Shown here: positions 1-51,533 of the stretch, in pieces
How the letters are laid out: each line of letters opens with the position of its first letter
How positions within the stretch are numbered: the first letter of the stretch is position 1
Assembly (NCBI GenBank): GCA_022848805.1
Contig: JAJISI010000002.1
Span: 1 to 51,533 of the forward strand
Reading direction: 5' to 3'
Length of the DNA: 51,533 nt
Source of the DNA: Thermoplasmatota archaeon
GTDB taxonomy: Archaea > Thermoplasmatota > Thermoplasmata > UBA10834
Program-made: the position numbers and the translations under genes
The notes under the pieces: generated by a model
Seen by the model: only the letters and a program-made list of their open reading frames with translations
Database searches by the model: none
What the model was told of the DNA's origin: nothing

Positions 1-815
1 ATGCGCGCGAGGCCGGGCTCAAGATATGCTACCATCTGATGCCTGGACTGCCAGGTAGTAGCTACGACGACGATATGCGTTCCTTCGTCTTGATGCTCGA
101 GGACGAACGGTTCAAGCCCGACATGCTGAAGATATATCCTACTCTGGTTGTGGCGGGCACGGAGCTGCACGAGATGTGGAAGAATGGCGAATACATGCCC
201 TTGTCTCTTGAGGCGGCGACCCGACTCGTGGCTGACATGAAGAGAAGTGTTCCTTCATGGATGAGGATCCTAAGGGTGCAGAGGGACATCCCCGTGCAAC
301 TAATCGAGGCAGGGGTGAGGAAGAGTCATCTCCGTGAGCTGGTGGCGGAGGAGTTGTCGGCGGCCGGCGAGTCGTGCAAATGCATTCGATGCAGGGAGGT
401 CGGGCACGCCAGAATCAGCGCTGACGACGCGGAATCGGAAGACACGTCGTTCAACGAACTTTCTTATCGGGCCGCGGGCGGGACGGAGTACTTCGTCAGT
501 TGCACCATATCGGGGACTTCGATTCTTATCGGATATGCGAGGCTCAGATGTCCCGACGGGTCATCGTCCTCCACTGCCACGATTCGTGAGCTCCATGTCT
601 ACGGTCAGATGGTTCCGATAGACGAGCCGGCGAAGGATCGTTGGCAGCACAGGGGCATCGGCGAAGAGCTGATATCGCGCTGTGAGGAGAGGGCGTCCTC
701 CGTTGGGTTATCTTCTATTAGAGCCACGAGCGGTGTGGGCGTCAGGGAGTATTACAGGCGTCTGGGTTACGAACGGACGGGAACGTACATGACGAAACCG
801 CTCCCCGGAGGCTGA
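1..815 (+). CDS. elp3: Elp3-family radical-SAM/GNAT tRNA U34 modification enzyme, C-terminal part (5' end outside window)
   Basis: The frame is open from the window edge (codons from nt 3 read AREAGLKICYHLMPGLPG), so the ATG at 39 is internal. Elp3-like stretch KIYPTLVVAGTELHEMWKNGEY and C-terminal GNAT motif WQHRGIGEELI. Stop at 813-815. Confidence 0.85.
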   Translation, partial: AREAGLKICYHLMPGLPGSSYDDDMRSFVLMLEDERFKPDMLKIYPTLVVAGTELHEMWKNGEYMPLSLEAATRLVADMKRSVPSWMRILRVQRDIPVQLIEAGVRKSHLRELVAEELSAAGESCKCIRCREVGHARISADDAESEDTSFNELSYRAAGGTEYFVSCTISGTSILIGYARLRCPDGSSSSTATIRELHVYGQMVPIDEPAKDRWQHRGIGEELISRCEERASSVGLSSIRATSGVGVREYYRRLGYERTGTYMTKPLPGG

Positions 816-876
816 ACCAGCGACATTATGATTATATCAAATAACCCTTACCAGTTTCGACCGGAGGAGACGCCAG

Positions 877-2757
877 GTGCCATGCCTAAAATGCGAACAA
901 CCCTGTGATGAGAGCGCACTTATCTGTGACGAGTGTGCCGATTCGTGCTTGGGGGAGGCGCGGTTCTTCCTCAGCCCGGTTCTGATTGGTCCAAGCCTCT
1001 ACGCGCGTCTCAGGTCGGAAGGGTCCATCGCCTGCCTGCTCGGCCCCGTATCTGACGGAGAGGCCGTGCTGACAACGTCGACGGATATTCGGAGGATACT
1101 GCAGGAGGCGATTCCGGAGGGCATGTCTGACGACGAAGCTAAGGCATTCCTGGATCTCTGCAACGAGACGCTCGCCCACATGGGCGTTCCGCTGAAGTTC
1201 CATCCCTCCGCGATGCTGTTGACCACGGATGCCGCTGAGACGACGATGGCGGTTCGGATTAAGGCCGAGGCCGTGCTAGCCGGCCATGAAACAGCCGCAG
1301 TCAGTGACCTTAACTTGCGAATGGGCGTTGTGTACTGGAGCGCGCTTCGCGGCGTACTCTTGAGAGCCGCTAGCAAGAAATGGAGGGTGGCTAAGCGGGC
1401 CGAACTGGTATCCAAGGCGAAGGCGTACTTCTCGAAGGTCGACGAACGCGACGACCTGTTCTCCATCGCGTCCTGGAACCTGGGTATGCTGTGCTCTGAA
1501 GTTGGCGAGTGGGAGGTTGCACGGGAGCATCTAGAGCGGACGTTGAAACACTTCCCTAACGACCAGGAAGTCGCAGAGACTCTTGCAATAGCGGACCTGG
1601 AGCTTGGAAATCAGATGGACGCGCTAGCTAGGGTCGACGAGATACTTGTACAGACTCCCTCGCCAGGCCTATGGTCGCTCAAGGGCCGGATCCTTCTTAG
1701 CATGGCCAAAAAGGAGGAGGCGCTCGAGTGCTTCAGCCAGGCGATATCCTCGGACCCGCGCACGATCGATGCGCACAACCAACTGATTGCCACGCTTCGG
1801 TCCATGGGTAGAGATGAGGAGGCCTCGCTTGCTGAGCAGCAGAAGACTCTGTCCAGAAGGCCCGATCTCGAGGAGAAGATTTTCGAGGTCGTGGGTGAAC
1901 TGACGAAGGTCTCTTCCCATTCAGATCCCGGTCGTCCCAGAATCCGTCAGCTTGCGAAGGCCAGGGATGAGGTCGTGGGCGAACCCGCGGAACCCGTCAC
2001 CCAGCTCGACCTTGCACTCGCAGCGCTCGAGACCAAGGATTATGACACGGCTATACAGCGTGCACAGCATATTGTCGACAGCGACCCCGGCTCGCGAGAG
2101 GCGAACCTCGTACTGATCGAAGCGTATGTGGCGAGTGGAGATATCCCGCAGGCATCATCAAGAGTGCATTCCTTCTACGAGCGTCACAGGAGTGACCCGC
2201 ATGCTTGGTACTGGCGAGGAGTGGTCGCCGACAGAGAAGGTAAATGGGGAGCGGCCGTGCAGTATTTCAGCAAGGCGGTGACGCTGGACCCAGAGCTGGC
2301 CGTCGCATGGGCTGCCATGGGTGCTACGCTGCTTGAGAACGACAAGTACAACGGCGCGGACGAGAGCTTCTCACGTGCACTCCAGGTCGACCCCGGTAAT
2401 GAGGAGGCATGGTTAGGAAAGGGCAGGACTATGCGTGCGCTCGGTAGGTGGGGTGCCGCCATTCAGTGCCTGGACAAATACAACTCGCTGGTTCCGAACG
2501 ACAAGGATGCATGGCTTCTCAAGGGGGATATCCTCTTCGACAAGGAGAAGCACAGGCGAGCCATCGACGCTTACAACAAGTACATCGAACTCCATCAAGC
2601 AGATTCGTACGCACTGGGAAAGAAGGGAGTCGCGTTCAACATGCTCGGCATGTTAGATGATGCCATCACGTGCCTCGAGGAGAGCGTCCGCCTCGACCCG
2701 TCGAACAGGGAAGCGGTCAAATGGCTCGACACGTTGCGCGACGGGGGGTCGATCTGA
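877..2757 (+). CDS. TPR-repeat protein with Cys-rich N-terminal zinc-ribbon-like motif
   Basis: GTG start at 877 preceded by GGAGGAG (864-870). N-terminus MPCLKCEQPCDESALICDECADSC. The rest is serial 34-residue TPR-like helices (e.g. AWYWRGVVADREGKWGAAVQYFSKAVTLDPE, AWLGKGRTMRALGRWGAAIQCLDKYNSLVPND). Confidence 0.75.
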   Translation: MPCLKCEQPCDESALICDECADSCLGEARFFLSPVLIGPSLYARLRSEGSIACLLGPVSDGEAVLTTSTDIRRILQEAIPEGMSDDEAKAFLDLCNETLAHMGVPLKFHPSAMLLTTDAAETTMAVRIKAEAVLAGHETAAVSDLNLRMGVVYWSALRGVLLRAASKKWRVAKRAELVSKAKAYFSKVDERDDLFSIASWNLGMLCSEVGEWEVAREHLERTLKHFPNDQEVAETLAIADLELGNQMDALARVDEILVQTPSPGLWSLKGRILLSMAKKEEALECFSQAISSDPRTIDAHNQLIATLRSMGRDEEASLAEQQKTLSRRPDLEEKIFEVVGELTKVSSHSDPGRPRIRQLAKARDEVVGEPAEPVTQLDLALAALETKDYDTAIQRAQHIVDSDPGSREANLVLIEAYVASGDIPQASSRVHSFYERHRSDPHAWYWRGVVADREGKWGAAVQYFSKAVTLDPELAVAWAAMGATLLENDKYNGADESFSRALQVDPGNEEAWLGKGRTMRALGRWGAAIQCLDKYNSLVPNDKDAWLLKGDILFDKEKHRRAIDAYNKYIELHQADSYALGKKGVAFNMLGMLDDAITCLEESVRLDPSNREAVKWLDTLRDGGSI

Positions 2758-5369
2758 TGGTCGAACTCGACAAGATCCTCAGCGAGCGGTCCGATGAGAT
2801 AATACTCTCGGCCCTTCACGCGGTGTCTGAGTACGAATTCAAGACGGCCGTCGAGCGCGTGCTCGGGTGTCTGGGTTTGAAGGTGACTCGAAGCCGTGCG
2901 CGTGCAGATTTCATCATAGCCGACTGCATTCACAGACCCGACGATGCGAAGTACGTCGTCTTTTTCTCGAGGCGCGACGAGGGCGTGTCCAAGCAGTCAC
3001 TAGATAGTCTGATAGGATACATGAAGAGGATAGAGGCCCGGAACGGGCTTGTGCTCTCGACGTCGTCGATACTGCCCGCCGCCGTGAAAGCAGCAGAGGC
3101 CAACAACGTTGGCGTCGCTGACGGGCCGAAGCTCGCAGCACTGATACGCAGATTCGACCTGGACCGCGCCCTCATCCACGAAGCGGACATTGCGAGGGAA
3201 CGTGGCAGGCATGCATCCGTCGTAGGTCTCGATGAAACCGTTGCGAAGATGATGGCTGAAGGACACGACGCCTTATCCAGCAGAGATTATGTGAAGGCCC
3301 TTGAGTGCTTCGATCAGGCGATTCTGCTCCATGACGGATACGATGTTGCCTGGAGGGTGAAGGCCATCGTATTGGATGAGATGGGATTCCACGAACAGGC
3401 CCTCGAGTGCTTCAAGCGCGCTGTCGACATGAATCCCGACAGTGACGAAACGTGGTTCGCCTTGGGCAATTGTCTGTATTCACTGTCGAGTCACGATGAC
3501 GAGCTTAGGTGCTATGACAGGGCGTTGGAGATCAACCCGCTACACCCGAAGGCACTCGTGAACAAGGGATACGCACTTCACAGACTCGGCCGGTACCGGG
3601 AGGCGCTCGACGCGTACGACACGGTGCTGAAGAGGAACTACCGATTGGAGAAGGTGCACAACAACAGAGGAGTGACCCTCCATAAGCTAGGCAGGAGCGA
3701 GGAGGCGCTGGAATCCTATGCCCACGCGATAGCCCTCAGACAGGGGTATTCCGAGGCTTGGCTTAACAAGGGCAACCTCTTGCACGAGCTAGGAAGGGAC
3801 GATGAGGCGTTCGAAGCGTTCATTCACCTGACGGACCTAAGGCCTGACTCCGCGACGGCCTGGTATCTCAAAGGCGTTGTCGCTGCGGCGCTCGGACGAA
3901 AGGCGCTGGCCAAGAGATCTCTGGAGGAGAGCCTGAGACTTGATCCGGACGGTTCGCAGACGAAACAGATGCTGGAGGACATTGAGGGGACCGACGATGA
4001 ACCGATCGTAGAGCCTCCTCGCCTTATGGAGGAGATATTCTCGCCGGAGCCAGAGGTCGAAGCCGAGACGCCCGTCGAAATCGAGCCCCCTTCTCCCCCA
4101 GAGGTCGACGTCGATTCAGTGGTTCCAGAGGAGACCGTTGAGCAGCTGGCCGAGGAACTCTACGGGGATAGGGCGGAGTTCCTACTTCTCCTCGGGAGGC
4201 TCGATGAAGCCTACGACCTGATTGGGAAGTCCTTGCGCCTGGAGGGCGACAATTCGAGGCTCCTCACTGCTGCCGGGAACGTCCTCTTCAAACAGGGCAA
4301 GTTCGAGGCTGCGATTAGAACATACGAGCATGCCTACGCGGTCGACCCAAGACACGCACCAGCCATCTACAATCTGCATATGGCGCTCATGGTGGCGGGT
4401 GAGGTGGACCTTGCGCTCAAGGTGAGTGAGTCGCTTAGGGAATTGGGGAGCGGTTGGCAAGAACGGGCAGCTTCCGCGTTGGAGGCGCAGAAGAGAAAAG
4501 ACTATCGGCAGGCGATTGAGGACATCGAGACTGCCCTGGCATTTGCGAACTTGGCTATGCTAGTCAACTACAAGGGCGTACTTCAGCTCTTATCGCACGA
4601 TACTGACGGTGCTTCGGAGACCTTCGGCAGACTGATATCGTCGACTTTCGACCCGTCGGAGGCACATAACAACCTGGGGGTCGCCAATCTCTGGAAGGGC
4701 AATCTAGGGGACGCCGTCTCCGAGTTCGACAAGGCAATCAGAATGAAGAAGAACAACCCCACCGCATGGAACAACAGAGGATGCATACTGTATAGGGAGG
4801 AACGGTTGCGGGAGGCAGTCGCTTGCTTCGAGGAATCACTCGTTATCAACCCGACTGCGGTAGCCATGACGAACAAGGGATTCAGCCAGCTCTCTCTCGA
4901 CATGCTTGAGGAAGCTACCGTCACATTCGAACAATCCACAAAGATAATGGCGACACCTGAGGCATACAACAACAAAGGGATAGCTCTCAGGAGGCAGGGA
5001 AAGCTCGACGAGGCGATTACCGCGTTCAGAGAGGCCCTTAGGATCGCGCCTCAGTTCGGGGACACGAGTACGAACCTCCGTGAGGCGGTCGCCGCAAGCC
5101 AGTCCGCCACTAAGGAGGTGAAGGTCGAGACCGAAGATGCCGAGATACTTTCGCCCCCTTCGCCGGACACGGACGACGAGGAGGCCAAGAAATCCGACCA
5201 TCTGGAGTTGCTGCGACACGAGACGGAGGGCACGTTGAAGGGACTGAGAAAGGCGGAGCTGGAGGCCATATGCATCGCTGTCAGCATCAGCTCAAAAGGG
5301 ACGAAGAAAGAGCTGACATCAAGGATTCTCAAGGAGAGGCGACGTCTGCTTAGACGGAGAAAGCGTTGA
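2757..5369 (+). CDS. Multidomain TPR protein: restriction-endonuclease-like N-terminal domain, two TPR arrays separated by an acidic Pro/Glu linker, C-terminal SAP/HeH-like motif and basic tail
   Basis: ATG at 2757 overlaps the upstream TGA (ATGA coupling); the longer ORF-track start at 2670 would overlap the upstream gene by 88 nt. N-terminus EFKTAVERVLGCLGLKV..ADFIIAD..YVVFFSRR..GLVLSTSS resembles the Mrr-type nuclease fold layout. Many TPR units follow. C-terminus LKGLRKAELEAICIAVSISSKGTKKELTSRILKERRRLLRRRKR. Confidence 0.7.
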   Translation: MVELDKILSERSDEIILSALHAVSEYEFKTAVERVLGCLGLKVTRSRARADFIIADCIHRPDDAKYVVFFSRRDEGVSKQSLDSLIGYMKRIEARNGLVLSTSSILPAAVKAAEANNVGVADGPKLAALIRRFDLDRALIHEADIARERGRHASVVGLDETVAKMMAEGHDALSSRDYVKALECFDQAILLHDGYDVAWRVKAIVLDEMGFHEQALECFKRAVDMNPDSDETWFALGNCLYSLSSHDDELRCYDRALEINPLHPKALVNKGYALHRLGRYREALDAYDTVLKRNYRLEKVHNNRGVTLHKLGRSEEALESYAHAIALRQGYSEAWLNKGNLLHELGRDDEAFEAFIHLTDLRPDSATAWYLKGVVAAALGRKALAKRSLEESLRLDPDGSQTKQMLEDIEGTDDEPIVEPPRLMEEIFSPEPEVEAETPVEIEPPSPPEVDVDSVVPEETVEQLAEELYGDRAEFLLLLGRLDEAYDLIGKSLRLEGDNSRLLTAAGNVLFKQGKFEAAIRTYEHAYAVDPRHAPAIYNLHMALMVAGEVDLALKVSESLRELGSGWQERAASALEAQKRKDYRQAIEDIETALAFANLAMLVNYKGVLQLLSHDTDGASETFGRLISSTFDPSEAHNNLGVANLWKGNLGDAVSEFDKAIRMKKNNPTAWNNRGCILYREERLREAVACFEESLVINPTAVAMTNKGFSQLSLDMLEEATVTFEQSTKIMATPEAYNNKGIALRRQGKLDEAITAFREALRIAPQFGDTSTNLREAVAASQSATKEVKVETEDAEILSPPSPDTDDEEAKKSDHLELLRHETEGTLKGLRKAELEAICIAVSISSKGTKKELTSRILKERRRLLRRRKR

Positions 5370-5399
5370 TACGCACAATCCCAGGAATCTCTGCCCTGG

Positions 5400-5645
5400 T
5401 TATGCGATGTTCATGACAACGACGTCTCGGACAGCCCTCATTTCGCTGAACGGAAGCACTAGTCTGCCGTCGGAATCGGTCTTGAACAGTCGCGGCTCGA
5501 CCTCCTCAGCCGGGATCACGAGGACGTTCTGAAGCTCACCAGTCTTCGTATCTATGAGGAAATTCTCTATCATGCCGAGTATCTGGCCATCATTGGTCAT
5601 CACGGTCTTGCCCTTCAGCTCGGTAATGAATTTACGCATGGTCAT
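5400..5645 (-). CDS. PRC-barrel domain protein
   Basis: 81-aa ORF (ELKGKTVMTNDGQILGMIENFLIDTKTGELQNVLV) typical of stand-alone archaeal PRC-barrel proteins. GGAGATGG precedes the ATG. It lies 11 nt downstream of cdc48 on the same strand. Confidence 0.75.
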   Translation of the reverse strand: MTMRKFITELKGKTVMTNDGQILGMIENFLIDTKTGELQNVLVIPAEEVEPRLFKTDSDGRLVLPFSEMRAVRDVVVMNIA

Positions 5646-5656
5646 CCCATCTCCAA

Positions 5657-7879
5657 CTACCTGTAGTAGCCAAGGGCGTTATCATCTTTGACCCTCTTAG
5701 ATATTGCGGTTACCATCTCCTTGGCCAGTGATTCATACAGCTTTGCAGTTTCCTGGTCCGTTGAAGCTCTAACGAGCTTCAGCGCCTCCGAGAAGTTGCT
5801 CGAAGTGACCTTGTTCGCTCCCTTCTTGTGTCTGAGCGCGATGAGACCCGCCTCTCGGCAGAGGTTCTCGAGGTCGGCTCCGACGTACCCGTCGGTCTTC
5901 TCGGCGATTGCGTCGAGATCGACTCTTTCGAGCGGCATGTTGCGGGTGTGCACCTCCAGTATCTTCCGCCTGCTTGCAGTATCAGGCAGCGGGATGAGGA
6001 GCAGTTTGTCGAATCTTCCTGGACGCAGCAACGCCTTGTCGAGTATGTCCGGACGGTTGGTCGCCGCTATCACGAACACGTTGTCCAGGGAGTCCATGCC
6101 ATCCATGGAGGTGAGGAGCTGATTGACTATTCTCTCCGTCGCACCAGAGTCGTGATGGCTCCCGCGCTTCGGTGCGATCGCGTCGATCTCGTCTAGGAAG
6201 ACGATCGATGGCGCAACCTGCTTCGCCTTTTTGAATATCATCCTGACGGCCTTCTCGCTCTCCCCGACCCACTTTGACATGATCTCTGGGCCCTTGATGG
6301 AGATGAAGTTGGCTTTGGACTCGTTCGCTATCGCGCGCGCGACGAGCGTCTTCCCCGTTCCTGGCGCTCCGAACAGCAGCGTTCCGCAGGGGGGTTTGAT
6401 TCCGAGCCTGACGAAGGATTCCGGGTCATCCAAAGGCAGCTCGATCGCCTCGTTCATCGCCTTCTTGACCTCATCCAGTCCCCCGACGTCCTGCCAGGTC
6501 GCCTTCGGTATCTCGACGAAGACCTCTCTCAACGCGCTCGGTTCGATCTCCCGCAACGCGTCCTGGAAGTCCTGCGCGGTCACGCGCATCTTCTCGAGTA
6601 TCGCGGTCGGGATGGGCTTTCCGAACTCGATTTCCGGGAGGTATCTCCTCAGGGCGCGCATGGCGCTCTCTCGCGCGAGCGCCGCCAGGTCAGCTCCGAC
6701 GAAGCCGTGCGTGATGTCCGCGATACGGTCCAGCGTCACGTCCTTCTCGAGAGGCATCCCTCTGGTGTGTATCATCAGTATCTCAAGCCTGCCTTCGGAG
6801 GTCGGGGCGCCGATCTCTATCTCTCTGTCGAACCTGCCAGGCCGACGAAGCGCCGGGTCGATAGCCGCTTCCCTGTTGGTCGCCGCGATGACGATGACAT
6901 TTCCTCTGGATGTCAGTCCGTCCATGAGCGTCAGAAGTTGGGCGACCACCCTTCGCTCGACCTCTCCCTGCACCTCGTCTCTCTTCGGTGCGATCGAGTC
7001 CAGTTCGTCAATGAATATCACAGAGGGTGAGTTCTTCTCGGCATCGGAGAATATCTCTCGGAGGCGTTCCTCGCTCTGGCCGTAGAACTTGGACATTATC
7101 TCAGGACCCTGTATCGCGAAGAAGTTCGCTCCAGCCTCGTTGGCCACGGCCCGCGCGATTAATGTCTTACCAGTACCCGGAGGCCCGTAGAGCAAGATCC
7201 CCTTCGGAGGGTCGATCCCAAGTCTGGAGAATATCTCAGGGTGCTTGAGTGGGAGCTCTGTCATCTCCCTTATCCTCTGCAGTACCCCCTCCAGCCCGCC
7301 GACGTCCTCGTAGGTCACAGATGGTCGTGTGAGCTCAGTCGCCTCGATTGGTTCAGTCCTGACGGAGAGATCGGTGAACTCGCTTACCTGGACTATTCCG
7401 TTCGGCGTGGTGGAGGCGACGACGAACGGGAGGAATCCTCCCATAAGCGCGATGTTCGGAATGATGATCTCGTCTCCTTTGACCACCGCACGGTTCAGGA
7501 GGCCCTTCTTGAACAACCCTTCCACCCCCTGGCCGAATCTGACTCTCTTACCATGTGGTATCTTGGGAGCGACGATGATTTTCTTCGCAGGCTGCCCCTC
7601 CGCCTTCTTCACGACTACCTTCTCGCCGATTGAAATGCCAGCGTTTCCTCGGATCATTCCATCGATCCTGATAACGCCCTTGCCCTCATCCTCATGGGCC
7701 GCTCTGAAGACCTTCGCTGCTGTCATCTTCTTGCCCGTGACCTCTATGATATCACCGACATCGATCCTCAGAGTCTTCCTGGTCTCGGAATCGATTCTCG
7801 CCCGCCCAAGACCGACTTCCGATTGATGATGAGCTCTCGCAACTTTCAGTGTGACCGTGTTCGCAGCCTTCTTCGACAT
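5657..7879 (-). CDS. cdc48: CDC48/VCP-like AAA+ ATPase (N-domain plus two AAA modules)
   Basis: Two Walker A motifs (GPPGTGKTLIARAVA, GAPGTGKTLVARAIA), Walker B motifs IIFIDELD and IVFLDEID, and a double-psi-barrel-like N-domain (LKVARAHHQSEVGLGRARID). Confidence 0.95.
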   Translation of the reverse strand: MSKKAANTVTLKVARAHHQSEVGLGRARIDSETRKTLRIDVGDIIEVTGKKMTAAKVFRAAHEDEGKGVIRIDGMIRGNAGISIGEKVVVKKAEGQPAKKIIVAPKIPHGKRVRFGQGVEGLFKKGLLNRAVVKGDEIIIPNIALMGGFLPFVVASTTPNGIVQVSEFTDLSVRTEPIEATELTRPSVTYEDVGGLEGVLQRIREMTELPLKHPEIFSRLGIDPPKGILLYGPPGTGKTLIARAVANEAGANFFAIQGPEIMSKFYGQSEERLREIFSDAEKNSPSVIFIDELDSIAPKRDEVQGEVERRVVAQLLTLMDGLTSRGNVIVIAATNREAAIDPALRRPGRFDREIEIGAPTSEGRLEILMIHTRGMPLEKDVTLDRIADITHGFVGADLAALARESAMRALRRYLPEIEFGKPIPTAILEKMRVTAQDFQDALREIEPSALREVFVEIPKATWQDVGGLDEVKKAMNEAIELPLDDPESFVRLGIKPPCGTLLFGAPGTGKTLVARAIANESKANFISIKGPEIMSKWVGESEKAVRMIFKKAKQVAPSIVFLDEIDAIAPKRGSHHDSGATERIVNQLLTSMDGMDSLDNVFVIAATNRPDILDKALLRPGRFDKLLLIPLPDTASRRKILEVHTRNMPLERVDLDAIAEKTDGYVGADLENLCREAGLIALRHKKGANKVTSSNFSEALKLVRASTDQETAKLYESLAKEMVTAISKRVKDDNALGYYR

Positions 7880-8084
7880 CCGGTGCGTAATCCCCCACGC
7901 TGTCCAAAAAACTTTTGGAGGCCGTGCGGGGTCAGCTGAGTAGCGAGTTGAGGTTCGAAATATCGCGACGGAAAATGCCCGTCATCCGTCGCAGGGGATG
8001 CATATAACAGTACATGCGGACATTGCACAACTCCATGTCCTTCCGCGTGCTGGGCGCCCGGCTTGCTCAGGGTTAGAGAGAAAG

Positions 8085-8093
8085 CCTTAAAAT
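8085..8093 (+). promoter_or_regulatory. TATA-like box upstream of the oxidoreductase operon
   Basis: CCTTAAAAT lies about 36-44 nt upstream of the ATG at 8129 in the divergent cdc48/por intergenic region. Confidence 0.3.
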
Positions 8094-8128
8094 GCCTTCT
8101 CTTATTCGAATAGTAGCGAGGCGTTGGA

Positions 8129-9013
8129 ATGTACGAAGTTCGTTTTCATGGTCGCGGCGGACAGGGGGCGGTGATGGCCGCTCAGGCGCTCGCGAGTGCG
8201 GCGCATGCTGAGGGAGGCTACGCCACTGCTTTTCCGTTCTTTGGGGCTGAGAGAAGAGGCGCTCCCGTGCTTGCGTTCACAAGGATCGATGACAAGAGGA
8301 TCTACAGGAAGACGCAGGTGTACGAGCCCGATTTCGTGGTGGTGCTGGACGAGGGTCTGCTGGAGATAATCAACGTCGTAGAAGGGTTGCGAGACGGTGG
8401 GATCGTCGTGATCAACTCTGCGAAGAAGCCTGAGGAGATCGATGTGGGCATGGATGTGAAGATCGCCACCATTGATGCTACGAGCGTCGCGCTCGAGATA
8501 CTGAAGCGACCAGCCACGAATTCTCCGATACTAGGCGCCTTCTCGAAGGCAACGGACCTTGTCAAGATAGAATCCATCGAAAAAGGTATTATGCAGGTGT
8601 TCGGAGACCGGTTGGGTCCGAAGATCGGTGAGAAGAACGCGAAGGCAGCTCGTGCGGCGTACGAGAAGACCGTTATCGGCACATCCCACGGAAAGCGTCA
8701 GCTGAAAGCAACAGAGAAGTGGTTGCCGGATGTGAATGAGTTGCCCATGGGGGTCGCGTGCGAATCAATCAAGACTGCTGCTGGTCCCGTCGGACCAGGA
8801 TCGTTCGTAGAGAGCAAAACCGGCAGCTGGAAAGTGTTCAGACCGGAGTACGATAAGGAGAAGTGCACCATGTGCAACATCTGCTGGTTCTACTGTCCTG
8901 AGGGATGCATATACCGAAAGGATGATCACATGGACTTCGACATGGACTACTGCAAGGGCTGCGGAATATGTGCGAATGAGTGCCCGGTCGAGGCCATCAG
9001 GATGGTGAGGTGA
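8129..9013 (+). CDS. Pyruvate/2-oxoacid:ferredoxin oxidoreductase, fused gamma-delta subunit
   Basis: N-terminal gamma signature [33 protein letters not shown]. The C-terminal delta part has two 4Fe-4S motifs ([32 protein letters not shown]) in one ORF. Confidence 0.85.
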
Positions 9014-9017
9014 TCCT

Positions 9018-10199
9018 ATGGTGTCGAAGATATGCACAGGTAACTACGCTGCGGCTTACGGTTCGATGCGGTCGAGGGCGAGGGTGGTAGCAGCCTATCC
9101 TATCACGCCTCAGACGTTCATTGTGGAGCACATATCGGAGTTCGTCAACAACGGAGAGATGGACTGCGAATACATCGAGGTGGAGAGCGAGCATTCCGCG
9201 ATGAGCGCCTGCGTGTCCGCAAGCGCCTCAGGCGTACGCACGTTCACTGCGACATCCTCCCAGGGGTTGGCGTTGATGCATGAGATCCTGCCGATTGCGA
9301 GCGGGATGAGGTTGCCCGTCGTCATGGCTGTCGTGAACAGGTCGATAGCTGCCCCGATAAACATCTGGGTGGAGCACAACGACATAATGCCAGAGCGTGA
9401 CTCCGGATGGTTGCAGGTGTTCTGCGATAACAATCAGGAGGTTCAGGACATGATCCTCCAGGCATATCGCATCGCCGAGGACAAGCGCGTGGCTCTTCCT
9501 ATGGCGGTCTGCCTTGACGCATTCATACTCTCGCACACCGTTGAGCCGGTGGATCTTATCGAGCAGGAGGACGCAGATAAGTACGTCCCCGAGTACAGCC
9601 CTCCGAGCCCGATCCTCGACACAGACGATGTCAAGGCGGTCGGCGTGTTCACACCACCGGACTACATGATGGAATGCAGGTGGCAGACCGACGATGCCAT
9701 GAGGCGGTCTGCTGAGGCGATTCGCGAAGCGAATGCAGCATTCGTCAAGCAGTTCGGAAGGGATCATGGCGGACTCATAGACCCTTATATGGTCGACGAC
9801 GCAGACGTCGTTCTTGTGACCATGGGGACGGCAAGCTCTACCGCCCACGAGGTCGTGGACGATATGAGGGGCGAGGGCAAGAAAGTAGGTCTCGTCAAGC
9901 TGAGATTCTGGCGCCCGTACCCAGGGCGCGAGCTCCGGGCGATAGCTGAGAAGGTCCAAGCCGTCGGTGTGTTCGACAGGGCGGTATCGTACGGGATCGG
10001 AGGCCCGTCGTTCATCGAGCTGAGGAACGCCGCATACGGCCTTGATGTGCCGATAATGAATTTCATAGGGGGATTGGGCGGCAGGGACGTCTCCCTTGCA
10101 GACGTCCGCTTCATGTACGAACGTCTACTTGAGACCGCCAAGACGGGCAAGGTCAGGCGTGATGTTACATGGATGGGCACCCGGGGGGTAGAACAGTGA
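9018..10199 (+). CDS. porA: Pyruvate/2-oxoacid:ferredoxin oxidoreductase alpha subunit
   Basis: GNYAAAYG..VVAAYPITPQT..VESEHSAMSAC..TATSSQGLALMHE is the typical PorA/VorA alpha-subunit N-terminus. It starts 4 nt after the upstream stop. Confidence 0.9.
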   Translation: MVSKICTGNYAAAYGSMRSRARVVAAYPITPQTFIVEHISEFVNNGEMDCEYIEVESEHSAMSACVSASASGVRTFTATSSQGLALMHEILPIASGMRLPVVMAVVNRSIAAPINIWVEHNDIMPERDSGWLQVFCDNNQEVQDMILQAYRIAEDKRVALPMAVCLDAFILSHTVEPVDLIEQEDADKYVPEYSPPSPILDTDDVKAVGVFTPPDYMMECRWQTDDAMRRSAEAIREANAAFVKQFGRDHGGLIDPYMVDDADVVLVTMGTASSTAHEVVDDMRGEGKKVGLVKLRFWRPYPGRELRAIAEKVQAVGVFDRAVSYGIGGPSFIELRNAAYGLDVPIMNFIGGLGGRDVSLADVRFMYERLLETAKTGKVRRDVTWMGTRGVEQ

Positions 10200-11086
10200 A
10201 GCTTAAGGAACTACCCGATGAGGAACTGTTCACACGTGGACACACCGCCTGCGCTGGATGCGGTGCAGCTATCGCTGTGAGAAACCTGATAAAGATCCTA
10301 GGAAGAAACACGATGGTCGTCAACCCCGCATGTTGTCTTCTGATTTTCGGCGCGACGTATCCGTACCTCGCGTGGAAAGTGCCGTTCCATCACGTGGCGT
10401 TCGAGAACACCGCTGCCTGCGCGACCGGGATGTCAAGGGCGATGAAGGTCCGTGGCAAGGAGGACACCGTCATCATGGGCATCGCAGGCGACGGTGGCAC
10501 CGCTGACATCGGCATCCAGGCCCTCTCAGGCGCCGCCGAGAGAAACGAGGACATGCTGTACGTCATGTACGACAACGAGGCCTACATGAACACCGGGATC
10601 CAGCGCTCGGGATCGACCCCATTCGGCGCGTGGACGACGACAACGCCAGTGGGCAAGGTGAAGGCGGGAAAGGCCGATTTCAAGAAGGACATGCCTCTCA
10701 TAATGATGGCCCACAACGTGCCCTATGTCGCGACCGCCTCGATAGGCAACATACAGGATTTCATAAACAAGTTCGAGAAGGCCAAGCGAATCAAGGGGTT
10801 CAGGTACATCCAGGTGTTCACGCCATGTCCAACGGGCTGGAGGCACGACACCGCGAAGACGATCGAGATCGCTAAGCTGGCCGTCGAAACCGGTATGTGG
10901 ACGCTGTACGAGTGCGAGAACGGCAAGGTCACCGTGAACCGGAAGCCCAAGCTGACGCCCATCTCCGAATACCTGAAGCTCCAGGGTCGGTTCAGGCACA
11001 TGAGCGAGGACGACGTCGAGAAGCTCCAGAATTGGGTCGTCAAGAAATGGGAAGCCGACGAGAAGTACGCTCAGTGCAGGCAGTGA
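10196..11086 (+). CDS. porB: Pyruvate/2-oxoacid:ferredoxin oxidoreductase beta subunit (TPP-binding)
   Basis: GHTACAGCG Cys motif and TPP motif GIAGDGGTADIGIQALSGAAERNEDMLYVMYDNEAYMNTG. The GTG at 10196 overlaps the porA stop (GTGA) and follows GGGGGGT. An alternative ATG lies at 10169. Confidence 0.9.
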   Translation: MKLKELPDEELFTRGHTACAGCGAAIAVRNLIKILGRNTMVVNPACCLLIFGATYPYLAWKVPFHHVAFENTAACATGMSRAMKVRGKEDTVIMGIAGDGGTADIGIQALSGAAERNEDMLYVMYDNEAYMNTGIQRSGSTPFGAWTTTTPVGKVKAGKADFKKDMPLIMMAHNVPYVATASIGNIQDFINKFEKAKRIKGFRYIQVFTPCPTGWRHDTAKTIEIAKLAVETGMWTLYECENGKVTVNRKPKLTPISEYLKLQGRFRHMSEDDVEKLQNWVVKKWEADEKYAQCRQ

Positions 11087-11111
11087 GTCGCCGTTCCAGA
11101 AACCCCTTTCC

Positions 11112-11954
11112 CTACAACCTCTTTCTCATCTCTGTCTGTTTGAGCGTCACCGCGAAATCGAACAGGTCGAGCATCCTACGGTTGGCGCTGTTGTCATCGA
11201 TGTTGTAGACCGCTATCTTGAATGTACCCAGCTCCCATAGGCGGTTCACGGCGAACTTCGCCAAGCAAGTGCCGACGCCTTCCCGTCTATGCTCTGGGTC
11301 CACGCCGAGGAACGGTATGAATCCCGTGCCTGCGACCCGCCTGAGCAGTGCGAACCCCTCGTCGCTCCTGTACATCTCGCAGGTTCTGGCCGACTCCTCA
11401 AGCGCGAACCGCTTCCGACGCTGCCAGCAGGTTCCGGCGTACGACCGCTCGTGAAGGGCCACGATGTTCTCCAGGTCAGATCTTCTTGGTGGCTGTCCGA
11501 ATCCAGCGAATTGAGTTGCGTTGCCCTCTGCCGAGAGGTAGGTCACTCTTGGGGTGTAGCCTAGTCGTTCATAGAGTCTCTCCGCGGCCAGGTTTCCATC
11601 GATCACCTCTAGGAGCACCTCCTCTGCCCCTTCTTCGTCGGCATATGTCTCCGCAGCCTCCATCAGCTTCGCACCGACGCCCCGGTTCCTCATCCGAGGA
11701 ACGACCCCCAGACCTCCAATCCATGCCTCCGTCCCATCCAAGACTGGGTTGACGTATCCGACGATTTCATCGCCTGAGAGCGCCACGATGATATCTTCCA
11801 GTTTGCCCCCAACCGATCTCATAAACTCTGCGAAGAACTCCCGAGACGATTTAATCGGGATGATGTAATCGGCGAATATCTCGTTCTGGGCATCTATCAG
11901 CGCGTCGAGCTGTTGCGGGGAAAGACGCCTCAGCACCAACTCGTCAGCCCTCAT
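11112..11954 (-). CDS. Tandem-GNAT N-acetyltransferase
   Basis: Two acetyl-CoA motif-A-like segments (PRMRNRGVGAKLMEAAE and PEHRREGVGTCLAKFAV) in one 280-aa ORF. It lies 13 nt downstream of lysS on the same strand. Confidence 0.7.
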   Translation of the reverse strand: MRADELVLRRLSPQQLDALIDAQNEIFADYIIPIKSSREFFAEFMRSVGGKLEDIIVALSGDEIVGYVNPVLDGTEAWIGGLGVVPRMRNRGVGAKLMEAAETYADEEGAEEVLLEVIDGNLAAERLYERLGYTPRVTYLSAEGNATQFAGFGQPPRRSDLENIVALHERSYAGTCWQRRKRFALEESARTCEMYRSDEGFALLRRVAGTGFIPFLGVDPEHRREGVGTCLAKFAVNRLWELGTFKIAVYNIDDNSANRRMLDLFDFAVTLKQTEMRKRL

Positions 11955-11967
11955 TTCCTGCCGCCCT

Positions 11968-13452
11968 TCACACGGACTCCGGTTTCATATGGGGGAAGAG
12001 GATGACCTCTTTGATCGAAGGTGCGTTCGTCAGGATCATGGCGAACCTGTCTATCCCTATTCCCAGCCCTCCTGTGGGGGGCAGGCCATACTCTAGCGCA
12101 CGCACATAGTCGCTGTCGATTGGATGAGCTTCCTCGTCCCCTTCCTGCTTGAGCCTGTCCTGTTCTCTGAACCTGCGCTCCTGCTCCACGGGGTCGTTCA
12201 GCTCGGAGAAGGCATTCGCGAGCTCCCACCCGTTTATGAACAGCTCGAACCTCTCCACGAGGTCAGGTGCGCCTCTCTTCTTCTTCGCGAGCGGTGAGAC
12301 ACCTACGGGGTGATCTATGATGAACACCGGGTCGATTAGGCTCGGTTGGATCTTCTGGTCGAATATCACTGAGATTACCTTGCCCATGTCCTGGCAGTCT
12401 TCTATGTCTCGGACTCCCAGTTGGACCGCTGCGTCCCTTGCGTCGTCGACGGTCTTGAGGGTCGAAACATCGAGACCAGTGTGCTTTCTGATCGCCTCAG
12501 TCATGGTGATTCGCGGCCACGGCTTCGCGAAGTTCAGTACATGGTCTCCATACGGGATCTTCTCTGTCCCTGTGATGTGCATCGCCGTGTCGTACATGAT
12601 CGATTCGGTCAGATCCATTATCGCGAAGTAATCGACGTACGCCTGGTAGAGCTCCAACGATGTGTATTCTGGATAGTGCTGGGCGTCAATGTCTTCGTTC
12701 CTGAAGTTTTTGCCGAACTCGTACACCCTTTCTAAGTTGCCAACGATGCATCTCTTGTGATACAGCTCAGGAGCGATCCTCAGGTAGAGGTCGATGTCCA
12801 GGTAGTTGTGGTGGGTGATGAACGGCCGCGCCAGCGCACCGCCGTACAACGGCTGGAGTATAGGAGTCTCGATTTCGATGAACTCCTTCTCGTTGAGCCA
12901 GTTTCGCATGAAGGCCACCAATCGCCCCCTCTTGATGAATCGATCACGGACATCCTCGTTCATCATCAGGTCGAGGTACCTCTGCCTGTACCTCATCTGG
13001 ACGTCCTGGAGTCCATGGAATTTCTCCGGAAGGGGCGTGAGCGCCTTGCTGAGCACCTTGAATTCAGCAACGGCGACGGTTATCTCCCCCATCTTGGTCC
13101 TGAACACGTTGCCCCCAACCCCGACTACGTCCCCACGGTCCATCACGAGAAAGAGTTCCCATAGGTCCTTGCCGATATCGTTCAGTTTGAAGTAGAGCTG
13201 GACCTTTCCATCTCGGTCCACCAAATCTGCGAAGCCCGCTTTGCCATGGATCCGTTTGGCCATCACACGACCCGCCACGGAAACGACCTTGTCGCTCTTG
13301 TCCTGGCCAATATCCGCGAACTCCTTCCTCACGCCTGCAGAAGTGTGCGTTCGCTCGAAGCTGTAGGTCTCGTACGGATCGAATCCCATCGACTTCATGG
13401 TCTCGAGATTCTTCCTCATCTGGGCCTTAAGGTCGCTCTCCTGTTCTGGCAT
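11968..13452 (-). CDS. lysS: Lysine--tRNA ligase, class II
   Basis: OB-fold N-domain (VSVAGRVMAKRIHGKAGFADLVDRDGKVQLY). Class II core motifs FRNEDIDAQHYPEYTSLELY and PPTGGLGIGIDRFAMILT. Confidence 0.92.
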   Translation of the reverse strand: MPEQESDLKAQMRKNLETMKSMGFDPYETYSFERTHTSAGVRKEFADIGQDKSDKVVSVAGRVMAKRIHGKAGFADLVDRDGKVQLYFKLNDIGKDLWELFLVMDRGDVVGVGGNVFRTKMGEITVAVAEFKVLSKALTPLPEKFHGLQDVQMRYRQRYLDLMMNEDVRDRFIKRGRLVAFMRNWLNEKEFIEIETPILQPLYGGALARPFITHHNYLDIDLYLRIAPELYHKRCIVGNLERVYEFGKNFRNEDIDAQHYPEYTSLELYQAYVDYFAIMDLTESIMYDTAMHITGTEKIPYGDHVLNFAKPWPRITMTEAIRKHTGLDVSTLKTVDDARDAAVQLGVRDIEDCQDMGKVISVIFDQKIQPSLIDPVFIIDHPVGVSPLAKKKRGAPDLVERFELFINGWELANAFSELNDPVEQERRFREQDRLKQEGDEEAHPIDSDYVRALEYGLPPTGGLGIGIDRFAMILTNAPSIKEVILFPHMKPESV

Positions 13453-13576
13453 CAGGCATCTCTCCTGCTGGGTGCGCTCTCATATCCTAAGGGCGTACTT
13501 AAACGTAATCCGCCCATCCTCAATTCCATGATCCGCTCACTATCGCTCGCTCTCATGTTTCTCACCAGAATTCGGT

Positions 13577-13604
13577 CGAAACCCGCCTATCTCGGCAGGT
13601 TTCG
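13577..13604 (-). terminator. Hairpin immediately after the receiver-gene stop codon
   Basis: CGAAACCCGCC-TATCTC-GGC(A)GGTTTCG inverted repeat abutting the TAG at 13605-13607. No clear oligo-T follows, so the terminator role is tentative. Confidence 0.25.
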
Positions 13605-13970
13605 CTAGCTCTTCTTATTAGCCTCTTCAATCGCCGCTAGAAGTTCTTCGATCCTGAACGGTTTTAGGAGAAATCCCTTGGCTCCAGCCGCCATGGCCTC
13701 CTTCTCGATGTGCAGGTCGGCACTGCCGAAGAAGACCGTGGCCGTAGGGTCTATGCGAAGAATTTCCTGTGTGGCGCTCACGCCGTCTCTGACGGGCATC
13801 CTCTGGTCCATGATGATGACCACGGGCTTCTCCTTCATGTCCCTGTATTTGCGAACTGCCTCTTCGCCGTCGGATGCAACTCCGATGACCTCGTGCCCGT
13901 TCGCTTCGAGTATGTCTCGATACAGTTCGACGATGAACTTCTCATCGTCGACAAGGAAGACCGTGACGAT
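13605..13970 (-). CDS. Stand-alone CheY-like response-regulator receiver domain, apparently initiated at a non-canonical ATC codon
   Basis: The first ATG (13838) lies 44 codons inside the domain. Upstream in frame is IVTVFLVDDEKFIVELYRDILEANGHEVIGVASDGEEAVRKYRD, then MKEKPVVIIMDQRMP (phospho-Asp) and GFLLKPF (conserved Lys). The in-frame stop is at 13998-14000. No ATG, GTG or TTG occurs between that stop and the DD pocket. GGAGGT sits 6 nt before the ATC at 13970. Confidence 0.65.
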   Translation of the reverse strand: MVTVFLVDDEKFIVELYRDILEANGHEVIGVASDGEEAVRKYRDMKEKPVVIIMDQRMPVRDGVSATQEILRIDPTATVFFGSADLHIEKEAMAAGAKGFLLKPFRIEELLAAIEEANKKS

Positions 13971-14156
13971 TCTACTACCTCCGAATGAGCCCCTTGCTCA
14001 GCCCGTCCTCGACGCCAGAACTCCGTCCGGCTTCCCGTGTGACTTGCATGGCCAGGTGGGATTGTACTAATTATCCTGTAACTTATATAATGATTTTCCT
14101 AATGTCGCATCCTCTTTTACCCGTCGTCGGCCCGTGCTCGCTGGAATCATAAACAC

Positions 14157-14164
14157 TTATATAG
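14157..14164 (+). promoter_or_regulatory. TATA box for sec61-beta
   Basis: ACTTATATAG about 30 nt upstream of the ATG at 14194. An identical ACTTATATA occurs at 14081-14089. Confidence 0.4.
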
Positions 14165-14193
14165 TGAAACCTGCAATTGAGCATCCGAGATTC

Positions 14194-14361
14194 ATGGCGA
14201 AGAACAAGAAGAACGAGGGTTTCCACTCGGCCGCCGGGCTGATACGGTACTTCGACGCCGAGGACGACAAGGCACTCAAGGTCAGCCCCTGGGCCGTCGT
14301 GGGCTTGTGCATAGCCGTTTCTGCCTTGGTGCTGATTCTCGGTACACTGTATCCGACATGA
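14194..14361 (+). CDS. Preprotein translocase subunit Sec61-beta
   Basis: MAKNKKNEGFHSAAGLIRYFDAEDDKALKVSPWAVVGLCIAVSALVLIL shows the family SAAGL.RYF motif plus a single C-terminal TM helix. The ORF-track GTG at 14134 would add 20 atypical residues. Confidence 0.85.
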   Translation: MAKNKKNEGFHSAAGLIRYFDAEDDKALKVSPWAVVGLCIAVSALVLILGTLYPT

Positions 14362-14635
14362 TCTGGCACGCGGCTCTTTCGGGAAGCGTATAGCACAGGA
14401 CTGTACACTGCGAGTCCGAAATCTGACGAAATCAATAAATATCATCCCCGCTCTCGCTCGTCCGCTCGAGGGATTGAACATGGCTAAATCGTCGACCGTG
14501 TTTGGTAGTCTTCATGCGTGATCTCGCATGGCCCAAACTGATTTCTCGAGACGTTGTTGATTCGTTGCCACTTCCCAGCGGGAGCTATGCCGAGGGATGC
14601 GGCGGCTTCAACATGGAACGATTGGAGGGATTGTA

Positions 14636-15502
14636 TTGACAGTGCTAAGAATAGCAGTTCCGAACAAGGGGAGACTGAATCAGAGCTCGGTACGGCTCAT
14701 GAACCGGATAGGGTTCCCCATCTCGGACTCCAACAGCAGAACGCTGATAGCTGAGTTCGGGAAGGGGCGATACCAGATCCTATTGGCCAGGGCTCAGGAC
14801 ATACCTGAGTTCGTCGAGATGGGCGTTGCGGACCTCGGCATAACTGGCCTCGACCTCGTGCTCGAAACGAACAGGAGCGTCGAGAGAATCAGAACACTCG
14901 ATTATGGGACGTGCCGGCTTGTCGTCGCCGTTCCAGACGAATCAGATGTGACTGACGCCACTCAGATTGAAGACGGGTGCACCGTCGCAACATCCTTCCC
15001 GAACTTAACCCAGGAGTATTTCTCGAACATCGGGAAGAACGTGAAGATCGCTACCGTGACCGGAGCGACCGAGGTGACCCCTCAGATAGGACTCGCGGAC
15101 GTGATCACCGACCTCACAGAGACAGGTTCGACATTGAAGCTCAATCACCTCAAGGAGGTGGGCGTGGTCATGGAGTCCGTCGCTGTGCTGATTGGGAACC
15201 AGGCGTCGCTCGAGGCGAAGGCTGGACGCGTCGAGGAGATTACTAGCGCCATAGATAGCGTGATCGCCGCCTCTAGGAAGAGATACCTGATGGCGAACGT
15301 CCCCAAGGACACCCTAGCTAATCTGGAGAACCTGATTCCAGGAGTCTCCGGACCTACCATAATGAACATCATCGGACGGGAGGACTTGGTTGCCATTCAC
15401 GCTGTCGTCAGCGAGGACGCGGTGAACGGAATAATCGCGGTTCTCAAGGAAATAGGCGGAACGGGAATCCTAATAGTCCCAATCGAAAGGATGGTACTCT
15501 GA
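14636..15502 (+). CDS. hisG: ATP phosphoribosyltransferase, long form with C-terminal regulatory domain
   Basis: LRIAVPNKGRL N-terminus and a HisG_C-like tail (GPTIMNIIGREDLVAIHAVVSEDAVNGIIAVLKEIGGTGILIVPIE). TTG at 14636 lies 6 nt after GGAGGG. An alternative ATG lies at 14597. Confidence 0.9.
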   Translation: MTVLRIAVPNKGRLNQSSVRLMNRIGFPISDSNSRTLIAEFGKGRYQILLARAQDIPEFVEMGVADLGITGLDLVLETNRSVERIRTLDYGTCRLVVAVPDESDVTDATQIEDGCTVATSFPNLTQEYFSNIGKNVKIATVTGATEVTPQIGLADVITDLTETGSTLKLNHLKEVGVVMESVAVLIGNQASLEAKAGRVEEITSAIDSVIAASRKRYLMANVPKDTLANLENLIPGVSGPTIMNIIGREDLVAIHAVVSEDAVNGIIAVLKEIGGTGILIVPIERMVL

Positions 15503-15503
15503 C

Positions 15504-16787
15504 ATGCTGAGATACGATTACAGCTCGATGTCCGCCGACGACATAAGAAATGTGCTTCGGAGAGGTAGCACTTCGTTGGACCGTGCGGTCACGATCGTTC
15601 GCCCCATCGTCGAGGCCGTGCGGCGCGGAGGCGACCGTGCCCTGATGAGATATGCGAAGAAGCTCGATGGATTCAAGGGTGGGTCGTTCCTCGTTTCCAG
15701 AGGGGCTATGGAAGCTGCGATGTCGCGCGTACCCTCCCCGATCCTCGCGTCGCTGAAGCTCAGCAAGAAGAGGATACAGACGTATCACAAGAAGCAGCGT
15801 CTGAACGCCTTCGAGTTCGAGGATTCTTGCGGGATATTCGGTCAGAAAGTCGTACCTCTTGAACGAATCGGCATATACGTACCTGGGGGAACCGCAACCT
15901 ACGCATCCTCCGTTCTGATGACCGCGGTGCCGGCCAAGGTCGCTGGCGTTGAGGAGATTGTGATGTGCACGCCGGCAGGAAACGGCGGGGTCGACGATGC
16001 CGTTCTCGCAGCAGCTTTCATCGCTGGCGTGGACGAGATATACTCCGTTGGCGGAGCCCAGGGGATCGCCGCGATGGCTTACGGGACCGAGAGTATCTCA
16101 ATGGTGTCAAAGATTGTCGGTCCCGGCGGGTCAATCGTCAGCGCCGCCAAGATGATGGTCCGCTCTGACTGCGAGATCGATTCCATTGCTGGCCCGTCGG
16201 AAGTGCTCATAATCGCCGACAGCACCGCAGAGGCTACGCTCGTTGCCAGTGAGATGGTCGCGCAGCTTGAACACGATCCAGCGGCAGTCGCAGTCTTGGT
16301 CTCAACCTCTTCTCGCCTGCTCGACAAGACTCTCCTGACGCTGAAGCAGATGATCGGGCGGGCAGGTCGCAGGGACATCTTGGAGAGATCATCCGATGAA
16401 GGGGCCATCTTCCTCAAGGTGAGAAACAAGTCTCAGGCGGTGGAGTTCTCGAACGCGTACGCTCCAGAGCACCTCCTCGTGGACACCAGGAATCCGCGCG
16501 AGCTTCTCAAATCCATTCGAAACGCCGGCTCGGTATTTCTTGGCCAGAGATCCTCGGTCGCCTTTGGCGACTACTGCTCTGGACCAAACCACGTTCTACC
16601 GACGATGGGGACCGCCCGGTCAAGATCCGCTCTATCTGTGTACGATTTCCTGAAGATAGTTCCTTATCAGCTGTTGAGCGTGCGGGGGGCGGCCACGCTC
16701 GCTCCTGTGGTGGAAACGCTGGCAACGGCCGAAGGCCTGCCAAACCACGCCATAGCCGCGCGCTTGAGAGCCGGGGGTGACCGCTGA
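15504..16787 (+). CDS. hisD: Histidinol dehydrogenase
   Basis: Family motifs IYVPGGTATYASSVLM, GGAQGIAAMAYGTESI, GPSEVLIIAD and GDYCSGPNHVLPT. Confidence 0.95.
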   Translation: MLRYDYSSMSADDIRNVLRRGSTSLDRAVTIVRPIVEAVRRGGDRALMRYAKKLDGFKGGSFLVSRGAMEAAMSRVPSPILASLKLSKKRIQTYHKKQRLNAFEFEDSCGIFGQKVVPLERIGIYVPGGTATYASSVLMTAVPAKVAGVEEIVMCTPAGNGGVDDAVLAAAFIAGVDEIYSVGGAQGIAAMAYGTESISMVSKIVGPGGSIVSAAKMMVRSDCEIDSIAGPSEVLIIADSTAEATLVASEMVAQLEHDPAAVAVLVSTSSRLLDKTLLTLKQMIGRAGRRDILERSSDEGAIFLKVRNKSQAVEFSNAYAPEHLLVDTRNPRELLKSIRNAGSVFLGQRSSVAFGDYCSGPNHVLPTMGTARSRSALSVYDFLKIVPYQLLSVRGAATLAPVVETLATAEGLPNHAIAARLRAGGDR

Positions 16788-17851
16788 TGCCATCAATCGG
16801 AGAATTGAGGAGAAGAGCGCTGGAATCACTGAGCCGTCCATCATATTCCCTCGTCGACGAGAATATAATGGTGTTGAACAACAACGCAAATCTGTTCGGC
16901 ATTAATCCAGCTGTGAAAGAGGTTGCAGAGTCGTTCGACTTCTCGAAACTCTGGGCTTATCCAAGCGAGAACTCGGATGCCCTGAGGCTGCGCCTTGCGT
17001 CGGAATTCGACGTATCCCCGACCGAGATAATCGTCGGAAACGGATCTGACGAGTTGCTGGATATCGTCTGCAAGAGTTTCATCAATCCTGGCGATGTCTT
17101 CTGCCAACCCACACCCACGTTCAGGATGTACAAGTTCTACGCCCAAGTAAACTTCGCATCGGTTGACGAAAAGGAATTGAACGACGATTTCTCCCTTCGA
17201 ACCGATGAAATAATCGTGGCGCGGGCAAAACTCGTCGCACTCTGCCAACCCAACAATCCAACGGCCAACCTTTTTGATCCGAGAGACGTGAGGAGGATCC
17301 TCTCCGAGTCGGAAGGGATAACAATCCTGGACGAGGCCTACTCGGATTTCTGTGATTCCGACATGCTCGCAGATGTGATGAAAAGCGAGAGGGGGATCGA
17401 CATAAGAACATTCTCCAAGGCATACGGACTCGCAGGTCTTCGTGCTGGCTTTGCCATATCCCGTAAGGAGATTGTAGACGAGCTGAGACGGGTCAGGACG
17501 CCGTTCGGTCTCAATTCGTTCACCGAGGCGGTAGCTATCGCTGCGCTCGACAGTAAGGGGTGGGTTACGGAGAAGATTCAGGAGATGAAGGTGGAGCGGG
17601 AGCGTCTGTCAAAGCAGATGCAGTCGCTAGGCTTCCAGGTCTATCCTTCGGACTGTAACTTCCTGCTCTGTAGATCACCAGTTAGCAGCGCCAAACTCGT
17701 CGGAGCCCTCGAGGCGCGAGGAGTGGCAATCAGAGACTTCGGGTCGTATCCTCTTCTTGAGAACCACGTCCGCGTGACGGTTGGACCGAGAGCGTTCATG
17801 GACCGTTTTCTTGAGATTCTGCGTCCGCTTATGGCTGAGGTATCGACATGA
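16787..17851 (+). CDS. hisC: Histidinol-phosphate aminotransferase
   Basis: Class II aminotransferase layout with NPNNPT-type motif (QPNNPTANLF) and PLP lysine context RTFSKAYGLAGLRAGF. ATGA overlap with hisD. Confidence 0.9.
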   Translation: MPSIGELRRRALESLSRPSYSLVDENIMVLNNNANLFGINPAVKEVAESFDFSKLWAYPSENSDALRLRLASEFDVSPTEIIVGNGSDELLDIVCKSFINPGDVFCQPTPTFRMYKFYAQVNFASVDEKELNDDFSLRTDEIIVARAKLVALCQPNNPTANLFDPRDVRRILSESEGITILDEAYSDFCDSDMLADVMKSERGIDIRTFSKAYGLAGLRAGFAISRKEIVDELRRVRTPFGLNSFTEAVAIAALDSKGWVTEKIQEMKVERERLSKQMQSLGFQVYPSDCNFLLCRSPVSSAKLVGALEARGVAIRDFGSYPLLENHVRVTVGPRAFMDRFLEILRPLMAEVST

Positions 17852-18447
17852 AGGTGACCGTTGCGGACTACGGAGTCGGCAACCTTCACAGCATCTCCAA
17901 GGGGCTCGAGAGGGTCGGCGCGGTCGTTGAGGTCTCGTCTGATCCAAGCGAGCTGGCGGACGCTAGGTGCATCGTCTTCCCCGGCGTAGGCGCGTTCGGG
18001 GCTGCCATGGAAGTCCTACGACCCGCGCTAACAGATATACGGACTGCGATACAGTCTGGGGTTCCAACCCTCGGTATCTGTCTGGGTATGCAGATACTAT
18101 TCGAGGGAAGCGGGGAGTCTGTCGGAGAGGGGGTGTCTGTCATCCAGGGGCGCGCAAGGAGGCTTCAAGCACCGAGGGTTCCGCACATGGGTTGGAACGA
18201 GGTGGTTCACTCCGGAGACGGGCTGTTCGAAGCAATCGATTCGGGGGAACAGTTCTACTTTGCCAACTCCTACGTGTGTTTCCCGACCGAAAAAGTCTCA
18301 ATATCGGAGACGGAATACGGTGAGAGGTTTCCATCAGCTGTGAGGAAGGGAACAATCTTCGGGGTGCAGTTCCATCCGGAGAAGAGCAGCGCTCCCGGTC
18401 TCAGGCTGCTCTCGAACTTCGTCAGGATAGCGGAGGAATCAGCATGA
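17848..18447 (+). CDS. hisH: Imidazole glycerol phosphate synthase, glutaminase subunit
   Basis: PGVGAFG, GICLGMQIL (catalytic Cys) and FGVQFHPEKS motifs. 4-nt overlaps on both sides. Confidence 0.93.
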   Translation: MKVTVADYGVGNLHSISKGLERVGAVVEVSSDPSELADARCIVFPGVGAFGAAMEVLRPALTDIRTAIQSGVPTLGICLGMQILFEGSGESVGEGVSVIQGRARRLQAPRVPHMGWNEVVHSGDGLFEAIDSGEQFYFANSYVCFPTEKVSISETEYGERFPSAVRKGTIFGVQFHPEKSSAPGLRLLSNFVRIAEESA

Positions 18448-19154
18448 AAGTCATACCAGCCGTGGATGTAAGGGGGGGAAAGAGCGTCCAGTTGGTCGGT
18501 GGAAAGCCCGGCACGGAACGTGTCGAGATCGAGGATGTCGCCGGTTTGGCCAGGAAGTGGCAGAAGGATGGCGCCGAGATGATACACATCATCGACCTAG
18601 ACTCGGCCATGGACTTGGGAAACAACGAGGAGCTGATTGAGAACGTGATAGGCGGTCTGTCCATTCCCGTTCAAGTCGGTGGCGGCATCAGGACCGCGGA
18701 CAAGGTCCACAGGTTGTTCGAGATCGGCTGCGAGCGGGTCATCATCGGCACCCGCGCGATCCAGGACCGATCCTTCGTCGAAGAGTTGGCCAAGCAATAC
18801 TCCGACGGTATAGTCGTCGCCCTCGATTCCGCTGCAGATCTGGTATTGATAAAAGGCTGGCAGGAGAGCTCTGGAAAAGACATAGTCTCTGTCGCTAAGG
18901 ATTTCGAATCGCTCCCTATCTGGGGCTTCCTCTACACAAACGTGGATGTGGAGGGGAGGTTGCAGGGCATCAACCCGATCCCGATAAGCAGACTCATACG
19001 GGCCACGGGGAAGCCAGTGATCGTTTCAGGCGGGATAACGACCAAGTCTGATTTGGCGCTCCTCCGCGGAATGGGGGCCGATTCGGTCGTCGTAGGGATG
19101 GCTATCTACACGGGAGCGGTGAATTTCAAGAAAGTGGTGAGGGAGTTCAGTTGA
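18444..19154 (+). CDS. hisA: ProFAR isomerase
   Basis: IPAVDVRGGKSVQLVGG, VQVGGGIR and VIVSGGITT (beta-alpha barrel HisA signature). Confidence 0.92.
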   Translation: MKVIPAVDVRGGKSVQLVGGKPGTERVEIEDVAGLARKWQKDGAEMIHIIDLDSAMDLGNNEELIENVIGGLSIPVQVGGGIRTADKVHRLFEIGCERVIIGTRAIQDRSFVEELAKQYSDGIVVALDSAADLVLIKGWQESSGKDIVSVAKDFESLPIWGFLYTNVDVEGRLQGINPIPISRLIRATGKPVIVSGGITTKSDLALLRGMGADSVVVGMAIYTGAVNFKKVVREFS

Positions 19155-19717
19155 ATCCAGATGCAGTTAAGCGCTACGCCCGGGTCGTCCGGGAGACACG
19201 GGAGACCAAGGTGTGCGCAGAGGTGACAGTAGACGGTACAGGCGACGCGAGGTGCGATATCCCGGACGAGTTCCTAAGACACATGGTTGAGACGCTTGGG
19301 AGATACTCCGGAATCGACCTAGTCATTGAGGCTAGAGGTGATATCGATCATCACCTGATTGAGGACGTCGCGATAACCCTTGGACGTGCCTATCGCGAGG
19401 CCATCGCCGAATCACCCGTCAGAAGGATAGCGAACGCCGTCGTACCCATGGACGAGGCCCTCGTGCAGGTCACGGTGGACCTGATTGACCGCCCTTACGT
19501 GCATTTGGAGCTTCCTAACCAGATGTATTCGCATTTCATAAGGTCGTTCGCGATGGAGATGCGGGCAACGATTCATACCGTGGTTGTTAGAGGGGTAGAT
19601 GACCACCACATAGTCGAGGCGACGTTCAAAGCACTCGGCAGGGCCCTAGGAGAGGCGATGTCTCGTACGGAGTCGTCGGTGTCGACCAAGGCCTCCGTCA
19701 AATGGGGTGTCAGCTGA
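19151..19717 (+). CDS. hisB: Imidazoleglycerol-phosphate dehydratase (monofunctional)
   Basis: RETRETKV..HMVETL..IDHHLIEDVAI..GVDDHHIVEATFKALGRAL. TTG start overlaps the hisA stop. No fused phosphatase domain. Confidence 0.92.
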   Translation: MNPDAVKRYARVVRETRETKVCAEVTVDGTGDARCDIPDEFLRHMVETLGRYSGIDLVIEARGDIDHHLIEDVAITLGRAYREAIAESPVRRIANAVVPMDEALVQVTVDLIDRPYVHLELPNQMYSHFIRSFAMEMRATIHTVVVRGVDDHHIVEATFKALGRALGEAMSRTESSVSTKASVKWGVS

Positions 19718-20481
19718 TGCCGTTATCGAAGAGGATCATACCTTGCCTGGACGTCCGCGACGGAGTCGTCGTCAAGGGCATCTGCTTCAAGGGACTGGCG
19801 GAGGTCGGCGACCCGCCGACGCTGGCAGTGAAGTATCAGGAGCAGGGTGCGGACGAGATCGTGTTCCTCGACGTGAAAGCCTCGTTGGCAGGCGTCGAGA
19901 CAATGCGTGCCGCAGTACAGAAGACGGCCGAGCAGCTCTTCGTACCTCTTACGGTAGGTGGAGGGATCAGGACATTCGAAGACGTCAGGCAAATGCTACG
20001 CGTAGGAGCAGACAAGATCTCAATCAATACCGCAGCCGTTGCGGACCCATCTCTGGTTTCCAGATGTGCGGGGGCATTCGGCAGCCAGTGCGTCGTCGTC
20101 GCCGTCGATGCAAAGCGAACTGGCGACAGCTGGGAAGTTTATACTCACTCTGGAACGAGGCCCTCTGGGCGTGACGCCGTCGATTGGACGAGGGAGGTCT
20201 GTGAGTTGGGTGCTGGAGAGATACTGCTGACTAGCATGGACTCCGACGGCATGAAGAACGGGTACGACCTCGAGCTCACCCGGAGGATAGTGCGCGAGGT
20301 GAGCGTGCCAGTTATCGCCTCGGGAGGATGCGGCAACATCGAGCACGTGACCGAGGTCCTTTCGGCCGGCGAGGCGGACGCTGCGCTCGCGGCTTCGATA
20401 TTCCACTACGGACAGCACACGGTACGCGAAGTGAAGGAAGCGCTCGTTGAGAGGGGAATCCCTGTCAGGAGATGCAGCTGA
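19717..20481 (+). CDS. hisF: Imidazole glycerol phosphate synthase, cyclase subunit
   Basis: MPLSKRIIPCLDV..LTVGGGIR..SGGCGNIEH..AASIFH. The ATG at 19717 overlaps the hisB TGA. Confidence 0.95.
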   Translation: MPLSKRIIPCLDVRDGVVVKGICFKGLAEVGDPPTLAVKYQEQGADEIVFLDVKASLAGVETMRAAVQKTAEQLFVPLTVGGGIRTFEDVRQMLRVGADKISINTAAVADPSLVSRCAGAFGSQCVVVAVDAKRTGDSWEVYTHSGTRPSGRDAVDWTREVCELGAGEILLTSMDSDGMKNGYDLELTRRIVREVSVPVIASGGCGNIEHVTEVLSAGEADAALAASIFHYGQHTVREVKEALVERGIPVRRCS

Positions 20482-21056
20482 TGGCTGAGAGCACTCTCAT
20501 CCCGGTCGTAGTTCAGGACGTCAGGAACAACAATGTCTTGATGGTGGCCTTCACGAATGACGAGGCGCTCGAACTCACGAAGAAGACTGGATACATGCAC
20601 TTCTGGAGTCGGTCTAGACAGAGCATATGGAAGAAAGGCGAGACATCAGGCAACGTTCAGAGAGTCGTGGAACTGTTGACCGACTGCGACGAAGACGCAA
20701 TCCTTGCACGCGTGGAACAGACCGGCGTGGCATGCCACACAGGGACATACTCTTGCTTCTTCGACAAACCAATGGGACAGAACGACGTCGTGTCGGAGCT
20801 GTGGAGGGTGTTCGATGAGAGGAAGCAGAGTCATTGTGAGTCCTCCTACACTTGCCGGCTTCTGAGCAATCGGAACTTGCTCCTGAAGAAGATCGCAGAG
20901 GAGAGTTCCGAAGTGTTACTGGCTGCAAAGGACAGGAACAGAGGGGAGGTCGTCTATGAGGCTGCCGATCTGATGTATCATCTGCTCGTGCTTCTGTACG
21001 ACGAAGGCATTACGCTGGCCGATGTCTACAAGGAACTGGAGGGAAGAAGGAAATGA
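20472..21056 (+). CDS. hisIE: Bifunctional phosphoribosyl-AMP cyclohydrolase / phosphoribosyl-ATP pyrophosphatase
   Basis: The HisI part has FWSRSRQSIWKKGETSGNVQ..DCDEDAIL..VACHTG. The HisE part has EESSEVLLAAK..EAADLMYHLLVLL. Confidence 0.92.
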   Translation: MQLMAESTLIPVVVQDVRNNNVLMVAFTNDEALELTKKTGYMHFWSRSRQSIWKKGETSGNVQRVVELLTDCDEDAILARVEQTGVACHTGTYSCFFDKPMGQNDVVSELWRVFDERKQSHCESSYTCRLLSNRNLLLKKIAEESSEVLLAAKDRNRGEVVYEAADLMYHLLVLLYDEGITLADVYKELEGRRK

Positions 21057-21721
21057 GGGCGAAACGTTGCGACTTTCATACGCACACGATATTCAGCGAC
21101 GGCGAACTGATCCCCATGGAGCTCATTCGAAGGGCCGCTGTGGCGGACCACAGAGCGGTTGCGATAACCGACCACGCGTCGTTCTCAAGCATAGATTGGG
21201 TCATCGGGCAGGTGGCAAAGGACTGTGCTAAGGCAGACGCATGGGGGATAGACGCGATCCCTGGCGTAGAGATCACCCACGTGCCGGTCAAGTATCTTGA
21301 CGAATCCATCCGTCTCGCCAAGAAGGCTGGAGCGGAGATCGTTGTCGTGCACGGGGAGACTCCGGTCGAACCCGTTGAGAGCGGGACCAACCACGCTGCA
21401 GTATCGAACCCTGATGTCGACATCCTGGCACACCCTGGAATGATGTCAGAGGATGACGCGCACCTCGCCGCGAAGAACGAAGTGTTTCTGGAGATCTCAT
21501 GTCGGAGGGGTCACTCCCTGTCGAATGGGCATGTCGCGTCGATGGCCTTGAACGCCGGGGCGAGATTGCTCGTCAACACAGACATGCACTCCCCCGAGGA
21601 CCTGAGCTCAATGGCCACCGCAACCGCTGTCGCCAGAGGGGCGGGCCTCGACCCAGACCGAACCAGGGAAGCGCTTGTCACCAACTCCGAGACATTGCTT
21701 CGCAAGCTGGGAAGGCTCTAG
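21053..21721 (+). CDS. PHP-family metal-dependent phosphoesterase, candidate histidinol-phosphatase
   Basis: CDFHTHTIFSDG (HxH), ITDH, HGE and NTDMH metal-ligand pattern of PHP domains. ATGA-coupled to hisIE as the last gene of the his operon. Confidence 0.65.
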   Translation: MRAKRCDFHTHTIFSDGELIPMELIRRAAVADHRAVAITDHASFSSIDWVIGQVAKDCAKADAWGIDAIPGVEITHVPVKYLDESIRLAKKAGAEIVVVHGETPVEPVESGTNHAAVSNPDVDILAHPGMMSEDDAHLAAKNEVFLEISCRRGHSLSNGHVASMALNAGARLLVNTDMHSPEDLSSMATATAVARGAGLDPDRTREALVTNSETLLRKLGRL

Positions 21722-21729
21722 CCTGCGTC

Positions 21730-21758
21730 TTATTAACTTTCGGTGGTTGCCTTAATAA
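21730..21758 (+). promoter_or_regulatory. Inverted repeat TTATTAA-N15-TTAATAA upstream of nikR (candidate operator overlapping the TATA region)
   Basis: The perfect 7-bp arms are at 21730-21736 and 21752-21758. The repeat ends about 25 nt before the nikR start at 21783. Confidence 0.35.
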
Positions 21759-21782
21759 TGCTGAAATACTGACATCACCATA

Positions 21783-22190
21783 GTGGCGATGAAGAAAATG
21801 ATAGTCAGTCTTTCGGTTCCCGAGGCGCTGCTGGATCAGTTCGACGAGGTACGTCGCTCGAAGGGGTTCCGGTCGCGCTCCGACGCAGTGAGAGAGGCCA
21901 TGCGCGCGTTTCTGGATGAGGCCGATTGGGAGAGTTCCGACGGCGAGAACCAGCTGGTCGTGACTACCATCTACGACGAGCACGGCCCTCGCGGCGAGCT
22001 CTCAGCCCTGCAGCACAGACACGAGGAGATACAGATGATGCTCCACCTGCATCTGGAGAAGGGACAGTGCATGGAGTTGTTCATCGCTAGAGGATCTAAC
22101 GCCGTGCTACGCGAGATCCTCGGCAAGTTGCGGCGGATCAAAGGTGTGAGGTCAATCAGATTCATCTCGACCGCGAGCGGCATCCGTTAA
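21783..22190 (+). CDS. nikR: NikR-family nickel-responsive regulator
   Basis: N-terminal ribbon-helix-helix ([38 protein letters not shown]) and a C-terminal ACT-like domain with His/Cys cluster ([23 protein letters not shown]). Confidence 0.8.
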
Positions 22191-22290
22191 TCGCTCAACC
22201 CTTGAAGTCTCCTGGGGTGAGTCCTGTGAGGGGATTCCGTGTAGTTCGGCGGAAACGTTAATATCTCAACCATGGGTACGCCGCACGGAG

Positions 22291-22959
22291 ATGGTTGGCA
22301 TGAGTTGTGATCAAGATTCGACCAGAGGCATACCTCTGCTTGGCGAGAAGTTTCCCGAGATGGAAGTCCAGACGACGCATGGCAAGATGCTGCTGCCCGA
22401 AGCTTTTGCTGGGAAGTGGTTCGTGCTATTCAGCCACCCAGGAGACTTCACACCTGTGTGCACCACGGAGTTCGTGGCGTTCGCAAAGATGCACGAAGAG
22501 TTCAGGAAGGAGAATTGCGAGCTCATAGGGTTGTCAGTAGACCAGGTCTTCTCCCACATCAAGTGGGTCGAGTGGATCAAGGAGAAGCTCGAAGTGGAGG
22601 TGACCTTCCCCGTTATAGCCGACGGCTCAGCAAACGTCGCGAAGACGCTAGGAATGATTCATCCAGGCAAGGGTACAAACACGGTGAGGGCGGTGTTCTT
22701 TGTGGACCCTGAGGGCAAGATCAGGCTTATGATGTACTACCCGCAGGAGATCGGCAGGAACATGCACGAAGTACTCAGAGCCATCAGGGCGCTGAAGATG
22801 TCCGACGAGAACAAGGTCGCCATGCCTGCAAACTGGCCGAAGAACGACTTCCTGGGCGACAAAGTGATAATTCCTCCTGCAACTGACGAGAAGACCGCGA
22901 AGGAACGGCTGTCGAAGTATGACTGCTACGACTGGTGGTTTTGCACGAAGGAGCTGTGA
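22291..22959 (+). CDS. Peroxiredoxin (archaeal Prx6-like/TPx type)
   Basis: [27 protein letters not shown] (peroxidatic Cys)..[19 protein letters not shown] tail. The ATG at 22300 has better GGAG spacing and may be the true start. Confidence 0.9.
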
Positions 22960-23026
22960 CTCGCCGATCTTCCGAGCCGCTTGAGTCCTCCCGCTCCGGG
23001 TGGGGCGTAGCGAAAAAGGTTGGCTA

Positions 23027-23131
23027 TGGTGCTCCCGCCGGGATTTGAACCCGGGTGCCGAGCTTTCTCCGGGCGAGTCAGAACCCGCCCGCGAGAGGCT
23101 CGAATGATTGGCCGGACTACACTACGGGAGC
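23027..23131 (-). tRNA. tRNA-Glu(CUC) with a 27-nt intron at the canonical 37/38 position and encoded CCA
   Basis: Hand fold: acceptor GCTCCCG/CGGGAGC, tRNA-Glu-type D arm GTGTAGTCCGGCCAATCAT, anticodon stem CGAGC/GCTCG, loop CTCTCG^A (anticodon CTC). Intron CGGGCGGGTTCTGACTCGCCCGGAGAA (23065-23091). T arm CCGGG-TTCAAAT-CCCGG, discriminator A, then CCA. The mature length would be 75 nt plus CCA. Confidence 0.85.
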
Positions 23132-23158
23132 CTGGATGAAGCATCCAAACCGGGAGGC

Positions 23159-23168
23159 TTTACATAAA
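23159..23168 (-). promoter_or_regulatory. TATA-like box for tRNA-Glu
   Basis: The minus strand reads TTTATGTAAA, centred about 32 nt upstream of the tRNA 5' end at 23131. Confidence 0.4.
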
Positions 23169-23230
23169 CGTTTGGGGTCACCGCACTCTTTGGAGAACGA
23201 ACCCGTGTTGGAGTCGCTGAAACGCTGCAT

Positions 23231-24049
23231 TCACAGATCCTCGTCGCCTTCTCTCCAATCTAGACCCGGAGTCCTGAGTCCAATCTTCACCACTGCTGGA
23301 ACCTTCCGTTTGTGTGACGACGATCTGACCATCCTGGCGACCATGTCTATCTTATCCTTGGAGACGCCTGTGCGCTCTACTGCAGCATCGCTGTCGAGCG
23401 CGAGTTCTATCGTGAGGAGGACTGAGTCGAGGTTTTCGTAGCTCATGCCTATCTCCTTCTCGTCCGCCTGTCCTGGCCATAAGCCTGCGGAAGGCGCTCT
23501 GTCGATGATTTTCTCAGGAATTTCGAGGACTTCCGCTAATTGGCGTACCTCCGTCTTGTACAGGTCTCCTATAGGCTCTAGGTCCGCTCCACCGTCTCCA
23601 TGCTTCGTGAAGTATCCAATCAGCATCTCGCTCTTGTTGCTCGTTCCGAGAACGAGCCTCTCGTCCTTGCCGGCGAAATGATAGAGGAGAATCATCCTGC
23701 AGCGCGCCTTGATGTTCGCCAACCCCCTCCGGTCGATCTTAGCGCCAACTGCACGTGAGAATGACTCGACAGCATCTGAGATGTCTATGATTCTGTGCTG
23801 GACTCCCTCAAGCTCACACAACATCTTAGCATCCTCAAGATCATCTCTGGGGGAATCCTTCTCTGGCATGATCAGACCGAGCACCTTCTCCTTGCCAACA
23901 GCTCCGACTGCCAATCTGAGGACGACGGCGGAATCGATCCCTCCGCTTACGCCTAGAACATATCCCTTCGCCCCGGTCTTCCTGAGTTTCTCAGCAATGA
24001 AATGCTCGATGACGCTCTCAGTACCGTTCTTGAGGGTGGGTGCCGTCAT
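23231..24049 (-). CDS. nadE: NH3-dependent-type NAD+ synthetase (synthetase domain only)
   Basis: PP-loop GVSGGIDSAV, plus NKSEMLIGYFTKHGDGGADLEPIGDLYKTEV. Confidence 0.9.
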   Translation of the reverse strand: MTAPTLKNGTESVIEHFIAEKLRKTGAKGYVLGVSGGIDSAVVLRLAVGAVGKEKVLGLIMPEKDSPRDDLEDAKMLCELEGVQHRIIDISDAVESFSRAVGAKIDRRGLANIKARCRMILLYHFAGKDERLVLGTSNKSEMLIGYFTKHGDGGADLEPIGDLYKTEVRQLAEVLEIPEKIIDRAPSAGLWPGQADEKEIGMSYENLDSVLLTIELALDSDAAVERTGVSKDKIDMVARMVRSSSHKRKVPAVVKIGLRTPGLDWREGDEDL

Positions 24050-24148
24050 CGGCGTTGTGATGGTTTGGTTCGGATATAGCCGTTATGGTCAGCTGAGAGA
24101 ATGATTCCATCCGAATCATAATCTACCGGCGATGCGGTTCTTCATAGG

Positions 24149-24988
24149 ATGACCAAAGTCGGGGTCGTGCTGGCTCAGGTCAATTGTCCGTTGCATGACA
24201 AAGGCGCCAATCTGAGGAGGATGACCCAGGTAGTTAAACGGGCCAAGGGGGATATTGTCATCTTCCCTGAGTTGAACGTGACGGGCTACATGCCCAGGGA
24301 CGATCTGTTCAAGGTCGCCGAGCCTGCGGATGGGCCGACGGTCAAGACGGTCATGAAGTTGGCGAAGGACTCTCAGAAGGACATCATCTTCGGAATGCCG
24401 ATCCAGGACGAGAGAGACCACGGACATCTCTTCAACTCCGCACTTGTTGCGACAGGGCATGGCCGCCTGTTCAGATATGATAAGATGTACCTGCCGAATT
24501 TCGGTCCGTTTGAGGAGAGGATGTTCTTCACCGGTGGAAGGGGTGCTGTTGTGGCTGAGGGAATGCATGCCAGGATCGGGCTCACCGTGTGCTATGATAT
24601 CTTCTTCCCAGAATTGGTCAAGCTCGAGTCTCTGATGGGTGCGCAGCTGCTAGTGAACCTGTCTGCCTCTCCGACTACATCGCGGCCGAGCTTCGAAAAG
24701 GTACTCCCGGCGCGCGCGGTGGAGAACGGTTTGTTCGTCGCCTTCACTAACATGGTGGGCGTGCACGGCAGTCTGGTGTTCAGCGGTGGAAGCCTGATGT
24801 ACGACCCTCGCGGAGAGCTTCTGGCGAAGGCCGCCGACCTGAAGGAGGATGTGGTGGAGGCAGAGATGGACCTGCATGAAATCGCTCTCACCCGCAGGTT
24901 CAGACCTCTGGCAAGGGATCTTCGCCCCGAGGTACTTGACGAGATCCGCTCACTGCTCCGGGTTCGGTCTGGCGCCGACGCCCTCTAG
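24149..24988 (+). CDS. Carbon-nitrogen hydrolase (nitrilase superfamily) amidase
   Basis: Glu-Lys-Cys triad contexts IVIFPELNVTGY, RYDKMYLPNFG and GLTVCYDIFFPE. Divergent from nadE across 99 nt. Confidence 0.8.
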   Translation: MTKVGVVLAQVNCPLHDKGANLRRMTQVVKRAKGDIVIFPELNVTGYMPRDDLFKVAEPADGPTVKTVMKLAKDSQKDIIFGMPIQDERDHGHLFNSALVATGHGRLFRYDKMYLPNFGPFEERMFFTGGRGAVVAEGMHARIGLTVCYDIFFPELVKLESLMGAQLLVNLSASPTTSRPSFEKVLPARAVENGLFVAFTNMVGVHGSLVFSGGSLMYDPRGELLAKAADLKEDVVEAEMDLHEIALTRRFRPLARDLRPEVLDEIRSLLRVRSGADAL

Positions 24989-25054
24989 CAGAGGGCGGGG
25001 ATTCACGAGACTCAGTCCTCTCGTTCCAGCGTTTCGTGCGTGGGTTCGGATATT

Positions 25055-25063
25055 CTTAAATAT
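25055..25063 (+). promoter_or_regulatory. TATA-like box for tRNA-Ser
   Basis: CTTAAATAT centred about 30 nt upstream of the tRNA 5' end at 25088. Confidence 0.4.
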
Positions 25064-25087
25064 GAACATCATTTTGGAGGTATCCAA

Positions 25088-25193
25088 GCTGAGGTAGCCC
25101 AGCCCGGTAAGGCGCGAGCCTGGAGTCTTGATGATTCAAGTCAGTCAGCTCGTGGCGCTTTGCGCCTCGGGAGTTCGAATCTCCCCCTCAGCG
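25088..25193 (+). tRNA. tRNA-Ser(GGA) with a 21-nt intron at the canonical 37/38 position; CCA not encoded
   Basis: Hand fold: acceptor GCTGAGG/CCTCAGC, D arm GCCCAGCCCGGTAAGGC, anticodon stem CGAGC/GCTCG, loop CTGGAG^A (anticodon GGA). Intron TCTTGATGATTCAAGTCAGTC (25126-25146). Long variable arm TGGCGCTTTGCGCCTC, T arm GGGAG-TTCGAAT-CTCCC, discriminator G followed by CCT. Confidence 0.85.
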
Positions 25194-25255
25194 CCTTGTC
25201 ATATCCTGCGGTCGCCGCGCTCACCATCATGTTCACGATGGAGAAAGTGGGCCGG

Positions 25256-25861
25256 TCAGCGCTGTGAGATGAGGTCCACGACTTCAGCGAGGTCCTCTTG
25301 CGTGTTGACATTGATGAAGCTCTCGAGATGGGGGTCGAGCCGTCTGAGGTCTTCCTCGTCCACTGTTGCCAAATCGAGCAGATGGTATGCGTCTTTCGGT
25401 CTTCTCCGCCCAGAGGCGACGGCCTGCTCGAAAGCACCCAAGCAGATTTTTCGGCGATAGCAGGCGTGGAGTGGTTCCAGATATCCACGAATGCAGGGCA
25501 CCGCTCCATCCTTCCCTTCTCCGTTATCCACAACGGCTCTGCACACACCTGGCCTAAGGAGAGGGGTGTCACACGGGCTGACGACTACATAATCGCCTCC
25601 CGCCGCCCTCATCGCGGTTGTCAACCCATGGAGCGGCCCGATCCCTTCTCTCTCGTCTTCGACTATTATAGTGTCATTTGAGAGGAATCTCGCATATTCC
25701 TCAGCTCGTCCGTCCGCTACGGCCACAACGACTTCGTCTGCCAATATCCGCATCGTCGCCACTACTCTGCTGACCATGGGCTCATCGTTGAGCATGACAA
25801 GCCCTTTCTCCTGGCCGAAACGTGTGCCTGTTCCGCCGGAGAGCACAATCCCCGTCAGCAT
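25256..25861 (-). CDS. mobA: Molybdenum cofactor guanylyltransferase
   Basis: MLTGIVLSGGTGTRFGQEKGLV and SPCDTPLL motifs. The internal ATG at 25861 was chosen because the 46-codon upstream extension (to 25999) is non-homologous and would run across the hypE promoter and start. Confidence 0.8.
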   Translation of the reverse strand: MLTGIVLSGGTGTRFGQEKGLVMLNDEPMVSRVVATMRILADEVVVAVADGRAEEYARFLSNDTIIVEDEREGIGPLHGLTTAMRAAGGDYVVVSPCDTPLLRPGVCRAVVDNGEGKDGAVPCIRGYLEPLHACYRRKICLGAFEQAVASGRRRPKDAYHLLDLATVDEEDLRRLDPHLESFINVNTQEDLAEVVDLISQR

Positions 25862-25940
25862 GTCCACGGGATATCTGGTCGCTCCACATGAACTTTGTCT
25901 GGAGAAGAGGCTGGTTAGTACCTCGGTTTGGCCAAAAAGG

Positions 25941-25948
25941 TTATAATA
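25941..25948 (+). promoter_or_regulatory. TATA box for hypE
   Basis: AAAGGTTATAATAG about 35-40 nt upstream of the ATG at 25983. Confidence 0.4.
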
Positions 25949-25982
25949 GCCAACCATTTTCGAGCACTTGCGGGAGAGCGAG

Positions 25983-27029
25983 ATGTCGAAGATAACCATG
26001 GCTCAGGGAGCTGGCGGGGAAAGGATGCAGGAGTTCATCCGCGAGTTCGTGCTCAAGGAGTTGGAGCACGATTTCGGAGACATACCGCTGGGAGCCTTGG
26101 ATGACGCCGCAGTTGTCGATGGCATCGTGTTCACCACTGATTCTTACACCGTCAAACCGTTGTTCTTCCCTGGAGGCGACATCGGCACGCTGGCCGTGGC
26201 TGGTACTGTCAACGACGTCTCCGTCATGGGTGCGGCGCCCATCGCCCTGTCGTGCGGAATGATACTCGAGGAGGGATTCTCCGAGAGCGACCTTCACCGT
26301 ATCATGAGTAGCCTGAACAGAACCTCGAGATCGGCAGGTGTGAGGATAGTCACGGGCGATACCAAGGTGGTTGAGATAGGCGCGGTCGATGAATTGTTCA
26401 TAAACACGAGCGGGATAGGGCGACGTTCTACCCATCTCGACGCGAATCTGGAGCGTGTCCGCGCGGCGCGGGAATTCTTATGGAATTGGCCGAACGACTC
26501 GGGAGTCGCTGATGGTGACGTTCTCATCGTCTCGGGATCGATAGGCAACCACGGGGTCGCACTGCTGTCATTCCGTGAGGGATACGGGTTTGAAACCGAG
26601 GTCCGTACCGACGCGGCTCCCCTGAACCATCTGACCGAGTCAGCGGTGAAGGTCGGAGGCGTAGTCGCGATGAAGGACCCCACGAGGGGTGGCCTGTCAA
26701 ATCTCCTGAACGAATGGGCCGAGAAGTCCAAGGTGGGTCTAGTCGTGCGAGAAGAAGATATTCCTATCGACGGCCCCGTCATGGCTGCGTGCGAGATGCT
26801 GGGCATCGACCCTCTCGAGGTTGGAAACGAGGGCAAGGTCGTCCTGGCGGTGGTGCCCGATGCGGCTGAGGAAGTCCTGAAGGCGATCAGGAAGACTCCG
26901 GAGGGGTCGAACGCGCGAATCGTTGGCAGAGCCTCGAAGGACGTCGAGGGCGTATTGCTAGAGACGCAGACCGGGGGGAAGCGTTTGGTCGAGCCTCCCG
27001 TGGGAGACCCCGTCCCGAGAATATGCTAG
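25983..27029 (+). CDS. hypE: [NiFe] hydrogenase maturation protein HypE
   Basis: AIR-synthase-like fold (MAQGAGGERMQEF..DAAVV..GDTKVV) and the diagnostic C-terminal PRIC motif. Confidence 0.92.
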   Translation: MSKITMAQGAGGERMQEFIREFVLKELEHDFGDIPLGALDDAAVVDGIVFTTDSYTVKPLFFPGGDIGTLAVAGTVNDVSVMGAAPIALSCGMILEEGFSESDLHRIMSSLNRTSRSAGVRIVTGDTKVVEIGAVDELFINTSGIGRRSTHLDANLERVRAAREFLWNWPNDSGVADGDVLIVSGSIGNHGVALLSFREGYGFETEVRTDAAPLNHLTESAVKVGGVVAMKDPTRGGLSNLLNEWAEKSKVGLVVREEDIPIDGPVMAACEMLGIDPLEVGNEGKVVLAVVPDAAEEVLKAIRKTPEGSNARIVGRASKDVEGVLLETQTGGKRLVEPPVGDPVPRIC

Positions 27030-27043
27030 CGGTCTATGCCGAT

Positions 27044-27532
27044 CTAATCATCTGAGACGAACTCTGATACGATCCTGGTCACTATGGACGGGATGGCGGC
27101 TGCGACCGGAGGGGTCATGCTCTCGCTGACGTTCACGATGTCCTCGGCCTCGATGGCGACGAAGAAGACCTCCTTCGGCATCTTCTCCGGGACGATCTTC
27201 CTTCCCATGGCAAGCGCGGTCGCGATGTTGATGCCGTGAGGCGTCGACCCGTGCACGGTCCTCTCGAACGCACTCTCTTCGAGCACATGGAACTCTCCTG
27301 GTCTCCCCTCGTCCGTCACGATGGCGTCCACGATGACCACTCTGTCGTAGCCCAGAACCATGTCCAACAGCTCCAGACCGCTCGCAGGCAGCTCCTCCAC
27401 ATCCACACTTTCGAGCCCGAGATCCCTGAGCTTCCTCGCTACGTGTATGCCTACACCATCGTCGGAGAGTATTGGGTTGCCGATACCCACAATTAATGTC
27501 CGGGGGCGGTGCAGTTCATCGGAGACGCTCAT
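27044..27532 (-). CDS. [NiFe] hydrogenase maturation endopeptidase
   Basis: LIVGIGNPILSDDGVGIHV..VVIVDA..HG signature of the HycI/HybD/FrhD family. Last gene of the mvh string. Confidence 0.85.
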   Translation of the reverse strand: MSVSDELHRPRTLIVGIGNPILSDDGVGIHVARKLRDLGLESVDVEELPASGLELLDMVLGYDRVVIVDAIVTDEGRPGEFHVLEESAFERTVHGSTPHGINIATALAMGRKIVPEKMPKEVFFVAIEAEDIVNVSESMTPPVAAAIPSIVTRIVSEFVSDD

Positions 27533-27573
27533 GGAGATACCTCATCGCCTAGTATGATGGAAAAACATGTCGT

Positions 27574-27591
27574 CGAGGGGGCTACCCCTCG
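27574..27591 (-). terminator. GC-rich hairpin plus T5 tract between mvhA and the protease gene (possible attenuator or processing site)
   Basis: On the minus strand, CGAGGGG-TAGC-CCCCTCG starts 13 nt after the mvhA stop. TTTTT follows 8 nt later (forward AAAAA at 27561-27565). Confidence 0.3.
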
Positions 27592-27603
27592 TGTGACAAC
27601 ACA

Positions 27604-29118
27604 TCAGAAGTTTCTCACGGTCTTCAGCTTCGACCCGTCGGCGCGTCTCACGTTTATCTCAAGGGCCGGAGAGCCGTTCAGAGCGTGTGTTCCGCAGGAG
27701 TTGCATGGGTCATAGCATCGGAAAGCCATCTCGACCTTGTTCAGCAGTCCTTGGGAGACCTCGCCGTTCTGGATCAACGCCTTCGCCGCCTGCACGACAC
27801 TCGTGTTGATCGCAGCGTTGTTGTTCGTCGTCGCGACGATCATGTTGATCTTCGTGCATAGCCCGTCCTTGTCCGAGGCGTAGTGGTGTATCAGCGTACC
27901 TCTGGGAGCTTCGCATATGCCCACGCCTTCCGTCGGCTCCTTGAACTCGCCCCGTGTGTCATCGCTCGTGATGACGTCGTCAGTGGCCAGCTCGAGCATC
28001 CTCTCCGCAGCGTGCTGCAACTCGATCACCCTAGCCCAATGGAACGCGAGCGTGTGGTGGACGGGGCCTGTCACTCCCAGGTCCTTCACTGTCTTGGCCA
28101 GTACCTCGTACTCCGCCTGTGCGAGGGGAGTCGTGTAGCCCTCGCAGACGTTTATCCTGCCTAGGGGTCCGACCCTGTATATCCCGCTCGACGGGCCTGT
28201 GGTGAAGCCGTTCCAGCCAACGCTCTTCAGATATGGCATCTTCATGTATGACCACGGTTCGACGTGCTCGGCGATGATGTCGAGATACTCGCTCGGCTTG
28301 AACTTGACGACCTCCTTGCCAGCCTGGTCGACGACACGTACGTCCCCGTCGTAGAAGTTGCTCTTGTTGTCCTTGTCGACCATTCCCATGTAGTATGTCT
28401 CGAGGTAGTACGCGTCCTGGTTCAGTATGAGGCCGAGGTAGTCCTGGTTTGCCAGCACGACATCGTGGAACAGCTTGATCGTGAACTTGCCGAACTCGAT
28501 GCACGACCTTGCCATCTCCTCCATCTGAGCGCGCTCCTCCTCACTTATCTGCTTCGAGACGCCGCCTGGCAGGCCGAAGCACGGATGCGTGGCCCTCCCT
28601 CCGACGATCTCCTGCACCTTCTGACCGTACGAGCGGTGCTTGATGACCTCTCCGCCGATCTCGACGCCGACGGCATCCACCACTCCCAAGATATTCCTCT
28701 TGTTGGACGGCGCAGACGGTCCCAGCACGAAGTCGGGCGCTGCAAGCGCGTAGAAGTGTGCTATGTGGCTGTGGACGTACTGACCCATGTAGAATAAATC
28801 TCTCAGTTTTGTCGCCGTCTCTGTCGGGGTGGCGTCGAACACCGCGTCAAGCGTCTTCGTAGACGCTATGTGATGCGCGGCCGGGCAGACGCCACACAGC
28901 CTGTTGGTGATTATGGGCAGCTCCTGCACATGTCTGCCGATGCAGAACCTCTCGAAGCCTCTGAGCTCAGGGACCTGCCAGTAGGCATTGGCCACGTTCC
29001 CCTCGTCGTTCAGGAAGATCTCGATCTTGCCGTGTCCCTCGAGCCTTGTGATCGGGTCGATCGTGAGCTTCTTCTCGGTCGTCTTGGTCGTCGTATCGTT
29101 GATTATCGGTCCGGACAT
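27604..29118 (-). CDS. mvhA: [NiFe] hydrogenase large subunit, Mvh/group-3c-like
   Basis: RLEGHGKI, N-terminal RLCGVCPAAHH and C-terminal DPCNSCGTH Ni-Fe ligands, followed by a 26-residue cleavable extension (ALNGSP...TVRNF). Confidence 0.9.
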   Translation of the reverse strand: MSGPIINDTTTKTTEKKLTIDPITRLEGHGKIEIFLNDEGNVANAYWQVPELRGFERFCIGRHVQELPIITNRLCGVCPAAHHIASTKTLDAVFDATPTETATKLRDLFYMGQYVHSHIAHFYALAAPDFVLGPSAPSNKRNILGVVDAVGVEIGGEVIKHRSYGQKVQEIVGGRATHPCFGLPGGVSKQISEEERAQMEEMARSCIEFGKFTIKLFHDVVLANQDYLGLILNQDAYYLETYYMGMVDKDNKSNFYDGDVRVVDQAGKEVVKFKPSEYLDIIAEHVEPWSYMKMPYLKSVGWNGFTTGPSSGIYRVGPLGRINVCEGYTTPLAQAEYEVLAKTVKDLGVTGPVHHTLAFHWARVIELQHAAERMLELATDDVITSDDTRGEFKEPTEGVGICEAPRGTLIHHYASDKDGLCTKINMIVATTNNNAAINTSVVQAAKALIQNGEVSQGLLNKVEMAFRCYDPCNSCGTHALNGSPALEINVRRADGSKLKTVRNF

Positions 29119-29124
29119 CTTGAA

Positions 29125-30138
29125 TCACCCCTTCCTCTTGCGCTCCTTCACAGTCCTCTTGAGGAGGGACTTGGGGAGCGTGAAGGCGTAGAAAGTCCCG
29201 ATCGGGTCTTTCACCTGCATCATAAGTTCCATTATCTGCTCCTCACTTAACTTTGACTCCGAATCCGTGATGTTGAGGATCGAAGCTAGCGCGCTCAGCA
29301 TGCTACCTCCGTGGTCCATGACGGCCTTCGTCGGGCCCATGCAACCCCTACAGGGCATGTTGGCGACCGGGCACATCGCACCACAGCCCGCGCGCGTCGC
29401 GGGCCCTATGCATATTATGCCCTGGTCCAAGAGGCACTTCTTGGGATCCGCTTTGATCTCATACGCCTGATATATCCTGTCGATGGTTTTGCCCTTCTCG
29501 ACCCTCTCGCGGTCGCACTCGTCGCAGAGCGTCTTGTCAGATGCGATGACAGTGCCCTTCGGCGGCAGAGGCGCCCCCTCCTTCACGTGCTTCAAGAGAG
29601 CACCGACCGCCACCATGATGAGGTCGACCGTGGGCGGACAACCCGGCATGAAGTAATCGACATCCACGACCTCGTCCAGAGTCTTCACGGTGTCGTAGAA
29701 TTCCGGCAGGGTCAACTCTCCCTCCGGCACCATCACACTCGTCTGCGGCGTCACGAAATCGGGATTGTCGGTCGACTCGGTGTCCTTGTAGACTGTCTGG
29801 AAGACCTCCTCCTTGTTCGTCACGTTCGCGAGGCCGGGTGTTCCGCCGAAGCATGCGCACGATCCGAAGCTTATCATTATGACGGATTTCTCCCTCAGCA
29901 CCTTCGCGACGTGCTCGTTCTCGCTGTTCCTTATGGCGCCGTTGTAGAACGCTACCGTGATCGACTTGTCCGGCATCTGCTCCAATTCGTGTAGCTTGCC
30001 GTCGAAACCTATCGGCCAGAACACCACATCGGCTATGGCGTGCAAATCCAGTATCTTTGCGTCTATGTCCAGGAGCGCGACGTCGCATCCCCCGCAACCC
30101 GCGCCCCAGTACTGCGCGATCTTGATCTTATCTGCCAT
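29125..30138 (-). CDS. mvhG: [NiFe] hydrogenase small subunit, Mvh-like
   Basis: MADKIKIAQYWGAGCGGCDVALLDI..GSCACFGG..GCPP..CPVANMPCRGCMGP. The ATG at 30138 follows GGAGGTGA. The 132-codon upstream extension in the ORF track is Arg/Asp/Gly-rich and overlaps the better-supported ORF 30141-30524 in another frame. Confidence 0.88.
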   Translation of the reverse strand: MADKIKIAQYWGAGCGGCDVALLDIDAKILDLHAIADVVFWPIGFDGKLHELEQMPDKSITVAFYNGAIRNSENEHVAKVLREKSVIMISFGSCACFGGTPGLANVTNKEEVFQTVYKDTESTDNPDFVTPQTSVMVPEGELTLPEFYDTVKTLDEVVDVDYFMPGCPPTVDLIMVAVGALLKHVKEGAPLPPKGTVIASDKTLCDECDRERVEKGKTIDRIYQAYEIKADPKKCLLDQGIICIGPATRAGCGAMCPVANMPCRGCMGPTKAVMDHGGSMLSALASILNITDSESKLSEEQIMELMMQVKDPIGTFYAFTLPKSLLKRTVKERKRKG

Positions 30139-30140
30139 GT

Positions 30141-30524
30141 TCAGCTCACCTCCTTGGTCGAAGTGTCGCTCCTCGGGACCGCCTTGTACTGCGGCGACTG
30201 TCCAGTCATGCCGACCTGCTCGATCTGCCTCCATCGCTTGAGGGCGATGACGTGCTTGACTATCTCGGGCTTCGGCAGACCCGTCGCGTCGTGCAGCTCG
30301 TGCACGGTCTGTGGGCCGGCCTCCATCTGCAGCAGGAGCATGTTCCTCTCGAGCTCCACCGAGGCCGCCTTCTCCAGTATGAAGCTGTAGCGGGCGTCGG
30401 TGATCGTCTCGCCGAACACGTTCTCGGATGTCGTCAGCGACTCCTTCTTGCCAAGCAGCCACCGTATCCGCTCTCCCTCGAGCGTCCTGAGCGCCGCATG
30501 TATCTTTACCTCCCTCGGGTTCAT
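30141..30524 (-). CDS. Unassigned 127-aa protein with C-terminal winged-helix-like segment (free-standing copy of the domain fused to MvhD at 34023-34397)
   Basis: Tightly packed between mvhD (2-nt gap) and mvhG (2-nt gap). HTH-like QTVHELHDATGLPKPEIVKHVIALKRWRQIEQV. Hand alignment to the C-terminal half of ORF 34023-34850 gives 23 identities in 92 ungapped positions. Confidence 0.6.
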   Translation of the reverse strand: MNPREVKIHAALRTLEGERIRWLLGKKESLTTSENVFGETITDARYSFILEKAASVELERNMLLLQMEAGPQTVHELHDATGLPKPEIVKHVIALKRWRQIEQVGMTGQSPQYKAVPRSDTSTKEVS

Positions 30525-30526
30525 CC

Positions 30527-30988
30527 TCAGTCACCGCCTCCCATGGGGGATGGGCCGATCTCCTCTATCGTCTTAGTGAAGCTGACCATCGTCTTCTGGA
30601 ACTTCTCGCCCTCTCCGGCGGATATCCACTCGAGGCGCAGTCTGTCCGGATCGAACCCGAACTGCTGGATCAGCATCCTCAGCAACGCGATTCTCCTGCG
30701 CGTTCTGTAGTTGCCGCCTATGTAGTGGCAATCTGCCGGGTGGCAGCCTGCGACTAGGACGCCATCTACTCCCTTCTGGAACGCTCTCAGGACGAACTCA
30801 GGGTCCACTCTGGCCGAGCACATGACCCGTATCACTCTGAAGTGCGGCGGCATCTGTAGCCTGCTGACGCCTGCGAGGTCCGCGCCTGCGTACGAGCACC
30901 AGTTGCAGCAGAAGACGATTATCTTCGGTTCGAAGTCGTCGCCCTCGGCCTTCTCCTGGCTCTGGGCGTTCGGCGTTGCGCTGCTCAT
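30527..30988 (-). CDS. mvhD: MvhD (FlpD-family [2Fe-2S] electron-transfer subunit)
   Basis: [64 protein letters not shown]. Confidence 0.9.
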   Translation of the reverse strand: MSSATPNAQSQEKAEGDDFEPKIIVFCCNWCSYAGADLAGVSRLQMPPHFRVIRVMCSARVDPEFVLRAFQKGVDGVLVAGCHPADCHYIGGNYRTRRRIALLRMLIQQFGFDPDRLRLEWISAGEGEKFQKTMVSFTKTIEEIGPSPMGGGD

Positions 30989-33900
30989 TGCTTCACCTCC
31001 TGCTTGTCCGCGGTCTCCTCTAGCGCCGCATCTATCATCGCTACGATCTGCTCGTCACTGAAGCCCTTCTGGGTCAGCGCGCCTGAGGGGCAGGCGCCGA
31101 TGCACGCCCCGCAACCTTTGCAGAGGCCCACGTTGACATCCACGAGCTTCTTCCCCTCCTCTTTCTCGTTAGGGACGATCTCGAGCGCCTTGTACTCGCA
31201 CGTCGGGACACATAATCCGCAGCCGTCGCAGAACGTCTCGTCGAGGCTCGCTACGATGCCCTCCGCCTCGAGGGTCGTCTTCGACAGCACAGTCATCGCG
31301 CGCGAGACGGTGGCCAGGCCTTGGCCGATGCACTCGTCCAGGAACTTCGGCCCGTGCGCTAGACCTGCGACGTACACTCCCTCCGTGGCGAAGTCGACCG
31401 GCCTGAGTTTCATGTGCGCCTCGAGGAAGAATCCCTCCTTCATGATGGGTACCTTCAGCATCGGCGCGAGTTCCTCGGAGCCGTCACTCGGCCGCGTGCC
31501 CGTGGCGAGCACCAAGTTGTCGGGCGTGAGCACGACCTCCTTGTCAGTGTCCTCATCCGTCACGCGCACCTCTATCTTGCCGCCCTTGTCTTCGACCACC
31601 GGCTTGGCGTCGTCATCGAACCTTATGAAGGTCACGCCCTTCTCGGCAGCCTCCTTGTAGTACTTCTCGCGGAAGCCGTAGGTTCTGATGTCTCTGTAGA
31701 GAACGAATACCTTCGCGTCGGGGTCTTTTTCCTTGATCTTGATCGCCGCGGTCATCGTGCCCGCACAGCACACGCGCGAGCAGTTCGGGTGCCCGTCCTC
31801 TCGCGAGCCGACACATTGGATGAACACGTACGAGTCCCCTTTCGCCTCGCCCCTCTTGAGCTTGGCCTTGAACTCGAGCAGGGTCATCACGCCTGGGTTC
31901 TTGCCGTAGAGGTACTCGCCATCCGGTTTGTACTCCTGCCCTCCGACGGCTAATGTGACCGTGCCGTGCTCTATCTCCTCGCCGGACTCGAGCGTGGTCT
32001 TGAAGTTGCCGACATACCCGTCGATGTCCTTGATCGTCTTACCGATGTAGGTCGTTATATTCGGGTCGGATGTGACCTCCTTCGCGAGTGACTGGACGTA
32101 CTCCATCGGGTCGTCCCCGGACTGGAGGTAGTGCAGCTTGAGCAGGTTGCCGCCCAGCTCCTTCTCCTTCTCGACCAGGTGTACCTTCACACCCTGCTTC
32201 GCCAGCTCGAGAGCCGTCACCATGCCGACCGCGCCGCCACCGACCACTAACGCCTGCTGGTTGACATCGATTGTCAGGTTCTCCAGCGATTCCAGCAACC
32301 GGGACTTCGCGACTGCCATGCGCACGAGGTCTTTCGACTTCTTCGTCGCAGCGGTGGGCTCGTGCATGTGTATCCACGAACATTGGTCCCGTATGTTCGC
32401 CATCTCGAACAGGTACGGGTTGAGCCCAGCCTCCTTGATGGTGTTCTGGAACAGCGGTTCGTGCGTCCTGGGCGTGCAGCTCGCGACGACCACCCTGTTC
32501 AGGTTGTGCTCCTTCACCATCTGCTTGATCTTCTCCTGTGTGTCCTGTGAGCAGGTGTACAGGTTCTCCTCAGTGTACACCACATTCGGAAGGGACTTCG
32601 CGTACTCAGCCACCGACGGCACATTGACCACGCCGCCTATGTTGATCCCGCAGTGACACACGAACACGCCTATCCGTGGCTCCTGCTCCGAGACGTCTGT
32701 CTCGGCGGGATACTCCTTCTTCGTGACGAGCGTGTTCCTGGCCGAGGAGATCTCGGACGCGGCCTTCGCCGCCGCCCCACTCGCCTCCGCGACTGTCATC
32801 GGAATGTCCTTCGGAGACGAGAACGCGCCACTGACGAACACTCCTGGTCGGGATGTGCTGACCGGGGTGAACGCGCCAGTCTCGCAGAAACCGTCGTCGT
32901 TCAGGCTGAAATTCATGACCTTGCTGAGCGCCTCGGCATCCTCCGGAGGCCTCAGACCCACCGCCAGCACGACCAGCCCGAACTCCTCCTCCTTGGGCTC
33001 TCCCTTCTCCACGTAACTGACTATCAGATTCTTCGTTTCCGGGTCCTCGAACACAGACGCAACCCTGGAACGGACGAACTCGATGCCGTACTCGTCCTTG
33101 GCCCTGTTGTAGTACTCCTCGAACTCCTTCCCGAAGGTTCTCATATCCATGAAGAATATCTTGGGTTTGATGTTCCCGCCGTGCTCCTTGGCTATGATGG
33201 CCTCCTTGATGGAGTACATGCAGCAGACGCCGGAACAGTACTCGTTACCGACCTTCTCGTCCCTCGAGCCTACGCATTGAATGAACGCTATCTTCTCGGG
33301 TATGTCTCCGTCCGAAGGTCTCAAGACCGTGCCGAAGTGCGGTCCTGTGGCGCTGAGTATCCTCTCGAGCTCGATGCTCGAGACGACGTTCTGGTACACG
33401 CCGTACCCGTACTCCGCCTTCAACCGCGGGTCGAACTCGTCGAAGCCAGGCGATACGATGATCGAGCCGACCTTGATCTCGAAATCCTTCTCCTTCTGGT
33501 CGTAGTCGACCGCGTCGGCCTTGCACTCCTCCGCGCATATGCCGCACCCGATGCACTTGTCCTGGTCGATCGAGTATACGAGGGGCACTGCCTGCGGGTA
33601 CTTGACGAATATCGCCTTCCGCACCTTCGTGTTCTCGTTGTACTCGTCAGTCGTCTCTATCGGGCACTTCTGGGCGCAGCTGCCACAGCCCGTACACTTC
33701 GAAGCGTCCACTCTGAGCGCCCTCTGCTTGCCGGTCACCGTGAAGTTGCCTTCCTGTCCGTCGACTTTGACGATGTCCGCGTTCGTTATCAGCTCGATGT
33801 TGTGGTGTCTCCCGGTCGCGACGAGCTTCGGGGCCATGATGCACATGGCGCAGTCGTTCGTCGGGAAGGTCTTGTCGAGCTGGGCCATCGCGCCGCCTAT

Positions 33901-34026
33901 GCTCGGCTGCTTCTCGACCAGGTACACCTTGAATCCTGAGTCGGCCAGGTCCAGCGCCGACTGCAGGCCTGAGATGCCCCCTCCGACGACCATGACCGCT
34001 CCGGTCTTGTCACTAGCTGCCATCAC
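30985..34026 (-). CDS. Double-length HdrA-family flavoprotein (1013 aa; two thioredoxin-reductase-like FAD modules in tandem)
   Basis: Half A (res 1-~435): [20 protein letters not shown], inserted ferredoxin (CTGCGSCAQKCP, CIGCGICAEEC), [15 protein letters not shown]. Half B (res ~445-1013): [16 protein letters not shown] Cys domain, [24 protein letters not shown]-terminal 2x[4Fe-4S] (CDGCGLCVPTC, CKGCGACIGACP). Confidence 0.9.
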   Translation of the reverse strand: MMAASDKTGAVMVVGGGISGLQSALDLADSGFKVYLVEKQPSIGGAMAQLDKTFPTNDCAMCIMAPKLVATGRHHNIELITNADIVKVDGQEGNFTVTGKQRALRVDASKCTGCGSCAQKCPIETTDEYNENTKVRKAIFVKYPQAVPLVYSIDQDKCIGCGICAEECKADAVDYDQKEKDFEIKVGSIIVSPGFDEFDPRLKAEYGYGVYQNVVSSIELERILSATGPHFGTVLRPSDGDIPEKIAFIQCVGSRDEKVGNEYCSGVCCMYSIKEAIIAKEHGGNIKPKIFFMDMRTFGKEFEEYYNRAKDEYGIEFVRSRVASVFEDPETKNLIVSYVEKGEPKEEEFGLVVLAVGLRPPEDAEALSKVMNFSLNDDGFCETGAFTPVSTSRPGVFVSGAFSSPKDIPMTVAEASGAAAKAASEISSARNTLVTKKEYPAETDVSEQEPRIGVFVCHCGINIGGVVNVPSVAEYAKSLPNVVYTEENLYTCSQDTQEKIKQMVKEHNLNRVVVASCTPRTHEPLFQNTIKEAGLNPYLFEMANIRDQCSWIHMHEPTAATKKSKDLVRMAVAKSRLLESLENLTIDVNQQALVVGGGAVGMVTALELAKQGVKVHLVEKEKELGGNLLKLHYLQSGDDPMEYVQSLAKEVTSDPNITTYIGKTIKDIDGYVGNFKTTLESGEEIEHGTVTLAVGGQEYKPDGEYLYGKNPGVMTLLEFKAKLKRGEAKGDSYVFIQCVGSREDGHPNCSRVCCAGTMTAAIKIKEKDPDAKVFVLYRDIRTYGFREKYYKEAAEKGVTFIRFDDDAKPVVEDKGGKIEVRVTDEDTDKEVVLTPDNLVLATGTRPSDGSEELAPMLKVPIMKEGFFLEAHMKLRPVDFATEGVYVAGLAHGPKFLDECIGQGLATVSRAMTVLSKTTLEAEGIVASLDETFCDGCGLCVPTCEYKALEIVPNEKEEGKKLVDVNVGLCKGCGACIGACPSGALTQKGFSDEQIVAMIDAALEETADKQEVKQ
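32381..32504 (-). repeat. Near-identical nucleotide tract shared with 42590-42713 (paralogous double-HdrA genes)
   Basis: Hand alignment at a constant offset of 10209 nt gives 115 of 124 positions identical, including perfect runs of 29, 22 and 40 nt. Confidence 0.8.
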
Positions 34027-34850
34027 TGCTCACCCCCGATCTCGATGGTCTTGTAGAGCGGTGTGAACCCCTCCGGATGCTCCATCGCGATCATGCTGTT
34101 CTGTCTGAGTAGGACGATGTGCCTGAGGACCCTGTCCGTGGGCACCTCCATGACCATGCCCAGCTGTTTCACCGACATGGGTCTTATCCGTGCCAGCTCG
34201 AGTATAAGTGCCCTCTCGAACTCCTCCTCCGTGGCGACATCTATGATGCCGGTGAGTTTCTCAGGATCGACCGTGTCACCGTACGCATTCCCCTTGCTCA
34301 GGAGGTTGAACTCCTTCCCGACCAGGGCCTTCAGTCTGAATGTTTCGGAGGCGTCGTCAGCGGCTGCGACCTTCGCCTTCACCATATCATCCGTATGTAC
34401 CTTGCTCGGCCCCAGCTTCTGGATCTCTTCGGTGAATTCCGTCACGACCTTGGAGAACTTCTCTCCCTCGGACGCCGAGACCCATTCGAGCCTCAGCCGG
34501 CCCTCCTCGATCCCCGCTTCTCTGAGCAGCCTCTTCATCAGATTCACGCGCTTCTCCGTGTGGTAATTGCCCGTCATGTAGTGACAGTCGTTCAGGTGGC
34601 ATCCTCCAACGAGGATGCCGTCGGCACCGGCCTCGAGGACGTCGAGTACGATGTGCGGGCTCACCCTCGTGGAGCACATCACCCTGACGAGGCGGATGTT
34701 CGTCGGGTACTGGAACCTGCTGACGCCGCATAGATCGGCGCCTGCGTACGAGCACCAGTTGCACAGGAAGCCGACGATCTTCGGCTCCCATTCCTTGTCG
34801 GCCTCGGCCTCCTTCTTGCCGTGATGAGCGGTGTGATGCTTCTCCGTCAT
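34023..34850 (-). CDS. MvhD domain fused to the unassigned winged-helix-like domain
   Basis: N-terminal [61 protein letters not shown]. The C-terminal ~120 aa is homologous to ORF 30141-30524. The ATG at 34850 follows GGAGGAGGTG. The ORF-track start at 34889 would overlap the upstream gene. Confidence 0.85.
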   Translation of the reverse strand: MTEKHHTAHHGKKEAEADKEWEPKIVGFLCNWCSYAGADLCGVSRFQYPTNIRLVRVMCSTRVSPHIVLDVLEAGADGILVGGCHLNDCHYMTGNYHTEKRVNLMKRLLREAGIEEGRLRLEWVSASEGEKFSKVVTEFTEEIQKLGPSKVHTDDMVKAKVAAADDASETFRLKALVGKEFNLLSKGNAYGDTVDPEKLTGIIDVATEEEFERALILELARIRPMSVKQLGMVMEVPTDRVLRHIVLLRQNSMIAMEHPEGFTPLYKTIEIGGEQ

Positions 34851-34854
34851 GTCC

Positions 34855-36732
34855 TCACACCTCCTCCAAGGCCGCTTTGGCCTCCGCAAGCAGCTGCTGA
34901 TCCGTGTAGTGTGTCATGGTGATGGCATTCTCTGGGCAGGTGGCGCCGCAGCAACCACAGCCCTTGCACGCTGCGGCAATCACCTCGGTGACGCCCTCCT
35001 CGTTCTTCCTCAGGGCGCTGTACGGGCACGCTTCGACGCATGTCCCGCAGCCGCTGCATTTCGCCTCGTCGATTCTTGAAGTGAGCGCCTCGGCCTGGAC
35101 GAACCCGTTCGCAAGAGGTATCACTGCCCTCGAAGCAGCAGCAGCAGCTTGAGAGACGGCCTCCGTGATGTCGGCCGGTCCTCTGCAAGCCCCGCAGACG
35201 TACACTCCATCGGTCGCGAAGTCCACCGGTCTCAGTTTGACATGCGCCTCTTGGAAGAAGCCGTCTTGTCCGAGCGGGACCTTGAGCAGCTGCGATAGCG
35301 TGGCAGCGTCTGGCTGGGCCACGAGCGGAGTCGAGAGTATGACCAAGTCAACGGGCATCGTCCTCTCCATCTTCAGCGTCTCGTGGAAGTATCCGACTTC
35401 GAGCTTCCCGTCCTTGACGGATACCTTCGGAAGGTTGTCCGGCAGGTATCTGATGAACTTGACTCTCTTCTCCCTGGCTTTGTTGAACTCGAGCTCGTGT
35501 TCGACGCCGTACGCCATGACGTCCCTGTTGAACACCGTGACCTCGACACCACTGGACGGAGCAGCTGCCTCCTCACCGCCCTCATCCTCGTCACGCCGGC
35601 CTCTGCCCCGCCTTCTGCGCCTTCTTTCAGACCCCTCTTCCTCAGCCTTCTTCTCGGCGGTGGGTTCTTCCACGACCTCTCCCGTCTCTGCTGCCTTCTC
35701 CTCGGTCACGCCGAGCATGTTATCGCGGTTCTCGGCAATGTTCATCGCGCTCTTGATCGCGACGTTGCAGCAGATTCTGGAGCAGTACGAGACCGTCTGT
35801 CCTCTCGCACCAACGCACTGTATGAAAGCGACGCTTTTCAGCTTGGGCAGCTCCTTCTTGTTGCAGAGTTCCTCGAACTCTGTGGATGTTATGACGTTCG
35901 GGTGTTCCTTGTATCCGAACAGCCCCTCAGGTACCAGCGGCACCGCACCCGTGGCCACGATGATGGTGCCCACCTTGACTTCCTTCGCCTCAGCCCCATC
36001 CCCTCCTATGGAGACATCATAGTTGCCTATGAACCCCTCCACCGATGCGACGTGCGAGTTGAGGTGCTGGGTGATGTTCTTGTGTGCGTTCACCTTGTCG
36101 ATGAGAGGCTTGATCGTCTCGTTGGCGCTCTTGGTGGTCATCATGAGGCCGTGCAGGTTTTTCACGAACCCTCCGAGCTCCTGGTCCTTCTCGACGAGGT
36201 GCACCGGGAATTTCATGTTGGCGAGCGACAGCGCTGCCGTCATCCCGGACACGCCGCCTCCGACGACGAGCGCGGTGGGCGTGACATCGACCTTCGTCTC
36301 CTCCTGGGGTTCGAGGAACCGGGCTCTCGCAATACCCATCCTGACCAGGTCCTTCGCCTTCTGGGTCGCCTTCTCCTTCTCCTTCATGTGGACCCACGAG
36401 CAGTGCTCACGGATGTTGACAAAAGTGAACATGTACTTGTTCACGCCAGCAGCCTCGCATGTCCGCTGGAAGAGAGGTGCGTGTGTCCTGGGCGTGCAGC
36501 TCGACACGACGACTCTGTCGAGGTTGTGCTCCTTGATGCTGTCCTTGATGTTGTTGAGGCCGTCCTCGGCACATGTGTAGAGGTTGTCCGTCGCGTAGGC
36601 AACGTCCGGGAGGGTTGACGCATACTCGGTCACGGCCTTCACATCGACAAAGCCGCCTATGTTGGATCCACAGTGGCAGATGAATACTCCAATCCGTGGC
36701 TTCTCCTTCTCGGTGCTTGTGTTCTCGGGCAT
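34855..36732 (-). CDS. Short HdrA-family flavoprotein (half-B type: Cys domain + FAD module + C-terminal ferredoxin, no inserted ferredoxin) with a charged low-complexity insert
   Basis: PRIGVFICHCGSNIGG, VVGGGVSG, FIQCVGARG..CSRICC, CSGCGTCVEACP, CKGCGCCGATCP. It lacks DKTFPTxDC and the inserted CxxCxxCxxxC pair. The insert is EEKAAETGEVVEEPTAEKKAEEEGSERRRRRRGRGRRDEDEGGEE. Confidence 0.88.
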   Translation of the reverse strand: MPENTSTEKEKPRIGVFICHCGSNIGGFVDVKAVTEYASTLPDVAYATDNLYTCAEDGLNNIKDSIKEHNLDRVVVSSCTPRTHAPLFQRTCEAAGVNKYMFTFVNIREHCSWVHMKEKEKATQKAKDLVRMGIARARFLEPQEETKVDVTPTALVVGGGVSGMTAALSLANMKFPVHLVEKDQELGGFVKNLHGLMMTTKSANETIKPLIDKVNAHKNITQHLNSHVASVEGFIGNYDVSIGGDGAEAKEVKVGTIIVATGAVPLVPEGLFGYKEHPNVITSTEFEELCNKKELPKLKSVAFIQCVGARGQTVSYCSRICCNVAIKSAMNIAENRDNMLGVTEEKAAETGEVVEEPTAEKKAEEEGSERRRRRRGRGRRDEDEGGEEAAAPSSGVEVTVFNRDVMAYGVEHELEFNKAREKRVKFIRYLPDNLPKVSVKDGKLEVGYFHETLKMERTMPVDLVILSTPLVAQPDAATLSQLLKVPLGQDGFFQEAHVKLRPVDFATDGVYVCGACRGPADITEAVSQAAAAASRAVIPLANGFVQAEALTSRIDEAKCSGCGTCVEACPYSALRKNEEGVTEVIAAACKGCGCCGATCPENAITMTHYTDQQLLAEAKAALEEV

Positions 36733-36738
36733 GTCTGT

Positions 36739-39444
36739 TCACTCCCCTCCTGAATTGGCGAGGATCTCCGCTGCCTTGGCAGCCGCGCTCGATCCCTGGG
36801 CAACGGATTCCGGGATGTCGGCCGGTCCTGCGCAATATCCCGCGAGGTAGATTCCGGGCAGGCCACTCTTGCCGAAGCCCAGGATGCTATCGGGAGACTC
36901 GAAGAAGCCGAATTCCGTGAGCTTCAGCCCGAGCTTCTTCGCCAGTTCGACAGTGTCCTCCCTGGGGACGAGCGTCGTCGCGAGCACGACCGCGTCGAAC
37001 TCCTCTGATTGCTGCTTCCCCCCCACGTCGAAGACGACCACTGGATTGTTGGTCTCCGCGTTCTCCTGTACGGTTGCATCCGAGTTGATGTAGCTGACTC
37101 CGTAATCGCTCTTAGCCCTTTCAACGTACTCGTTGAACCCTTTCGCGCAGGCCCTCATGTCCTTGTAGAATATCGTGGAGTTGATGTCTTCGTAGTGTTC
37201 CCTGGCGAGCATAGCCTCTTTCGTGGCATGCATGCAGCACACTGAACAGCAATAGGGATGTCCCACCTGCGGGTTTCTCGATCCGACGCACTGGATGAAC
37301 GCCAGTTTCTTCGGATGCTCCCCATCGGATCGCCTCACGATGTGTCCTCCAGTGGGTCCTGAGGCGTTGATCATACGTTCATATTCCATCGCCGTGTAGA
37401 CGTTTGGGTACTTCTTGTAGCCGTACTCTGAGGCAGATGTCGGGTCCCACATATCGAAGCCAGTGGCGACTATGACCGCCGCCGGATTCAGCGTTACGAC
37501 CTGATCCTTCATGTTGTAGTCGATGGCGTCGGGGCCGCACGCAGTGGCGCACGCCTCGCACTGGGAGCACGGTCCGCAGTTCACGCATCGAGCCGCCTCC
37601 TTGAGCGCCTCCTCCTTGGTGAACACCTTCTCGACCTCCTCGAAAGAGGTCTTGCGCTTATCATCCGGAATGTGTTGCCTGAGGACACGCTCGCTCTTCG
37701 AGATATCTCCATCCATTCTCGCCTTGATGTCTTCGAGCGTGATCACATGCTCATTCTTCTCCTCTGGTTCCGGCTCGATGCTCTCACCGTTCAACGACTT
37801 CTCGATGTATCGAGCGGCTTTATTGCCCGCCGCGAACGCCTCGACAGCCGACGCGGGTCCTGAAACGGCATCTCCGCCTGCGAAGACGCCTGGGATGTTG
37901 GTGCTTAGGTTGCCGGGGTTGACCTCCAGGGTCTTCCACTTCGTGACCGCAAGGTCCTTCGAGCCAAGAGCGTCCAGGTCCGGCGCCTGGCTCACTGCTG
38001 GGATGACCGTGTCGACTTCGACGGTGAATTCCGACCCATCGACAGGCACTGGACGCGGACGGCCTGACTGGTCCGGCTCGCCGAGTTTCATCCTTATGCA
38101 CTCGATGGCCGTAATCTTGCCGTCCTTGCCCTGGATCTTGACCGGTGATGCCAAGAACTCGAACTTGACTCCTTCCTCTTCCGCTCCTTTGATCTCAGCT
38201 GCGATCGCGGGCATCTCGTCCTTCGTCCGGCGGTATATCACAGTCACATCGGAGCCCATGCGCAAGGCCGTTCTCGCGGCGTCCATCGCGGCGTTTCCCC
38301 CGCCTATGACTGCCACCTTCTTGCCGATCTTGACCGTCTCCTTGTCTGCGACCCTGTGAAGGAAGTCCACGCCATGGACAACCCCTTCCAGGTCCTCGCC
38401 CGGGACGCCCAGCTTGAGGCTCTTATGAGCCCCTATGGCCAGGAAGACGGCATCGTACTCTTTCTTCAGGTCCTCGAGCGCCAGATCCTTGCCGACGGTC
38501 TTGCCGTACTCGATCTCGATCCCGTGTGCCAACAGATGGTCCACCTCGGCGGTCAGCACATCCTTGGGAAGACGGTAGTCGGGGATGCCCCACCAGAGCA
38601 TCCCGCCGGGTTTCGATGTGGCCTCGAACATCTTAACCTTGAATCCTTTGAGCGCCAGACGGTAGGCTGCTGCCAGGCCGGCCGGGCCAGCTCCCACAAC
38701 CGCAACCTTCTCCTTCCGCTCCTCCTCGATTGGGGTCGGCACGTCCTCGCCCTGCTCGCGGACGTAGTCCCCGACGAAAGCCTTCAATCCCGCGATGGCT
38801 ACCGGTTCGTCGACGTCCGTTCTGTTGCAGCCCTCCTCGCAGGGGTGGTGGCATATGCGTCCACACACGGAGGGGAGCGGGATGGTCCTTCGTATCAGGT
38901 CCACCGCTTCCTTGAACTTCTCGGCTCGTATGAGTGCGACGTATCCCTGCGCGCTCAGGCCAGCCGGGCATTTGTCGGAACACGGCGCCACTCCTGCCCT
39001 GTCGATCGTTGCAGCTCTTGGCACTGATTGAAGGAACGGCACGTAGATCGCCGGCCTCTCCCTCATGCCCATATCGAATTCGTTCGGAAGGCTTACCGGG
39101 CACACCTTGAAACAGTCGCCACAGCCATTGCACTTCTCCTCGTCGACGAACCTGGCCTTCTTGAGCACATCAACCTTGAAATCACCGGCTTTCCCAGAGA
39201 TGTCCTTCACCTCTGAGTATGTCATCACATTGATACTGGGATGCGCGTAGCAGTCGGCCATCTTCGGCGCCAGGATGCAGATCGAGCAATCGTTCGTCGG
39301 GAAAGTCTTGTCCAACTGTGCCATTCTTCCGCCTATGCTGGGCAGTTTCTCGACAAGATCGACCTCGATCCCCCTCTCGGCTAGGTCCAAAGCAGCCTGT
39401 ATTCCGGCAATTCCGCCTCCGATTACCATTACGGATTTCGTCAA
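36739..39444 (-). CDS. HdrA-family flavoprotein (half-A type) with a nested GltD/NfnB-like NAD(P)H:FAD oxidoreductase module
   Basis: TTG start after GGGGGT. HdrA parts: [32 protein letters not shown] ... [15 protein letters not shown] ... GIYLAGYCAGPADIP. Inserted part (res ~150-620): CPAGLSAQGYVALIRAEKFKEAV..PSVCGRICHHPCEEGC, VAVVGAGPAGLAAA, VAVIGGGNAAMDAA, GVFAGGDA. Confidence 0.88.
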   Translation of the reverse strand: MTKSVMVIGGGIAGIQAALDLAERGIEVDLVEKLPSIGGRMAQLDKTFPTNDCSICILAPKMADCYAHPSINVMTYSEVKDISGKAGDFKVDVLKKARFVDEEKCNGCGDCFKVCPVSLPNEFDMGMRERPAIYVPFLQSVPRAATIDRAGVAPCSDKCPAGLSAQGYVALIRAEKFKEAVDLIRRTIPLPSVCGRICHHPCEEGCNRTDVDEPVAIAGLKAFVGDYVREQGEDVPTPIEEERKEKVAVVGAGPAGLAAAYRLALKGFKVKMFEATSKPGGMLWWGIPDYRLPKDVLTAEVDHLLAHGIEIEYGKTVGKDLALEDLKKEYDAVFLAIGAHKSLKLGVPGEDLEGVVHGVDFLHRVADKETVKIGKKVAVIGGGNAAMDAARTALRMGSDVTVIYRRTKDEMPAIAAEIKGAEEEGVKFEFLASPVKIQGKDGKITAIECIRMKLGEPDQSGRPRPVPVDGSEFTVEVDTVIPAVSQAPDLDALGSKDLAVTKWKTLEVNPGNLSTNIPGVFAGGDAVSGPASAVEAFAAGNKAARYIEKSLNGESIEPEPEEKNEHVITLEDIKARMDGDISKSERVLRQHIPDDKRKTSFEEVEKVFTKEEALKEAARCVNCGPCSQCEACATACGPDAIDYNMKDQVVTLNPAAVIVATGFDMWDPTSASEYGYKKYPNVYTAMEYERMINASGPTGGHIVRRSDGEHPKKLAFIQCVGSRNPQVGHPYCCSVCCMHATKEAMLAREHYEDINSTIFYKDMRACAKGFNEYVERAKSDYGVSYINSDATVQENAETNNPVVVFDVGGKQQSEEFDAVVLATTLVPREDTVELAKKLGLKLTEFGFFESPDSILGFGKSGLPGIYLAGYCAGPADIPESVAQGSSAAAKAAEILANSGGE

Positions 39445-39484
39445 TCAAAAACCCCCTTCAAGTCGCATGTTCATCACCGCGTTG

Positions 39485-39508
39485 CATTGTATGTACTACA
39501 GTACAATG
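39485..39508. promoter_or_regulatory. Near-perfect palindrome in the only sizeable gap inside the hdr block (candidate internal promoter/operator)
   Basis: CATTGTATGTA-C-TACA(G)TACAATG lies 41-64 nt upstream of the TTG start at 39444. That is where a TATA/BRE would be expected for a short SD-containing leader. Confidence 0.35.
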
Positions 39509-39604
39509 AACCCCTCTTGCCACTGCGGTATCGAATCCCCTCTCTTATGTGTTTCGTTGGGATATTGACGAATCTTGTGCGATTCACGCCTCCCGTACGA
39601 ACCA

Positions 39605-41206
39605 TCATTCCAACGCCTCCGCAATCGCAACACTCAGGTCCTTGATCTTAATGTCCACCTGCTCCTTCGGGACTCCCTCGAGTTTGTTGTCTCGTGTGCA
39701 AGCCAGATGGATCAGGCATTTGTAGCAGCCCGTGACCAAACAATCCGCCCCCGTCTTCTTCGCTTCCTTCAGCCTCTCCACCTGTATCTTTCTCGCGGTC
39801 TCGTCGCAGGTCGTCCACGCGCTCACGCCGCAGCAGAGCGCCTTGTCCCTGGTGTTCTCCATCTCGATTATCTCCGTACCCTCTGAGGCTTCGAGTGCGG
39901 CCCTCGGCGGGTCGTATATGTCGAGGTGCCGGCCAAGCCTGCATGAGTCCTGGAAGGTCAGCTTCCTGGCGCTTGGCTTGAGCTTCAACTTCCCCTCCTT
40001 CACCAGGTCGTCCACGAGCTCTGAGACATGCGTCAGCTCGAACTCGAAATCTCCCATGAAGTCCTGGTAGTCCATGTCGAAGGTCCTCATGCACTCGGGG
40101 CACGAGAACACAACCTTCTTCGCGCCAGAGGCCTTGATCAGGTCGACATTCTTCTTCATCAGCTTCTGGAGGCCCGCCTCGTCCCCCGTCCAGTTGAGGT
40201 CGTGCCCGCAGCAGACCTCGTCGTTGCTCACCACCGGGACAATTCCTGCCTTGTTCATTATCTTCACGACCGCCTGGGGTATACCTGACAGGTTGAGTTC
40301 CCTGTCGTTGAACAGCGCGTCGAAGTATGAGACGCAGCCCGTGAAGTAGAACACCTCGCCCTTCTCTGCGACCTTCAGCTCCTGTGTCAGCCACCCGAGC
40401 CTGTCCTGTTTGAAGTCGCCGTATGCTTGGACCCGCATGAGCCCCTGTATGATCCCACCCTGACTGCACGTCGGTGTGCTGTCCATCTTGACGGCCTCGG
40501 CCCGAAGACCCCTGATGAACCCAGAGTAGTCGACCTCGTACGGACACATGGAGTTGCACTGCTCGCATGTGATGCAGGTCCATATGTCCCCGCCCGTCGT
40601 GATCGCCTCCGTCTGCCCCTCCGTCGCCTTGAGGACTATCGTTCTCGGAGCGAAGTCCGGGTCATGCTTCGCGACAGGACACACGGTCGTGCACTTGCCG
40701 CATTCGACGCAGTCGAAGGCGCCGGTGTCCTCGATGAGTTGATCGACCTTCCGTTTCAAGCTGGCCGGATCGATGCTACCAGCTTTGGGCTGCTTCGGGA
40801 TGGGGTTGGGTCCGAGCTTCCTTATCTGCTCGGTAAACTCCTTCATCGTTGCGGCGAACTTCTGGCCTTCGGACGCGGATATCCACTCGAGGCGCATCCT
40901 GTCCCTGCCTATTCCGACGATGTCGAGCAGCTCCTGGGTCGTCTTCATCCGCTTCTCCGCTTCGACGTTGCCCGATATGTAGTGGCAGTCACCGATATGG
41001 CAGCCTGCGACCAGGACGCCGTCGGCTCCCAGCTCGAGCGCTTTGAGTATGAAGTACGGTTCCACCCGGCCGGAGCACATGACGCGTATGATGCGCGCGT
41101 TGGGCGGGTACTGCATCCTGCTGACGCCCGCGAGGTCAGCACCTGCGTACGAGCACCAGTTGCAGCAGAAGGCGACGATGTTCGGCTCGAACTCGTCCCC
41201 GCTCAT
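39605..41206 (-). CDS. MvhD-HdrC-HdrB triple-domain fusion (soluble HdrD-like CCG reductase with N-terminal MvhD)
   Basis: Res 1-~135 MvhD ([48 protein letters not shown]). Then 2x[4Fe-4S] ([24 protein letters not shown]). Then two CCG domains ([17 protein letters not shown] and [17 protein letters not shown]). Confidence 0.88.
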
Positions 41207-44200
41207 GCCTTCGCCTCCCGTTCCTCGTCGTCATCTGCAAGCGCCGCCTCTATCATCGTGATTATCTGGTCGCTCCTGAAATGCTTGGACCGGATGGCCC
41301 TGGAACAACACTCGACCACACACGAACCGCAGCCTTTGCACAGCGCCTCGTTCACCTTCGACTTGAACACTCCGGGGGAGACCTCCTCGAGCCTCGGGGC
41401 GCCGTATTCGCAGAGGTCCACGCATCTCCCACAGCCGATGCATTTTTCCTCGTCGACCACGCTGACGACGCCCTCGCCCTCTATGAACGGCTTGGAGAGG
41501 ACCGTGTTGACCCTCGCGGCCGCGGCCAGCGCCTGCGAGATGCTCTCGTCGATCAGCCGCGGTGAGTGGGCTAGGCCGCAGAGGAATATGCCATCGGTCG
41601 CGAAGTCGACCGGCCTGAGCTTCATGTGCGCCTCGAGGAAGAACCCCTCCTCGTTCTGCGGTACCTTCAATTTCTGGGCTATGTCCTTGTTGTCGGGGTT
41701 AGGATGGACTGCGGCGTTCAGCACGACATAGTCCGGCCTGATCGTGATGGTCTCCTCTATGAACTTCTCGTCGATCTCGACGATTATGCCATCGCCGTCC
41801 GCTCTCACCTTGGGGGGCGATTCAGGGTCGTACCTTAGGAATCTCACCCCCTGACGGGCGGCCTCGTTGTAGTTCTCTTCTGCGAAGCCGAACGTGCGTA
41901 TGTCCCTGAACAGGATGTACACGCTCGTCTCGGGGTGCTCCTCTCGTATCTTGAGCGCGTTGGCCATCGCCGTGGAGCAGCATATCCTCGAGCAGTTCGG
42001 GTGCTCTTCGTTCCTCGAACCGACGCATTGAATTATTGCGACGGCCTTCGCGTCAAGCTCGCCCTTCGCCAGCATATCTCCCAGGTCGGTCTGTTTGATG
42101 ACCTTCGGGTGCTGGCCGCAGAGGTATTCCGTCGGTTCGTACTCCACCGCACCGGAGGCGACGACCACCGCTCCGTGTTTGATCTCTTCGCCGCCTTTCA
42201 GGGTGGTCTCGAAGTTGCCTATGTACCCTTTGACCTCCTCGACGGTCTCTCCGAGGTGTATCGTGACGTTCGTGTTGTCCTGCAAGTCCTTCTTGAGGTT
42301 TGCAAGGGTTTCCTGAGGGTTCACGCCTGCGAGCGTGTGGTGGATCCTCCTCATGTGCCCTCCCAACTCCTTCTCCTTTTCGACTATGTGTACCTCGTAT
42401 CCCGCCTTGGCTATCTCCAGCGCCGCGGTCATACCGCTCAACCCTCCGCCTATCACCAGTGCGGCCGGGGTGACCGGTATCTTCGGCTGAGGGAGCGGTT
42501 CGAGCATGGATGCCTTCGCGACTGCCATGCGCACGAGGTCCTTCGACTTCTCGGTGGCGGCCTCCGGTTCCAACCTGTGGACCCACGAGCATTGGTCCCG
42601 TATGTTCGCCATCTCGAAGAGATACTTGTTGAGCCCCGCCTCTCTGACGGTGTTCTGGAACAGCGGTTCGTGTGTCCTGGGCGTGCAGCTCGCGACGACC
42701 ACCCTGTTCAGGTCGTGCTCGTCGATCATCTCCTTGATCTTCTTCTGCGTGTCCTGAGAACAAGTGTACAGGTTTTCCTCCGCGTATACGACACCAGGGA
42801 GCTTGGAGGCGTACTCCATCACCCCAGGCACGTCTACGACGGATCCTATGTTGATCCCGCAATGGCAGACGAACACCCCTATCCTGGGTTCCTTGTCCGT
42901 CACGTCCTTCTCCTCGGGATACTCCTTCTTCGTGACCAGCTTGCCCCTCTCGTCTGAGAGCAAGGCGGCCGCCTTCCCTGCAGCTCCGCTTGCCTGAGCG
43001 ACAGAATCGGGTATGTCCTTCGGGCCGGAGAACGCCCCGCAGACGTAGATTCCTGGCACCGAAGTATCGACAGGCGCGAGCTCGTCGGTTTCGCAGAAGC
43101 CGAACTTGTTCATATTCATGCCAAGCGATTTCGCGAGCGCTTTCGAGGATTCCGGTGGCGTCGCCCCGGATGCCAGTACGACCATATCGAAAGTCTCATC
43201 TTCGATGTCAGCGCCATCTATGAAGCCGAGTACGAGGTCGCTCGTCCCGGGGTTCTCCTGGACCTTCGCGATCCTGTTGTTCCTGAACATCCTGACGCCG
43301 TACTCATCCTCCGCCCGGTGCAGATACTCCTCGAACTCCTTCCCGAAAGCTCTGGTATCCATGAAGAATATGGTCGTCTTGAGCCCCGGAACATGCTCCT
43401 GGGCGATGACCGCTTGCTTCAAGGCTGCCATACAGCAGTACGAGGAGCAGTAGGTGTTCGGCGTCTGTGCGTCCCTGGAGCCGACGCATTGTATGAACGC
43501 GATATTTTTCGGCACGTCCCCGTCCGAAGGCCTGATCACATGCCCCTCTGTAGGGCCTGACGCGCTCAACATCCTCTCGAACTCGATGTTGCTGAGCACG
43601 TTGGGGAACGTGCCATGACCGTACATCACCTTCTTTGAAGAGTTGTATACGTCGTAGCCTGGCGCGAGGATTATGGCGCCGACGTCTATGGTCTCTTCGA
43701 TATCTGGGTCCATGTCGTATTTGATGGCCTCAGCCTCGCAGAACTTCTCGCAGATGCCGCATCCGATGCACAGCCCTCTGTCGATGGTGTATATCAACGG
43801 GACTGCCTGCGGGAACGGTACATATATCGCCTTCGCGGGCGCCAGCTCCCTGTCGAATGCGCTGGACCACTCAATGGGACAGTGCTCCGCACACACGCCG
43901 CAGCCGGTGCACTTCTCCTCGACGATGTACCGTGAGTACTTGGCGAGTGTTACCTTGAAGTTCCCGGCCTGCCCCTCGACCTTCTTGAGAACGGAATAGG
44001 TGAGCATTGTGACATTCTCATGCCTGCCGGTCGCGACGAGCTTCGGGGACAGTATGCACATCGAGCAGTCGTTCGTCGGGAATGTCTTATCGAGCTGCGA
44101 CATAGTCCCTCCGATGCTCGGCGTCGTCTCCAGAAGATACACCTTGAACCCTGAATCCGCGAGATCCAGTGCGGCCTGCATCCCCGCCGGTCCGCCGCCG

Positions 44201-44238
44201 ATGACCAGGACGGCACCTACCCGCTCGTTCTTTGTCAT
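41203..44238 (-). CDS. Double-length HdrA-family flavoprotein (1011 aa), paralogue of 30985-34026
   Basis: Same half-A/half-B order: [58 protein letters not shown]. Then [61 protein letters not shown]. Confidence 0.9.
42590..42713 (-). repeat. Near-identical nucleotide tract shared with 32381-32504
   Basis: See the 32381-32504 entry. The tract encodes the conserved [26 protein letters not shown] segment of half B. Confidence 0.8.
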
Positions 44239-44240
44239 GT

Positions 44241-44684
44241 CTACGCACCCTCCTGAGCGATCGGTCCTAGCTGCTCGAGGTCAGACACCATTTCCCTGAT
44301 GACTTTGGCGAACTTCTGCCCTTCAGAACCAGCGATCCACTCGATTCTGAAGCGTTCCGGCTCTATGCCCGTCTCCTCTAAGAACTCCTCCAGGAAGTCG
44401 CCTCTCGTCGCGGTCTTCTCGTTGCCGTTGATGTAATGGCAGTCTGAGGGATGGCACCCAGCGACTATCACCCCGTCCGCTCCGAGCGTGAATGCCTTGA
44501 GGACGAACGCAGGGTCCACCCTCCCCGAACACATGACTCTCACGATCCTCACGTTCGGCGGATACTGCATCCTCGTGGTGCCCGCGAGGTCCGCGCCTGC
44601 GTACGAGCACCAGTTGCAGCAGAACGCGACTATTTTGGGCTCGTAGCTCGGCTGGTCCTGCTTGGCTTCTGACTGCTCTGCCAC
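44241..44684 (-). CDS. mvhD: MvhD (FlpD-family) subunit
   Basis: [61 protein letters not shown]. Confidence 0.9.
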   Translation of the reverse strand: MAEQSEAKQDQPSYEPKIVAFCCNWCSYAGADLAGTTRMQYPPNVRIVRVMCSGRVDPAFVLKAFTLGADGVIVAGCHPSDCHYINGNEKTATRGDFLEEFLEETGIEPERFRIEWIAGSEGQKFAKVIREMVSDLEQLGPIAQEGA

Positions 44685-44686
44685 GG

Positions 44687-45604
44687 TCAGACCCCCCTGA
44701 GCTTCCTGAGGAACGAGTGTGCCGACACGTGGTGCGTGTCGAACCCGAGCGATATCGGGTCGATGCCCATCGCCAGCGCCTGGAACTGAGCCACGTGCAT
44801 CACAGGGATGCCGTCCTTGGTGAAAGCCTTCTGGGCGTTGTCGAACTGGAGCAGACAGAAAGGGCAGCCAGTGACGATGCAGTCCGCCTCAGCAGCGACG
44901 ATGTTCCTGCATTTGTCTTCCGTGAGGGAATTGGCCAGCTCCACCACGTGAGACCTGACGCCTCCACCAGCGCCGCAGCAGTCCAGCTTGTCTTCGTAGT
45001 CGACGCTCGTCGCACCGCACGCCTCGATTATCTGGTCGATCTTGACGGGGTCGTTGGGGTCGTCGATGGTCTGGTTCTCGGTCGGTCTAAGATAATGGCA
45101 CCCATAGTGTACCGCCGCTTTGATGTTCTTGAGCGGCCGCGTGGTACGTTTCTGGACCTCTTCGAGACTGATGTCATTCGTCATGACGTCCACATAGTGC
45201 CTGACCTTGACCGGCTCCATTATCCGTCTCCGGCCCTCGGTCTTCCGAGGGGTACCCGTGTATTTCTTTCCTATCTGCGCCAGCATCCGGTTGACCTTTC
45301 CCCTCCTCTTGGAGTCCTCGAGGTACTCCGTCGCCTTGAGAAGTGAGGTGAGACAGCCGTTGCAGACGGTTAGTATCTCCCTGCGCTCCTTCTGCCCCAG
45401 GACGAGGTTGCGGGAGGCCAGCAACAACCATGTGTCTTTGTCCGATGAGTAGAATATTCCTGGCACCGGGCAGCACGAGAACTCCTTGATATCCGCGACA
45501 TCGAGGTCGTACCCTTCCTTGCCACAGACCCACCTGACCGCGTACTCGACGCCCGGGTATCTGTTCGGTATTATGCACCCGAAGAAGTAGGCGTAGCTGG
45601 TCAT
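44687..45604 (-). CDS. hdrB: Heterodisulfide reductase subunit B (two CCG domains)
   Basis: YFFGCIIPNRYPG..SCCPVPG..CNGC and HYGCHYLRP..CCGAGGG..GCPFC. Confidence 0.92.
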   Translation of the reverse strand: MTSYAYFFGCIIPNRYPGVEYAVRWVCGKEGYDLDVADIKEFSCCPVPGIFYSSDKDTWLLLASRNLVLGQKERREILTVCNGCLTSLLKATEYLEDSKRRGKVNRMLAQIGKKYTGTPRKTEGRRRIMEPVKVRHYVDVMTNDISLEEVQKRTTRPLKNIKAAVHYGCHYLRPTENQTIDDPNDPVKIDQIIEACGATSVDYEDKLDCCGAGGGVRSHVVELANSLTEDKCRNIVAAEADCIVTGCPFCLLQFDNAQKAFTKDGIPVMHVAQFQALAMGIDPISLGFDTHHVSAHSFLRKLRGV

Positions 45605-46179
45605 GCCTTCACCTCCTCCTCGATGCCGATGAGCTTGTCGTATCCGACCGCGTGGACGAGCACGTTGATTTCCTTTATCACCTTCGCGTACTCCGCCCCT
45701 CGCGAGGGAACGTCCTCGAGATCTAGCTCCTTCCGGATCTTCTCGACCTCCAGGTCAGGTTTCACGCTCTGGCCGTACTTCACCAGGTTGGCAGCCGCCA
45801 CCTTTATGAACGGCGGTATGACCCCTTCCCTGATAGCGATGTGCCTAAGCGCGATCATGACCTCCGCAGGGTTGATATCGGCTGGACAGTGCTCGTAGCA
45901 TCTGTAGCATGTTGCGCACACCCATTGTGTTCCGAGTGTGAGCGTCTTGAGGCCGAACTGGCAGTACTTGATGATGCTCCTGGTCTTGTAGTCTATCTTG
46001 AGGCTGATCGGGCACACACCTGTACAGTTTCCGCACTGCAGGCATGTCATGACGTCCTTGCCGCCGTACTTGACGATCTCCTTCGCGAAACCAGGCTCCA
46101 ACTGTGACTCGTCTATGACCTTGTCCTCGACCAGCTTCTCGCGCAGGCCGCTCAGGAAGACCTTCTCCACCTCCCCCAT
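45601..46179 (-). CDS. hdrC: Heterodisulfide reductase subunit C
   Basis: CLQCGNCTGVCP and CATCYRCYEHCP ferredoxin motifs in a 192-aa protein. ATGA overlap with hdrB. Confidence 0.92.
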   Translation of the reverse strand: MGEVEKVFLSGLREKLVEDKVIDESQLEPGFAKEIVKYGGKDVMTCLQCGNCTGVCPISLKIDYKTRSIIKYCQFGLKTLTLGTQWVCATCYRCYEHCPADINPAEVMIALRHIAIREGVIPPFIKVAAANLVKYGQSVKPDLEVEKIRKELDLEDVPSRGAEYAKVIKEINVLVHAVGYDKLIGIEEEVKA

Positions 46180-48281
46180 TACGACACCTCCTCCTCGGCA
46201 GCGGGTTTCTTCGCCATTTCCTTCGTCTTGCCTCCGCCGCTCTCCACGTCCTCGAGCGCGGAAACGATCTCAGAGGTGATCTGGTCGTCTGTGAATTGGT
46301 TCGCTACGATCGCTTTCTGCGGGCACGCGGCCACGCATGTTCCACAGCCATGGCACAGCGCCTCGATGACCCTGGCTTTCGTGCCCTTCTCTCCTTCGTA
46401 CAGCTCGGGAGCACGGTACGGGCACATCTCGACGCATAGCCCGCATGCCACGCAGAGATCCTCATCGACCATAGCAGTCAACGGCTCGATTTTGACCTTC
46501 TTACCGGACATGACGCAAGCGGCAGAAGCTGCCGCGGCCTTCGCCTGGGCGATGGAATCGGGGATATCCTTGGGGCCCTGCGCACACCCTGCGAGATATA
46601 TGCCGTCCATGGCCGTGTCGACCGGCCGTAGCTTCGGGTGTGCCTCCATGAAGAATCCGTCCGGGCTCAGTGACAGCGCGAGCGTCTTGCCGATACGCTT
46701 ACTTCCTTCCGACGGAAGGAGTCCCGTCGAGAGCACCACGAGGTCGAACTCCCTCTCGGTTATCTTGTTTAGAAGGGTCTCCTCTGCCCTGATCGTGATT
46801 GACTTGGTCTCGGGGTCCTCGCTCAACTTCGCAGGCCGGCCTCTTATGAACTCTACGCTGTACTCCTCTCTCACGCGATGGTAGAGCTCCTCGAAACCCT
46901 TACCGAACGCCCGGATGTCGTTGTAGTAAACCGATATCTCGGTCTCAGACGCGTGCTCCTTGATGATCTGCGCGTTCTTGATTGCATACATGCAGCACAC
47001 GCGCGAGCAGTAGTTGTTGCCAATCTTCTTGTTCCTTGAGCCGACGCACTGTATGAATGCTATCCTCTCAGGAGCCTCGCCGTCTGATGGACGGATGAGG
47101 TGTCCTCCAGTCGGCCCAGCGGCGTTGATGAGCCGCTCCAATTCCAGGCCGGTTATGACGTTCGGGTACTCCCAGTACTTGTACACTCCCCGCTTCTTCG
47201 GCAGGTAGGTGTCGTAGCCTGTCGCGACGATTATCGTTCCTACCTTGAGGTCGACGAGCTCGTCCTCCATCTCGTGGTCTATCGCATTGTTTTGGCAGGC
47301 CTTGAGACAGGCCTTGCACTTGCCGTTCTTGAAATGTATGCAGTTGTCCTTGTCGATCGTGTATATGAGGGGAACCGCCTGGGGGAACGGCACGTATATG
47401 GCCTTCCTCTTGCCGTATCCAAGGTCGAACTTGTTGTCGACCTTCACCGGGCATACATCCGCGCAGACCCCGCAACCAACGCACTTGTCCTCGATGACGA
47501 ACCTTGATTTCCTTCTGACCTTGATGTCGAAGTTGCCGATGAATCCCTGAACGTCCTCCACCTCGGAGTACGACATCAGGGTGATGTTCGGGTGTCGTGC
47601 GACATCCACCATCTTAGGCGCTAGTATGCATATCGCACAGTCGCCCGTCGGGAAGGTCTTGTCTAGCTGTGCCATCCGGCCACCGATGCTAGGTTCGGAC
47701 TCGACGAGGTAGACTTTGAATCCCATCTGGGCCAGGTCGAGGGCTGCCTGTATTCCTGCCACTCCTCCGCCTATGACCAGTGAGGTCTGCTCCACAGGCA
47801 CCTCACGGGCCTCGAGGGGCACGAGTCTGGAAGCCTTGGCGACTCCCATCCTAACAAGGGCGATTGCCTTCCTCGTGGCCTCTTCCTTCTGCTGGGAGTG
47901 TACCCAGGAACACTGCTCCCGCAGGTTGACCATCTGTAGAAGGTAAGGGTTCAGTCCCGCCTGTTTGATGCAGTTCCTGAAGGTTGGCTCATGCATCCTA
48001 GGCGAGCACGCGGCGACCACCACGCGATTGACGTGGTTCTCCTTGATCGCCTTGATGATCTCATCCTGTCCAAGGTCGGAGCAGGTGTACTTGTTCCCCT
48101 TCGAGACGACGACTCCTGGTAATCTCTCCGCGGATTCCCGGACCTTTTCGACGTCAACCGTACCAGCGATGTTGCTGCCGCAGTGACACACGAAAACGCC
48201 GACCCTAGGCTCTTCGTCCCCGCTCTCCCGTTCGGGCTTCTTCTGAGCGGAGTTCTCTTCGAGTGACTCGGGTGAACTCAT
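46179..48281 (-). CDS. hdrA: Heterodisulfide reductase subunit A, canonical four-domain form
   Basis: [16 protein letters not shown] Cys domain, VIGGGVAG, DKTFPTGDCAIC, inserted ferredoxin (CVGCGVCADVCP ...CKACLKAC), [16 protein letters not shown]-terminal CVACGLCVEMCP and CHGCGTCVAACP. The ATG at 48281 follows AGAGGGA. The upstream ATG at 48353 lacks an SD. TAATG overlap with hdrC. Confidence 0.92.
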   Translation of the reverse strand: MSSPESLEENSAQKKPERESGDEEPRVGVFVCHCGSNIAGTVDVEKVRESAERLPGVVVSKGNKYTCSDLGQDEIIKAIKENHVNRVVVAACSPRMHEPTFRNCIKQAGLNPYLLQMVNLREQCSWVHSQQKEEATRKAIALVRMGVAKASRLVPLEAREVPVEQTSLVIGGGVAGIQAALDLAQMGFKVYLVESEPSIGGRMAQLDKTFPTGDCAICILAPKMVDVARHPNITLMSYSEVEDVQGFIGNFDIKVRRKSRFVIEDKCVGCGVCADVCPVKVDNKFDLGYGKRKAIYVPFPQAVPLIYTIDKDNCIHFKNGKCKACLKACQNNAIDHEMEDELVDLKVGTIIVATGYDTYLPKKRGVYKYWEYPNVITGLELERLINAAGPTGGHLIRPSDGEAPERIAFIQCVGSRNKKIGNNYCSRVCCMYAIKNAQIIKEHASETEISVYYNDIRAFGKGFEELYHRVREEYSVEFIRGRPAKLSEDPETKSITIRAEETLLNKITEREFDLVVLSTGLLPSEGSKRIGKTLALSLSPDGFFMEAHPKLRPVDTAMDGIYLAGCAQGPKDIPDSIAQAKAAAASAACVMSGKKVKIEPLTAMVDEDLCVACGLCVEMCPYRAPELYEGEKGTKARVIEALCHGCGTCVAACPQKAIVANQFTDDQITSEIVSALEDVESGGGKTKEMAKKPAAEEEVS

Positions 48282-48458
48282 GATTTCCCTCTTTGCTCGG
48301 GTAGTCGAATCAAATCCAGGACGAGAGAGACCACGGAAACAAAGCGTCGCCATCTGACGCTTACACTCGACTCTGGCAGTTCTGACGAGGTGTGTGTAAT
48401 AAAGGAGCCCTTAATATAGCTTTCGTTATCCATGTTTCGAAAAACGCAGGGTCCTTAG

Positions 48459-48484
48459 CGATAATCGTTAACATTATCGATAAT
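48459..48484. promoter_or_regulatory. A/T-rich palindrome CGATAAT-CGTTAAC-ATTATCG(ATAAT) in the hyp/hdr intergenic control region
   Basis: 7-bp arms flank a GTTAAC core, with the CGATAAT unit repeated directly at 48478-48484. It lies upstream of TATA-like GCTATATTAAGG / CCTTTATTA (minus strand, about 48397-48420). Confidence 0.3.
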
Positions 48485-48514
48485 GAAGCGCAGATTCTTT
48501 TGCGGATGACTCCC

Positions 48515-48531
48515 TCGAAATTCGAAATTCG
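48515..48531. repeat. Tandem heptamer TCGAAAT-TCGAAAT-TCG containing repeated TTCGAA palindromes
   Basis: Read directly. A third TTCGAA lies within the 8-bp palindrome TTTCGAAA at 48435-48442. Confidence 0.4.
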
Positions 48532-48674
48532 TACAATCGGAGATTCTCGATACCGTCGTTCCTGCGCCCTTCAGAAACGAGAATGAGAAATCGGCGGCCT
48601 GTGACCCGGGCATTGGACTATTGCGCGCCATCGGTCAGACGGTACCAGTGGCTCGTTGTTCAACGTTCGTCAAG

Positions 48675-49757
48675 TCATTTCCGTCCTCTGGTGTACCGAT
48701 GTGAGATGTAGCAGCTCCCCTCACGCGAGACCATACAGGGACCGACGGGTGTGGATGGAGTGCACTGTCGCCCGAACAGGGGGCATTCCTCGCTCGTCAG
48801 AAGTCCGCGGAGCATCTCACCGCATCTGCACCCCTTCGGTTCCTCGTATTCTGCATCTCTTACTGGCGCAAGAATGTCCTCGAACTTTCTGGACGCGTCG
48901 TGTTCCCCGAGGGTGCTCCGGATCGCAAGGCCGCTCTGCGGTATAACCGGGAATCCTCGCCAACGGACATCCGACGTTGTGAAGGCATCCTCCATTGCCT
49001 TGAGGGCCACGGGGTTTCCTTCTTTCTTCACGACGCGCGAGTACTCGTTCTGGACACTAGCGCTGCCGTCAGCTAGCTGTTTGGCCAGCATGTAGACTCC
49101 CATCATTAGATCCAACGGTTCGAATCCTGCGACGACTTGTGGTATGCCGTGATCTCTTGACAGGAATTCGTATGGCTCCGTCCCGATTATGGTGCTCACG
49201 TGGCCCGGCTGTATCATTCCATGGAGTTTGATCTCACCCAGCGATGCGATTGCTCTGAGCGCCGGTGGCACAACTCTATGTAAGCTCAGCACGGAGAAGT
49301 TGTCAGGGGGATTTGCCAGCAACGCGACCGCGGTGGTCGGTGCGGTTGTCTCGAACCCGATGCCGACGAAGACGACCTCGTCTTCAGAGTCTCTTGCCAT
49401 CTCAACCGCGTCGTCGATTCCGAAGACAATCCTGACATCGCCGCCTTCTGCCTTGATATCGTTCAACGATTGCTCTCGGCCAGGGACTCTCATGAGGTCA
49501 CCGAAGACAGCAACGGTGACTCCCTTGCGTGCAAGCTCCAGCGCTTGTTCGATCTCTTCTGGAGGGGTGACACACACAGGACACCCTGGGCCCTGGCGTA
49601 TGTCGATTCCCGCTTTTCTGAACTCCCCATCCAGACCGAACTTGATCAGCGTGTCCTGGTGGGTGCCGCAAACATGCATCAGCGTGATGTCGAGCCCCAT
49701 CTCCTTGAGCTCACCCATCACCTTCTTCGAGATTTCCTTGTCTCTGTATCTAAACAT
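48675..49757 (-). CDS. hypD: [NiFe] hydrogenase maturation protein HypD
   Basis: MFRYRDKE start, CGTHQDT, GPGCPVCVTP, and a C-terminal Cys cluster (CRCGE..CPLFGRQCTP..GPCMVS..GSC). The ATG at 49757 overlaps the hypA end by 8 nt. The ORF-track start is 49790. Confidence 0.92.
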   Translation of the reverse strand: MFRYRDKEISKKVMGELKEMGLDITLMHVCGTHQDTLIKFGLDGEFRKAGIDIRQGPGCPVCVTPPEEIEQALELARKGVTVAVFGDLMRVPGREQSLNDIKAEGGDVRIVFGIDDAVEMARDSEDEVVFVGIGFETTAPTTAVALLANPPDNFSVLSLHRVVPPALRAIASLGEIKLHGMIQPGHVSTIIGTEPYEFLSRDHGIPQVVAGFEPLDLMMGVYMLAKQLADGSASVQNEYSRVVKKEGNPVALKAMEDAFTTSDVRWRGFPVIPQSGLAIRSTLGEHDASRKFEDILAPVRDAEYEEPKGCRCGEMLRGLLTSEECPLFGRQCTPSTPVGPCMVSREGSCYISHRYTRGRK

Positions 49758-50124
49758 CGGGGACCACCATCCTGATATCTCTGATGACACACTCTCTGCC
49801 GCCTACGATGGTCGCCGCCCCTCCGCATTTCGGACACTCGAGGATGAGGGTCGACCCATGAGCGGCATCCTCTGATGGTGACATCGCCCCTCTGTAGCCG
49901 CACGCACACTCTATCTCCCCGTCCGTCCTACGAAACACGACGGCCGCATCTTCCATCATCGTCCCTTTGGCGAGAACCTCGAAGGAGAATCGCATCTGCT
50001 CCTCCCCGAGCATCGTGAACTCTCCTAGCTCGATCGTGACGCCCTCTATCTTCTTTGCCTCTCTCTTCTCGGCCTCTTCCATGATCGCGTCAACGATTTG
50101 ACTCATGACTGAGAATTCGTGCAT
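49750..50124 (-). CDS. hypA: [NiFe] hydrogenase nickel-insertion protein HypA
   Basis: MHEFSVMSQIV N-terminus (Ni site) and zinc Cys pairs CAC...CPKC. Confidence 0.88.
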   Translation of the reverse strand: MHEFSVMSQIVDAIMEEAEKREAKKIEGVTIELGEFTMLGEEQMRFSFEVLAKGTMMEDAAVVFRRTDGEIECACGYRGAMSPSEDAAHGSTLILECPKCGGAATIVGGRECVIRDIRMVVPDV

Positions 50125-50127
50125 GGC

Positions 50128-50358
50128 CTAAGCCCCTGCATCTTCCTGGGCGAGAAGTTCCCTGAACAGTTGGAGGGTCTTCTCCGCCTCCTCCTTGTCG
50201 AGGGTCTCGATCGCGTAGCCTGCATGGACTATCACATATTCGCCGATCTTCGCGTCGACCAATGAAACGTTGACTAATCTCATCACGCCGCCGAAATCAA
50301 CCTTCGCGGTGGTTCCATCGATGGACTTTATCTCGGCTGGGACTGCAAGGCACATCAA
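50128..50358 (-). CDS. hypC: [NiFe] hydrogenase assembly chaperone HypC
   Basis: MCLAVPAEI N-terminus with the essential Cys2. 76 aa, OB-fold size. Confidence 0.9.
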   Translation of the reverse strand: MMCLAVPAEIKSIDGTTAKVDFGGVMRLVNVSLVDAKIGEYVIVHAGYAIETLDKEEAEKTLQLFRELLAQEDAGA

Positions 50359-50390
50359 ACCGGCAGTATGGACGGTTCGTTGATAAAGCT

Positions 50391-51533
50391 TTAGCCGAGC
50401 TTTGCTCCGACTATAGCGTTCTGGCCGACCGATATACCTCCGTCTCCGTTCGGCACTCTTTCATGGGTGAGTAGCTCGAGACCTCTGGCGCGAACGGTTC
50501 GTTCCACCCATGACGCGATAGGGTTGCTGTATGTCACCCCGCCCGTTAGCCCCACATGCCGTATGTCAGCACTCTCCGCTGTGTCGCATGCCCGTTCTGC
50601 GAGCGCTGTAACGAGAGACCTCACAAAGGAGGCTGCGGCGTCCGCCTTCTCAGCATCGGATTCGAGCCGCATGTCGAGAAGCTGTGCGAACATCGGGACT
50701 GTCTTGGCATATTCCACGCCACTCCTCTGCCCGAACTCCACATCGAAGCTCAATTCGGCGTTTCCAGCTGCGAGCCAGCGTTCGAGCTTGATCGCGGGCT
50801 CGCCTTCGTAAGTCCTCTTGCAGCACACGCCTATTATGCAGGATACTGCATCGAGGACCCGGCCCATGCTGGAGGCGGTGACGCTCTTCCCCATCAGCTT
50901 GGAATAGATGTCTGCCTCTCTCTCGTCCGCATGAGTCGTGTCCGTTCCGAGCATGAGCTGGATCGCCGTCACGACACGCCTGGGATCCAGGACCGCCCTG
51001 TCTCCGCCAAGCAGTGGGATGCCTTCGAGGGTGCAAGTCCGCTTGTATCCCGAGAAGTCAGCGAGTAGGGTCTCCCCTCCCCAGGAGGCGCCGTCGTCCC
51101 CGTAACCCGTGCCGTCCCAGACGAGGCATACGATCTGGTCGTGGATCTTGCGGTCGATCATGAGGGACGCGGCATGCGCGTGATAATGTTGTGTCTCAAT
51201 CGCGGGGCAGTCATACTCCTTCGCAAGGCGCTTCGCCATTATCTTCGTGGAGTATCTCGGGTGTTTGTCCATCGCGATCGCGTCGAAATCTTCGGTTCCG
51301 AGCAGCTTCGCCAGATGGTGGATCGCGTCGCCGAGGTAGTGCAGCGTCGGATGCTGTTGCGACTCCCCGATGTATTGGGTGAGGAATATCTCGCGGTTCC
51401 TGGTGATCGAACCCGTGACATCCCATTGCGCCCCGACACCGATCACTGCACGACCATGATTCGCTTCGAGAGGTACCGGAACGAAACCTCTCGACTTCCT
51501 CGTGAAGGCCGGCCTGCCGTCGCGCATCTTGAT
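50391..51533 (-). CDS. hypF: Carbamoyltransferase HypF, C-terminal part (5' end outside window)
   Basis: The frame is open to the window edge. Kae1/YrdC-like C-terminal region with the HYHAHAAS motif and GLTGGVTYSN. Confidence 0.88.
   Translation of the reverse strand: MKMRDGRPAFTRKSRGFVPVPLEANHGRAVIGVGAQWDVTGSITRNREIFLTQYIGESQQHPTLHYLGDAIHHLAKLLGTEDFDAIAMDKHPRYSTKIMAKRLAKEYDCPAIETQHYHAHAASLMIDRKIHDQIVCLVWDGTGYGDDGASWGGETLLADFSGYKRTCTLEGIPLLGGDRAVLDPRRVVTAIQLMLGTDTTHADEREADIYSKLMGKSVTASSMGRVLDAVSCIIGVCCKRTYEGEPAIKLERWLAAGNAELSFDVEFGQRSGVEYAKTVPMFAQLLDMRLESDAEKADAAASFVRSLVTALAERACDTAESADIRHVGLTGGVTYSNPIASWVERTVRARGLELLTHERVPNGDGGISVGQNAIVGAKLG

Follow-up and report, generated by a model that had tools for sequence, protein, structure and literature searches.

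The window analyzed here, a 51.5-kb stretch of DNA from an uncultured sediment archaeon of the Thermoplasmata whose closest named relatives are UBA10834/Ca. Gimiplasmatales, contains a 21-kb block of 15 genes, all in one direction (minus strand, 27044-48281), that is best explained, as a whole, as a two-operon island for soluble HdrA-based flavin electron bifurcation or confurcation; we put the probability of this reading at roughly 60%. An earlier note had described a co-directional block of multiple HdrA and hydrogenase genes, and this block is real: it is neither a chance arrangement nor an artefact, given that the proteins are intact and that the same order is found in seven other MAG loci. 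The five HdrA proteins with seven thioredoxin-reductase (TrxR) modules, four MvhD domains, two CCG units, one NAD(P)H module and one hydrogenase listed in that note were all recovered by Pfam; in terms of individual components, these include HdrCB, an MvhD-HdrD fusion, an NfnB/GltD-like insert, MvhGA and a maturation protease.

Gene content and predicted transcription units

The minus strand holds every long ORF from 48353/48281 down to 27044. Gene starts were refined against orthologue lengths and domain content was assigned from Pfam. With the refined starts, the junctions between genes span -4 to +6 nt, the exceptions being gaps of 160 nt (39445-39604) and 71 nt (27533-27603), as previously noted; the count of 16 ORFs was corrected to 15 genes. 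The ORF of O1 extends to 48353 but its start is most likely at 48281 (orthologues are 695-700 aa long), and a 469-aa ORF at 29125-30534 really comprises O12, in a different frame, and a 337-aa MvhG. The start of O9 is most likely at 34850, judging from the lengths of more than 100 orthologues (263-296 aa). The predicted first operon, with its promoter-like motif, consists of:

48415..48427, minus: promoter-like motif AACGAAAGCTATA (BRE/TATA-like), ~130 nt upstream of the O1 start
46179..48281, minus: O1, canonical (type I) HdrA; full-length phmmer match to 5odc_A, E 1.9e-268
45601..46179, minus: O2, HdrC (2 x [4Fe-4S]); Pfam Fer4_8/9/10
44687..45604, minus: O3, HdrB; Pfam CCG twice, in separate stretches, E 2.5e-28
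44241..44684, minus: O4, MvhD ([2Fe-2S] adaptor); Pfam FlpD, E 1.7e-56, full profile
41203..44238, minus: O5, fused tandem (type II, BamE-like) HdrA, 1011 aa
39605..41206, minus: O6, MvhD fused to an HdrD-like unit; Pfam FlpD 10-132, Fer4 165-225, CCG x 2

The predicted second operon consists of:

39546..39558, minus: promoter-like motif AACGAAACACATA, within the 160-nt gap, ~100 nt upstream of O7
36739..39444, minus: O7, A6-type HdrA with an NfnB/GltD-like insert (type III HdrA); Pfam Fer4_20 and Pyr_redox_2
34855..36732, minus: O8, A12-type HdrA; alignment to 5ODC_A
34023..34850, minus: O9, long MvhD with a C-terminal winged-helix domain, X (about 34026-34397); Pfam FlpD
30985..34026, minus: O10, second fused tandem (type II, BamE-like) HdrA, 1013 aa; Pfam, alignment
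30527..30988, minus: O11, MvhD; Pfam FlpD, E 4.9e-55
30141..30524, minus: O12, free-standing X (winged-helix) protein, 127 aa; homology to the C-terminal domain of O9
29125..30138, minus: O13, MvhG-type [NiFe]-hydrogenase small subunit; match to 5odc_E over nearly the full length, E 2.1e-74; Pfam Oxidored_q6
27604..29118, minus: O14, MvhA-type (group 3c-like) [NiFe]-hydrogenase large subunit; matches to 5odc_F (E 3.2e-114) and 7t2r_D (E 8.9e-115)
27044..27532, minus: O15, HycI-type hydrogenase maturation endopeptidase; Pfam HycI, E 5e-11

On both sides, the block is bordered by Hyp maturation genes:

25968..27029, plus: hypE; NCBIfam TIGR02124, 384 bits; in the same position in relatives
48675-49790, minus: hypD, upstream of the block; NCBIfam, 424 bits
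49750-50124, minus: hypA-like gene, upstream, assigned solely from its N-terminal MHEFSV motif
50391-51527, minus: 3' part of hypF, upstream; NCBIfam, 269 bits

The two promoter-like motifs delineate two predicted transcription units, O1-O6 and O7-O15. The pattern AACGAAANNYATA has only two matches in the window, upstream of O1 and upstream of O7, and in 12 aligned orthologous gaps upstream of O7 the core AACGAAACA.ATAA is invariant while the remainder of the gap diverges. A GC hairpin followed by T5 lies at 27560-27600, ahead of O15.

Complementary HdrA parts and the predicted electron paths

A ligand map, made by alignment against 5ODC_A, reveals a complementary loss of domains, Cys197 and Lys409/Glu356 between HdrA parts. 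The canonical O1 consists of an N-terminal cluster domain, the TrxR-FAD module, an inserted ferredoxin domain and a C-terminal ferredoxin domain, and keeps all cluster cysteines, Cys197, Glu356 and Lys409. In O5, the N-terminal half comprises TrxR, the inserted ferredoxin domain and Cys197, and the C-terminal half comprises the N-terminal cluster domain, TrxR and the C-terminal ferredoxin domain; O5 matches 8rvu_a in three stretches of permuted order. Both fused proteins keep Lys409/Glu356 in the N-terminal half only, with alanine (O5) or threonine (O10) in place of Lys409 in the C-terminal half; among tandem HdrAs, Lys409 is present in 111/111 N-terminal and 43/111 C-terminal halves. Thus, the seven FAD modules do not represent seven bifurcation sites (compare BamE, below). 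The HdrA part of O7 consists of TrxR and the inserted ferredoxin domain, with Cys197, Lys409 and Glu356. O8, with the N-terminal cluster domain, TrxR and the C-terminal ferredoxin domain but neither the inserted ferredoxin domain nor Cys197, is the split counterpart of the C-terminal halves of O5 and O10, and yet retains Lys409 and Glu356; Lys409 is found in 33/33 split A12-type proteins. O8 also carries a charged insert specific to Thermoplasmata. Almost all cluster cysteines of the HdrA and MvhD proteins and the FAD motifs checked are intact, so the extra paralogues are not decaying; the exceptions are the bifurcation residues of the C-terminal halves and one MvhD cysteine of O9.

By this map, each pseudo-dimer possesses a single MvhD docking side, formed by the N-terminal cluster domain and the C-terminal ferredoxin domain (on the C-terminal half or O8), and a single low-potential exit, the inserted ferredoxin domain (on the N-terminal half or O7). 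In the fused pseudo-dimers, the Lys/Glu signature of a bifurcating FAD marks one flavin only, that of the N-terminal half, which would be the site of bifurcation; given that O8 retains both residues, the rule of one bifurcating FAD per pseudo-dimer may fail for the split pair.

Operon 1 would encode a canonical HdrABC plus MvhD module (O1-O4) and a BamDEF-like module formed by the fused pseudo-dimer O5 and by O6, an MvhD adaptor joined to an HdrD-like CCG protein. The place of O2 directly after hdrA is kept in relatives; the O3 translation shows both C...CC...CxxC motifs, and O4 carries the CCNWC, VMCSG and GCHxxDCH motifs. The HdrD-like unit of O6 combines an HdrC-like 2 x [4Fe-4S] part with 2 x CCG; when O6 was searched against PDB sequences, HdrB was not among the matches, which were to MvhD chains, HdrC and 9ojn_A ("iron-sulfur-binding reductase"), and its CCG part, first considered as HdrB, is closer to the HdrD type (9ojn_A) than to solved HdrB. 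In Methanomassiliicoccaceae MAGs, the O6 counterpart is split into MvhD and HdrD-like genes.

Operon 2 would encode a double unit: the split pseudo-dimer O7/O8 with the long MvhD-winged-helix adaptor O9, then the fused pseudo-dimer O10 with MvhD (O11), the winged-helix protein O12, an Mvh-type [NiFe] hydrogenase (O13/O14) and the protease. O14 contains the RLCGVCPAAHH and DPCNSCGTH motifs. The insert of O7 (~475 aa, about 37570-38997) interrupts the inserted ferredoxin domain between its two cluster motifs: O7 aligns with 5odc_A over residues 1-149 and 626-897, whereas residues 153-627 match 9bov_A, 8oh5_C (StnC) and the NfnB chains 4ylf_B and 5jca_L. The module is complete, GltD/NfnB-like, with FAD, 2 x [4Fe-4S] and a GGGNAAMD...YRR site of the NADPH type; in sister clades, orthologues in the same position are 431 aa long and lack it, the insertion having taken place in situ within a single subclade. 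With this module gained by the inserted ferredoxin domain, the port would be wired to the NADP(H) pool; the preference for NADPH over NADH and the direction of electron flow are motif readings only, and a 2025 survey favoured NADH for its type III HdrAs. The extension of O9 beyond FlpD measures ~120 aa, and its MvhD domain has LCNWC in place of CCNWC. In Foldseek, the AF2 model of O9 (pLDDT 80, pTM 0.79) matches MvhD (TM 0.88-0.91) and an ArsR/SmtB-like wHTH.

By analogy with the Mvh-Hdr and BCRII structures, electron pairs would enter via MvhD and be split at the FAD of the N-terminal half, the high-potential electron reaching a CCG protein, either HdrBC or an HdrD-like one, by way of the HA4-type cluster and the low-potential electron passing through the inserted ferredoxin domain to ferredoxin. 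Overall, the island would reversibly couple H2, NADPH and ferredoxin with a high-potential acceptor. UBA10834/Ca. Gimiplasmatales have been reported to lack MCR, in papers on relatives rather than on this genome, and the host lineage to possess the H4F WLP and ACS. The host probably does not produce methane. The likely role of the island would be the supply of reduced ferredoxin and the balancing of reductant for H4F Wood-Ljungdahl or acetogenic-type metabolism, not methanogenesis. It counts against this explanation that none of the CCG proteins is encoded in operon 2, and that the block offers no donor module dedicated to O4, O6 or O9. The multi-branch network proposed earlier holds in that modules for H2, NAD(P)H, ferredoxin and a CCG-type acceptor are encoded, but needs revision with regard to the number of bifurcation sites, the GltD pairing and the grouping of genes.

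Conservation of gene order and alternative explanations

The full gene order, with intact proteins, is present in seven other MAG loci (L001, L003-L008), of which two lie in records submitted as chromosomes, and in L002 the order is kept as far as the contig end. Variants occur at dozens more loci across the class Thermoplasmata, in modular form in sister clades; the extra copies are thus co-conserved, in accord with the earlier proposal. The MvhD-X gene is flanked by HdrA genes on either side in 33 of the 44 loci with room, and in several of the others the departure is due to a selenocysteine or frameshift split; the loci represent Bathyarchaeia, Asgard archaea, Thermoplasmata, ANME-1, Deltaproteobacteria, Dehalococcoidia and further groups. 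As the usual place of MvhD-X, in archaeal and bacterial phyla alike, is between two genes for HdrA pseudo-dimers, O7-O11 appears to be a single conserved double unit. A division after MvhD-X, as previously drawn, cuts through the unit of HdrA pair, MvhD-X, tandem HdrA and MvhD, whose conservation extends from Asgard archaea to Deltaproteobacteria; likewise, the supposed pairing of MvhD-X with the GltD module fails, considering that relatives without the insert, which is confined to one subclade, keep the MvhD-X position.

It is possible, albeit somewhat unlikely, that the block encodes four separately assembled heterodisulfide reductases that draw on one acceptor and one HdrBC/HdrD pool, the only differences being in regulation or in the donor (H2, NADPH or an unknown one), which would amount to functional redundancy. 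Modules are indeed gained and lost between relatives: O1-O4 are missing from L015/L018/L020, L012/L017 have an additional O9-O10 pair, and the GltD insert is limited to one subclade; furthermore, hdrBC is unlinked from hdrA-mvhDGA in Methanomassiliicoccales, and the two promoter-like motifs would allow separate regulation. However, the O5-O14 core maintains strict order over a divergence to 50-60% protein identity, the O7-O11 arrangement is kept across phyla, and the paralogues are not near-identical copies but differ systematically in domain content.

Alternatively, O7-O11 could form one particle with two HdrA-type flavin sites in series, the winged helix of O9 docking the hydrogenase-fed O10 as the electron-input module of O7/O8, much as BamF docks BamGHI onto BamE in BCRII. 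This seems unlikely to us, even though, besides the flanking HdrA genes, contiguous runs contain four TrxR modules (median) but no more than 0-1 CCG gene, and a donor module is rare in them, the MvhD-X family is colinear in alignment with a BamF-like protein, and the BCRII structure shows coupling of two bifurcation modules and contact between the winged helix of BamF and the input module. The argument is one of gene order; each pseudo-dimer has its own MvhD, so that two independent complexes fit equally well; a bifurcation chain starting from H2 is energetically hard to justify when H2 is low; and in Methanomassiliicoccales with a reduced set, tandem HdrA with MvhDGA appears sufficient.

Finally, it is quite improbable that O12 is an ordinary ArsR/IclR-type transcription factor regulating the operon rather than a structural subunit: it has weak Pfam HTH_IclR/HTH_5 matches, some of its 135 close homologues are annotated as ArsR, the homologous O9 domain resembles SmtB/CzrA/NolR in Foldseek and the motif conserved ahead of each operon might serve as its operator, but the Pfam scores (21.0 and 17.2) fall under the gathering cut-off of 22, mvhD and mvhG are translationally coupled through it with 2-nt spacers, the equivalent winged helix in the BCRII structure is a protein-protein interface, and, in the X family, which comprises 271 clusters at 50% identity, a scan of 10 larger members placed X directly C-terminal to an MvhD/FlpD domain in 7, with an eighth adjoining a partial FlpD. 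O12 aligns with residues 185-282 of O9 (BLASTP E 8e-12, 26% identity), and X extends MvhD by a winged helix, an arrangement also found in BamF.

Relation to known systems

A BamE-like protein encoded in a benzoyl-CoA reductase (bam) cluster is colinear with O5 and O10, at 47% and 48% identity, respectively. BamE itself, as seen in the BCRII structure, is an HdrA dimer fused into one chain, of whose two FADs one bifurcates and the second does not; BamF is MvhD plus wHTH, and BamD is an HdrBC fusion. The confinement of the bifurcation residues of O5 and O10 to the N-terminal half agrees with the non-bifurcating second FAD of BamE. O10 also corresponds to the long HdrA with two FAD sites that adjoins mvhDGA in Methanomassiliicoccales, and O10-O11-O13-O14 orthologues are present in Methanomassiliicoccaceae MAGs. 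Fused HdrA, the HdrA-NfnB insertion, HdrL, the two-FAD HdrA next to mvhDGA and the BamDEF module have all been published, from comparative genomics or structure, so that the novelty of the parts was initially overestimated. The combination of modules in the block and the conserved MvhD-X/HdrA pairing within it have so far gone unstudied.

Gene content and transcription units

All long open reading frames (ORFs) in 27044-48353 lie on the minus strand. Gene content was assigned by Pfam and PDB sequence searches, and refinement of the starts against orthologue lengths yielded 15 genes (O1-O15, in transcription order) in place of the 16 ORFs of the earlier note, which a model had made from the sequence alone; the counts of HdrA proteins, thioredoxin-reductase FAD modules of HdrA (TrxR), MvhD domains, CCG units, NAD(P)H module and hydrogenase in that note were all right by the same searches. 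Several of the matches are to chains of PDB 5ODC, the MvhAGD-HdrABC structure from hydrogenotrophic methanogens reported by Wagner et al. 2017.

Genes of the block in transcription order
O1, 46179-48281 (-): canonical HdrA, matching 5odc_A (E 1.9e-268)
O2, 45601-46179 (-): HdrC
O3, 44687-45604 (-): HdrB with two CCG domains
O4, 44241-44684 (-): MvhD
O5, 41203-44238 (-): tandem HdrA, 1011 aa
O6, 39605-41206 (-): MvhD fused to a unit of 2 x [4Fe-4S] and 2 x CCG
O7, 36739-39444 (-): HdrA interrupted by a ~475-aa GltD/NfnB-like module
O8, 34855-36732 (-): HdrA without the inserted ferredoxin domain
O9, 34023-34850 (-): MvhD with a ~120-aa C-terminal domain X
O10, 30985-34026 (-): tandem HdrA, 1013 aa
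O11, 30527-30988 (-): MvhD
O12, 30141-30524 (-): free-standing X
O13, 29125-30138 (-): MvhG, matching 5odc_E (E 2e-74)
O14, 27604-29118 (-): MvhA, matching 5odc_F (E 3e-114), with RxCGxC and DPCxxC motifs
O15, 27044-27532 (-): HycI protease

The two CCG motifs of O3, the two [4Fe-4S] motifs of O2 and the FlpD domain of O4 (Pfam) identify these proteins as HdrB, HdrC and MvhD, respectively; MvhD also matches 5odc_D in the PDB sequence search. Judging by their PDB matches, O14 and O13 are probably MvhA and MvhG of a group 3c [NiFe] hydrogenase. The C-terminal part of O6 joins two CCG domains to a ferredoxin-like domain with 2 x [4Fe-4S] (Pfam) and is HdrD/BamD-like; in the PDB sequence search, O6 matched the HdrD-like 9ojn_A (E 1e-30) and HdrC, with no match to a solved HdrB. 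A mechanical 469-aa ORF at 29125-30534 (-), in the MvhG frame, covers O12 fully; its first ~130 residues are an Arg/Ala-rich out-of-frame translation, and the real genes, according to the orthologues, are O12 and a 337-aa MvhG. On one side the block borders on hypE; its other flank consists of hypD, a hypA-like gene and hypF. Elsewhere, the gene content of the window is archaeal (Elp3, CDC48, Por of the archaeal type, his operon, NadE); amid this context, a class II (bacterial-type) lysyl-tRNA synthetase is encoded at 11968-13452 (-) (TIGR00499, 601 bits), and at 8129-9013 (+), before porA and porB, the gamma and delta subunits of pyruvate:ferredoxin oxidoreductase are fused in a 294-aa protein (PorC 1-181, PorD 221-294).

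Intergenic distances in the block are -4 to +6 nt, except for gaps of 160 nt (39445-39604) and 71 nt (27533-27603). Just two copies of the motif AACGAAANNYATA are present in the whole window, at 48415-48427 (-), ~130 nt upstream of O1, and at 39546-39558 (-), in the 160-nt gap before O7. At least two matches arise by chance in 8 of 100 shuffles, and the weight is placed here on the positions. The core, AACGAAACA.ATAA, is unchanged across 12 orthologous gaps, including those of distant relatives, while the rest of these gaps diverges. By its sequence, the shared motif looks like a BRE/TATA pair; alternatively, it is a candidate for a common operator of both operons. The stop of O14 is directly followed, ahead of the protease gene, by a GC-rich hairpin (GAGGGGTAGCCCCCTC) with TTTTT behind it (27560-27600, -), which may be a terminator or an attenuator. 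Given the motif shared by O1 and O7 and the hairpin after O14, we propose two co-regulated operons, O1-O6 and O7-O14(O15). Between the promoter-like motif and the O7 start, the 160-nt gap also contains an imperfect palindrome, CATTGTAC...TACAATG, at about 39478-39503 (-), which is partly conserved in close relatives.

HdrA paralogues and the insert in O7

All seven TrxR modules were aligned to the sequence of 5ODC_A, rebuilt from the HMMER alignment. In O1, all four domains, six [4Fe-4S] ligand sets, Cys197, Glu356 and Lys409 are present. The second cluster motif of its inserted ferredoxin domain (residues ~316-330) reads C-x7-C-x2-C-x3-C (CIHFKNGKCKACLKAC), compared with C-x2-C-x2-C-x3-C in solved HdrAs. 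Neither the N-terminal cluster domain nor the C-terminal ferredoxin is present in O7 or in the N-halves of O5 and O10; these three retain Cys194/Cys197, Glu356, Lys409 and the inserted ferredoxin domain. O8 and the C-halves of O5 and O10 contain the N-terminal cluster domain and the C-terminal ferredoxin, and are without Cys197 and the inserted ferredoxin. In 7/7 TrxR modules, the HA4-type cluster keeps its four cysteines. The domain composition indicates that O7 and O8 are an unfused version of the fused HdrA, that is, of an A6-type HdrA (Cys197 and inserted ferredoxin) joined to an A12-type HdrA (N-terminal cluster domain and C-terminal ferredoxin). The halves of O5 and O10 show the same complementary pattern that was proposed for ANME HdrAs as a 'self-heterodimer' (PMC9012536) and fit the A6 + A12 'type II' fusion (PMC12054007).

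In the C-halves, Lys409 is replaced by Ala in O5 and by Thr in O10, and Glu356 is gone from both; O8 retains both residues. Across all loci fetched (see below), Lys occupies the Lys409 position in every N-half of the tandem HdrAs (111/111), in all split proteins of the A6 type (57/57) and the A12 type (33/33), and in 43 of the 111 C-halves. In O5 and O10, the bifurcation signature is thus limited to the N-half, the C-half having lost it. As shown by the alignment, each HdrA pseudo-dimer has one predicted MvhD docking side, one predicted exit through the inserted ferredoxin, and HA4-type clusters on both halves, and the fused pseudo-dimers have one flavin with the bifurcation signature. The loss of the C-half Lys, in O5 and O10 as in the family, agrees with the flavin asymmetry of BamE, the fused HdrA dimer of class II benzoyl-CoA reductase (BCRII): according to a cryo-EM preprint (10.64898/2026.04.10.717634), its first FAD (Lys280) bifurcates and the second (Gln768) was judged structural. 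A survey that states that the key residues are kept in both type II halves (PMC12054007) differs in this respect from O5, O10 and the family-wide counts. As a proxy for BamE and BamF of G. metallireducens, we used L123, a complete bam-like cluster from a Dehalococcoidales MAG that encodes AOR, a small ferredoxin-like protein, an HdrD-like protein, a tandem HdrA, MvhD with an HTH, and NuoE-, NuoF- and NuoG-like proteins; O5 and O10 are colinear with its BamE-like protein at 47-48% identity.

O8 contains, at residues ~335-395 (about 35548-35730, -), right after the Lys409 helix, a highly charged insertion of ~60 residues with an arginine run, ERRRRRRGR(G). This insertion is kept in all examined Thermoplasmata orthologues, including those of Methanomassiliicoccaceae MAGs, and is missing from the A12-type HdrAs of Asgard archaea and ANME-1.

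Residues 153-627 of O7 match the full FAD/NAD(P)H and 2 x [4Fe-4S] module of StnC-type proteins (9bov_A, 8oh5_C), NfnB (4ylf_B, 5jca_L) and GltD (E 1e-100 to 1e-132). This complete GltD-like module (Fer4_20 and the FAD/NAD(P)H Rossmann pair) lies inside the inserted ferredoxin domain, between its two cluster motifs, CNGCGDCFKVCP and CSQCEACATAC. The second Rossmann motif, read in translation, is GGGNAAMD, followed by YRR, resembling the NADPH sites of GltD and NfnB; on this reading, the insert may use NADPH. The identical insertion site is known from ANME-1 HdrA-NfnB (PMC9012536) and from 'type III' HdrA (PMC12054007), and for the type III set of the latter survey NADH was argued for. No gene for an NfnA/PyrK-like partner ([2Fe-2S] and FAD, NADH site) was found in the block with Pfam; hence, despite the shared NfnB module, O7 is not an Nfn enzyme. 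The inserted FAD may bifurcate, like that of NfnB, or may just feed in electrons, like that of GltD. The insert is ~45% identical both to the inserts of Bathyarchaeota type III HdrAs and to bacterial GltD-like modules. Sister-clade orthologues at the O7 position are 431 aa long and free of the insert, with flanking HdrA parts 72-80% identical to O7, which indicates that the NfnB module was inserted in situ in the subclade of loci L001-L008. A first impression that UBA9653 (L053) also carries the insert was dropped, the ORFs of this locus being of the insert-free type.

The MvhD-X protein and the conserved double unit

O12 is homologous to the C-terminal domain of O9 (26% identity, E 8e-12). 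A profile search with this X domain against 1.8 billion representative proteins gave 271 clusters. In seven of the ten larger members scanned, X is directly C-terminal to MvhD/FlpD, and in an eighth it follows a partial FlpD fragment; these ten include one HdrA-MvhD-X fusion and another apparent fusion, MvhD-X-HdrA(GltD). One homologue, P0388, has the order partial FlpD, X, TrxR, Fer4_20 and Pyr_redox_2, and in an uncultured member of the Thermoplasmatales (L116) a single 1031-aa ORF apparently joins MvhD-X to a GltD-bearing HdrA. An AlphaFold2 model of O9, built on a 54-row alignment (pLDDT 80, pTM 0.79), comprises, by Foldseek comparison, a predicted MvhD domain (TM 0.88-0.91 to 5odc_D and 8rvu_F) and a predicted winged helix like those of SmtB, CzrA and NolR. 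No solved structure with a long MvhD was found by Foldseek or by sequence search, which returned short MvhDs only. The BamF of BCRII exceeds a usual MvhD by more than 100 residues, and its winged helix contacts the NuoG-like input module BamI (10.64898/2026.04.10.717634). The MvhD-X family profile matches the BamF-like protein of L123 colinearly to residue 249 of 255 (hhalign probability 100, E 1e-58); with the X-only profile, the match to the same region is weak (E 0.002). Considering the O9 model, the description of BamF and this profile match, we take X to be the winged helix that extends adaptors of the BamF type, and O11 together with O12 would be a split version of such an adaptor. Our literature search found a winged helix linked with MvhD only in the BCRII preprint. 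Genes similar to NuoEFG, which make up the BamGHI input module, were not found in the window; the gene next to O9 encodes a tandem HdrA.

Proteins of the O9 family have the motif LCNWC, compared with CCNWC in ordinary MvhDs. An MvhD-X homologue on a Logan contig (SRR14039865; L080:3-767) contains an in-frame TGA in LCNW*AY, which implies selenocysteine (Sec) at the second Cys of CNWC and recalls Sec19 of BamF (10.64898/2026.04.10.717634); among the fetched loci, many ORFs for MvhD, MvhD-X and HdrA from Deltaproteobacteria appear truncated in the same way. A locus search starting from the Sec-containing MvhD-X protein P0252 found no loci.

With a 5-row MvhD-X alignment, 80 loci were fetched, and their ORFs were labelled against the proteins of the window. 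The recurrent order is [HdrC-HdrB] - [A6 + A12 or tandem HdrA] - MvhD-X - [tandem HdrA] - MvhD - [HdrCB or HdrD-like] - [MvhG-MvhA], present in Bathyarchaeia, Asgard archaea (Promethearchaeota/Loki, Heimdall-, Hel-, Jord- and Sifarchaeia), Thermoplasmata, ANME-1, Deltaproteobacteria, Dehalococcoidia, Cloacimonadota and others. Among the 44 loci with room on both sides, 33 have an HdrA gene directly on each side of MvhD-X, and several of the exceptions are Sec or frameshift splits. Contiguous runs at MvhD-X loci contain a median of four TrxR modules and 0-1 CCG genes. The recurrence of this order across phyla indicates that O7-O11 is one evolutionarily conserved unit and contradicts the previous division of these genes into an 'NAD(P)H module' and a separate 'hydrogenase module'. 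We found no paper that describes a double unit of this type as such; partial precedents are the HdrL/HdrA tandem loci of Desulfobacterium autotrophicum (PMC2702500) and the multi-HdrA clusters of ANME (PMC9012536). In four loci of Deltaproteobacteria/Desulfobacterales (L107, L118, L132, L136), tandem HdrAs of 1357-1498 aa, probably of the HdrL type, carry a GltD-like module. In L107 and L136, the next genes encode MvhD-X and another tandem HdrA; in L118, an X-only ORF comes next, then another tandem HdrA; L132 stops at the contig end. These loci are the bacterial counterpart of O7-O10.

The Mvh-Hdr structure, reportedly that of Wagner et al. 2017, is one basis of the electron path proposed here. 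The BCRII preprint (10.64898/2026.04.10.717634) is the other. By analogy, electron pairs would enter through MvhD and split at the N-half FAD, with the high-potential electron passing via HA4 to a CCG protein and the low-potential electron via the inserted ferredoxin domain to ferredoxin. Under this scheme, O1-O4 would be the textbook module; O5/O6 a BamDEF-like module with adaptor and acceptor fused; O7/O8/O9 a module with its low-potential port wired to NADP(H); and O10/O11/O13/O14 an H2-dependent module as in Methanomassiliicoccales (PMC4153887). Candidate acceptors are CoM-S-S-CoB, a different disulfide or, as with BamD, a protein of the ETF kind. Operon 2 (O7-O15) contains no CCG gene, and a donor is missing from the block for three of the four MvhDs. 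Possibly, the modules are independent and share HdrBC/HdrD; it is likewise possible that MvhD-X couples the two pseudo-dimers of operon 2 in a joint particle. We give a probability of about one in four to the reading that units of the O7-O11 type encode a widespread, previously unrecognised two-stage Hdr supercomplex, in which the long MvhD physically and electronically couples two HdrA-type flavin sites (serial bifurcation/confurcation) and which is here also plugged into H2 (MvhGA) and NADPH (NfnB insert). That O12 is instead an ArsR-like transcription regulator appears improbable: annotation pipelines call proteins of this type ArsR regulators and a candidate motif lies upstream of both operons, but O12 scores below the Pfam gathering threshold for HTH domains (HTH_IclR 21.0 and HTH_5 17.2 bits, with a cut-off of 22).

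Host lineage and relationship to known systems

A scan of species-representative genomes with O7 retrieved uncultured Thermoplasmata MAGs at 80-98% identity. The complete order hypD - O1...O15 - hypE is present in seven loci (L001, L003-L008) and is kept in L002 as far as the contig end; two of the matched loci are in records deposited as chromosomes, CP070748.1 and CP070732.1. Sister MAGs at 70-76% identity share the gene order and include RBG_13_57_23, RBG_19FT_COMBO_56_21, UBA10834 and UBA9653, all assigned to the order UBA10834 (Ca. Gimiplasmatales), which reports on relatives describe as lacking MCR and possessing the H4F Wood-Ljungdahl pathway and ACS. Genes for MCR and for CoM/CoB biosynthesis were not found in the 51.5-kb window, in line with the earlier note, and the extra HdrA copies, on whose co-conservation that note had made its interpretation depend, are indeed co-conserved in Thermoplasmata MAGs. 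Conservation in many MAGs, two of them deposited chromosomes, together with the intact ligands, rules out an assembly artefact or pseudogenes. O1-O4 are absent from L015, L018 and L020; L012 and L017 contain an additional O9-O10 pair (a duplication of MvhD-X and tandem HdrA), resulting in five HdrA units; and Methanomassiliicoccaceae MAGs retain O5, MvhD and HdrD-like (split), O7', O8, O9, O10, O11, O13 and O14. Because gene sets vary between relatives, the block is modular: the island gains and loses whole modules.

Canonical Mvh-Hdr, fused or tandem HdrA (PMC12054007, PMC9012536), the HdrA-NfnB/GltD insertion (PMC12054007, PMC9012536, PMC2702500), a two-FAD HdrA beside mvhDGA (PMC4153887), and BamDEF with a non-bifurcating second flavin and a long MvhD (10.64898/2026.04.10.717634) have already been described. 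What is new is the presence of all these parts in one conserved locus, in a lineage reported without MCR; the in situ insertion of the NfnB module into a split partner; the MvhD-HdrD fusion (O6); the free X protein (O12); the family-wide asymmetry of the Lys signature; and the recognition of MvhD-X as widespread and typically located between two HdrA pseudo-dimer genes. The block is not a categorically new system; it is a good experimental target. HdrA-based bifurcation is the core energy-coupling device of methanogens and is found more and more in non-methanogens, and here nearly every described HdrA architecture (canonical, fused, split, NfnB insert) is on one DNA strand. A single locus in a lineage reported without MCR is a compact target for three questions: the non-methanogen acceptor, a possible inertness of the second flavin in fused HdrAs (as in BamE), and a possible linkage of two HdrA units by the widespread MvhD-winged-helix adaptor. 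The usual location of MvhD-X between HdrA pseudo-dimer genes in two domains of life is a testable lead that extends the 2026 finding of coupled bifurcation modules in BCRII.

Every subunit of MvhAGD-HdrABC (5ODC) is supplied by O1-O4 and O13/O14, with O1 matching 5odc_A end to end with all ligands; however, hdrACB-mvhD lies 14 kb and a predicted promoter away from mvhGA, and the hydrogenase genes come after a fused HdrA. Since relatives of the host are reported without MCR, CoM-S-S-CoB is not assured as the substrate. With BamDEF (10.64898/2026.04.10.717634), O5 and O10 share the fused HdrA dimer, with the same domain order and, as predicted from the residues, one bifurcating and one non-bifurcating flavin, and the block shares the MvhD adaptor with a C-terminal winged helix (O9) and the HdrBC-fusion (HdrD-like) high-potential exit (O6). 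In contrast to BCRII, the AOR-type BamBC and the NuoEFG-like BamGHI are absent from the window, O6 fuses MvhD with the HdrD-like part, the predicted donor is the [NiFe] hydrogenase and/or NADPH, and O9 has Cys at the Sec position of BamF. In the scheme for methane-metabolising archaea (PMC12054007), O5 and O10 are type II A6 + A12 fusions, O7 is a type III A9 (A6-derived with the GltD insert) and O8 is an A12; the complementary pattern of Cys197 and the N-terminal domain fits the heterodimer model for the tandem/fused HdrA and HdrA-NfnB of ANME (PMC9012536). Unlike in those systems, the host order is reported without MCR (from relatives), there is no FdhB/Molybdop partner in the block, and the O7 insert belongs to the split partner in a double unit with MvhGA. 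Compared with the NfnAB, GltD and StnC modules (4ylf_B, 5jca_L, 8oh5_C, 9bov_A), that of O7 is an internal HdrA insertion without an NfnA-type partner. In Methanomassiliicoccales (Borrel et al. 2014, PMC4153887), which are methanogens with CoM-S-S-CoB, a long two-FAD HdrA is directly upstream of mvhD-mvhG-mvhA, like O10, and in the Methanomassiliicoccaceae MAGs, O5-O11, O13 and O14 all have orthologues, with the gene order unchanged; what the window has in addition is canonical hdrACB-mvhD, the NfnB insert and a free X protein. The HdrA of Moorella thermoacetica MetFV-HdrABC-MvhD is likewise a fused dimer (PMC9012536); MetFV is absent from the window. In the HdrL/MvhD loci of Desulfobacterium autotrophicum (PMC2702500), HdrA-glutamate-synthase fusions are followed by mvhD, as in the block; in contrast to the block, the proteins of these bacterial loci are often selenoproteins, and GltD is fused into a tandem HdrA of about 1350-1500 aa. 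The deltaproteobacterial L107, L118 and L136 have the order [HdrA-GltD]-MvhD-X-[tandem HdrA]-MvhD (with an X-only ORF in L118), like O7-O11.

What the first reader, a model, noticed from the sequence alone, without database searches (positions are those of the whole stretch)
30141..30524. Unassigned 127-aa gene wedged between mvhD and mvhG
Classical mvh operons go mvhD-mvhG-mvhA(-mvhB). Here a 127-aa ORF is inserted with 2-nt gaps on both sides, so it is almost certainly co-translated with the hydrogenase subunits.

Its C-terminal half looks like a winged helix (QTVHELHDATGLPKPEIVKHVIALKRWRQIEQVGMTGQSPQYKAV), and I do not recognise the N-terminal half. No polyferredoxin mvhB is present.

A DNA-binding-type fold embedded as a stoichiometric operon member of a redox complex suggests one of two roles. 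It could be an adaptor or scaffold for MvhD, or an autoregulator sensing complex assembly.
Basis: partly seen in the sequence, partly recalled or inferred. Interest (0 to 1): 0.62.

Follow-up and report, generated by a model that had tools for sequence, protein, structure and literature searches.

The report
Detached winged-helix docking piece of MvhD
The small gene between mvhD and mvhG is real and conserved, and is most likely a split-off copy of a helical plus winged-helix module that is normally fused to the end of the iron-sulfur adaptor MvhD, so probably a structural piece of a hydrogenase/heterodisulfide-reductase-type complex and not a gene regulator.

Summary
A 127-aa ORF (30141-30524, minus strand) lies 2 nt after mvhD and 2 nt before mvhG, and each start has its own Shine-Dalgarno site. 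About 45 species-level Thermoplasmata genomes keep this layout. dN/dS is 0.04-0.19, like the neighbouring subunits.

The C-terminal half is a winged helix (AF2 pLDDT >90; Foldseek finds ArsR/SmtB and Z-alpha folds).

A profile search gave 284 relatives. Of 82 hits longer than 140 aa, 71 carry the MvhD (FlpD) domain. Free-standing copies form their own clade and always lie in HdrA/MvhD operons in Thermoplasmata, Asgard archaea and others.

A 2026 cryo-EM preprint reports that the MvhD-like BamF of class II benzoyl-CoA reductase uses a C-terminal winged helix to dock on a neighbouring subunit.

The protein has no cysteine, misses the ArsR cut-offs and lacks the ArsR dimerisation helix. It is basic, however, so DNA binding is not excluded.

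Best reading (about 0.6): a non-catalytic docking subunit. It is a new variant of a recently described kind and of moderate interest.

The parts
30141..30524 (-). ORF127: free-standing 'MvhD C-terminal extension' module (linker helices plus winged helix), Cys-free, 127 aa
30348..30524 (-). N-terminal half (aa 1-59): three short helices, a loop and the start of a long helix. It carries the family-invariant R19, L23, G25, K26, A53, E57 and E59. Confidence is low when modelled alone.
   Evidence: Invariant columns in alignment A1. pLDDT is 53-74 alone, against 85-94 for the equivalent region in the fused paralogue.
30177..30347 (-). Winged helix-turn-helix (aa 60-116)
   Evidence: AF2 pLDDT 92-98. 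Foldseek finds SmtB, CzrA and Z-alpha. HTH_IclR and HTH_5 are sub-threshold.
30146..30153 (-). Shine-Dalgarno GGAGGTGA for mvhG, lying inside the codons of the ORF127 tail (..K-E-V-S*)
   Evidence: The motif is kept in nearly all orthologous loci. It is kept even in L033 and L035, where ORF127 stops earlier.
30531..30542 (-). Shine-Dalgarno-like GGGAGGCGGTGA for ORF127, inside the last codons of mvhD
   Evidence: GAGGTGGTGA in most orthologues
30527..30988 (-). mvhD (153 aa). It ends exactly where the extension begins in fused MvhD proteins.
   Evidence: Pfam FlpD E 5e-55; alignments A3 and A4
29125..30138 (-). mvhG, [NiFe]-hydrogenase small subunit (337 aa from the ATG at 30138)
27604..29118 (-). 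mvhA, [NiFe]-hydrogenase large subunit
27044..27532 (-). HycI-type hydrogenase maturation protease
30985..34026 (-). Tandem ('double') HdrA, 1013 aa. Its pairwise distances track those of ORF127 best.
   Evidence: exploratory mirror-tree r 0.86, partial 0.68
34023..34889 (-). MvhD fused to the same module (Rosetta-stone partner). The module is 34026-34382. The real start is probably the ATG at 34850 (275 aa).
   Evidence: AF2 pLDDT 84.9, pTM 0.81. The N-terminal half matches MvhD 5ODC_D with TM 0.93.
34855..39444 (-). Split HdrA pair of the preceding module: a 901-aa HdrA half with a GltD-like insert (36739-39444) and a 625-aa HdrA (34855-36732)
39605..48353 (-). Upstream Hdr genes: HdrA (46179-48353), HdrC (45601-46179), HdrB (44687-45604), MvhD (44241-44684), double HdrA (41203-44238) and an MvhD-HdrC-HdrB fusion (39605-41206)

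Best explanation
ORF127 is a non-catalytic accessory subunit of the double-HdrA/MvhD/MvhAG module. It is a gene-fission product of the roughly 115-residue extension (linker helices plus winged helix) that many MvhD/FlpD adaptors carry at their C-terminus.

Inferred mechanism: the N-terminal helices, with the R-x-R-W-L-L-G-K and G-N-V-F-G motifs, pack onto MvhD as they do in cis in the fused proteins. The winged helix then offers a protein-docking surface. That surface would fix MvhD, and so its [2Fe-2S] relay, against a neighbouring module, either the tandem HdrA or the MvhAG hydrogenase. This is how the winged helix of BamF is reported to dock on BamI in class II benzoyl-CoA reductase.

Shown here: homology to the MvhD extension, the fold, conserved operon position with tight translational signals, and purifying selection.

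Inferred: physical binding, the identity of the partner, and the absence of DNA binding.
For: 1. Rosetta stone in the same window: ORF127 aa 19-116 align with aa 185-282 of the 288-aa MvhD paralogue (26% identity, E 8e-12). MvhD followed by ORF127 is collinear with the fused form.
2. A profile of the module finds 284 relatives among 1.84 billion representatives. Of 82 hits longer than 140 aa, 71 have Pfam FlpD; in the listed matches the module lies towards the C-terminal end. One is an HdrA-MvhD-module fusion of 810 aa.
3. Synteny HdrA - MvhD-module - 2xHdrA - MvhD - ORF127 - MvhG - MvhA - HycI holds in about 45 species-level Thermoplasmata genomes.
4. Junctions have 1-2 nt gaps and each gene has a strong SD, which suggests subunit-level expression.
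5. dN/dS is 0.04-0.19. Median identity is 71%, similar to HdrA625 (72%) and MvhD-module (74%), and above HycI (65.5%).
6. Free-standing relatives form their own clade (20 representatives, SH-aLRT 85). They lie inside Hdr operons in Asgard archaea and other lineages.
7. In AF2 models the linker helices are poorly defined alone (pLDDT 53-71). They are confident in the fused protein (85-94, pTM 0.81).
8. Precedent: bioRxiv 10.64898/2026.04.10.717634 states that BamF, an MvhD homologue more than 100 aa longer than MvhD, has a winged helix-turn-helix that interfaces with BamI.
9. Bacterial MvhD-module fusions occur in Bam-like settings. One sits in a context of AOR, an Fe-S protein and a double HdrA (L070). 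One has a Sec19 in the C-x-W-U motif, near NuoE/F-like genes (L068).
10. ORF127 has no cysteine and there is no conserved Cys or His cluster in the free-standing family, so it has no cofactor or sensor site.
Against: No direct evidence of protein-protein contact was obtained; the tools fold single chains only.

The BamF sequence and model were not available, so homology to BamF itself is untested.

The free-standing family is basic (pI about 9-10; winged helix net +1 to +4), which also fits nucleic-acid binding.

Databases label many members 'ArsR family regulator'.

One Thermoplasmata MAG (L060) keeps the whole cluster, yet mvhD is followed directly by mvhG. The protein is therefore dispensable or replaceable in some lineages.

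Immediate neighbours differ between lineages (MvhG, HdrC/HdrB, HdrA), so the docking partner is not defined.
Confidence: 0.6

Rival explanations
1. ORF127 is a bona fide ArsR/SmtB-like DNA-binding transcription factor that autoregulates the hdr-mvh operon.
For: It has a winged-helix fold whose best structural matches are SmtB, CzrA, SqrR and HlyU. The A1 profile matches M. smegmatis SmtB 8QKF at E 5e-4. The proteins are basic. Source annotations read 'ArsR family'. A 24-nt palindrome, CATTGTACTGTAGTACATACAATG (39485-39508), lies downstream of a BRE/TATA-like element in the 39445-39604 intergenic region.
Against: HTH_5 scores 17.2 bits against a cut-off of 22, and NCBIfam HTH_metalloreg 13.5 against 55. 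There is no helix after the wing, so no alpha5 dimer interface. There is no Cys or metal-site residue. The whole module, including the non-HTH N-terminal half, is homologous to a domain covalently attached to an Fe-S subunit in most relatives. The gene sits mid-operon with a strong SD, implying expression at subunit level. The palindrome is not conserved in the L001 and L004 promoters.
Confidence: 0.15
2. ORF127 is an assembly or maturation chaperone. It binds MvhD or MvhG transiently, for example during Fe-S or [NiFe] maturation or subunit docking, and is not part of the mature complex.
For: It lies between mvhD and mvhG, in an operon that ends with the HycI protease and is flanked by hypE and hypD. 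It is absent from one otherwise identical cluster (L060). It evolves somewhat faster than the catalytic subunits.
Against: In most relatives the module is permanently fused to MvhD, so it stays in the complex there. Free-standing relatives also occur in Hdr operons with no hydrogenase.
Confidence: 0.1
3. ORF127 has two roles. It is docked on the complex, and it is released according to redox or assembly state to bind DNA or RNA.
For: The free-standing branch is more basic than the fused copies of the same genomes (pI 9-10 against about 5 for the fused-module segments of the window and L001, and 8.1 for L004). Detachment from MvhD would make release possible.
Against: There is no sensor residue, no conserved operator and no direct data. 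The reading needs two functions where one is enough.
Confidence: 0.08

Closest known systems
BamF, the MvhD-like adaptor of class II benzoyl-CoA reductase (Geobacter metallireducens BamBCDEFGHI; cryo-EM preprint bioRxiv 10.64898/2026.04.10.717634)
   Same: BamF is an MvhD-type [2Fe-2S] adaptor next to a tandem ('fused dimer') HdrA. It carries an extra C-terminal region of more than 100 aa that contains a winged helix-turn-helix used for protein-protein docking on BamI. Module-bearing MvhD proteins found here include a Sec19 C-x-W-U form and one in an AOR plus double-HdrA context.
   Different: In BamF the module is fused; here it is a separate gene. The neighbouring input module here is a [NiFe] hydrogenase (MvhAG), not BamGHI.
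The fused MvhD-module proteins of Bathyarchaeia, Thermoplasmata, Asgard archaea and Desulfobacterota-like bacteria (about 250-290 aa; JGI label 'F420-reducing hydrogenase delta subunit/predicted transcriptional regulator')
   Same: The module is the same along its full length, with the same conserved motifs, and it sits in the same type of operon with double HdrA.
   Different: ORF127 is detached, more basic, and belongs to a separate clade of free-standing forms.
Canonical MvhD of MvhADG-HdrABC (PDB 5ODC, 7BKB, 8RVU)
   Same: The MvhD upstream of ORF127 and the N-terminal half of the fused paralogue match it closely (E 6e-53; TM 0.93).
   Different: Canonical MvhD is about 140 aa and has no extension. 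Classical operons have no gene between mvhD and mvhG.
ArsR/SmtB winged-helix repressors (e.g. SmtB 8QKF/1SMT, CzrA, SqrR)
   Same: They share the three-helix plus beta-hairpin winged-helix core.
   Different: Family scores are below cut-off. ORF127 has no alpha5 dimerisation helix and no metal or thiol sensing residues, and its N-terminal half is unrelated to them.
DsrD of dissimilatory sulfite reductase operons (recalled from the literature, not tested here)
   Same: DsrD is a small winged-helix protein encoded inside a redox-enzyme operon. It was long suspected of binding DNA and was later reported to act on the enzyme itself.
   Different: No sequence or fold match to DsrD appeared among the 50 Foldseek hits listed. 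It is an analogy only.

Membership tests
MvhD C-terminal extension module (linker helices plus wHTH; BamF-type adaptors) | Sequence homology over the whole module to the extension of FlpD/MvhD proteins | tested here: met
   BLASTP E 8e-12 to the in-window fusion. Joint alignment A1 has 13 invariant columns. The profile finds fused proteins at E down to 1e-22, and 71 of 82 longer hits carry FlpD.
MvhD C-terminal extension module (linker helices plus wHTH; BamF-type adaptors) | Winged helix-turn-helix fold in the C-terminal part | tested here: met
   AF2 pLDDT >90 for aa 60-115; Foldseek wHTH matches
MvhD C-terminal extension module (linker helices plus wHTH; BamF-type adaptors) | Covalent fusion to an MvhD domain | tested here: not met
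   ORF127 is a separate gene 2 nt after the mvhD stop, in a different frame. It is therefore a split variant.
MvhD C-terminal extension module (linker helices plus wHTH; BamF-type adaptors) | Genomic association with HdrA (usually tandem HdrA) and MvhD genes | tested here: met
MvhD C-terminal extension module (linker helices plus wHTH; BamF-type adaptors) | Homology to G. metallireducens BamF itself | not testable with these tools
   BamF is absent from the PDB copy and was not retrieved by searches. There is only indirect support: a Sec19 MvhD-module protein in L068 and an AOR/double-HdrA context in L070.
MvhD C-terminal extension module (linker helices plus wHTH; BamF-type adaptors) | The wHTH makes a protein-protein interface inside the complex | not testable with these tools
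   Only single-chain prediction is available. The fused paralogue folds compactly (pTM 0.81).
ArsR/SmtB transcriptional repressors | Profile score above the curated cut-off (Pfam HTH_5, NCBIfam HTH_metalloreg) | tested here: not met
   17.2 bits against 22; 13.5 against 55
ArsR/SmtB transcriptional repressors | alpha1-alpha5 topology with a C-terminal alpha5 dimerisation helix after the wing | tested here: not met
   The AF2 model ends with the beta-hairpin (aa 101-115) and a disordered 12-aa tail. This test rests on a model.
ArsR/SmtB transcriptional repressors | Metal or thiol sensing residues (Cys/His sites) | tested here: not met
   ORF127 has no Cys, and there is no conserved Cys or His cluster in A1; only H91 is invariant.
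ArsR/SmtB transcriptional repressors | Sequence-specific DNA binding to an operator | not testable with these tools
   No palindrome is shared by three orthologous promoters. That is not a test of binding.
MvhB polyferredoxin / other Mvh redox subunits | CxxCxxCxxxCP Fe-S motifs | tested here: not met
   No cysteine in the sequence

The most novel reading that the evidence does not exclude
The detached, strongly basic Thermoplasmata branch of the module has become a moonlighting factor. It would be held on MvhD/double-HdrA/MvhAG while the complex is assembled or in one redox state, and released to bind DNA or RNA otherwise. Expression of an electron-bifurcating hydrogenase complex would then be coupled directly to its own assembly or redox state.
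Probability: 0.08. Interest if true: 0.8.

Novelty: new variant of a known kind. Interest (0 to 1): 0.45.

Why it matters
Large multi-module Hdr/Mvh-type electron-bifurcating complexes are widespread in uncultured sediment archaea (Thermoplasmata, Bathyarchaeia, Asgard), and none has been purified.

If this module is a docking element, its fused and split copies show which MvhD adaptor connects to which module. That gives concrete constraints for modelling or reconstituting these complexes.

It would also correct a systematic mis-annotation. Hundreds of these proteins are labelled 'ArsR family transcriptional regulator' or 'predicted transcriptional regulator'.

The family has no Pfam model of its own.

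Tried and rejected
1. I tried to obtain BamF for a direct homology test. The PDB sequence search with the fused paralogue found only canonical MvhD chains. Two large protein searches returned unnamed metagenomic proteins. Papers on BamF held no sequence. The test remains undone.

2. I looked for operator-like palindromes. One occurs in the window's 39445-39604 region, but it is not conserved in L001 or L004. I rejected it as evidence either way.

3. I laid a run labelled metatranscriptomic (X10) on the region. One 564-nt contig crosses the mvhD/ORF127 junction. The library label is odd (ChIP-Seq) and DNA carry-over is possible, so I treat it as weak.

4. A mirror-tree analysis over 23 taxa found that ORF127 distances track the double HdrA best (r 0.86, partial 0.68) and MvhG next. 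This is exploratory only, because shared phylogeny dominates.

5. I considered that ORF127 might be hydrogenase-specific, a bridge between MvhD and MvhG. I rejected this as a general rule, because free-standing relatives lie between HdrCB pairs or after HdrA with no hydrogenase gene beside them.

6. Many 'free' or 'partial' hits in the representative library are truncated gene calls, for example P0121, P0158 and the Sec-interrupted genes. The free/fused counts are therefore only approximate.

Full report
**Observation.**
- mvhD (30527-30988; Pfam FlpD, E 5e-55) ends 2 nt upstream.
- mvhG (ATG at 30138; Oxidored_q6) starts 2 nt downstream.
- mvhA and a HycI-type protease follow.
- Both starts have Shine-Dalgarno sites embedded in the preceding gene. 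GGGAGGCGGTGA lies in the last codons of mvhD. GGAGGTGA lies in the ..KEVS* tail of ORF127.

**It is a real gene.**
- There are 135 close homologues of 120-130 aa at 65-91% identity, from Thermoplasmata/Thermoplasmatota MAGs.
- A scan of one genome per species returned 58 loci. About 45 of them are Thermoplasmata-type genomes that carry a free-standing homologue.
- A tblastn synteny map shows the order HdrA(625) - MvhD-extension(275-288) - double HdrA(about 1010) - MvhD - ORF127 - MvhG - MvhA - HycI in essentially all of them.
- The junction geometry (1-2 nt gaps) and both SD motifs are conserved.
- The conserved C-terminal 'EVS/EVN' appears to be a nucleotide-level constraint. In L033 and L035 the ORF stops earlier, yet the SD is still kept.
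- dN/dS is 0.04-0.19, in the range of the neighbouring subunits.
- Median identity to the window's copy is 71%. For comparison: MvhD 82, MvhG 84, MvhA 86, double HdrA 81, HdrA625 72, MvhD-extension 74, HycI 65.5.

**What it is.**
- Pfam and NCBIfam give only sub-threshold HTH hits: HTH_IclR 21 against 22 bits, HTH_5 17.2 against 22, HTH_metalloreg 13.5 against 55.
- The AF2 model (pLDDT 78) has a very confident winged helix at aa 60-115. Helices at aa 1-45 are poorly defined.
- Foldseek matches ArsR/SmtB and Z-alpha domains at E about 1e-3.
- The decisive result is that ORF127 aa 19-116 align with aa 185-282 of the 288-aa MvhD paralogue at 34023-34889 (26% identity, E 8e-12).
Invariant positions are R19, L23, G25, K26, A53, E57, E59, R60, V74, L77, H91, P111 and Y113.
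- MvhD(153) ends at ..IGPSP, just where the fused proteins continue. MvhD plus ORF127 is therefore collinear with the fusion.

**How widespread the module is.**
- A profile of the module against 1.84 billion representatives gave 284 hits at E<1e-3 and 136 at E<1e-10.
- Of the 82 listed hits longer than 140 aa, 71 contain Pfam FlpD, and in the listed matches the module lies towards their C-terminal end. One of them is an HdrA-MvhD-module protein of 810 aa.
- A search with a fused alignment shows the 258-aa fused form is very abundant; one hit is named Bathyarchaeota by its source. JGI labels it 'hydrogenase delta subunit/predicted transcriptional regulator'.
- In a quick ML tree of the modules, ORF127 falls in an all-free-standing clade of 20 representatives (SH-aLRT 85; inner clade 97), next to fused forms.
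- Many other 'free' entries in that tree are truncated gene calls, so the free/fused counts are approximate.

**Contexts of free-standing relatives elsewhere.**
- In an Asgard lineage (Frey-/Jordarchaeia label) the 114-aa protein lies in HdrA - MvhD-module - 2xHdrA - MvhD - HdrC - HdrB - [module] - HdrC - HdrB, with no hydrogenase.
- In L065 and L066 it ends an HdrA - MvhD - HdrA - HdrA operon.
- In L047 it is ATGA-coupled to a downstream HdrA.
- Bathyarchaeia have the same overall cluster, but HdrC-HdrB sit between mvhD and mvhG where Thermoplasmata have ORF127.
- One Thermoplasmata MAG (L060) has mvhD followed by mvhG after 1 nt and no ORF127.
- The module therefore tracks HdrA/MvhD systems in general and not the hydrogenase specifically. 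In the window, MvhD occurs four times: alone, fused to HdrC-HdrB, fused to the module, and followed by the free module.

**Mechanism.**
- The fused paralogue folds as a compact two-domain protein (pLDDT 84.9, pTM 0.81). Its linker helices are confident (85-94), whereas the same region in isolated ORF127 is not (53-71). This fits helices that are ordered by packing on MvhD, but the model coordinates could not be inspected.
- Its N-terminal half superposes on MvhD of 5ODC (TM 0.93). No PDB entry holds MvhD plus a wHTH.
- A 2026 preprint on the cryo-EM structure of class II benzoyl-CoA reductase describes BamF as an MvhD-homologous adaptor more than 100 aa longer than known MvhDs. It reports a winged helix-turn-helix that interfaces with BamI, next to a fused-dimer HdrA (BamE).
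- I could not obtain the BamF sequence. Bacterial members of the module family do include a selenoprotein with Sec19 in the C-x-W-U motif near NuoE/F-like genes (L068), another with Sec17 (L067), and one in an AOR - Fe-S - double HdrA - MvhD-module context (L070). These match what is described for BamF.
- I infer that ORF127 binds MvhD through its N-terminal helices and uses the winged helix as a docking surface toward the double HdrA or MvhAG.
- An exploratory mirror-tree analysis places ORF127 with the 2xHdrA/MvhD/MvhG/MvhA block. Its highest correlation is with the double HdrA.

**The regulator alternative.**
- For it: the wHTH fold, basic charge (pI about 9-10; wHTH net +1 to +4), database labels, and a palindrome (39485-39508) downstream of a BRE/TATA-like AACGAAACACATAAGA (39543-39558).
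- Against it: family cut-offs are not met; there is no alpha5 helix; there are no Cys or metal ligands; and the non-HTH half is conserved together with a domain that is covalently part of an Fe-S subunit.
- Also against it: the gene sits mid-operon with a strong SD, and the palindrome is absent from the L001 and L004 promoters, where only the BRE/TATA-like element is shared.
- DNA binding cannot be excluded without experiments.

**Comparison, novelty and earlier notes.**
- The kind of element, an MvhD-type adaptor with a wHTH docking extension, has just been described structurally for BamF.
- The detached, separately translated form conserved across Thermoplasmata and present in Asgard and other archaea is, as far as the searched literature shows, undescribed. 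It is routinely annotated as an ArsR regulator or hypothetical protein.
- I rate it a new variant of a known kind, of moderate interest.
- Earlier notes of this scan on other genomes reach the same reading. I had found the fusion and the BamF lead before consulting them. They are not independent evidence.

Noticed in passing
window 30146-30153, 30531-30542, 34026-34045: The C-terminal tails of three consecutive genes encode the Shine-Dalgarno site of the next gene. These are MvhD ..GGGD*, ORF127 ..KEVS* and MvhD-module ..IGGEQ*. Their amino-acid conservation is therefore probably partly a nucleotide-level constraint.
   Followed up: partly
L060:9347-10832: A Thermoplasmata MAG (DBS2-1.bin12) has the same cluster, including the fused MvhD-module. 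Its mvhD stop is followed after 1 nt by the mvhG ATG, so ORF127 is naturally absent.
   Followed up: partly
L055:9347-11155 (also L052-L054, L056, L059): In Bathyarchaeia the slot between mvhD and mvhG holds HdrC (169 aa) and HdrB (286 aa), not the module.
   Followed up: partly
L063/L064:6001-6345: In Asgard (Frey-/Jordarchaeia-labelled) loci the free-standing module sits between two HdrC-HdrB pairs, downstream of HdrA - MvhD-module - double HdrA - MvhD. No hydrogenase genes are nearby. In L063 the fused MvhD-module is called as two genes (168 + 72 aa).
   Followed up: no
L068:6908-7687; L067:2364-3137: MvhD-module genes with an in-frame TGA in the C-x-W-C motif (C-T-W-U at residue 19; C-I-W-U at residue 17). 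They are probably selenoproteins whose database gene calls start downstream of the TGA. In L068, GltD-like and NuoE/NuoF/NuoG-like genes follow.
   Followed up: partly
L070:1003-11632: A cluster of AOR (638 aa), an Fe-S protein, double HdrA (973 aa), MvhD-module (263 aa), a GltD-like protein, a 306-aa protein, HdrC and HdrB. It resembles class II benzoyl-CoA reductase but has a GltD-type module in place of the BamGHI-type module.
   Followed up: no
window 39485-39508 and 39543-39558: A 24-nt palindrome, CATTGTACTGTAGTACATACAATG, lies downstream of a BRE/TATA-like AACGAAACACATAAGA, in front of the 901-aa HdrA/GltD gene. The TATA-like element is shared with L001 and L004; the palindrome is not.
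   Followed up: partly
window 36739-39444: A 901-aa protein combines an HdrA-like N-terminal part with a GltD-like (Fer4_20 + Pyr_redox_2) NAD(P)H-type module. In L001 and L004 the corresponding gene is only about 432 aa, without the insert.
   Followed up: no
window 34023-34889: The 288-aa frame starts at a TTG that overlaps the upstream HdrA. Orthologues are about 277 aa, and alignments begin near residues 13-34. The ATG at 34850 (275 aa) is the more likely start.
   Followed up: partly
window 2670-5369: An 899-aa TPR-repeat protein has an N-terminal Mrr-type restriction-endonuclease domain (Mrr_cat, E 4e-10), next to a second 626-aa TPR protein.
   Followed up: no

What the first reader, a model, noticed from the sequence alone, without database searches (positions are those of the whole stretch)
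36739..39444. HdrA with a GltD/NfnB-like NAD(P)H oxidoreductase nested inside its inserted ferredoxin domain, with an apparently permuted junction
The HdrA frame runs [43 protein letters not shown]. At about residue 150 it is interrupted by ~470 residues with GltD-type signatures. These are CPAG..GYVALIRAEKFKEAV..LPSVCGRICHHPCEEGC (res ~155-206), FAD fold VAVVGAGPAGLAAA (247-260), NAD(P)H fold VAVIGGGNAAMDAA (377-390) and GVFAGGDA. The HdrA frame then resumes at CVNCGPCSQCEACATACGPDAIDY, followed by [15 protein letters not shown].

In stand-alone GltD/NfnB/SudA-type proteins, as I recall them, the segment F.EV....EEA..EA.RC..C precedes the CP...CGRVC...CE..C block. Here its look-alike SFEEVEKVFTKEEALKEAARCVNC (res ~600-623) comes after the Rossmann folds and merges with the second ferredoxin cluster motif.

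This would hard-wire a pyridine-nucleotide site onto a bifurcating flavoprotein core. Large HdrA-GltD fusions (called HdrL in some sulfate reducers) exist. Whether this nested or permuted topology is the same cannot be judged without alignment.
Basis: partly seen in the sequence, partly recalled or inferred. Interest (0 to 1): 0.72.

Follow-up and report, generated by a model that had tools for sequence, protein, structure and literature searches.

The report
NADPH module nested inside HdrA

Summary
The ORF at 36739-39444 (- strand, 901 aa) is an HdrA thioredoxin-reductase-like core. Its inserted ferredoxin domain is interrupted at residues 151-625 by a GltD/NfnB-like module.

The permuted junction is real:
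- The post-Rossmann segment 600-625 is the homologue of the N-terminus of stand-alone NfnB.
- Moving it in front of the core restores a full Pfam Fer4_20 match (98 bits, against 67-69 bits with shuffled or reversed tails).

Neither feature is unique to this gene:
- The nested architecture was published as HdrL (2009), HdrA9-11 (2022) and "type III HdrA" (2025).
- More than 100 protein clusters across archaea and bacteria share it.
- The window carries a split form. The 625-aa gene that follows equals the C-terminal half of the ~1480-aa fused proteins.
- The same permuted module occurs in the solved StnC and Bfu-type NfnA structures and in many other host proteins.

All predicted cluster ligands are invariant, including a StnC-type Lys in place of the NfnB Glu. 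The nucleotide fold carries the NADPH signature (GxGxxA plus Arg-Arg).

The module is most likely a non-bifurcating NADP(H) port, wired through the ferredoxin-domain clusters to HdrA's flavin.

Verdict: new member of a known kind, modest interest.

The parts
36739..39444 (-). Whole ORF, 901 aa (TTG start, TGA stop). Split-form HdrL / type III HdrA, first polypeptide.
   Evidence: Homologues of 97% identity and the same length occur in Thermoplasmata MAGs.
38995..39444 (-). HdrA part 1 (res 1-150). Contains the FAD-binding start of the thioredoxin-reductase-like domain (GGGIAG), DKTFPTNDC53SIC56 (C56 = M. wolfeii Cys197) and the first half of the inserted ferredoxin domain.
   Evidence: Aligns to 5odc_A residues 143-290. 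C53 and C56 are invariant in 121 sequences.
39097..39132 (-). Ferredoxin motif 1, C105-x2-C108-x2-C111-x3-C115-P.
   Evidence: Pfam Fer4 hits at 100-118. All four Cys are invariant.
37570..38994 (-). Inserted, circularly permuted GltD/NfnB-like module (res 151-625).
   Evidence: NCBIfam NF009410 scores 554 bits, above its 516-bit cutoff, over residues 151-645.
38827..38982 (-). Fe-S 'head' of the module. C155-x3-C159-P, then C198, C202 and C206 (plus the non-canonical C194). These are ligands of the distal and proximal [4Fe-4S] clusters.
   Evidence: Fer4_20 profile positions 30-112. C155, C159, C198, C202 and C206 are invariant.
38782..38784 (-). K221, equivalent to StnC K170 (fourth ligand of the flavin-proximal cluster). 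Canonical NfnB has Glu here.
   Evidence: Alignments. Invariant in 121/121 sequences. The role of K170 is described in PMC10482914.
38569..38709 (-). FAD Rossmann fold of the module (GAGPAG ... GGM ... YR291L).
   Evidence: R291 = StnC R239.
38209..38319 (-). NAD(P)H Rossmann fold: G381-G-G383-N-A-A386 (GxGxxA) and Y404-R405-R406.
   Evidence: G381, G383 and A386 are invariant; YRR is present in 115/121 sequences. The same residues occur in 148-149 of 150 representatives.
37648..37779 (-). Return linker (res 556-599) that carries the chain from the end of the Rossmann part back to the Fe-S domain. It is the element that makes the permutation possible.
   Evidence: Poorly conserved. Lower pLDDT, about 75-77, at 561-580. 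Aligned with StnC residues ~505-536.
37570..37647 (-). Permuted 'tail' (res 600-625), SFEEVEKVFTKEEALKEAARC620VNC623GP. It is the homologue of the N-terminal helix plus the first two cluster cysteines of stand-alone NfnB/GltD.
   Evidence: C620 and C623 are present in 120/121 sequences. pLDDT 91-96.
37516..37569 (-). Ferredoxin motif 2 of HdrA, C626-x2-C629-x2-C632-x3-C636-GPDAIDY. It starts two residues after C623 and forms a composite six-Cys motif with the tail.
   Evidence: Aligns to 5odc_A from residue 293. All four Cys are present in 120/121 sequences.
36742..37515 (-). HdrA part 2 (res 644-901). The rest of the thioredoxin-reductase-like domain, with the [4Fe-4S] motif C719..C732..C736-C737.
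   Evidence: Aligns to 5odc_A up to residue 567. The motif Cys are conserved.
34855..36732 (-). Partner gene (625 aa), 6 nt downstream. HdrA N-terminal cluster domain, then a second thioredoxin-reductase-like domain without the inserted ferredoxin domain or Cys197, then a C-terminal ferredoxin domain. It equals the C-terminal half of fused HdrL.
   Evidence: Colinear with residues 913-1469 of the 1471-aa P0028. Gene spacing.
34023..34889 (-). MvhD-like [2Fe-2S] subunit with a C-terminal extension of about 125 aa.
   Evidence: Pfam FlpD at residues 38-160. An MvhD gene lies next to 66 of 80 bacterial HdrL loci.
39605..41206 (-). Upstream MvhD-HdrC-HdrB fusion (533 aa). Candidate disulfide-reducing partner, separated from the target by 160 nt.
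   Evidence: Pfam FlpD plus Fer4_8 plus 2 x CCG. NCBIfam hits.
27604..30138 (-). Mvh/Vhu-type [NiFe]-hydrogenase small (29125-30138) and large (27604-29118) subunits, in the same gene string.
   Evidence: NCBIfam VhuG and VhuA hits. The same gene order occurs in L001.

Best explanation
The gene encodes the first polypeptide of a split HdrL-type ("type III") HdrA.

Shown from sequence, alignments and the structural model:
- An HdrA thioredoxin-reductase-like flavoprotein core carries a 475-residue GltD-like module. The module is spliced into the loop immediately before the second Cys motif of HdrA's inserted 2x[4Fe-4S] ferredoxin domain.
- The module is a circular permutant of stand-alone NfnB/GltD. 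Its chain starts at the third cluster cysteine (C155) and ends with the helix and first two cysteines (C620, C623) that open the canonical protein.
- C155, C620 and C623 correspond to ligands of the same distal cluster in canonical NfnB/GltD.

Inferred:
- The two ends of the insert therefore meet.
- The last module ligand, C623, lies two residues from the first ligand, C626, of the HdrA ferredoxin cluster.
- This gives a continuous chain: NADP(H), module FAD, proximal [4Fe-4S] (3 Cys + Lys221), distal [4Fe-4S], the two ferredoxin-domain clusters, and HdrA's bifurcating FAD.
- The module thus occupies the position where canonical Hdr complexes dock ferredoxin or polyferredoxin.
- By homology with StnC and Bfu-type NfnA, the module is a simple, non-bifurcating NADPH port rather than a second bifurcation site.
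- The enzyme works with the 625-aa partner, MvhD, an HdrBC-like unit and, in this operon, an Mvh-type hydrogenase.

My preferred reading, at about 45%, is that NADPH is the mid-potential partner. It would be oxidised to reduce a disulfide (high-potential arm), with low-potential electrons leaving through the N-terminal cluster, the C-terminal ferredoxin domain and MvhD to the hydrogenase or ferredoxin. The reverse, confurcating, direction is equally possible.
For: - Insert boundaries and identity of both parts.
- Permutation.
- Ligands. C105/108/111/115, C155/159/198/202/206 and K221 are invariant in 121/121 sequences. C620/623, C626/629/632/636 and the HdrA cluster motif C719/732/736/737 are present in 120/121.
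- NADPH signature. GxGxxA is invariant and YRR is present in 115/121. The same residues occur in NADPH-binding StnC and NfnA (PMC10482914).
- Lys versus Glu. NfnB and Xfn have Glu where the target, StnC and both NfnA proteins have Lys. StnC K170 ligates the proximal cluster, and the StnC FAD is reported as non-bifurcating. In NfnABC the bifurcation site is the FMN flavobicluster, not the NfnB-like domain.
- Model. AF2 gives pLDDT 89.5 and pTM 0.86, with a confident tail. The best structural matches are 9bov_A (rmsd 1.9 A over 481 columns) and 8oh5_C (rmsd 2.2 A over 482 columns).
- The partner gene is colinear with the C-terminal half of fused HdrL.
- MvhD is adjacent in 66 of 80 HdrL loci.
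- The inserted ferredoxin domain is the low-potential outlet in solved Hdr complexes (PMC13518236; PMC9012536).
- Published AF models of type III HdrA place the GltD domain over the ferredoxin site (PMC12054007).
Against: - No biochemical data exist for any HdrL or type III HdrA.
- In canonical Hdr the inserted ferredoxin domain is the low-potential outlet. An NADPH donor entering there requires the arms to have swapped roles or been re-tuned.
- The module is 42-45% identical to bifurcating NfnB and keeps the Arg (R291) that contacts flavin N5 in NfnB. A bifurcating module flavin is therefore not excluded.
- Some permuted modules in other hosts carry Glu at the Lys position (10 of 150). Lys is not tied to the permutation itself.
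- PMC12054007 argues for NADH.
- The 160-nt gap between the HdrCB-like gene and the target leaves the identity of the disulfide-reducing partner open.
Confidence: 0.6

Rival explanations
1. Same wiring, opposite logic. The HdrA core keeps its canonical polarity. [quoted passage not shown] NADP+ replaces ferredoxin as the acceptor of that arm, giving H2-dependent NADP+ reduction driven by disulfide reduction. This would be useful at low H2 pressure.
For: - In all solved Hdr complexes the inserted ferredoxin domain is the low-potential outlet, and no change of the core is needed.
- The target heads a gene string that ends with an Mvh-type hydrogenase.
- The module blocks the ferredoxin site in published models.
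Against: - At standard potentials H2 (-414 mV) reduces NADP+ (-320 mV) without coupling.
- None of 80 bacterial HdrL loci has a hydrogenase within 3 kb.
- In StnABC and NfnABC the homologous module handles the mid-potential partner, NADPH.
Confidence: 0.25
2. The inserted module is a true NfnB-like second bifurcation site, so the protein holds two bifurcating flavins. This idea was raised by Chadwick et al. 2022.
For: - 42-45% identity to bifurcating NfnB/NfnL (PMC9012536).
- The Arg that contacts flavin N5 in NfnB is conserved as R291 in 121/121 sequences.
Against: - The proximal-cluster ligand is Lys, as in StnC, not the Glu of NfnB.
- The closest sequence and structure relatives are StnC and Bfu-type NfnA, whose module flavin is not the bifurcation site.
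- No NfnA-like [2Fe-2S]/FAD partner was detected among the neighbouring genes profiled. The flavin would therefore have only one Fe-S exit.
Confidence: 0.1
3. The nucleotide is NADH, not NADPH, as proposed for type III HdrA from a GXGXXG motif and assumed for HdrL.
For: - PMC12054007 and PMC2702500 both write NADH.
- One GXGXXG motif is present in the module, GAGPAG at 251-256.
Against: - GAGPAG lies in the first Rossmann fold, which aligns with the FAD fold of NfnB and StnC.
- The second fold is GGGNAA (GxGxxA). It is followed by Tyr-Arg-Arg after strand 2, with no acidic residue. This is the pattern of NADPH-binding GltD, NfnB, StnC and NfnA.
Confidence: 0.2
4. There is no permutation. Residues 600-625 are merely an N-terminal extension of the second ferredoxin motif, and the module simply lacks its first cluster motif. 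A weaker version holds that the whole nested ORF is an assembly or gene-calling chimera.
For: The tail is short, and its stand-alone E-values are modest (6e-4 against PDB; 25.0 bits against a 25.8-bit Pfam cutoff).
Against: - The best PDB hit of the tail is exactly the N-terminus of NfnB.
- The native tail adds about 29 bits and completes Fer4_20, while shuffled or reversed tails do not.
- The tail is aligned and solved in StnC and NfnA.
- C620 and C623 are present in 120/121 sequences, as needed to complete the distal cluster.
- The architecture recurs in more than 100 clusters from many phyla and assemblies.
Confidence: 0.02

Closest known systems
Type III HdrA / HdrA9-11 of ANME-1 and Bathyarchaeota (Chadwick et al. 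2022, PMC9012536; Microbiol Spectr 2025, PMC12054007)
   Same: [quoted passage not shown] It is found in clusters with several HdrA paralogues, MvhD and sometimes mvhADG. Published models show the module covering the ferredoxin site.
   Different: - Described there from 9 sequences of methane-metabolising archaea and called rare and recent. Here the closest relatives are Thermoplasmata MAGs, and the family spans many bacterial and archaeal phyla.
- In the passages I retrieved, neither paper mentions the permutation or the Lys ligand. A library-wide term search for 'permutation' with GltD, NfnB or StnC also found nothing relevant.
- One paper proposes two bifurcation sites. The other proposes NADH.
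HdrL of sulfate reducers (Desulfobacterium autotrophicum HRM2, Syntrophobacter fumaroxidans Sfum_0824; PMC2702500, PMC5947623)
   Same: A large HdrA/glutamate-synthase fusion with an NAD(P)H site, followed by MvhD. Proteins of about 1480 aa from Desulfobacteraceae, Syntrophobacteraceae and Thermodesulfobacteriota align over the full length of target plus partner, with the same junction motifs.
   Different: - The window's version is split into 901-aa and 625-aa genes with a 6-nt gap. About a quarter of the top 120 clusters are split in the same way.
- It has no selenocysteine.
- It sits in an operon with an Mvh-type hydrogenase, which none of 80 bacterial loci has within 3 kb.
- The named HdrL proteins themselves were not retrieved, only relatives at family level.
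GltD-like domain of StnC (8oh5) and of Bfu-type NfnA (9bov, 9n5u)
   Same: - Closest sequence and fold relatives of the insert (E = 1e-121 to 1e-132; rmsd 1.9-2.2 A over about 481 columns).
- The same permuted order: head C-x3-CP, then the Rossmann folds, then a tail F.EV..EA.RC..CG.
- The same Lys at the proximal cluster and the same NADPH-fold residues.
   Different: - The host protein is NuoG/FdhF-like, with the module inserted after an N-terminal [2Fe-2S] domain at about residue 102.
- The partners are HydBC-like, with an FMN bifurcation site.
- Here the host is HdrA and the bifurcating cofactor is HdrA's FAD.
Stand-alone NfnB/NfnL (4ylf_B, 5jca_L), GltD (2vdc_G, 6s6s_G) and the DPD N-terminal domains
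   Same: Two [4Fe-4S] clusters, an FAD fold and an NADPH fold. Identity is 40-42% for NfnB/NfnL/Xfn and 34% for GltD. Rmsd is about 2.1-2.6 A over 420-433 columns for NfnB/NfnL and GltD. DPD matched by sequence only (E = 2e-38) and gave poor whole-chain superpositions.
   Different: - The F.EV...RC..C segment is N-terminal there and C-terminal here, so the module is circularly permuted.
- NfnB and Xfn carry Glu at the proximal-cluster position, Lys here. From my own recollection of the DPD structure, DPD carries Gln there.
- NfnB pairs with NfnA. No NfnA-like partner was detected among the neighbours profiled here.
HdrA of MvhADG-HdrABC (5odc; also 8rvu, 7bkb)
   Same: Thioredoxin-reductase-like FAD domain, the CxGSR..C..CC cluster motif, both ferredoxin motifs of the inserted domain and the Cys197 equivalent (C56).
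   Different: [quoted passage not shown] Both are supplied by the 625-aa partner.
- The inserted ferredoxin domain is interrupted by the NADPH module.
- It scores far below the NCBIfam HdrA/HdrA2 cutoffs (526 bits against 1100).

Membership tests
HdrA (heterodisulfide reductase subunit A) | Thioredoxin-reductase-like FAD domain homologous to solved HdrA | tested here: met
   5odc_A aligns to residues 2-149 and 626-897, E = 9e-135. Foldseek TM-score normalised to the target is 0.62 for 5odh_A.
HdrA (heterodisulfide reductase subunit A) | [4Fe-4S] motif CxGSR-x(n)-C-x3-CC in the flavin domain | tested here: met
   C719, C732, C736 and C737 are present in 120/121 homologues.
HdrA (heterodisulfide reductase subunit A) | Inserted ferredoxin domain with two CxxCxxCxxxC motifs | tested here: met
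   Motifs at 105-115 and 626-636, all Cys conserved, but separated by the 475-aa insert.
HdrA (heterodisulfide reductase subunit A) | N-terminal cluster domain and C-terminal ferredoxin domain in the same polypeptide, and a score above the NCBIfam HdrA/HdrA2 cutoff | tested here: not met
   The protein starts directly at the flavin domain and ends after it. NF040770 scores 526 bits against a cutoff of 1100. Both domains are in the next gene.
HdrL / type III HdrA | GltD/NfnB-like NAD(P)H module inserted within HdrA's inserted ferredoxin domain | tested here: met
   Insert at 151-625, between 'TIDR' and the second ferredoxin motif. Matches the published description.
HdrL / type III HdrA | Full-length colinearity with fused HdrL-type proteins of sulfate reducers | tested here: met
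   - The target covers 95-100% of its length against fused proteins of 1420-1565 aa.
- The partner aligns to residues 913-1469 of P0028.
- 80 Desulfobacterales, Syntrophobacterales and other loci match P0113 end to end.
HdrL / type III HdrA | Adjacent MvhD gene | tested here: met
   MvhD at 34023-34889, two genes downstream. Present in 66 of 80 HdrL loci.
HdrL / type III HdrA | NAD(P)H-dependent disulfide (or other) reductase activity | not testable with these tools
   I found no enzymology reported for any member. This requires purified protein.
GltD / NfnB (NfnL) family, stand-alone type | FAD and NADPH Rossmann folds with conserved glycine motifs | tested here: met
   Pyr_redox_2 at 246-540, E = 3e-49. 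GAGPAG and GGGNAA + YRR are conserved.
GltD / NfnB (NfnL) family, stand-alone type | Complete N-terminal Fer4_20 domain in canonical order (F.EV..EA.RCxxC first) | tested here: not met
   Fer4_20 matches only from profile position 30. The missing part lies at residues 600-625, after the Rossmann folds. TIGR01316 scores 413 bits, below its 471.75 cutoff.
GltD / NfnB (NfnL) family, stand-alone type | Glu ligand at the flavin-proximal cluster, and an NfnA partner (bifurcating Nfn) | tested here: not met
   Lys221 replaces the Glu of 4ylf_B and 5vj7_A. No NfnA-like protein was detected among the neighbouring genes profiled.
Permuted, insertable GltD-like module (StnC / Bfu-type NfnA / NCBIfam NF009410 PRK12771.1) | Order is head C-x3-CP, then Rossmann folds, then linker, then tail EA.RC..CG, in one colinear alignment | tested here: met
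   - Alignments to 8oh5_C, 9bov_A and 9n5u_A run from residue 152/153 through 627-632.
- NF009410 scores 554 bits, above its 516 cutoff.
- 139 of 150 closest 50%-identity representatives show all four head and tail Cys colinearly.
Permuted, insertable GltD-like module (StnC / Bfu-type NfnA / NCBIfam NF009410 PRK12771.1) | Lys at the StnC K170 position | tested here: met
   K221 in 121/121 HdrA-nested homologues and in 134/150 representatives.
Permuted, insertable GltD-like module (StnC / Bfu-type NfnA / NCBIfam NF009410 PRK12771.1) | NuoG-like host and HydBC-like partners (Stn/Bfu complexes proper) | tested here: not met
   The flanks are HdrA, not NuoG-like. None of the neighbouring genes profiled matched HydB/C-like families. 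The protein works like the StnC module but is not a member of Stn/Bfu complexes.

The most novel reading that the evidence does not exclude
The insert belongs to a single, apparently undescribed class of circularly permuted GltD modules. Its chain ends meet at one [4Fe-4S] cluster, and it has been used repeatedly as a plug-in NADPH port spliced into Fe-S proteins: the HdrA ferredoxin domain, NuoG-like StnC/NfnA, small ferredoxin-like proteins and about 900-aa Firmicutes proteins. In HdrL it converts the ferredoxin outlet of the Hdr bifurcating core into an NADP(H) site. This would create a ferredoxin-independent enzyme coupling NADPH, a disulfide and H2 (or another MvhD-delivered partner) in many uncultured anaerobes, with NADPH rather than the NADH assumed in the literature.
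Probability: 0.35. Interest if true: 0.5.

Novelty: new member of a known kind. Interest (0 to 1): 0.3.

Why it matters
HdrA-type flavin-based electron bifurcation is central to energy conservation in methanogens, methanotrophic archaea, sulfate reducers and syntrophs. HdrL / type III HdrA proteins are common in genomes and abundant in at least one proteome (S. fumaroxidans, PMC5947623), yet I found no enzymology for any of them.

Three points from this analysis sharpen what to test:
- The inserted module is of the StnC/NfnA type, permuted and Lys-ligated, and therefore probably non-bifurcating.
- It carries an NADPH signature, not an NADH one.
- It sits exactly on the arm that normally reduces ferredoxin.

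The analysis also corrects two published suggestions (a second bifurcation site, and NADH specificity) and shows the family is far broader than "some ANME-1". For this particular window, however, the gene is an ordinary member of that family.

Tried and rejected
- Regex classification of head and tail motifs in the 150 representatives was too strict (48 of 150). I replaced it with a profile-anchored alignment (139 of 150).
- I wanted cluster-to-flavin and tail-to-head distances from the AF2 model. Only confidence and secondary structure are exposed, and no coordinates appear in /data. Distances remain inferred.
I used Pfam scoring with shuffled controls instead.
- I tried to recover the named HdrL proteins of D. 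autotrophicum and S. fumaroxidans among GTDB representatives.
- A literature search for 'permutation' with GltD, NfnB or StnC found nothing relevant in the held library. A bioRxiv HdrA evolution paper does not mention the insertion.
- Considered and rejected: an assembly or gene-calling chimera (the architecture recurs in more than 100 independent clusters), and the tail as an unrelated ferredoxin extension.
- Lys221 as a marker of the permutation itself is rejected. Ten permuted representatives carry Glu and four carry His.
- The sigma-70 promoter scan of the 160-nt upstream gap found nothing and does not apply to archaea. The operon structure is therefore unresolved.
- The rest of the window (CDC48, 2-oxoacid:ferredoxin oxidoreductase, AspRS, histidine biosynthesis, TPR proteins) gave no clue to the physiological disulfide.

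Full report
**1. What is in the sequence**

The ORF at 36739-39444 on the minus strand translates without interruption to 901 aa from a TTG start.

Solved HdrA from the Mvh-Hdr complex (5odc_A) aligns in two blocks, with an overall E-value of 9e-135:
- residues 2-149 to chain positions 143-290
- residues 626-897 to chain positions 293-567

The two blocks are adjacent in HdrA. Residues about 151-625 are therefore an insertion, placed between the strand ending 'TID(K/R)' and the first cysteine of the second CxxCxxCxxxC motif of HdrA's inserted ferredoxin domain.

The insertion matches:
- Pfam Pyr_redox_2 at 246-540 (E = 3e-49) and Fer4_20 at 153-232
- NCBIfam NF009410, 'NAD(P)-binding protein, PRK12771.1', at 554 bits, above its 516-bit cutoff
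- in the PDB, most strongly the GltD-like domains of C. saccharolyticus NfnA (9bov_A, E = 3e-132), T. sibiricus NfnA (9n5u_A) and S. ovata StnC (8oh5_C)
- ahead of stand-alone NfnB (4ylf_B, E = 5e-100), NfnI-L, GltD and DPD

**2. The permuted junction is real**

Fer4_20 aligns to the start of the insert only from profile position 30 of 113. The insert begins at the third cysteine of the canonical C-x2-C-x4-C-x3-CP motif.

Three tests show where the missing part went:
- Residues 580-625, searched alone against all PDB sequences, hit best the N-terminus (residues 8-43) of T. maritima NfnB (E = 6e-4). The next hits are the post-Rossmann segments of StnC (537-566) and the two NfnA proteins.
- Against Pfam, a slightly longer segment (580-642) hits Fer4_20 positions 1-38 (E = 1.7e-5).
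- An artificial construct with residues 585-626 placed before the core gives Fer4_20 positions 2-112 at 95.5-98.3 bits. Three shuffled tails and one reversed tail give 66.8-69.2 bits, starting at position 24-30.

Canonical PfNfnI-B uses its first two cysteines (Cys42 and Cys45) as [4Fe-4S] ligands (PMC12221290). C620 and C623 of the target correspond to these.

**3. The permutation is not special to this protein**

The alignments to StnC and both NfnA structures run colinearly from residue 152/153 through 627-632. These solved proteins have the same head, Rossmann, linker, tail order. In them the module is inserted after an N-terminal [2Fe-2S] domain (StnC residues 102-565, PMC10482914).

I searched residues 150-645 against 1.84 billion 50%-identity representatives:
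- 5270 hits had E <= 1e-30.
- Of the best 150, 139 carry all four head and tail cysteines in one colinear alignment.
- The module starts anywhere from before residue 50 to after residue 600, in proteins of 490-1500 aa.

A rough sorting of those 150 by host:

| Host context | Count |
|---|---|
| StnC/NfnA-like | 41 |
| HdrA flanks | 21 |
| Ferredoxin motifs on both sides, no HdrA | 21 |
| Ferredoxin motif after the tail only | 35 |
| Other | 32 |

Two Firmicutes loci (L025, L036) show proteins of about 900 aa. They have an unrelated N-terminal domain, a ferredoxin motif, the permuted module and a second ferredoxin motif.

The held literature contains no paper combining 'permutation' with GltD, NfnB or StnC. 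This point seems unremarked, although it is implicit in the deposited structures.

**4. The nested architecture is published and widespread**

- Chadwick et al. [quoted passage not shown]
- A 2025 survey names it type III HdrA (9 sequences, ANME-1 and Bathyarchaeota). It shows models in which the GltD domain covers the ferredoxin site (PMC12054007).

My searches show the family is much broader:
- The best 120 protein clusters cover 95-100% of the query, apart from one truncated 531-aa fragment (59%). Their lengths are about 900 aa or 1420-1565 aa.
- Named sources include Thermoplasmata (97% identity), Methanomassiliicoccales, Aerophobetes, BRC1, Dehalococcoidia and Thermodesulfobacteriota.
- In species-representative genomes, full-length matches occur in Dehalococcoidales, Syntrophobacteraceae, Desulfococcus, Thermotogae, Actinomycetes, Bacteroidales and others.
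Most come from Desulfobacteraceae, Desulfobacterales, Syntrophobacteraceae, Syntrophales, Planctomycetes and Spirochaetes, plus a Methanoregula MAG and cultured Desulfatitalea alkaliphila.
- The sequences I read show the same junction: '...ID(K)RG..PC...CP...' and '...EA.RC..CG.CS.C..C...C...AI.H/YD'.

**5. The window carries the split form**

The next gene (34855-36732, 625 aa) starts 6 nt after the target's stop codon, with a GGAGGGG just upstream. [quoted passage not shown]

It aligns colinearly, at 47-50% identity, with residues 913-1469 of the fused 1471-aa P0028. The target keeps the equivalent of M. wolfeii Cys197 (C56) but has no N-terminal domain. This matches the complementary pattern Chadwick et al. 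describe for heterodimer-like HdrA pairs.

A contig from GCA_041548485.1 encodes a 97%-identical protein in the same gene order:
- HdrA, HdrC, HdrB, MvhD, tandem HdrA (1011 aa), MvhD-HdrCB
- then the target, its partner, MvhD, tandem HdrA (1012 aa), MvhD, a 127-aa ORF, the hydrogenase small and large subunits, and HycI

**6. Cofactor sites**

In an alignment of the target with 120 homologues:
- Invariant in 121/121: C105/108/111/115, C155/159, C198/202/206 and K221.
- Present in 120/121: C620/623, C626/629/632/636 and C719/732/736/737.

By correspondence with DPD, GltD and NfnB, the predicted ligation is as follows. This is established family knowledge combined with the alignments.
- Distal cluster: C620, C623, C155 and C206.
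- Flavin-proximal cluster: C159, C198, C202 and K221.

K221 aligns with StnC K170, which ligates the proximal cluster in the cryo-EM structure. NfnB and Xfn have Glu there.

The first Rossmann fold (GAGPAG, GGM, YR291L) is the FAD fold. The second is G381-G-G383-N-A-A386 followed by Y404-R405-R406. GxGxxA is invariant and YRR is present in 115/121. The same residues occur in 148-149 of the 150 representatives.

This is the pattern of the NADPH-binding relatives. The GXGXXG motif that PMC12054007 uses to argue for NADH corresponds here to the FAD fold.

**7. Structure**

AlphaFold2 with a 50-sequence alignment gives mean pLDDT 89.5 and pTM 0.86. The tail (590-630) scores 91-96 and the return linker (561-580) about 75.

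Foldseek against the PDB:

| Target | rmsd (A) | Columns | Note |
|---|---|---|---|
| 9bov_A | 1.9 | 481 | 46% identity |
| 8oh5_C | 2.2 | 482 | |
| 9n5u_A | 5.0 | 526 | |
| 5jca_L (canonical) | 2.1 | 433 | |
| 4ylf_B (canonical) | 2.6 | 423 | |
| HdrA chains | | | TM-score normalised to target 0.62-0.95 |

The roughly 50 extra aligned columns in the permuted relatives fit the shared linker and tail.

**8. How it most likely works**

Shown: a complete NADPH/FAD/2x[4Fe-4S] module is spliced into an otherwise intact 2x[4Fe-4S] ferredoxin domain of an intact HdrA flavin domain. The last module ligand (C623) is two residues from the first ferredoxin-motif ligand (C626).

Inferred: the distal module cluster and the adjacent ferredoxin cluster are within electron-transfer distance. 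NADP(H) is then wired through four clusters to HdrA's FAD. In solved Hdr complexes the inserted ferredoxin domain is the low-potential outlet to ferredoxin or polyferredoxin (PMC13518236). The module takes that place.

In the two solved systems with this permuted module, its flavin is a plain NADPH entry point and bifurcation happens elsewhere. With the StnC-type Lys and no NfnA-like partner detected among the neighbours profiled, I consider the module non-bifurcating, at about 65%.

The conserved companion of HdrL is MvhD (66 of 80 loci). Hydrogenase is not (0 of 80). In this window an Mvh/Vhu-type hydrogenase closes the gene string.

The physiological reaction cannot be decided from sequence:
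- About 45%: NADPH is the mid-potential partner. This fits standard potentials, the role of the module in Stn/Nfn, and the proposals of PMC12054007 and PMC2702500.
- About 25%: NADP+ is the acceptor on the unchanged low-potential arm, with H2 as donor.
- The remainder covers other partners or directions.

**9. Comparison and verdict**

The protein is a member of the HdrL / type III HdrA family. It works like an HdrA core with a StnC-type NADPH port. It is not a stand-alone GltD/NfnB, because the canonical order and the Glu ligand are not met. It is not part of a Stn/Bfu complex, because the host and partners differ.

New relative to what I could find in the literature:
- recognition of the circular permutation and of the composite six-Cys junction
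- the StnC-type Lys
- the NADPH rather than NADH signature
- the breadth of the family, and the split form in a Thermoplasmata-like lineage

These are refinements of a known kind, not a new kind. Interest is modest for this window. The family as a whole remains a good target for biochemistry.

Noticed in passing
window 35551-35730 (-), residues ~335-394 of the 625-aa partner gene 34855-36732: A ~60-residue, highly charged, low-complexity insertion (…EEKAAETGEVVEEPTAEKKAEEEGSERRRRRRGRGRRDEDEGGEE…). It sits inside the second thioredoxin-reductase-like domain and is absent from the fused homologue P0028.
   Followed up: no
window 34023-34889 (-): This MvhD copy carries a C-terminal extension of about 125 aa with no Pfam match at E <= 1. 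The ORF as listed overlaps the partner gene by 35 nt. The relative in L001 is called as 275 aa, so the true start may be later.
   Followed up: partly
window 30141-30524 (-): A 127-aa ORF lies between an MvhD gene and the hydrogenase small subunit and is conserved in L001. It has only weak helix-turn-helix hits (IclR/ArsR type, E = 3e-4 to 5e-3), so it may be a small regulator inside the operon.
   Followed up: partly
window 39485-39508, in the 160-nt gap upstream of the target: A nested palindrome, CATTGTACTGTAGTACATACAATG, about 40 nt upstream of the TTG start. It is a possible operator or RNA hairpin. The sigma-70/terminator scan found nothing there and does not cover archaeal promoters.
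   Followed up: no
window 30985-34026, 41203-44238, 46179-48353, 39605-41206 (all -): Within 21 kb there are four HdrA-type units (one canonical of 724 aa, two tandem fusions of about 1010 aa, and the split NADPH-type pair). There are also four MvhD domains, one HdrB/HdrC pair and an MvhD-HdrC-HdrB triple fusion. This is an unusually dense Hdr paralogue cluster, resembling those described for ANME-1 but in a Thermoplasmata-like genome.
   Followed up: partly
L025 5131-7821 (+) and L036 5302-8010 (+): Firmicutes proteins of about 900 aa (Oscillospiraceae and Ruminococcaceae MAGs). The same permuted GltD module sits between two ferredoxin motifs, behind an unrelated N-terminal domain of about 290 aa. 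This is another host context for the cassette.
   Followed up: partly
window 38209-38319 (-), residues 376-412: The published inference that type III HdrA prefers NADH because of a GXGXXG motif (PMC12054007) conflicts with this protein and its homologues. In them GXGXXG is the FAD fold, and the nucleotide fold is GxGxxA plus Tyr-Arg-Arg.
   Followed up: yes
window 38863-38865 (C194) and 38098-38100 (C449) (-): Two further conserved cysteines with no assigned role. C194 is present in 97/121 sequences and gives SVC-GRI-C. C449 is present in 115/121 and is also a Cys in StnC and Csac NfnA in the alignments.
   Followed up: no

What the first reader, a model, noticed from the sequence alone, without database searches (positions are those of the whole stretch)
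41203..44238. Double HdrA as a covalent, asymmetric HdrA pseudo-dimer with complementary domain loss
Canonical HdrA (as at 46179-48281) has four parts: an N-terminal Cys domain, a TrxR-like FAD domain with DKTFPTxDCxxC, an inserted 2x[4Fe-4S] ferredoxin and a C-terminal 2x[4Fe-4S] ferredoxin. It works as a homodimer.

In this 1011-aa protein, half A (res 1-~435) keeps [15 protein letters not shown] and the inserted ferredoxin, but has neither the N-terminal Cys domain nor the C-terminal ferredoxin. Half B (res ~450-1011) keeps the Cys domain ([11 protein letters not shown]), a GxGxxG FAD site and the C-terminal ferredoxin. It lacks the DKTFPTxDC motif and the inserted ferredoxin.

Together the halves carry exactly one copy of each accessory domain around two FAD folds. 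That is what a subfunctionalised, covalently linked heterodimer would look like. The split resembles the QmoA (FAD-only) / QmoB (HdrA plus extras) division known from sulfate reducers, but here it is in one chain.
Basis: partly seen in the sequence, partly recalled or inferred. Interest (0 to 1): 0.7.

Follow-up and report, generated by a model that had tools for sequence, protein, structure and literature searches.

The report
Fused two-in-one HdrA flavoprotein
This archaeal gene encodes two unequal copies of the electron-splitting flavoprotein HdrA joined in one chain, each keeping the accessory parts the other has lost. The reading is correct, but this protein type is already described, common in anaerobes, and has a reported cryo-EM structure (BamE).

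Summary
Window 41203-44238, on the minus strand, is one uninterrupted 1011-aa ORF.

- **Half A (res 1-~430):** HdrA's FAD domain with [12 protein letters not shown], the inserted 2x[4Fe-4S] ferredoxin and the flavin-N5 lysine (K274).
- **Half B (res ~450-1011):** HdrA's N-terminal Cys domain, a diverged FAD domain lacking the Cys pair, the inserted ferredoxin and the lysine (A759), then the C-terminal ferredoxin.

The "covalent asymmetric pseudo-dimer" interpretation is supported but not new.

- Chadwick et al. 2022 proposed exactly this complementarity for fused and tandem HdrAs.
- Borrel et al. 2014 noted the long HdrA with two FAD sites in Methanomassiliicoccales.
- A 2026 cryo-EM preprint describes BamE of class II benzoyl-CoA reductase as a fused HdrA dimer with one bifurcating and one non-bifurcating FAD.

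The window protein is 47% identical, colinear over residues 10-1003, to a Geobacter BamE orthologue. All 80 genome loci retrieved were full-length, spanning at least 12 bacterial and archaeal lineages.

Here it sits in a ~21 kb co-directional Hdr/Mvh gene cluster of a Thermoplasmata archaeon. The cluster also holds a canonical HdrA, a second fused paralogue and an unfused A/B pair. Its likely role is the single-circuit bifurcating core of a BamDEF-like module with the adjacent MvhD and MvhD-HdrCB fusion. The physiological substrates are unknown.

The parts
41203..44238 (-). Fused double HdrA (dHdrA-1), 1011 aa plus stop codon
   Evidence: ORF. Pfam finds two FAD/Rossmann regions and two Fer4 regions. 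Three-part match to solved HdrA chains.
42949..44238 (-). Half A (res 1-430): thioredoxin-reductase-like FAD domain with inserted ferredoxin. It has no N-terminal domain and no C-terminal ferredoxin.
   Evidence: 49% identical to the canonical HdrA of the window.
44056..44091 (-). [12 protein letters not shown] (res 50-61). C58/C61 correspond to Cys194/Cys197 of M. thermolithotrophicus HdrA.
   Evidence: My count on the alignment printed. C58 and C61 are conserved in 45/46 family members. The C61 codon is an in-frame TGA in five bacterial homologues.
43699..43941 (-). Inserted 2x[4Fe-4S] ferredoxin domain of half A (res ~100-180; [22 protein letters not shown])
   Evidence: The eight Cys are conserved in at least 45/46.
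43417..43419 (-). K274, the equivalent of HdrA Lys409 and BamE Lys280 (the flavin-N5 lysine of the bifurcating FAD)
   Evidence: Alignments. K in 45/46. The role of this lysine in BamE is from the preprint.
42892..42948 (-). Conserved linker (res 431-449, ...[19 protein letters not shown])
   Evidence: Nearly invariant L434, V435, E439, Y440, P441 and E443 in A1. 'YPPEKDV' is also present in the Geobacter BamE orthologue.
42484..42891 (-). N-terminal Cys domain of half B (res 450-585; [11 protein letters not shown]; C458, C460, C493, C518)
   Evidence: Matches HdrA residues 3-163 at 195 bits. The Cys are conserved in 42-44 of 46.
41494..42471 (-). Diverged FAD domain of half B (res 590-915). 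It keeps GGGLSG, E620 and the C738/C749/C753/C754 cluster. It lacks the Cys pair, the inserted ferredoxin and the lysine (A759).
   Evidence: Its core is only about 30-32% identical to A-type cores.
41284..41466 (-). C-terminal 2x[4Fe-4S] ferredoxin domain of half B (res 925-985)
   Evidence: The eight Cys are invariant in 46/46.
44241..44684 (-). MvhD-type [2Fe-2S] adaptor (147 aa), 2 nt upstream of dHdrA-1
   Evidence: Pfam FlpD, 1.7e-56. Gap sizes.
39605..41206 (-). MvhD-HdrC-HdrB triple fusion (533 aa). Its start overlaps the dHdrA-1 stop by 4 nt.
   Evidence: Pfam FlpD plus Fer4 plus two CCG domains. Two CxxCxxCxxxC and two CCG motifs. The dHdrA plus MvhD+CCG pairing is conserved in relatives L002 and L004.
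44687..48353 (-). Canonical hdrA-hdrC-hdrB upstream on the same strand with overlapping or near-zero gaps (HdrA 46179-48353, HdrC 45601-46179, HdrB 44687-45604)
30985..34026 (-). Second fused double HdrA paralogue (dHdrA-2, 1013 aa, 55% identical, same domain map)
34855..39444 (-). Unfused A/B pair. The A-type HdrA carries an NfnB/GltD-like insertion (36739-39444, 901 aa). The B-type HdrA follows it (34855-36732, 625 aa).
27044..30988 (-). mvhD (30527-30988), mvhG-like (29125-30534), mvhA-like (27604-29118) and hydrogenase maturation protease (27044-27532), directly downstream of dHdrA-2

Best explanation
The gene encodes a BamE-type fused HdrA: a single chain that stands in for the HdrA homodimer but contains only one complete electron-bifurcation circuit.

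**Shown by sequence.**
- Half A supplies the FAD with the conserved N5 lysine (K274), the redox-active Cys pair (C58/C61), the FAD-domain [4Fe-4S] cluster and the inserted two-cluster ferredoxin.
- Half B supplies the N-terminal cluster domain, the C-terminal two-cluster ferredoxin, and a second FAD fold that keeps the ADP-binding motifs but has lost the lysine (A759), the Cys pair and the ferredoxin insert.

**Inferred from canonical HdrA and from the BamE cryo-EM description.**
- Electrons enter from an MvhD-type [2Fe-2S] adaptor through the C-terminal ferredoxin of half B and reach the FAD of half A.
- The high-potential electron leaves through the half-A FAD-domain cluster to the HdrC/HdrB-like clusters of the adjacent MvhD-HdrCB fusion.
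- The low-potential electron leaves through the N-terminal-domain cluster of half B (next to C58/C61 of half A) and the inserted ferredoxin of half A, to ferredoxin or a docked partner.
- The FAD and cluster of half B are structural or off-pathway.

**Least certain.** The donor is probably H2, via the MvhAG-type hydrogenase encoded further down the same strand. The high-potential acceptor is probably a disulfide reduced at the two CCG sites. Both are guesses from gene context.
For: - **Domain map:**
- **Family-wide conservation of exactly the asymmetric features:** C58/C61 45/46 and K274 45/46, in half A only; all Fe-S Cys conserved; GxGxxG plus the acidic residue in both halves.
- **Relaxed half-B flavin pocket:** the lysine position is K in only 29/46 and is A759 here (T in dHdrA-2). 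The position aligned with D408 of half A is variable.
- **Divergence:** the half-B core is about 30% identical to A-type cores, whereas half A is 49% identical to canonical HdrA.
- **BamE homology:** 47% identity, colinear over residues 10-1003, to the 1018-aa protein inside a bamBCDEFGHI-like cluster of a Geobacter sp.. The preprint reports for BamE a fused HdrA dimer, an FAD in both domains, Lys280 and Cys59-Cys62 at the bifurcating FAD of the first half, seven clusters E1-E7, and a non-bifurcating second FAD. My residue counts put the Geobacter sp. equivalents at K278 and C57/C60, a consistent offset of 2.
- **Structure prediction:** AlphaFold2 gave pLDDT 79.4 and pTM 0.80. Foldseek's best matches are HdrA chains (8rwn_A TM 0.91, 50% id; 5odc_A TM 0.74).
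- **Operon coupling:** a 2-nt gap after mvhD and a 4-nt overlap into the MvhD-HdrCB gene. That pairing is conserved in relatives L002 and L004.
- **Independent support for the partnership:** the same A/B partition exists as adjacent separate genes in this window. A+B fusions of about 1470-1500 aa with the NfnB insert exist in databases.
Against:
- The loops carrying C58 (res 47-58) and the N-domain cysteines (res 461-466) are modelled with pLDDT below 50.
- The BamE structure is a preprint, and its coordinates are not in the PDB copies searched.
- In 29/46 family members, including the BamE orthologue, half B keeps a lysine at the CC+5 position. Sequence alone therefore does not prove that the second FAD is inert across the family.
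- No donor or acceptor has been shown for this protein. Its sub-operon also encodes a complete canonical HdrABC plus MvhD, so partner assignment is ambiguous.
Confidence: 0.75

Rival explanations
1. Both FADs are catalytic. The chain would be a true double enzyme with two bifurcation or redox sites, the half-B flavin serving a second reaction (for example a non-bifurcating two-electron relay feeding its own adjacent cluster).
For: Half B keeps GxGxxG, E620 and its own four-Cys cluster in at least 43/46 members. Most family members (29/46) keep a lysine at the CC+5 position of half B. The BCRII preprint reports that the second domain of BamE does bind FAD.
Against: In this protein and its paralogue the lysine is replaced (A759; T in dHdrA-2). 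Half B has no Cys pair and no inserted ferredoxin, so it has no low-potential exit. The half-B core evolves faster. The BamE authors judge the second FAD to be off the branching point.
Confidence: 0.12
2. It is a functional BamE, that is, a subunit of a class II benzoyl-CoA (or related aryl-CoA) reductase.
For: 47% identical and colinear with a BamE orthologue. Many of the bacterial loci retrieved carry bamB/C/D/F/G/H/I-like neighbours.
Against: The window has no tungsten AOR-type BamB, no BamC and no NuoEFG-like BamGHI. All neighbours are Hdr, Mvh or Hyp genes. The closest relatives (L001, L002, L004) show Hdr/MvhD contexts, and the Methanomassiliicoccales loci show MvhD/Mvh hydrogenase contexts.
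Confidence: 0.03
3. The fusion is an artefact: two adjacent genes (A-type and B-type) merged by an assembly or sequencing error.
For: An unfused A/B gene pair does exist 2 kb downstream in the same window.
Against: There is no stop or frame change. Most of the best database hits are about 1000 aa. All 80 genome loci, from many phyla, cover residues ~1-1000. The linker is conserved. A second fused paralogue lies in the same window.
Confidence: 0.01
4. It is a Qmo-like module (QmoA plus QmoB in one chain) feeding a sulfur-metabolism reductase.
For: It resembles Qmo in having two HdrA-like flavoproteins of unequal domain content (from general knowledge of QmoABC). Hdr-like proteins in non-methanogens are often linked to sulfur metabolism.
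Against: The window has no QmoC-, AprAB- or Sat-like genes. The protein is a full-length colinear homologue of BamE and of the long Methanomassiliicoccales-type HdrA. No direct sequence comparison with Qmo proteins was made.
Confidence: 0.03

Closest known systems
BamE of class II (tungsten) benzoyl-CoA reductase BamBCDEFGHI (Geobacter metallireducens; cryo-EM preprint 10.64898/2026.04.10.717634)
   Same: - Same length class (1011 vs 1018 aa) and same A-then-B domain order.
- 47% identity, colinear over residues 10-1003, to a Geobacter sp. orthologue.
- The same Cys pair and lysine in the first half, two FAD folds, and seven [4Fe-4S] motif sets.
- Partnered with an MvhD-like adaptor and an HdrBC/HdrD-like CCG protein.
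   Different: - There is no BamB/BamC tungsten catalytic unit and no BamGHI NADH/ferredoxin input module here.
- The partners are an MvhD, an MvhD-HdrC-HdrB fusion and, nearby, a [NiFe] Mvh-type hydrogenase.
- Half B has Ala where the BamE orthologue has Lys at the CC+5 position.
- The host is an archaeon.
Long HdrA of Methanomassiliicoccales (Borrel et al. 2014, PMC4153887), the HdrA of their proposed HdrABC-MvhADG complex
   Same: - Described there as longer than other HdrAs, with two predicted FAD sites, and encoded next to mvhDGA.
- Methanomassiliicoccales loci L005, L013 and L016 carry full-length homologues next to Mvh genes.
- Same class (Thermoplasmata).
   Different: - The protein in the finding (dHdrA-1) is not next to mvhGA. 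Its paralogue dHdrA-2 (30985-34026) is, and dHdrA-2 is the closer relative of the Methanomassiliicoccus copy (62.8% vs 55.4%).
- dHdrA-1 belongs to a separate paralogue clade (70-84% to L001, L002 and L004).
Fused HdrA3/HdrA4 and tandem HdrA5/6 and 12/13 of ANME archaea, and the HdrA of the Moorella MetFV-HdrABC-MvhD complex (Chadwick et al. 2022, PMC9012536)
   Same: The concept is identical. Presence and absence of Cys197, the N-terminal domain and the C-terminal ferredoxin are complementary, so the fusion 'may act as its own heterodimeric partner'.
   Different: For HdrA3/4 the paper states that the N-terminal half carries the N-terminal domain and lacks Cys197. That is the opposite order to the one here. 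I did not compare sequences with ANME or Moorella proteins directly.
Canonical HdrA homodimer of HdrABC-MvhADG (PDB 5ODC, 8RVU, 7BKB)
   Same: Every domain of the fused protein matches a canonical HdrA domain. Foldseek TM scores reach 0.91. All cofactor motifs are recognisable.
   Different: The canonical enzyme has two identical four-domain chains giving two symmetric circuits. The fused protein has one chain and one circuit. It scores below the NCBIfam cut-offs for HdrA and HdrA2 (998 < 1100; 733 < 1400).
QmoA/QmoB of sulfate reducers
   Same: Two HdrA-related flavoproteins of unequal domain content work together (general knowledge).
   Different: They are separate polypeptides, work with membrane-bound QmoC and APS reductase, and have a different domain distribution. 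No such genes are in the window. This is an analogy, not a demonstrated relationship.

Membership tests
BamE-type (A-then-B) fused HdrA | Full-length colinear homology to a BamE encoded in a bamBCDEFGHI cluster | tested here: met
   L059 (Geobacter sp.) has AOR, ferredoxin, CCG protein, a 1018-aa HdrA-like protein, MvhD-like, NuoE-like, NuoF-like and NuoG-like genes in order. BLASTP gives 47% identity over residues 10-1003 in a single HSP.
BamE-type (A-then-B) fused HdrA | Two thioredoxin-reductase-like FAD folds in one chain, both with dinucleotide-binding motifs | tested here: met
   GGGPAG(14)/E37 and GGGLSG(597)/E620. The glycines are conserved in 45-46 of 46, and the acidic residue is E or D in 45 of 46, in both halves.
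BamE-type (A-then-B) fused HdrA | Cys pair (BamE C59-C62) and flavin-N5 lysine (BamE K280) in the first half only | tested here: met
   C58, C61 and K274 are present. Half B has no Cys in the aligned stretch and has A759 at the lysine position.
BamE-type (A-then-B) fused HdrA | Seven [4Fe-4S] sites (E1-E7): 2 in the C-terminal ferredoxin, 1 in the N-domain, 1 in each FAD domain, 2 in the inserted ferredoxin | tested here: met
   All seven Cys motif sets are present and conserved. Cluster occupancy itself cannot be tested in silico.
BamE-type (A-then-B) fused HdrA | The halves pack like the HdrA homodimer in three dimensions | tested here: inconclusive
   AF2 pTM 0.80 and pLDDT 79.4. Foldseek matches single HdrA chains only.
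Class II benzoyl-CoA reductase (functional BamE) | Co-encoded with the tungsten AOR BamB, BamC and NuoEFG-like BamGHI | tested here: not met
   No such genes among any of the annotated ORFs of the window.
Canonical HdrA / HdrA2 (NCBIfam equivalogs) | Score above the curated cut-off; a single four-domain chain | tested here: not met
   NF040770 scores 998 against a cut-off of 1100. NF041778 scores 733 against 1400. NF041891 scores 693 against 1300. Each match is split into three stretches.
Long HdrA of Methanomassiliicoccales (HdrABC-MvhADG) | Longer HdrA with two FAD sites, encoded next to mvhDGA | tested here: inconclusive
   Length and the two FAD sites are met. Adjacency to mvhD-mvhG-mvhA holds for the paralogue dHdrA-2 but not for dHdrA-1. 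dHdrA-2 is the closer relative of the Methanomassiliicoccus copy.
ANME HdrA3/HdrA4 fusions (Chadwick 2022) | Complementary Cys197 / N-terminal domain / C-terminal ferredoxin between the halves | tested here: met
ANME HdrA3/HdrA4 fusions (Chadwick 2022) | Order of the halves: the N-domain-bearing, Cys197-lacking half comes first | tested here: not met
   Here the Cys-pair half comes first and the N-domain half second. The paper states the opposite order for HdrA3/4.
QmoAB | Association with QmoC and AprAB; two separate flavoprotein subunits | tested here: not met
   It is a single chain, and the window has no Qmo or Apr genes. Sequence relatedness to Qmo proteins was not tested.

The most novel reading that the evidence does not exclude
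dHdrA-1, with its conserved partner the MvhD-HdrC-HdrB triple fusion, may be a minimal two-polypeptide, BamDEF-like electron-bifurcating enzyme. It would belong to Thermoplasmata related to, but possibly distinct from, the methanogenic Methanomassiliicoccales. It would act on a donor/acceptor pair not yet described for HdrA-type enzymes, rather than simply duplicating H2:heterodisulfide/ferredoxin chemistry. The window would also preserve the whole evolutionary series on one strand of one gene cluster: symmetric HdrA, an unfused A/B pair, and the fused A-B chain.
Probability: 0.2. Interest if true: 0.45.

Novelty: new member of a known kind. Interest (0 to 1): 0.25.

Why it matters
HdrA-type flavin-based electron bifurcation is central to energy conservation in methanogens, methanotrophs, sulfate reducers and anaerobic degraders of aromatic compounds.

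The fused form matters mechanistically. It forces a single, asymmetric circuit and shows which parts of the symmetric dimer are dispensable. That point has already been made in the literature and has now been visualised for BamE.

This window adds a well-preserved archaeal example. It has two fused paralogues, an unfused A/B pair and a canonical HdrA side by side. It also supports a quantitative statement: across 46 diverse members the catalytic signatures are strictly kept in half A and relaxed in half B. This is useful for annotation, because such proteins are currently labelled simply 'HdrA family protein' and fall below the equivalog cut-offs. It also helps in choosing a compact system for biochemistry. 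It does not open a new question.

Tried and rejected
- **Solved fused HdrA.** I looked by sequence and by fold. Only canonical HdrA chains and the Hyphomicrobium HdrA-like protein 6TJR are present. The BamE entries cited in the preprint are not in either copy, so no direct structural comparison was possible.
- **Specific family model.** NCBIfam has no model for the fused form; the protein hits HdrA/HdrA2 models only below cut-off. Pfam gives only generic FAD and Fer4 domains.
- **Superposition on the 5ODC dimer.**
- **HdrA molecular-evolution preprint (10.1101/2024.09.26.615249).** It does not use any of the fusion, duplication or tandem terms I searched for.
- **Misassembly.** Considered and rejected.
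- **Benzoyl-CoA reductase subunit.** Considered and rejected: no Bam catalytic or input genes.
- **Internal stop or selenocysteine.** Considered and rejected: Cys is encoded at both positions, although bacterial homologues have TGA at the C61 position.
- **Context survey caveat.** My crude ORF caller splits Sec-containing genes and mislabels some neighbours. I use that survey only for broad context classes.

Full report
**1. What is there**

The finding's coordinates (41203-44238) hold one uninterrupted ORF on the minus strand: ATG start, 1011 aa. Pfam sees two FAD/Rossmann regions (around residues 10-48 and 594-702) and two iron-sulfur ferredoxin regions (around 104-175 and 927-980).

A search against all solved-structure sequences matches canonical HdrA in three pieces, in permuted order:
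- Residues 10-424 match HdrA 154-569 (FAD domain plus inserted ferredoxin).
- Residues 442-602 match HdrA 3-163 (N-terminal Cys domain).
- Residues 856-1002 match HdrA 514-655 (end of the FAD domain plus C-terminal ferredoxin).

I aligned the two halves with the window's own canonical HdrA (46179-48353) and ran a motif scan.
- **Half A** has [18 protein letters not shown] (50-61), two CxxCxxCxxxC motifs in an inserted domain, the FAD-domain cluster motif QCVGSR...CSSYCC and CCMAALK. It has no N-terminal domain and no C-terminal ferredoxin.
- **Half B** has [23 protein letters not shown]...CSRICC and two C-terminal CxxCxxCxxxC motifs. It has no cysteine where DKTFPTxDCxxC would be. A clean gap replaces the inserted ferredoxin.

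By my count on the alignment, C58/C61 correspond to Cys194/Cys197 of the M. thermolithotrophicus enzyme, and K274 corresponds to Lys409. The only correction is the strand.

**2. It is not an artefact, and it is not rare**

Most of the best 120 are about 1000 aa, at 65-95% identity, and the named ones are Thermoplasmata, Thermoplasmatota or Methanobacteriota MAG proteins called 'HdrA family protein'.

The exhaustive search of 50%-identity representatives lists 150 proteins above 645 bits. Most of the roughly 1000-aa ones align as one colinear stretch over about residues 5-1000, with identities down to 34%.

They come from Thermoplasmata, Methanomassiliicoccales, Bathyarchaeia, Asgard archaea, Nitrososphaeria, Chloroflexota/Dehalococcoidia, many Desulfobacterota, Geobacter, Syntrophorhabdus, Bacillota, Nitrospirota, Planctomycetota and others.

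The linker ('YPxEKDV...PRIGV') is conserved from this archaeon to Geobacter. That conservation suggests an old fusion in the A-then-B order, possibly a single event.

**3. Asymmetry is the conserved feature**

I aligned 46 diverse members, 34-55% identical to the query.
- The Cys pair (C58, C61) is present in 45/46 and K274 in 45/46. D408 of the GPKDIP motif is present in 44/46. All of these are in half A only.
- All 28 Fe-S cysteines (seven sites) are kept in at least 42/46.
- GxGxxG is kept in at least 45/46, and the acidic residue is E or D in 45/46, in both halves.
- In half B, the position aligned with the N5 lysine is K in only 29/46. It is Ala here (A759) and Thr in the paralogue. The position aligned with D408 is variable.

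Half A is 49% identical to the canonical HdrA. The half-B FAD core is only about 30% identical to A-type cores, and B-types group with each other at 42-54%.

So both halves very probably bind FAD. Only half A keeps the catalytic environment, and half B evolves under relaxed constraint.

In five bacterial homologues the codon aligned with C61 is an in-frame TGA ([12 protein letters not shown]). I read this as selenocysteine, which underlines that this residue is redox-active.

**4. Structure**

AlphaFold2 with a 30-sequence alignment gave mean pLDDT 79.4 and pTM 0.80. That indicates a reasonably confident global arrangement. Confidence is low in the loops that need cofactors (47-58, 461-466).

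Foldseek against the PDB returns HdrA chains first: 8rwn_A with TM 0.91 and 50% identity, most plausibly matching half A, and 5odc_A with TM 0.74 over 656 columns. The Hyphomicrobium HdrA-like protein follows, then thioredoxin reductases.

No fused HdrA is in either PDB copy. I could not superpose the model on an HdrA dimer because coordinates are not returned.

**5. Link to a characterised protein**

Locus L059 (Geobacter sp.) encodes, in order:
- an AOR-type tungsten enzyme
- a small ferredoxin
- a CCG protein of 383 aa
- a 1018-aa HdrA-like protein
- an MvhD-like protein
- NuoE-, NuoF- and NuoG-like proteins

This is the bamBCDEFGHI arrangement. Its BamE is 47% identical to the window protein in a single alignment over residues 10-1003.

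The 2026 cryo-EM preprint on the G. metallireducens enzyme makes these statements:
- Both thioredoxin-reductase-like domains bind FAD.
- The N-terminal one is the bifurcating flavin, with Lys280 3.4 A from N5 and a Cys59-Cys62 pair.
- There are seven clusters. E1/E2 in the C-terminal ferredoxin take electrons in. E4 passes them to BamD. E3, E5 and E6 lead to the low-potential output.

The equivalents in the Geobacter sp. orthologue are K278 and C57/C60 (an offset of 2), and here K274 and C58/C61. The window protein therefore has the BamE architecture.

**6. Prior descriptions of the idea**

- Chadwick et al. 2022 (PMC9012536) describe HdrAs of more than 1000 aa. [quoted passage not shown] They note the same for the HdrA of the Moorella MetFV-HdrABC-MvhD complex. 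For their HdrA3/4 they give the opposite order of halves to the one seen here.
- Borrel et al. 2014 (PMC4153887) noted that the HdrA of Methanomassiliicoccales is longer, has two predicted FAD sites and sits next to mvhDGA.
- A 2024 survey of archaeal fusions reports duplicated-HdrA fusions in Asgard and TACK archaea, often further fused to MvhD.

Its own 'would refute' clause is met on description: such proteins are a well-described family. A function is established only for BamE.

**7. Context in this window**

All of the following lie on the minus strand, and most junctions are overlaps or gaps of 6 nt or less.

| Gene | Coordinates |
|---|---|
| hypF fragment and hypD | 50391-51527 and 48675-49790 |
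| canonical hdrA | 46179-48353 |
| hdrC | 45601-46179 |
| hdrB | 44687-45604 |
| mvhD | 44241-44684 |
| dHdrA-1 | 41203-44238 |
| MvhD-HdrC-HdrB fusion | 39605-41206 |
| 160-nt gap | |
| A-type HdrA with NfnB/GltD-like insertion | 36739-39444 |
| B-type HdrA | 34855-36732 |
| long MvhD (288 aa) | 34023-34889 |
| dHdrA-2 | 30985-34026 |
| mvhD | 30527-30988 |
| mvhG-like | 29125-30534 |
| mvhA-like | 27604-29118 |
| maturation protease | 27044-27532 |

The rest of the window is housekeeping: his operon, Cdc48, pyruvate:ferredoxin oxidoreductase and a class II aminoacyl-tRNA synthetase.

The window therefore contains the symmetric form, an unfused complementary pair in A-then-B gene order, and two fused A-B chains. 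Fused A(NfnB)-B proteins of about 1470-1500 aa also exist in the databases.

dHdrA-2 is the closer relative of the Mvh-linked copy of Methanomassiliicoccus (62.8% vs 55.4%). dHdrA-1 forms its own clade with 70-84% relatives. In two of those three relatives the next gene is again an MvhD+CCG fusion (L002 and L004).

Across the 80 loci the fused HdrA appears in four recurring contexts (a crude ORF calling):
- Bam-type clusters
- dHdrA-MvhD-MvhG-MvhA
- HdrC-HdrB-dHdrA
- an unfused A+B pair, then a long MvhD, then dHdrA

**8. Mechanism proposed**

*Shown:* the cofactor motifs and their asymmetric conservation.

*Inferred from HdrA and BamE:*
- Electrons enter from an MvhD [2Fe-2S] through the half-B C-terminal ferredoxin to the half-A FAD.
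- The high-potential branch runs through the half-A FAD-domain cluster to the HdrC- and HdrB-like clusters of the MvhD-HdrCB fusion. That fusion has two ferredoxin motifs and two complete C...CCG...CxxC motifs.
- The low-potential branch runs through the half-B N-domain cluster, next to C58/C61, and the half-A inserted ferredoxin to ferredoxin.
- The half-B FAD and cluster are structural.

*Speculative:* H2 as donor via the downstream Mvh-type hydrogenase, and a (hetero)disulfide as acceptor.

I give the architectural and mechanistic reading about 0.75. The specific substrates are much less certain.

**9. Verdict**

The kind is already known, and it is widespread. This is a new member of a known kind. 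Its value lies mainly in annotation and in offering a compact comparative example. Interest 0.25.

Noticed in passing
window 30985-34026 (-): There is a second fused double HdrA (1013 aa, GTG start as listed). It is 55% identical to the first and has the same domain map. It is flanked by a long MvhD (34023-34889) and by mvhD-mvhG-mvhA plus a protease. It is the closer relative of the Mvh-linked long HdrA of Methanomassiliicoccus (62.8% vs 55.4%).
   Followed up: partly
window 34855-39444 (-): An unfused complementary pair lies here. The first gene is an A-type HdrA (901 aa: no N-domain, [12 protein letters not shown], lysine kept) with a roughly 470-aa NfnB/GltD-like NAD(P)H-flavoprotein insertion inside its inserted ferredoxin. 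The second gene is a B-type HdrA (625 aa: N-domain, no Cys pair, no insert, C-terminal ferredoxin). Databases hold fused versions of about 1470-1500 aa.
   Followed up: partly
window 39605-41206 (-): A triple fusion of MvhD, HdrC and HdrB in one 533-aa protein overlaps the stop codon of dHdrA-1 by 4 nt. Both CCG motifs look complete. Longer MvhD+CCG fusions (657-658 aa) follow the orthologous dHdrA in L002 and L004.
   Followed up: partly
window 34023-34889 (-); also L003, L005, L006, L010, L011, L012, L065: A recurring pattern is 'long MvhD (~250-290 aa), then dHdrA, then short MvhD (~145-160 aa)'. The long form is similar in size to the BamF adaptor, which the BCRII preprint says is more than 100 aa longer than MvhD. 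Whether the long form is BamF-like was not tested.
   Followed up: no
L044, L047, L061, L073, L078 (match start +~54-61 codons): An in-frame TGA sits exactly at the codon aligned with C61 ([12 protein letters not shown]) in bacterial homologues from Desulfosarcina, Syntrophobacteraceae, Syntrophorhabdaceae and Bacillota. This is most likely selenocysteine. The archaeal window protein has Cys.
   Followed up: partly
window 34855-36732 (-), residues ~345-395 of the 625-aa protein: The B-type HdrA carries a highly charged low-complexity insertion (…EEEGSERRRRRRGRGRRDEDEGGEE…) between the FAD-domain cluster motif and the next strand. It is absent from the other HdrA copies.
   Followed up: no
window 29125-30534 (-): The MvhG-like small hydrogenase subunit is 469 aa, but the VhuG model matches only from residue 133. 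Either the true start is further downstream or there is an N-terminal extension of about 130 aa.
   Followed up: no
window 46179-48353 (-): Homology of the canonical HdrA ORF to HdrA models begins only at residues ~46-50.
   Followed up: no
L022 and L025: The records are titled Bacteroides salyersiae and Dialister hominis (gut 'cleanbin' assemblies). L022 carries a fused HdrA followed by MvhD-MvhG-MvhA, as in Methanomassiliicoccales, which suggests a mis-binned archaeal contig. L025 carries the fused HdrA only.
   Followed up: no
window 877-5369 (+): Two large tetratricopeptide-repeat proteins lie here (626 and 899 aa as listed; their ORFs overlap). The second has an N-terminal Mrr-type restriction-endonuclease domain. 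They are unrelated to the finding.
   Followed up: no
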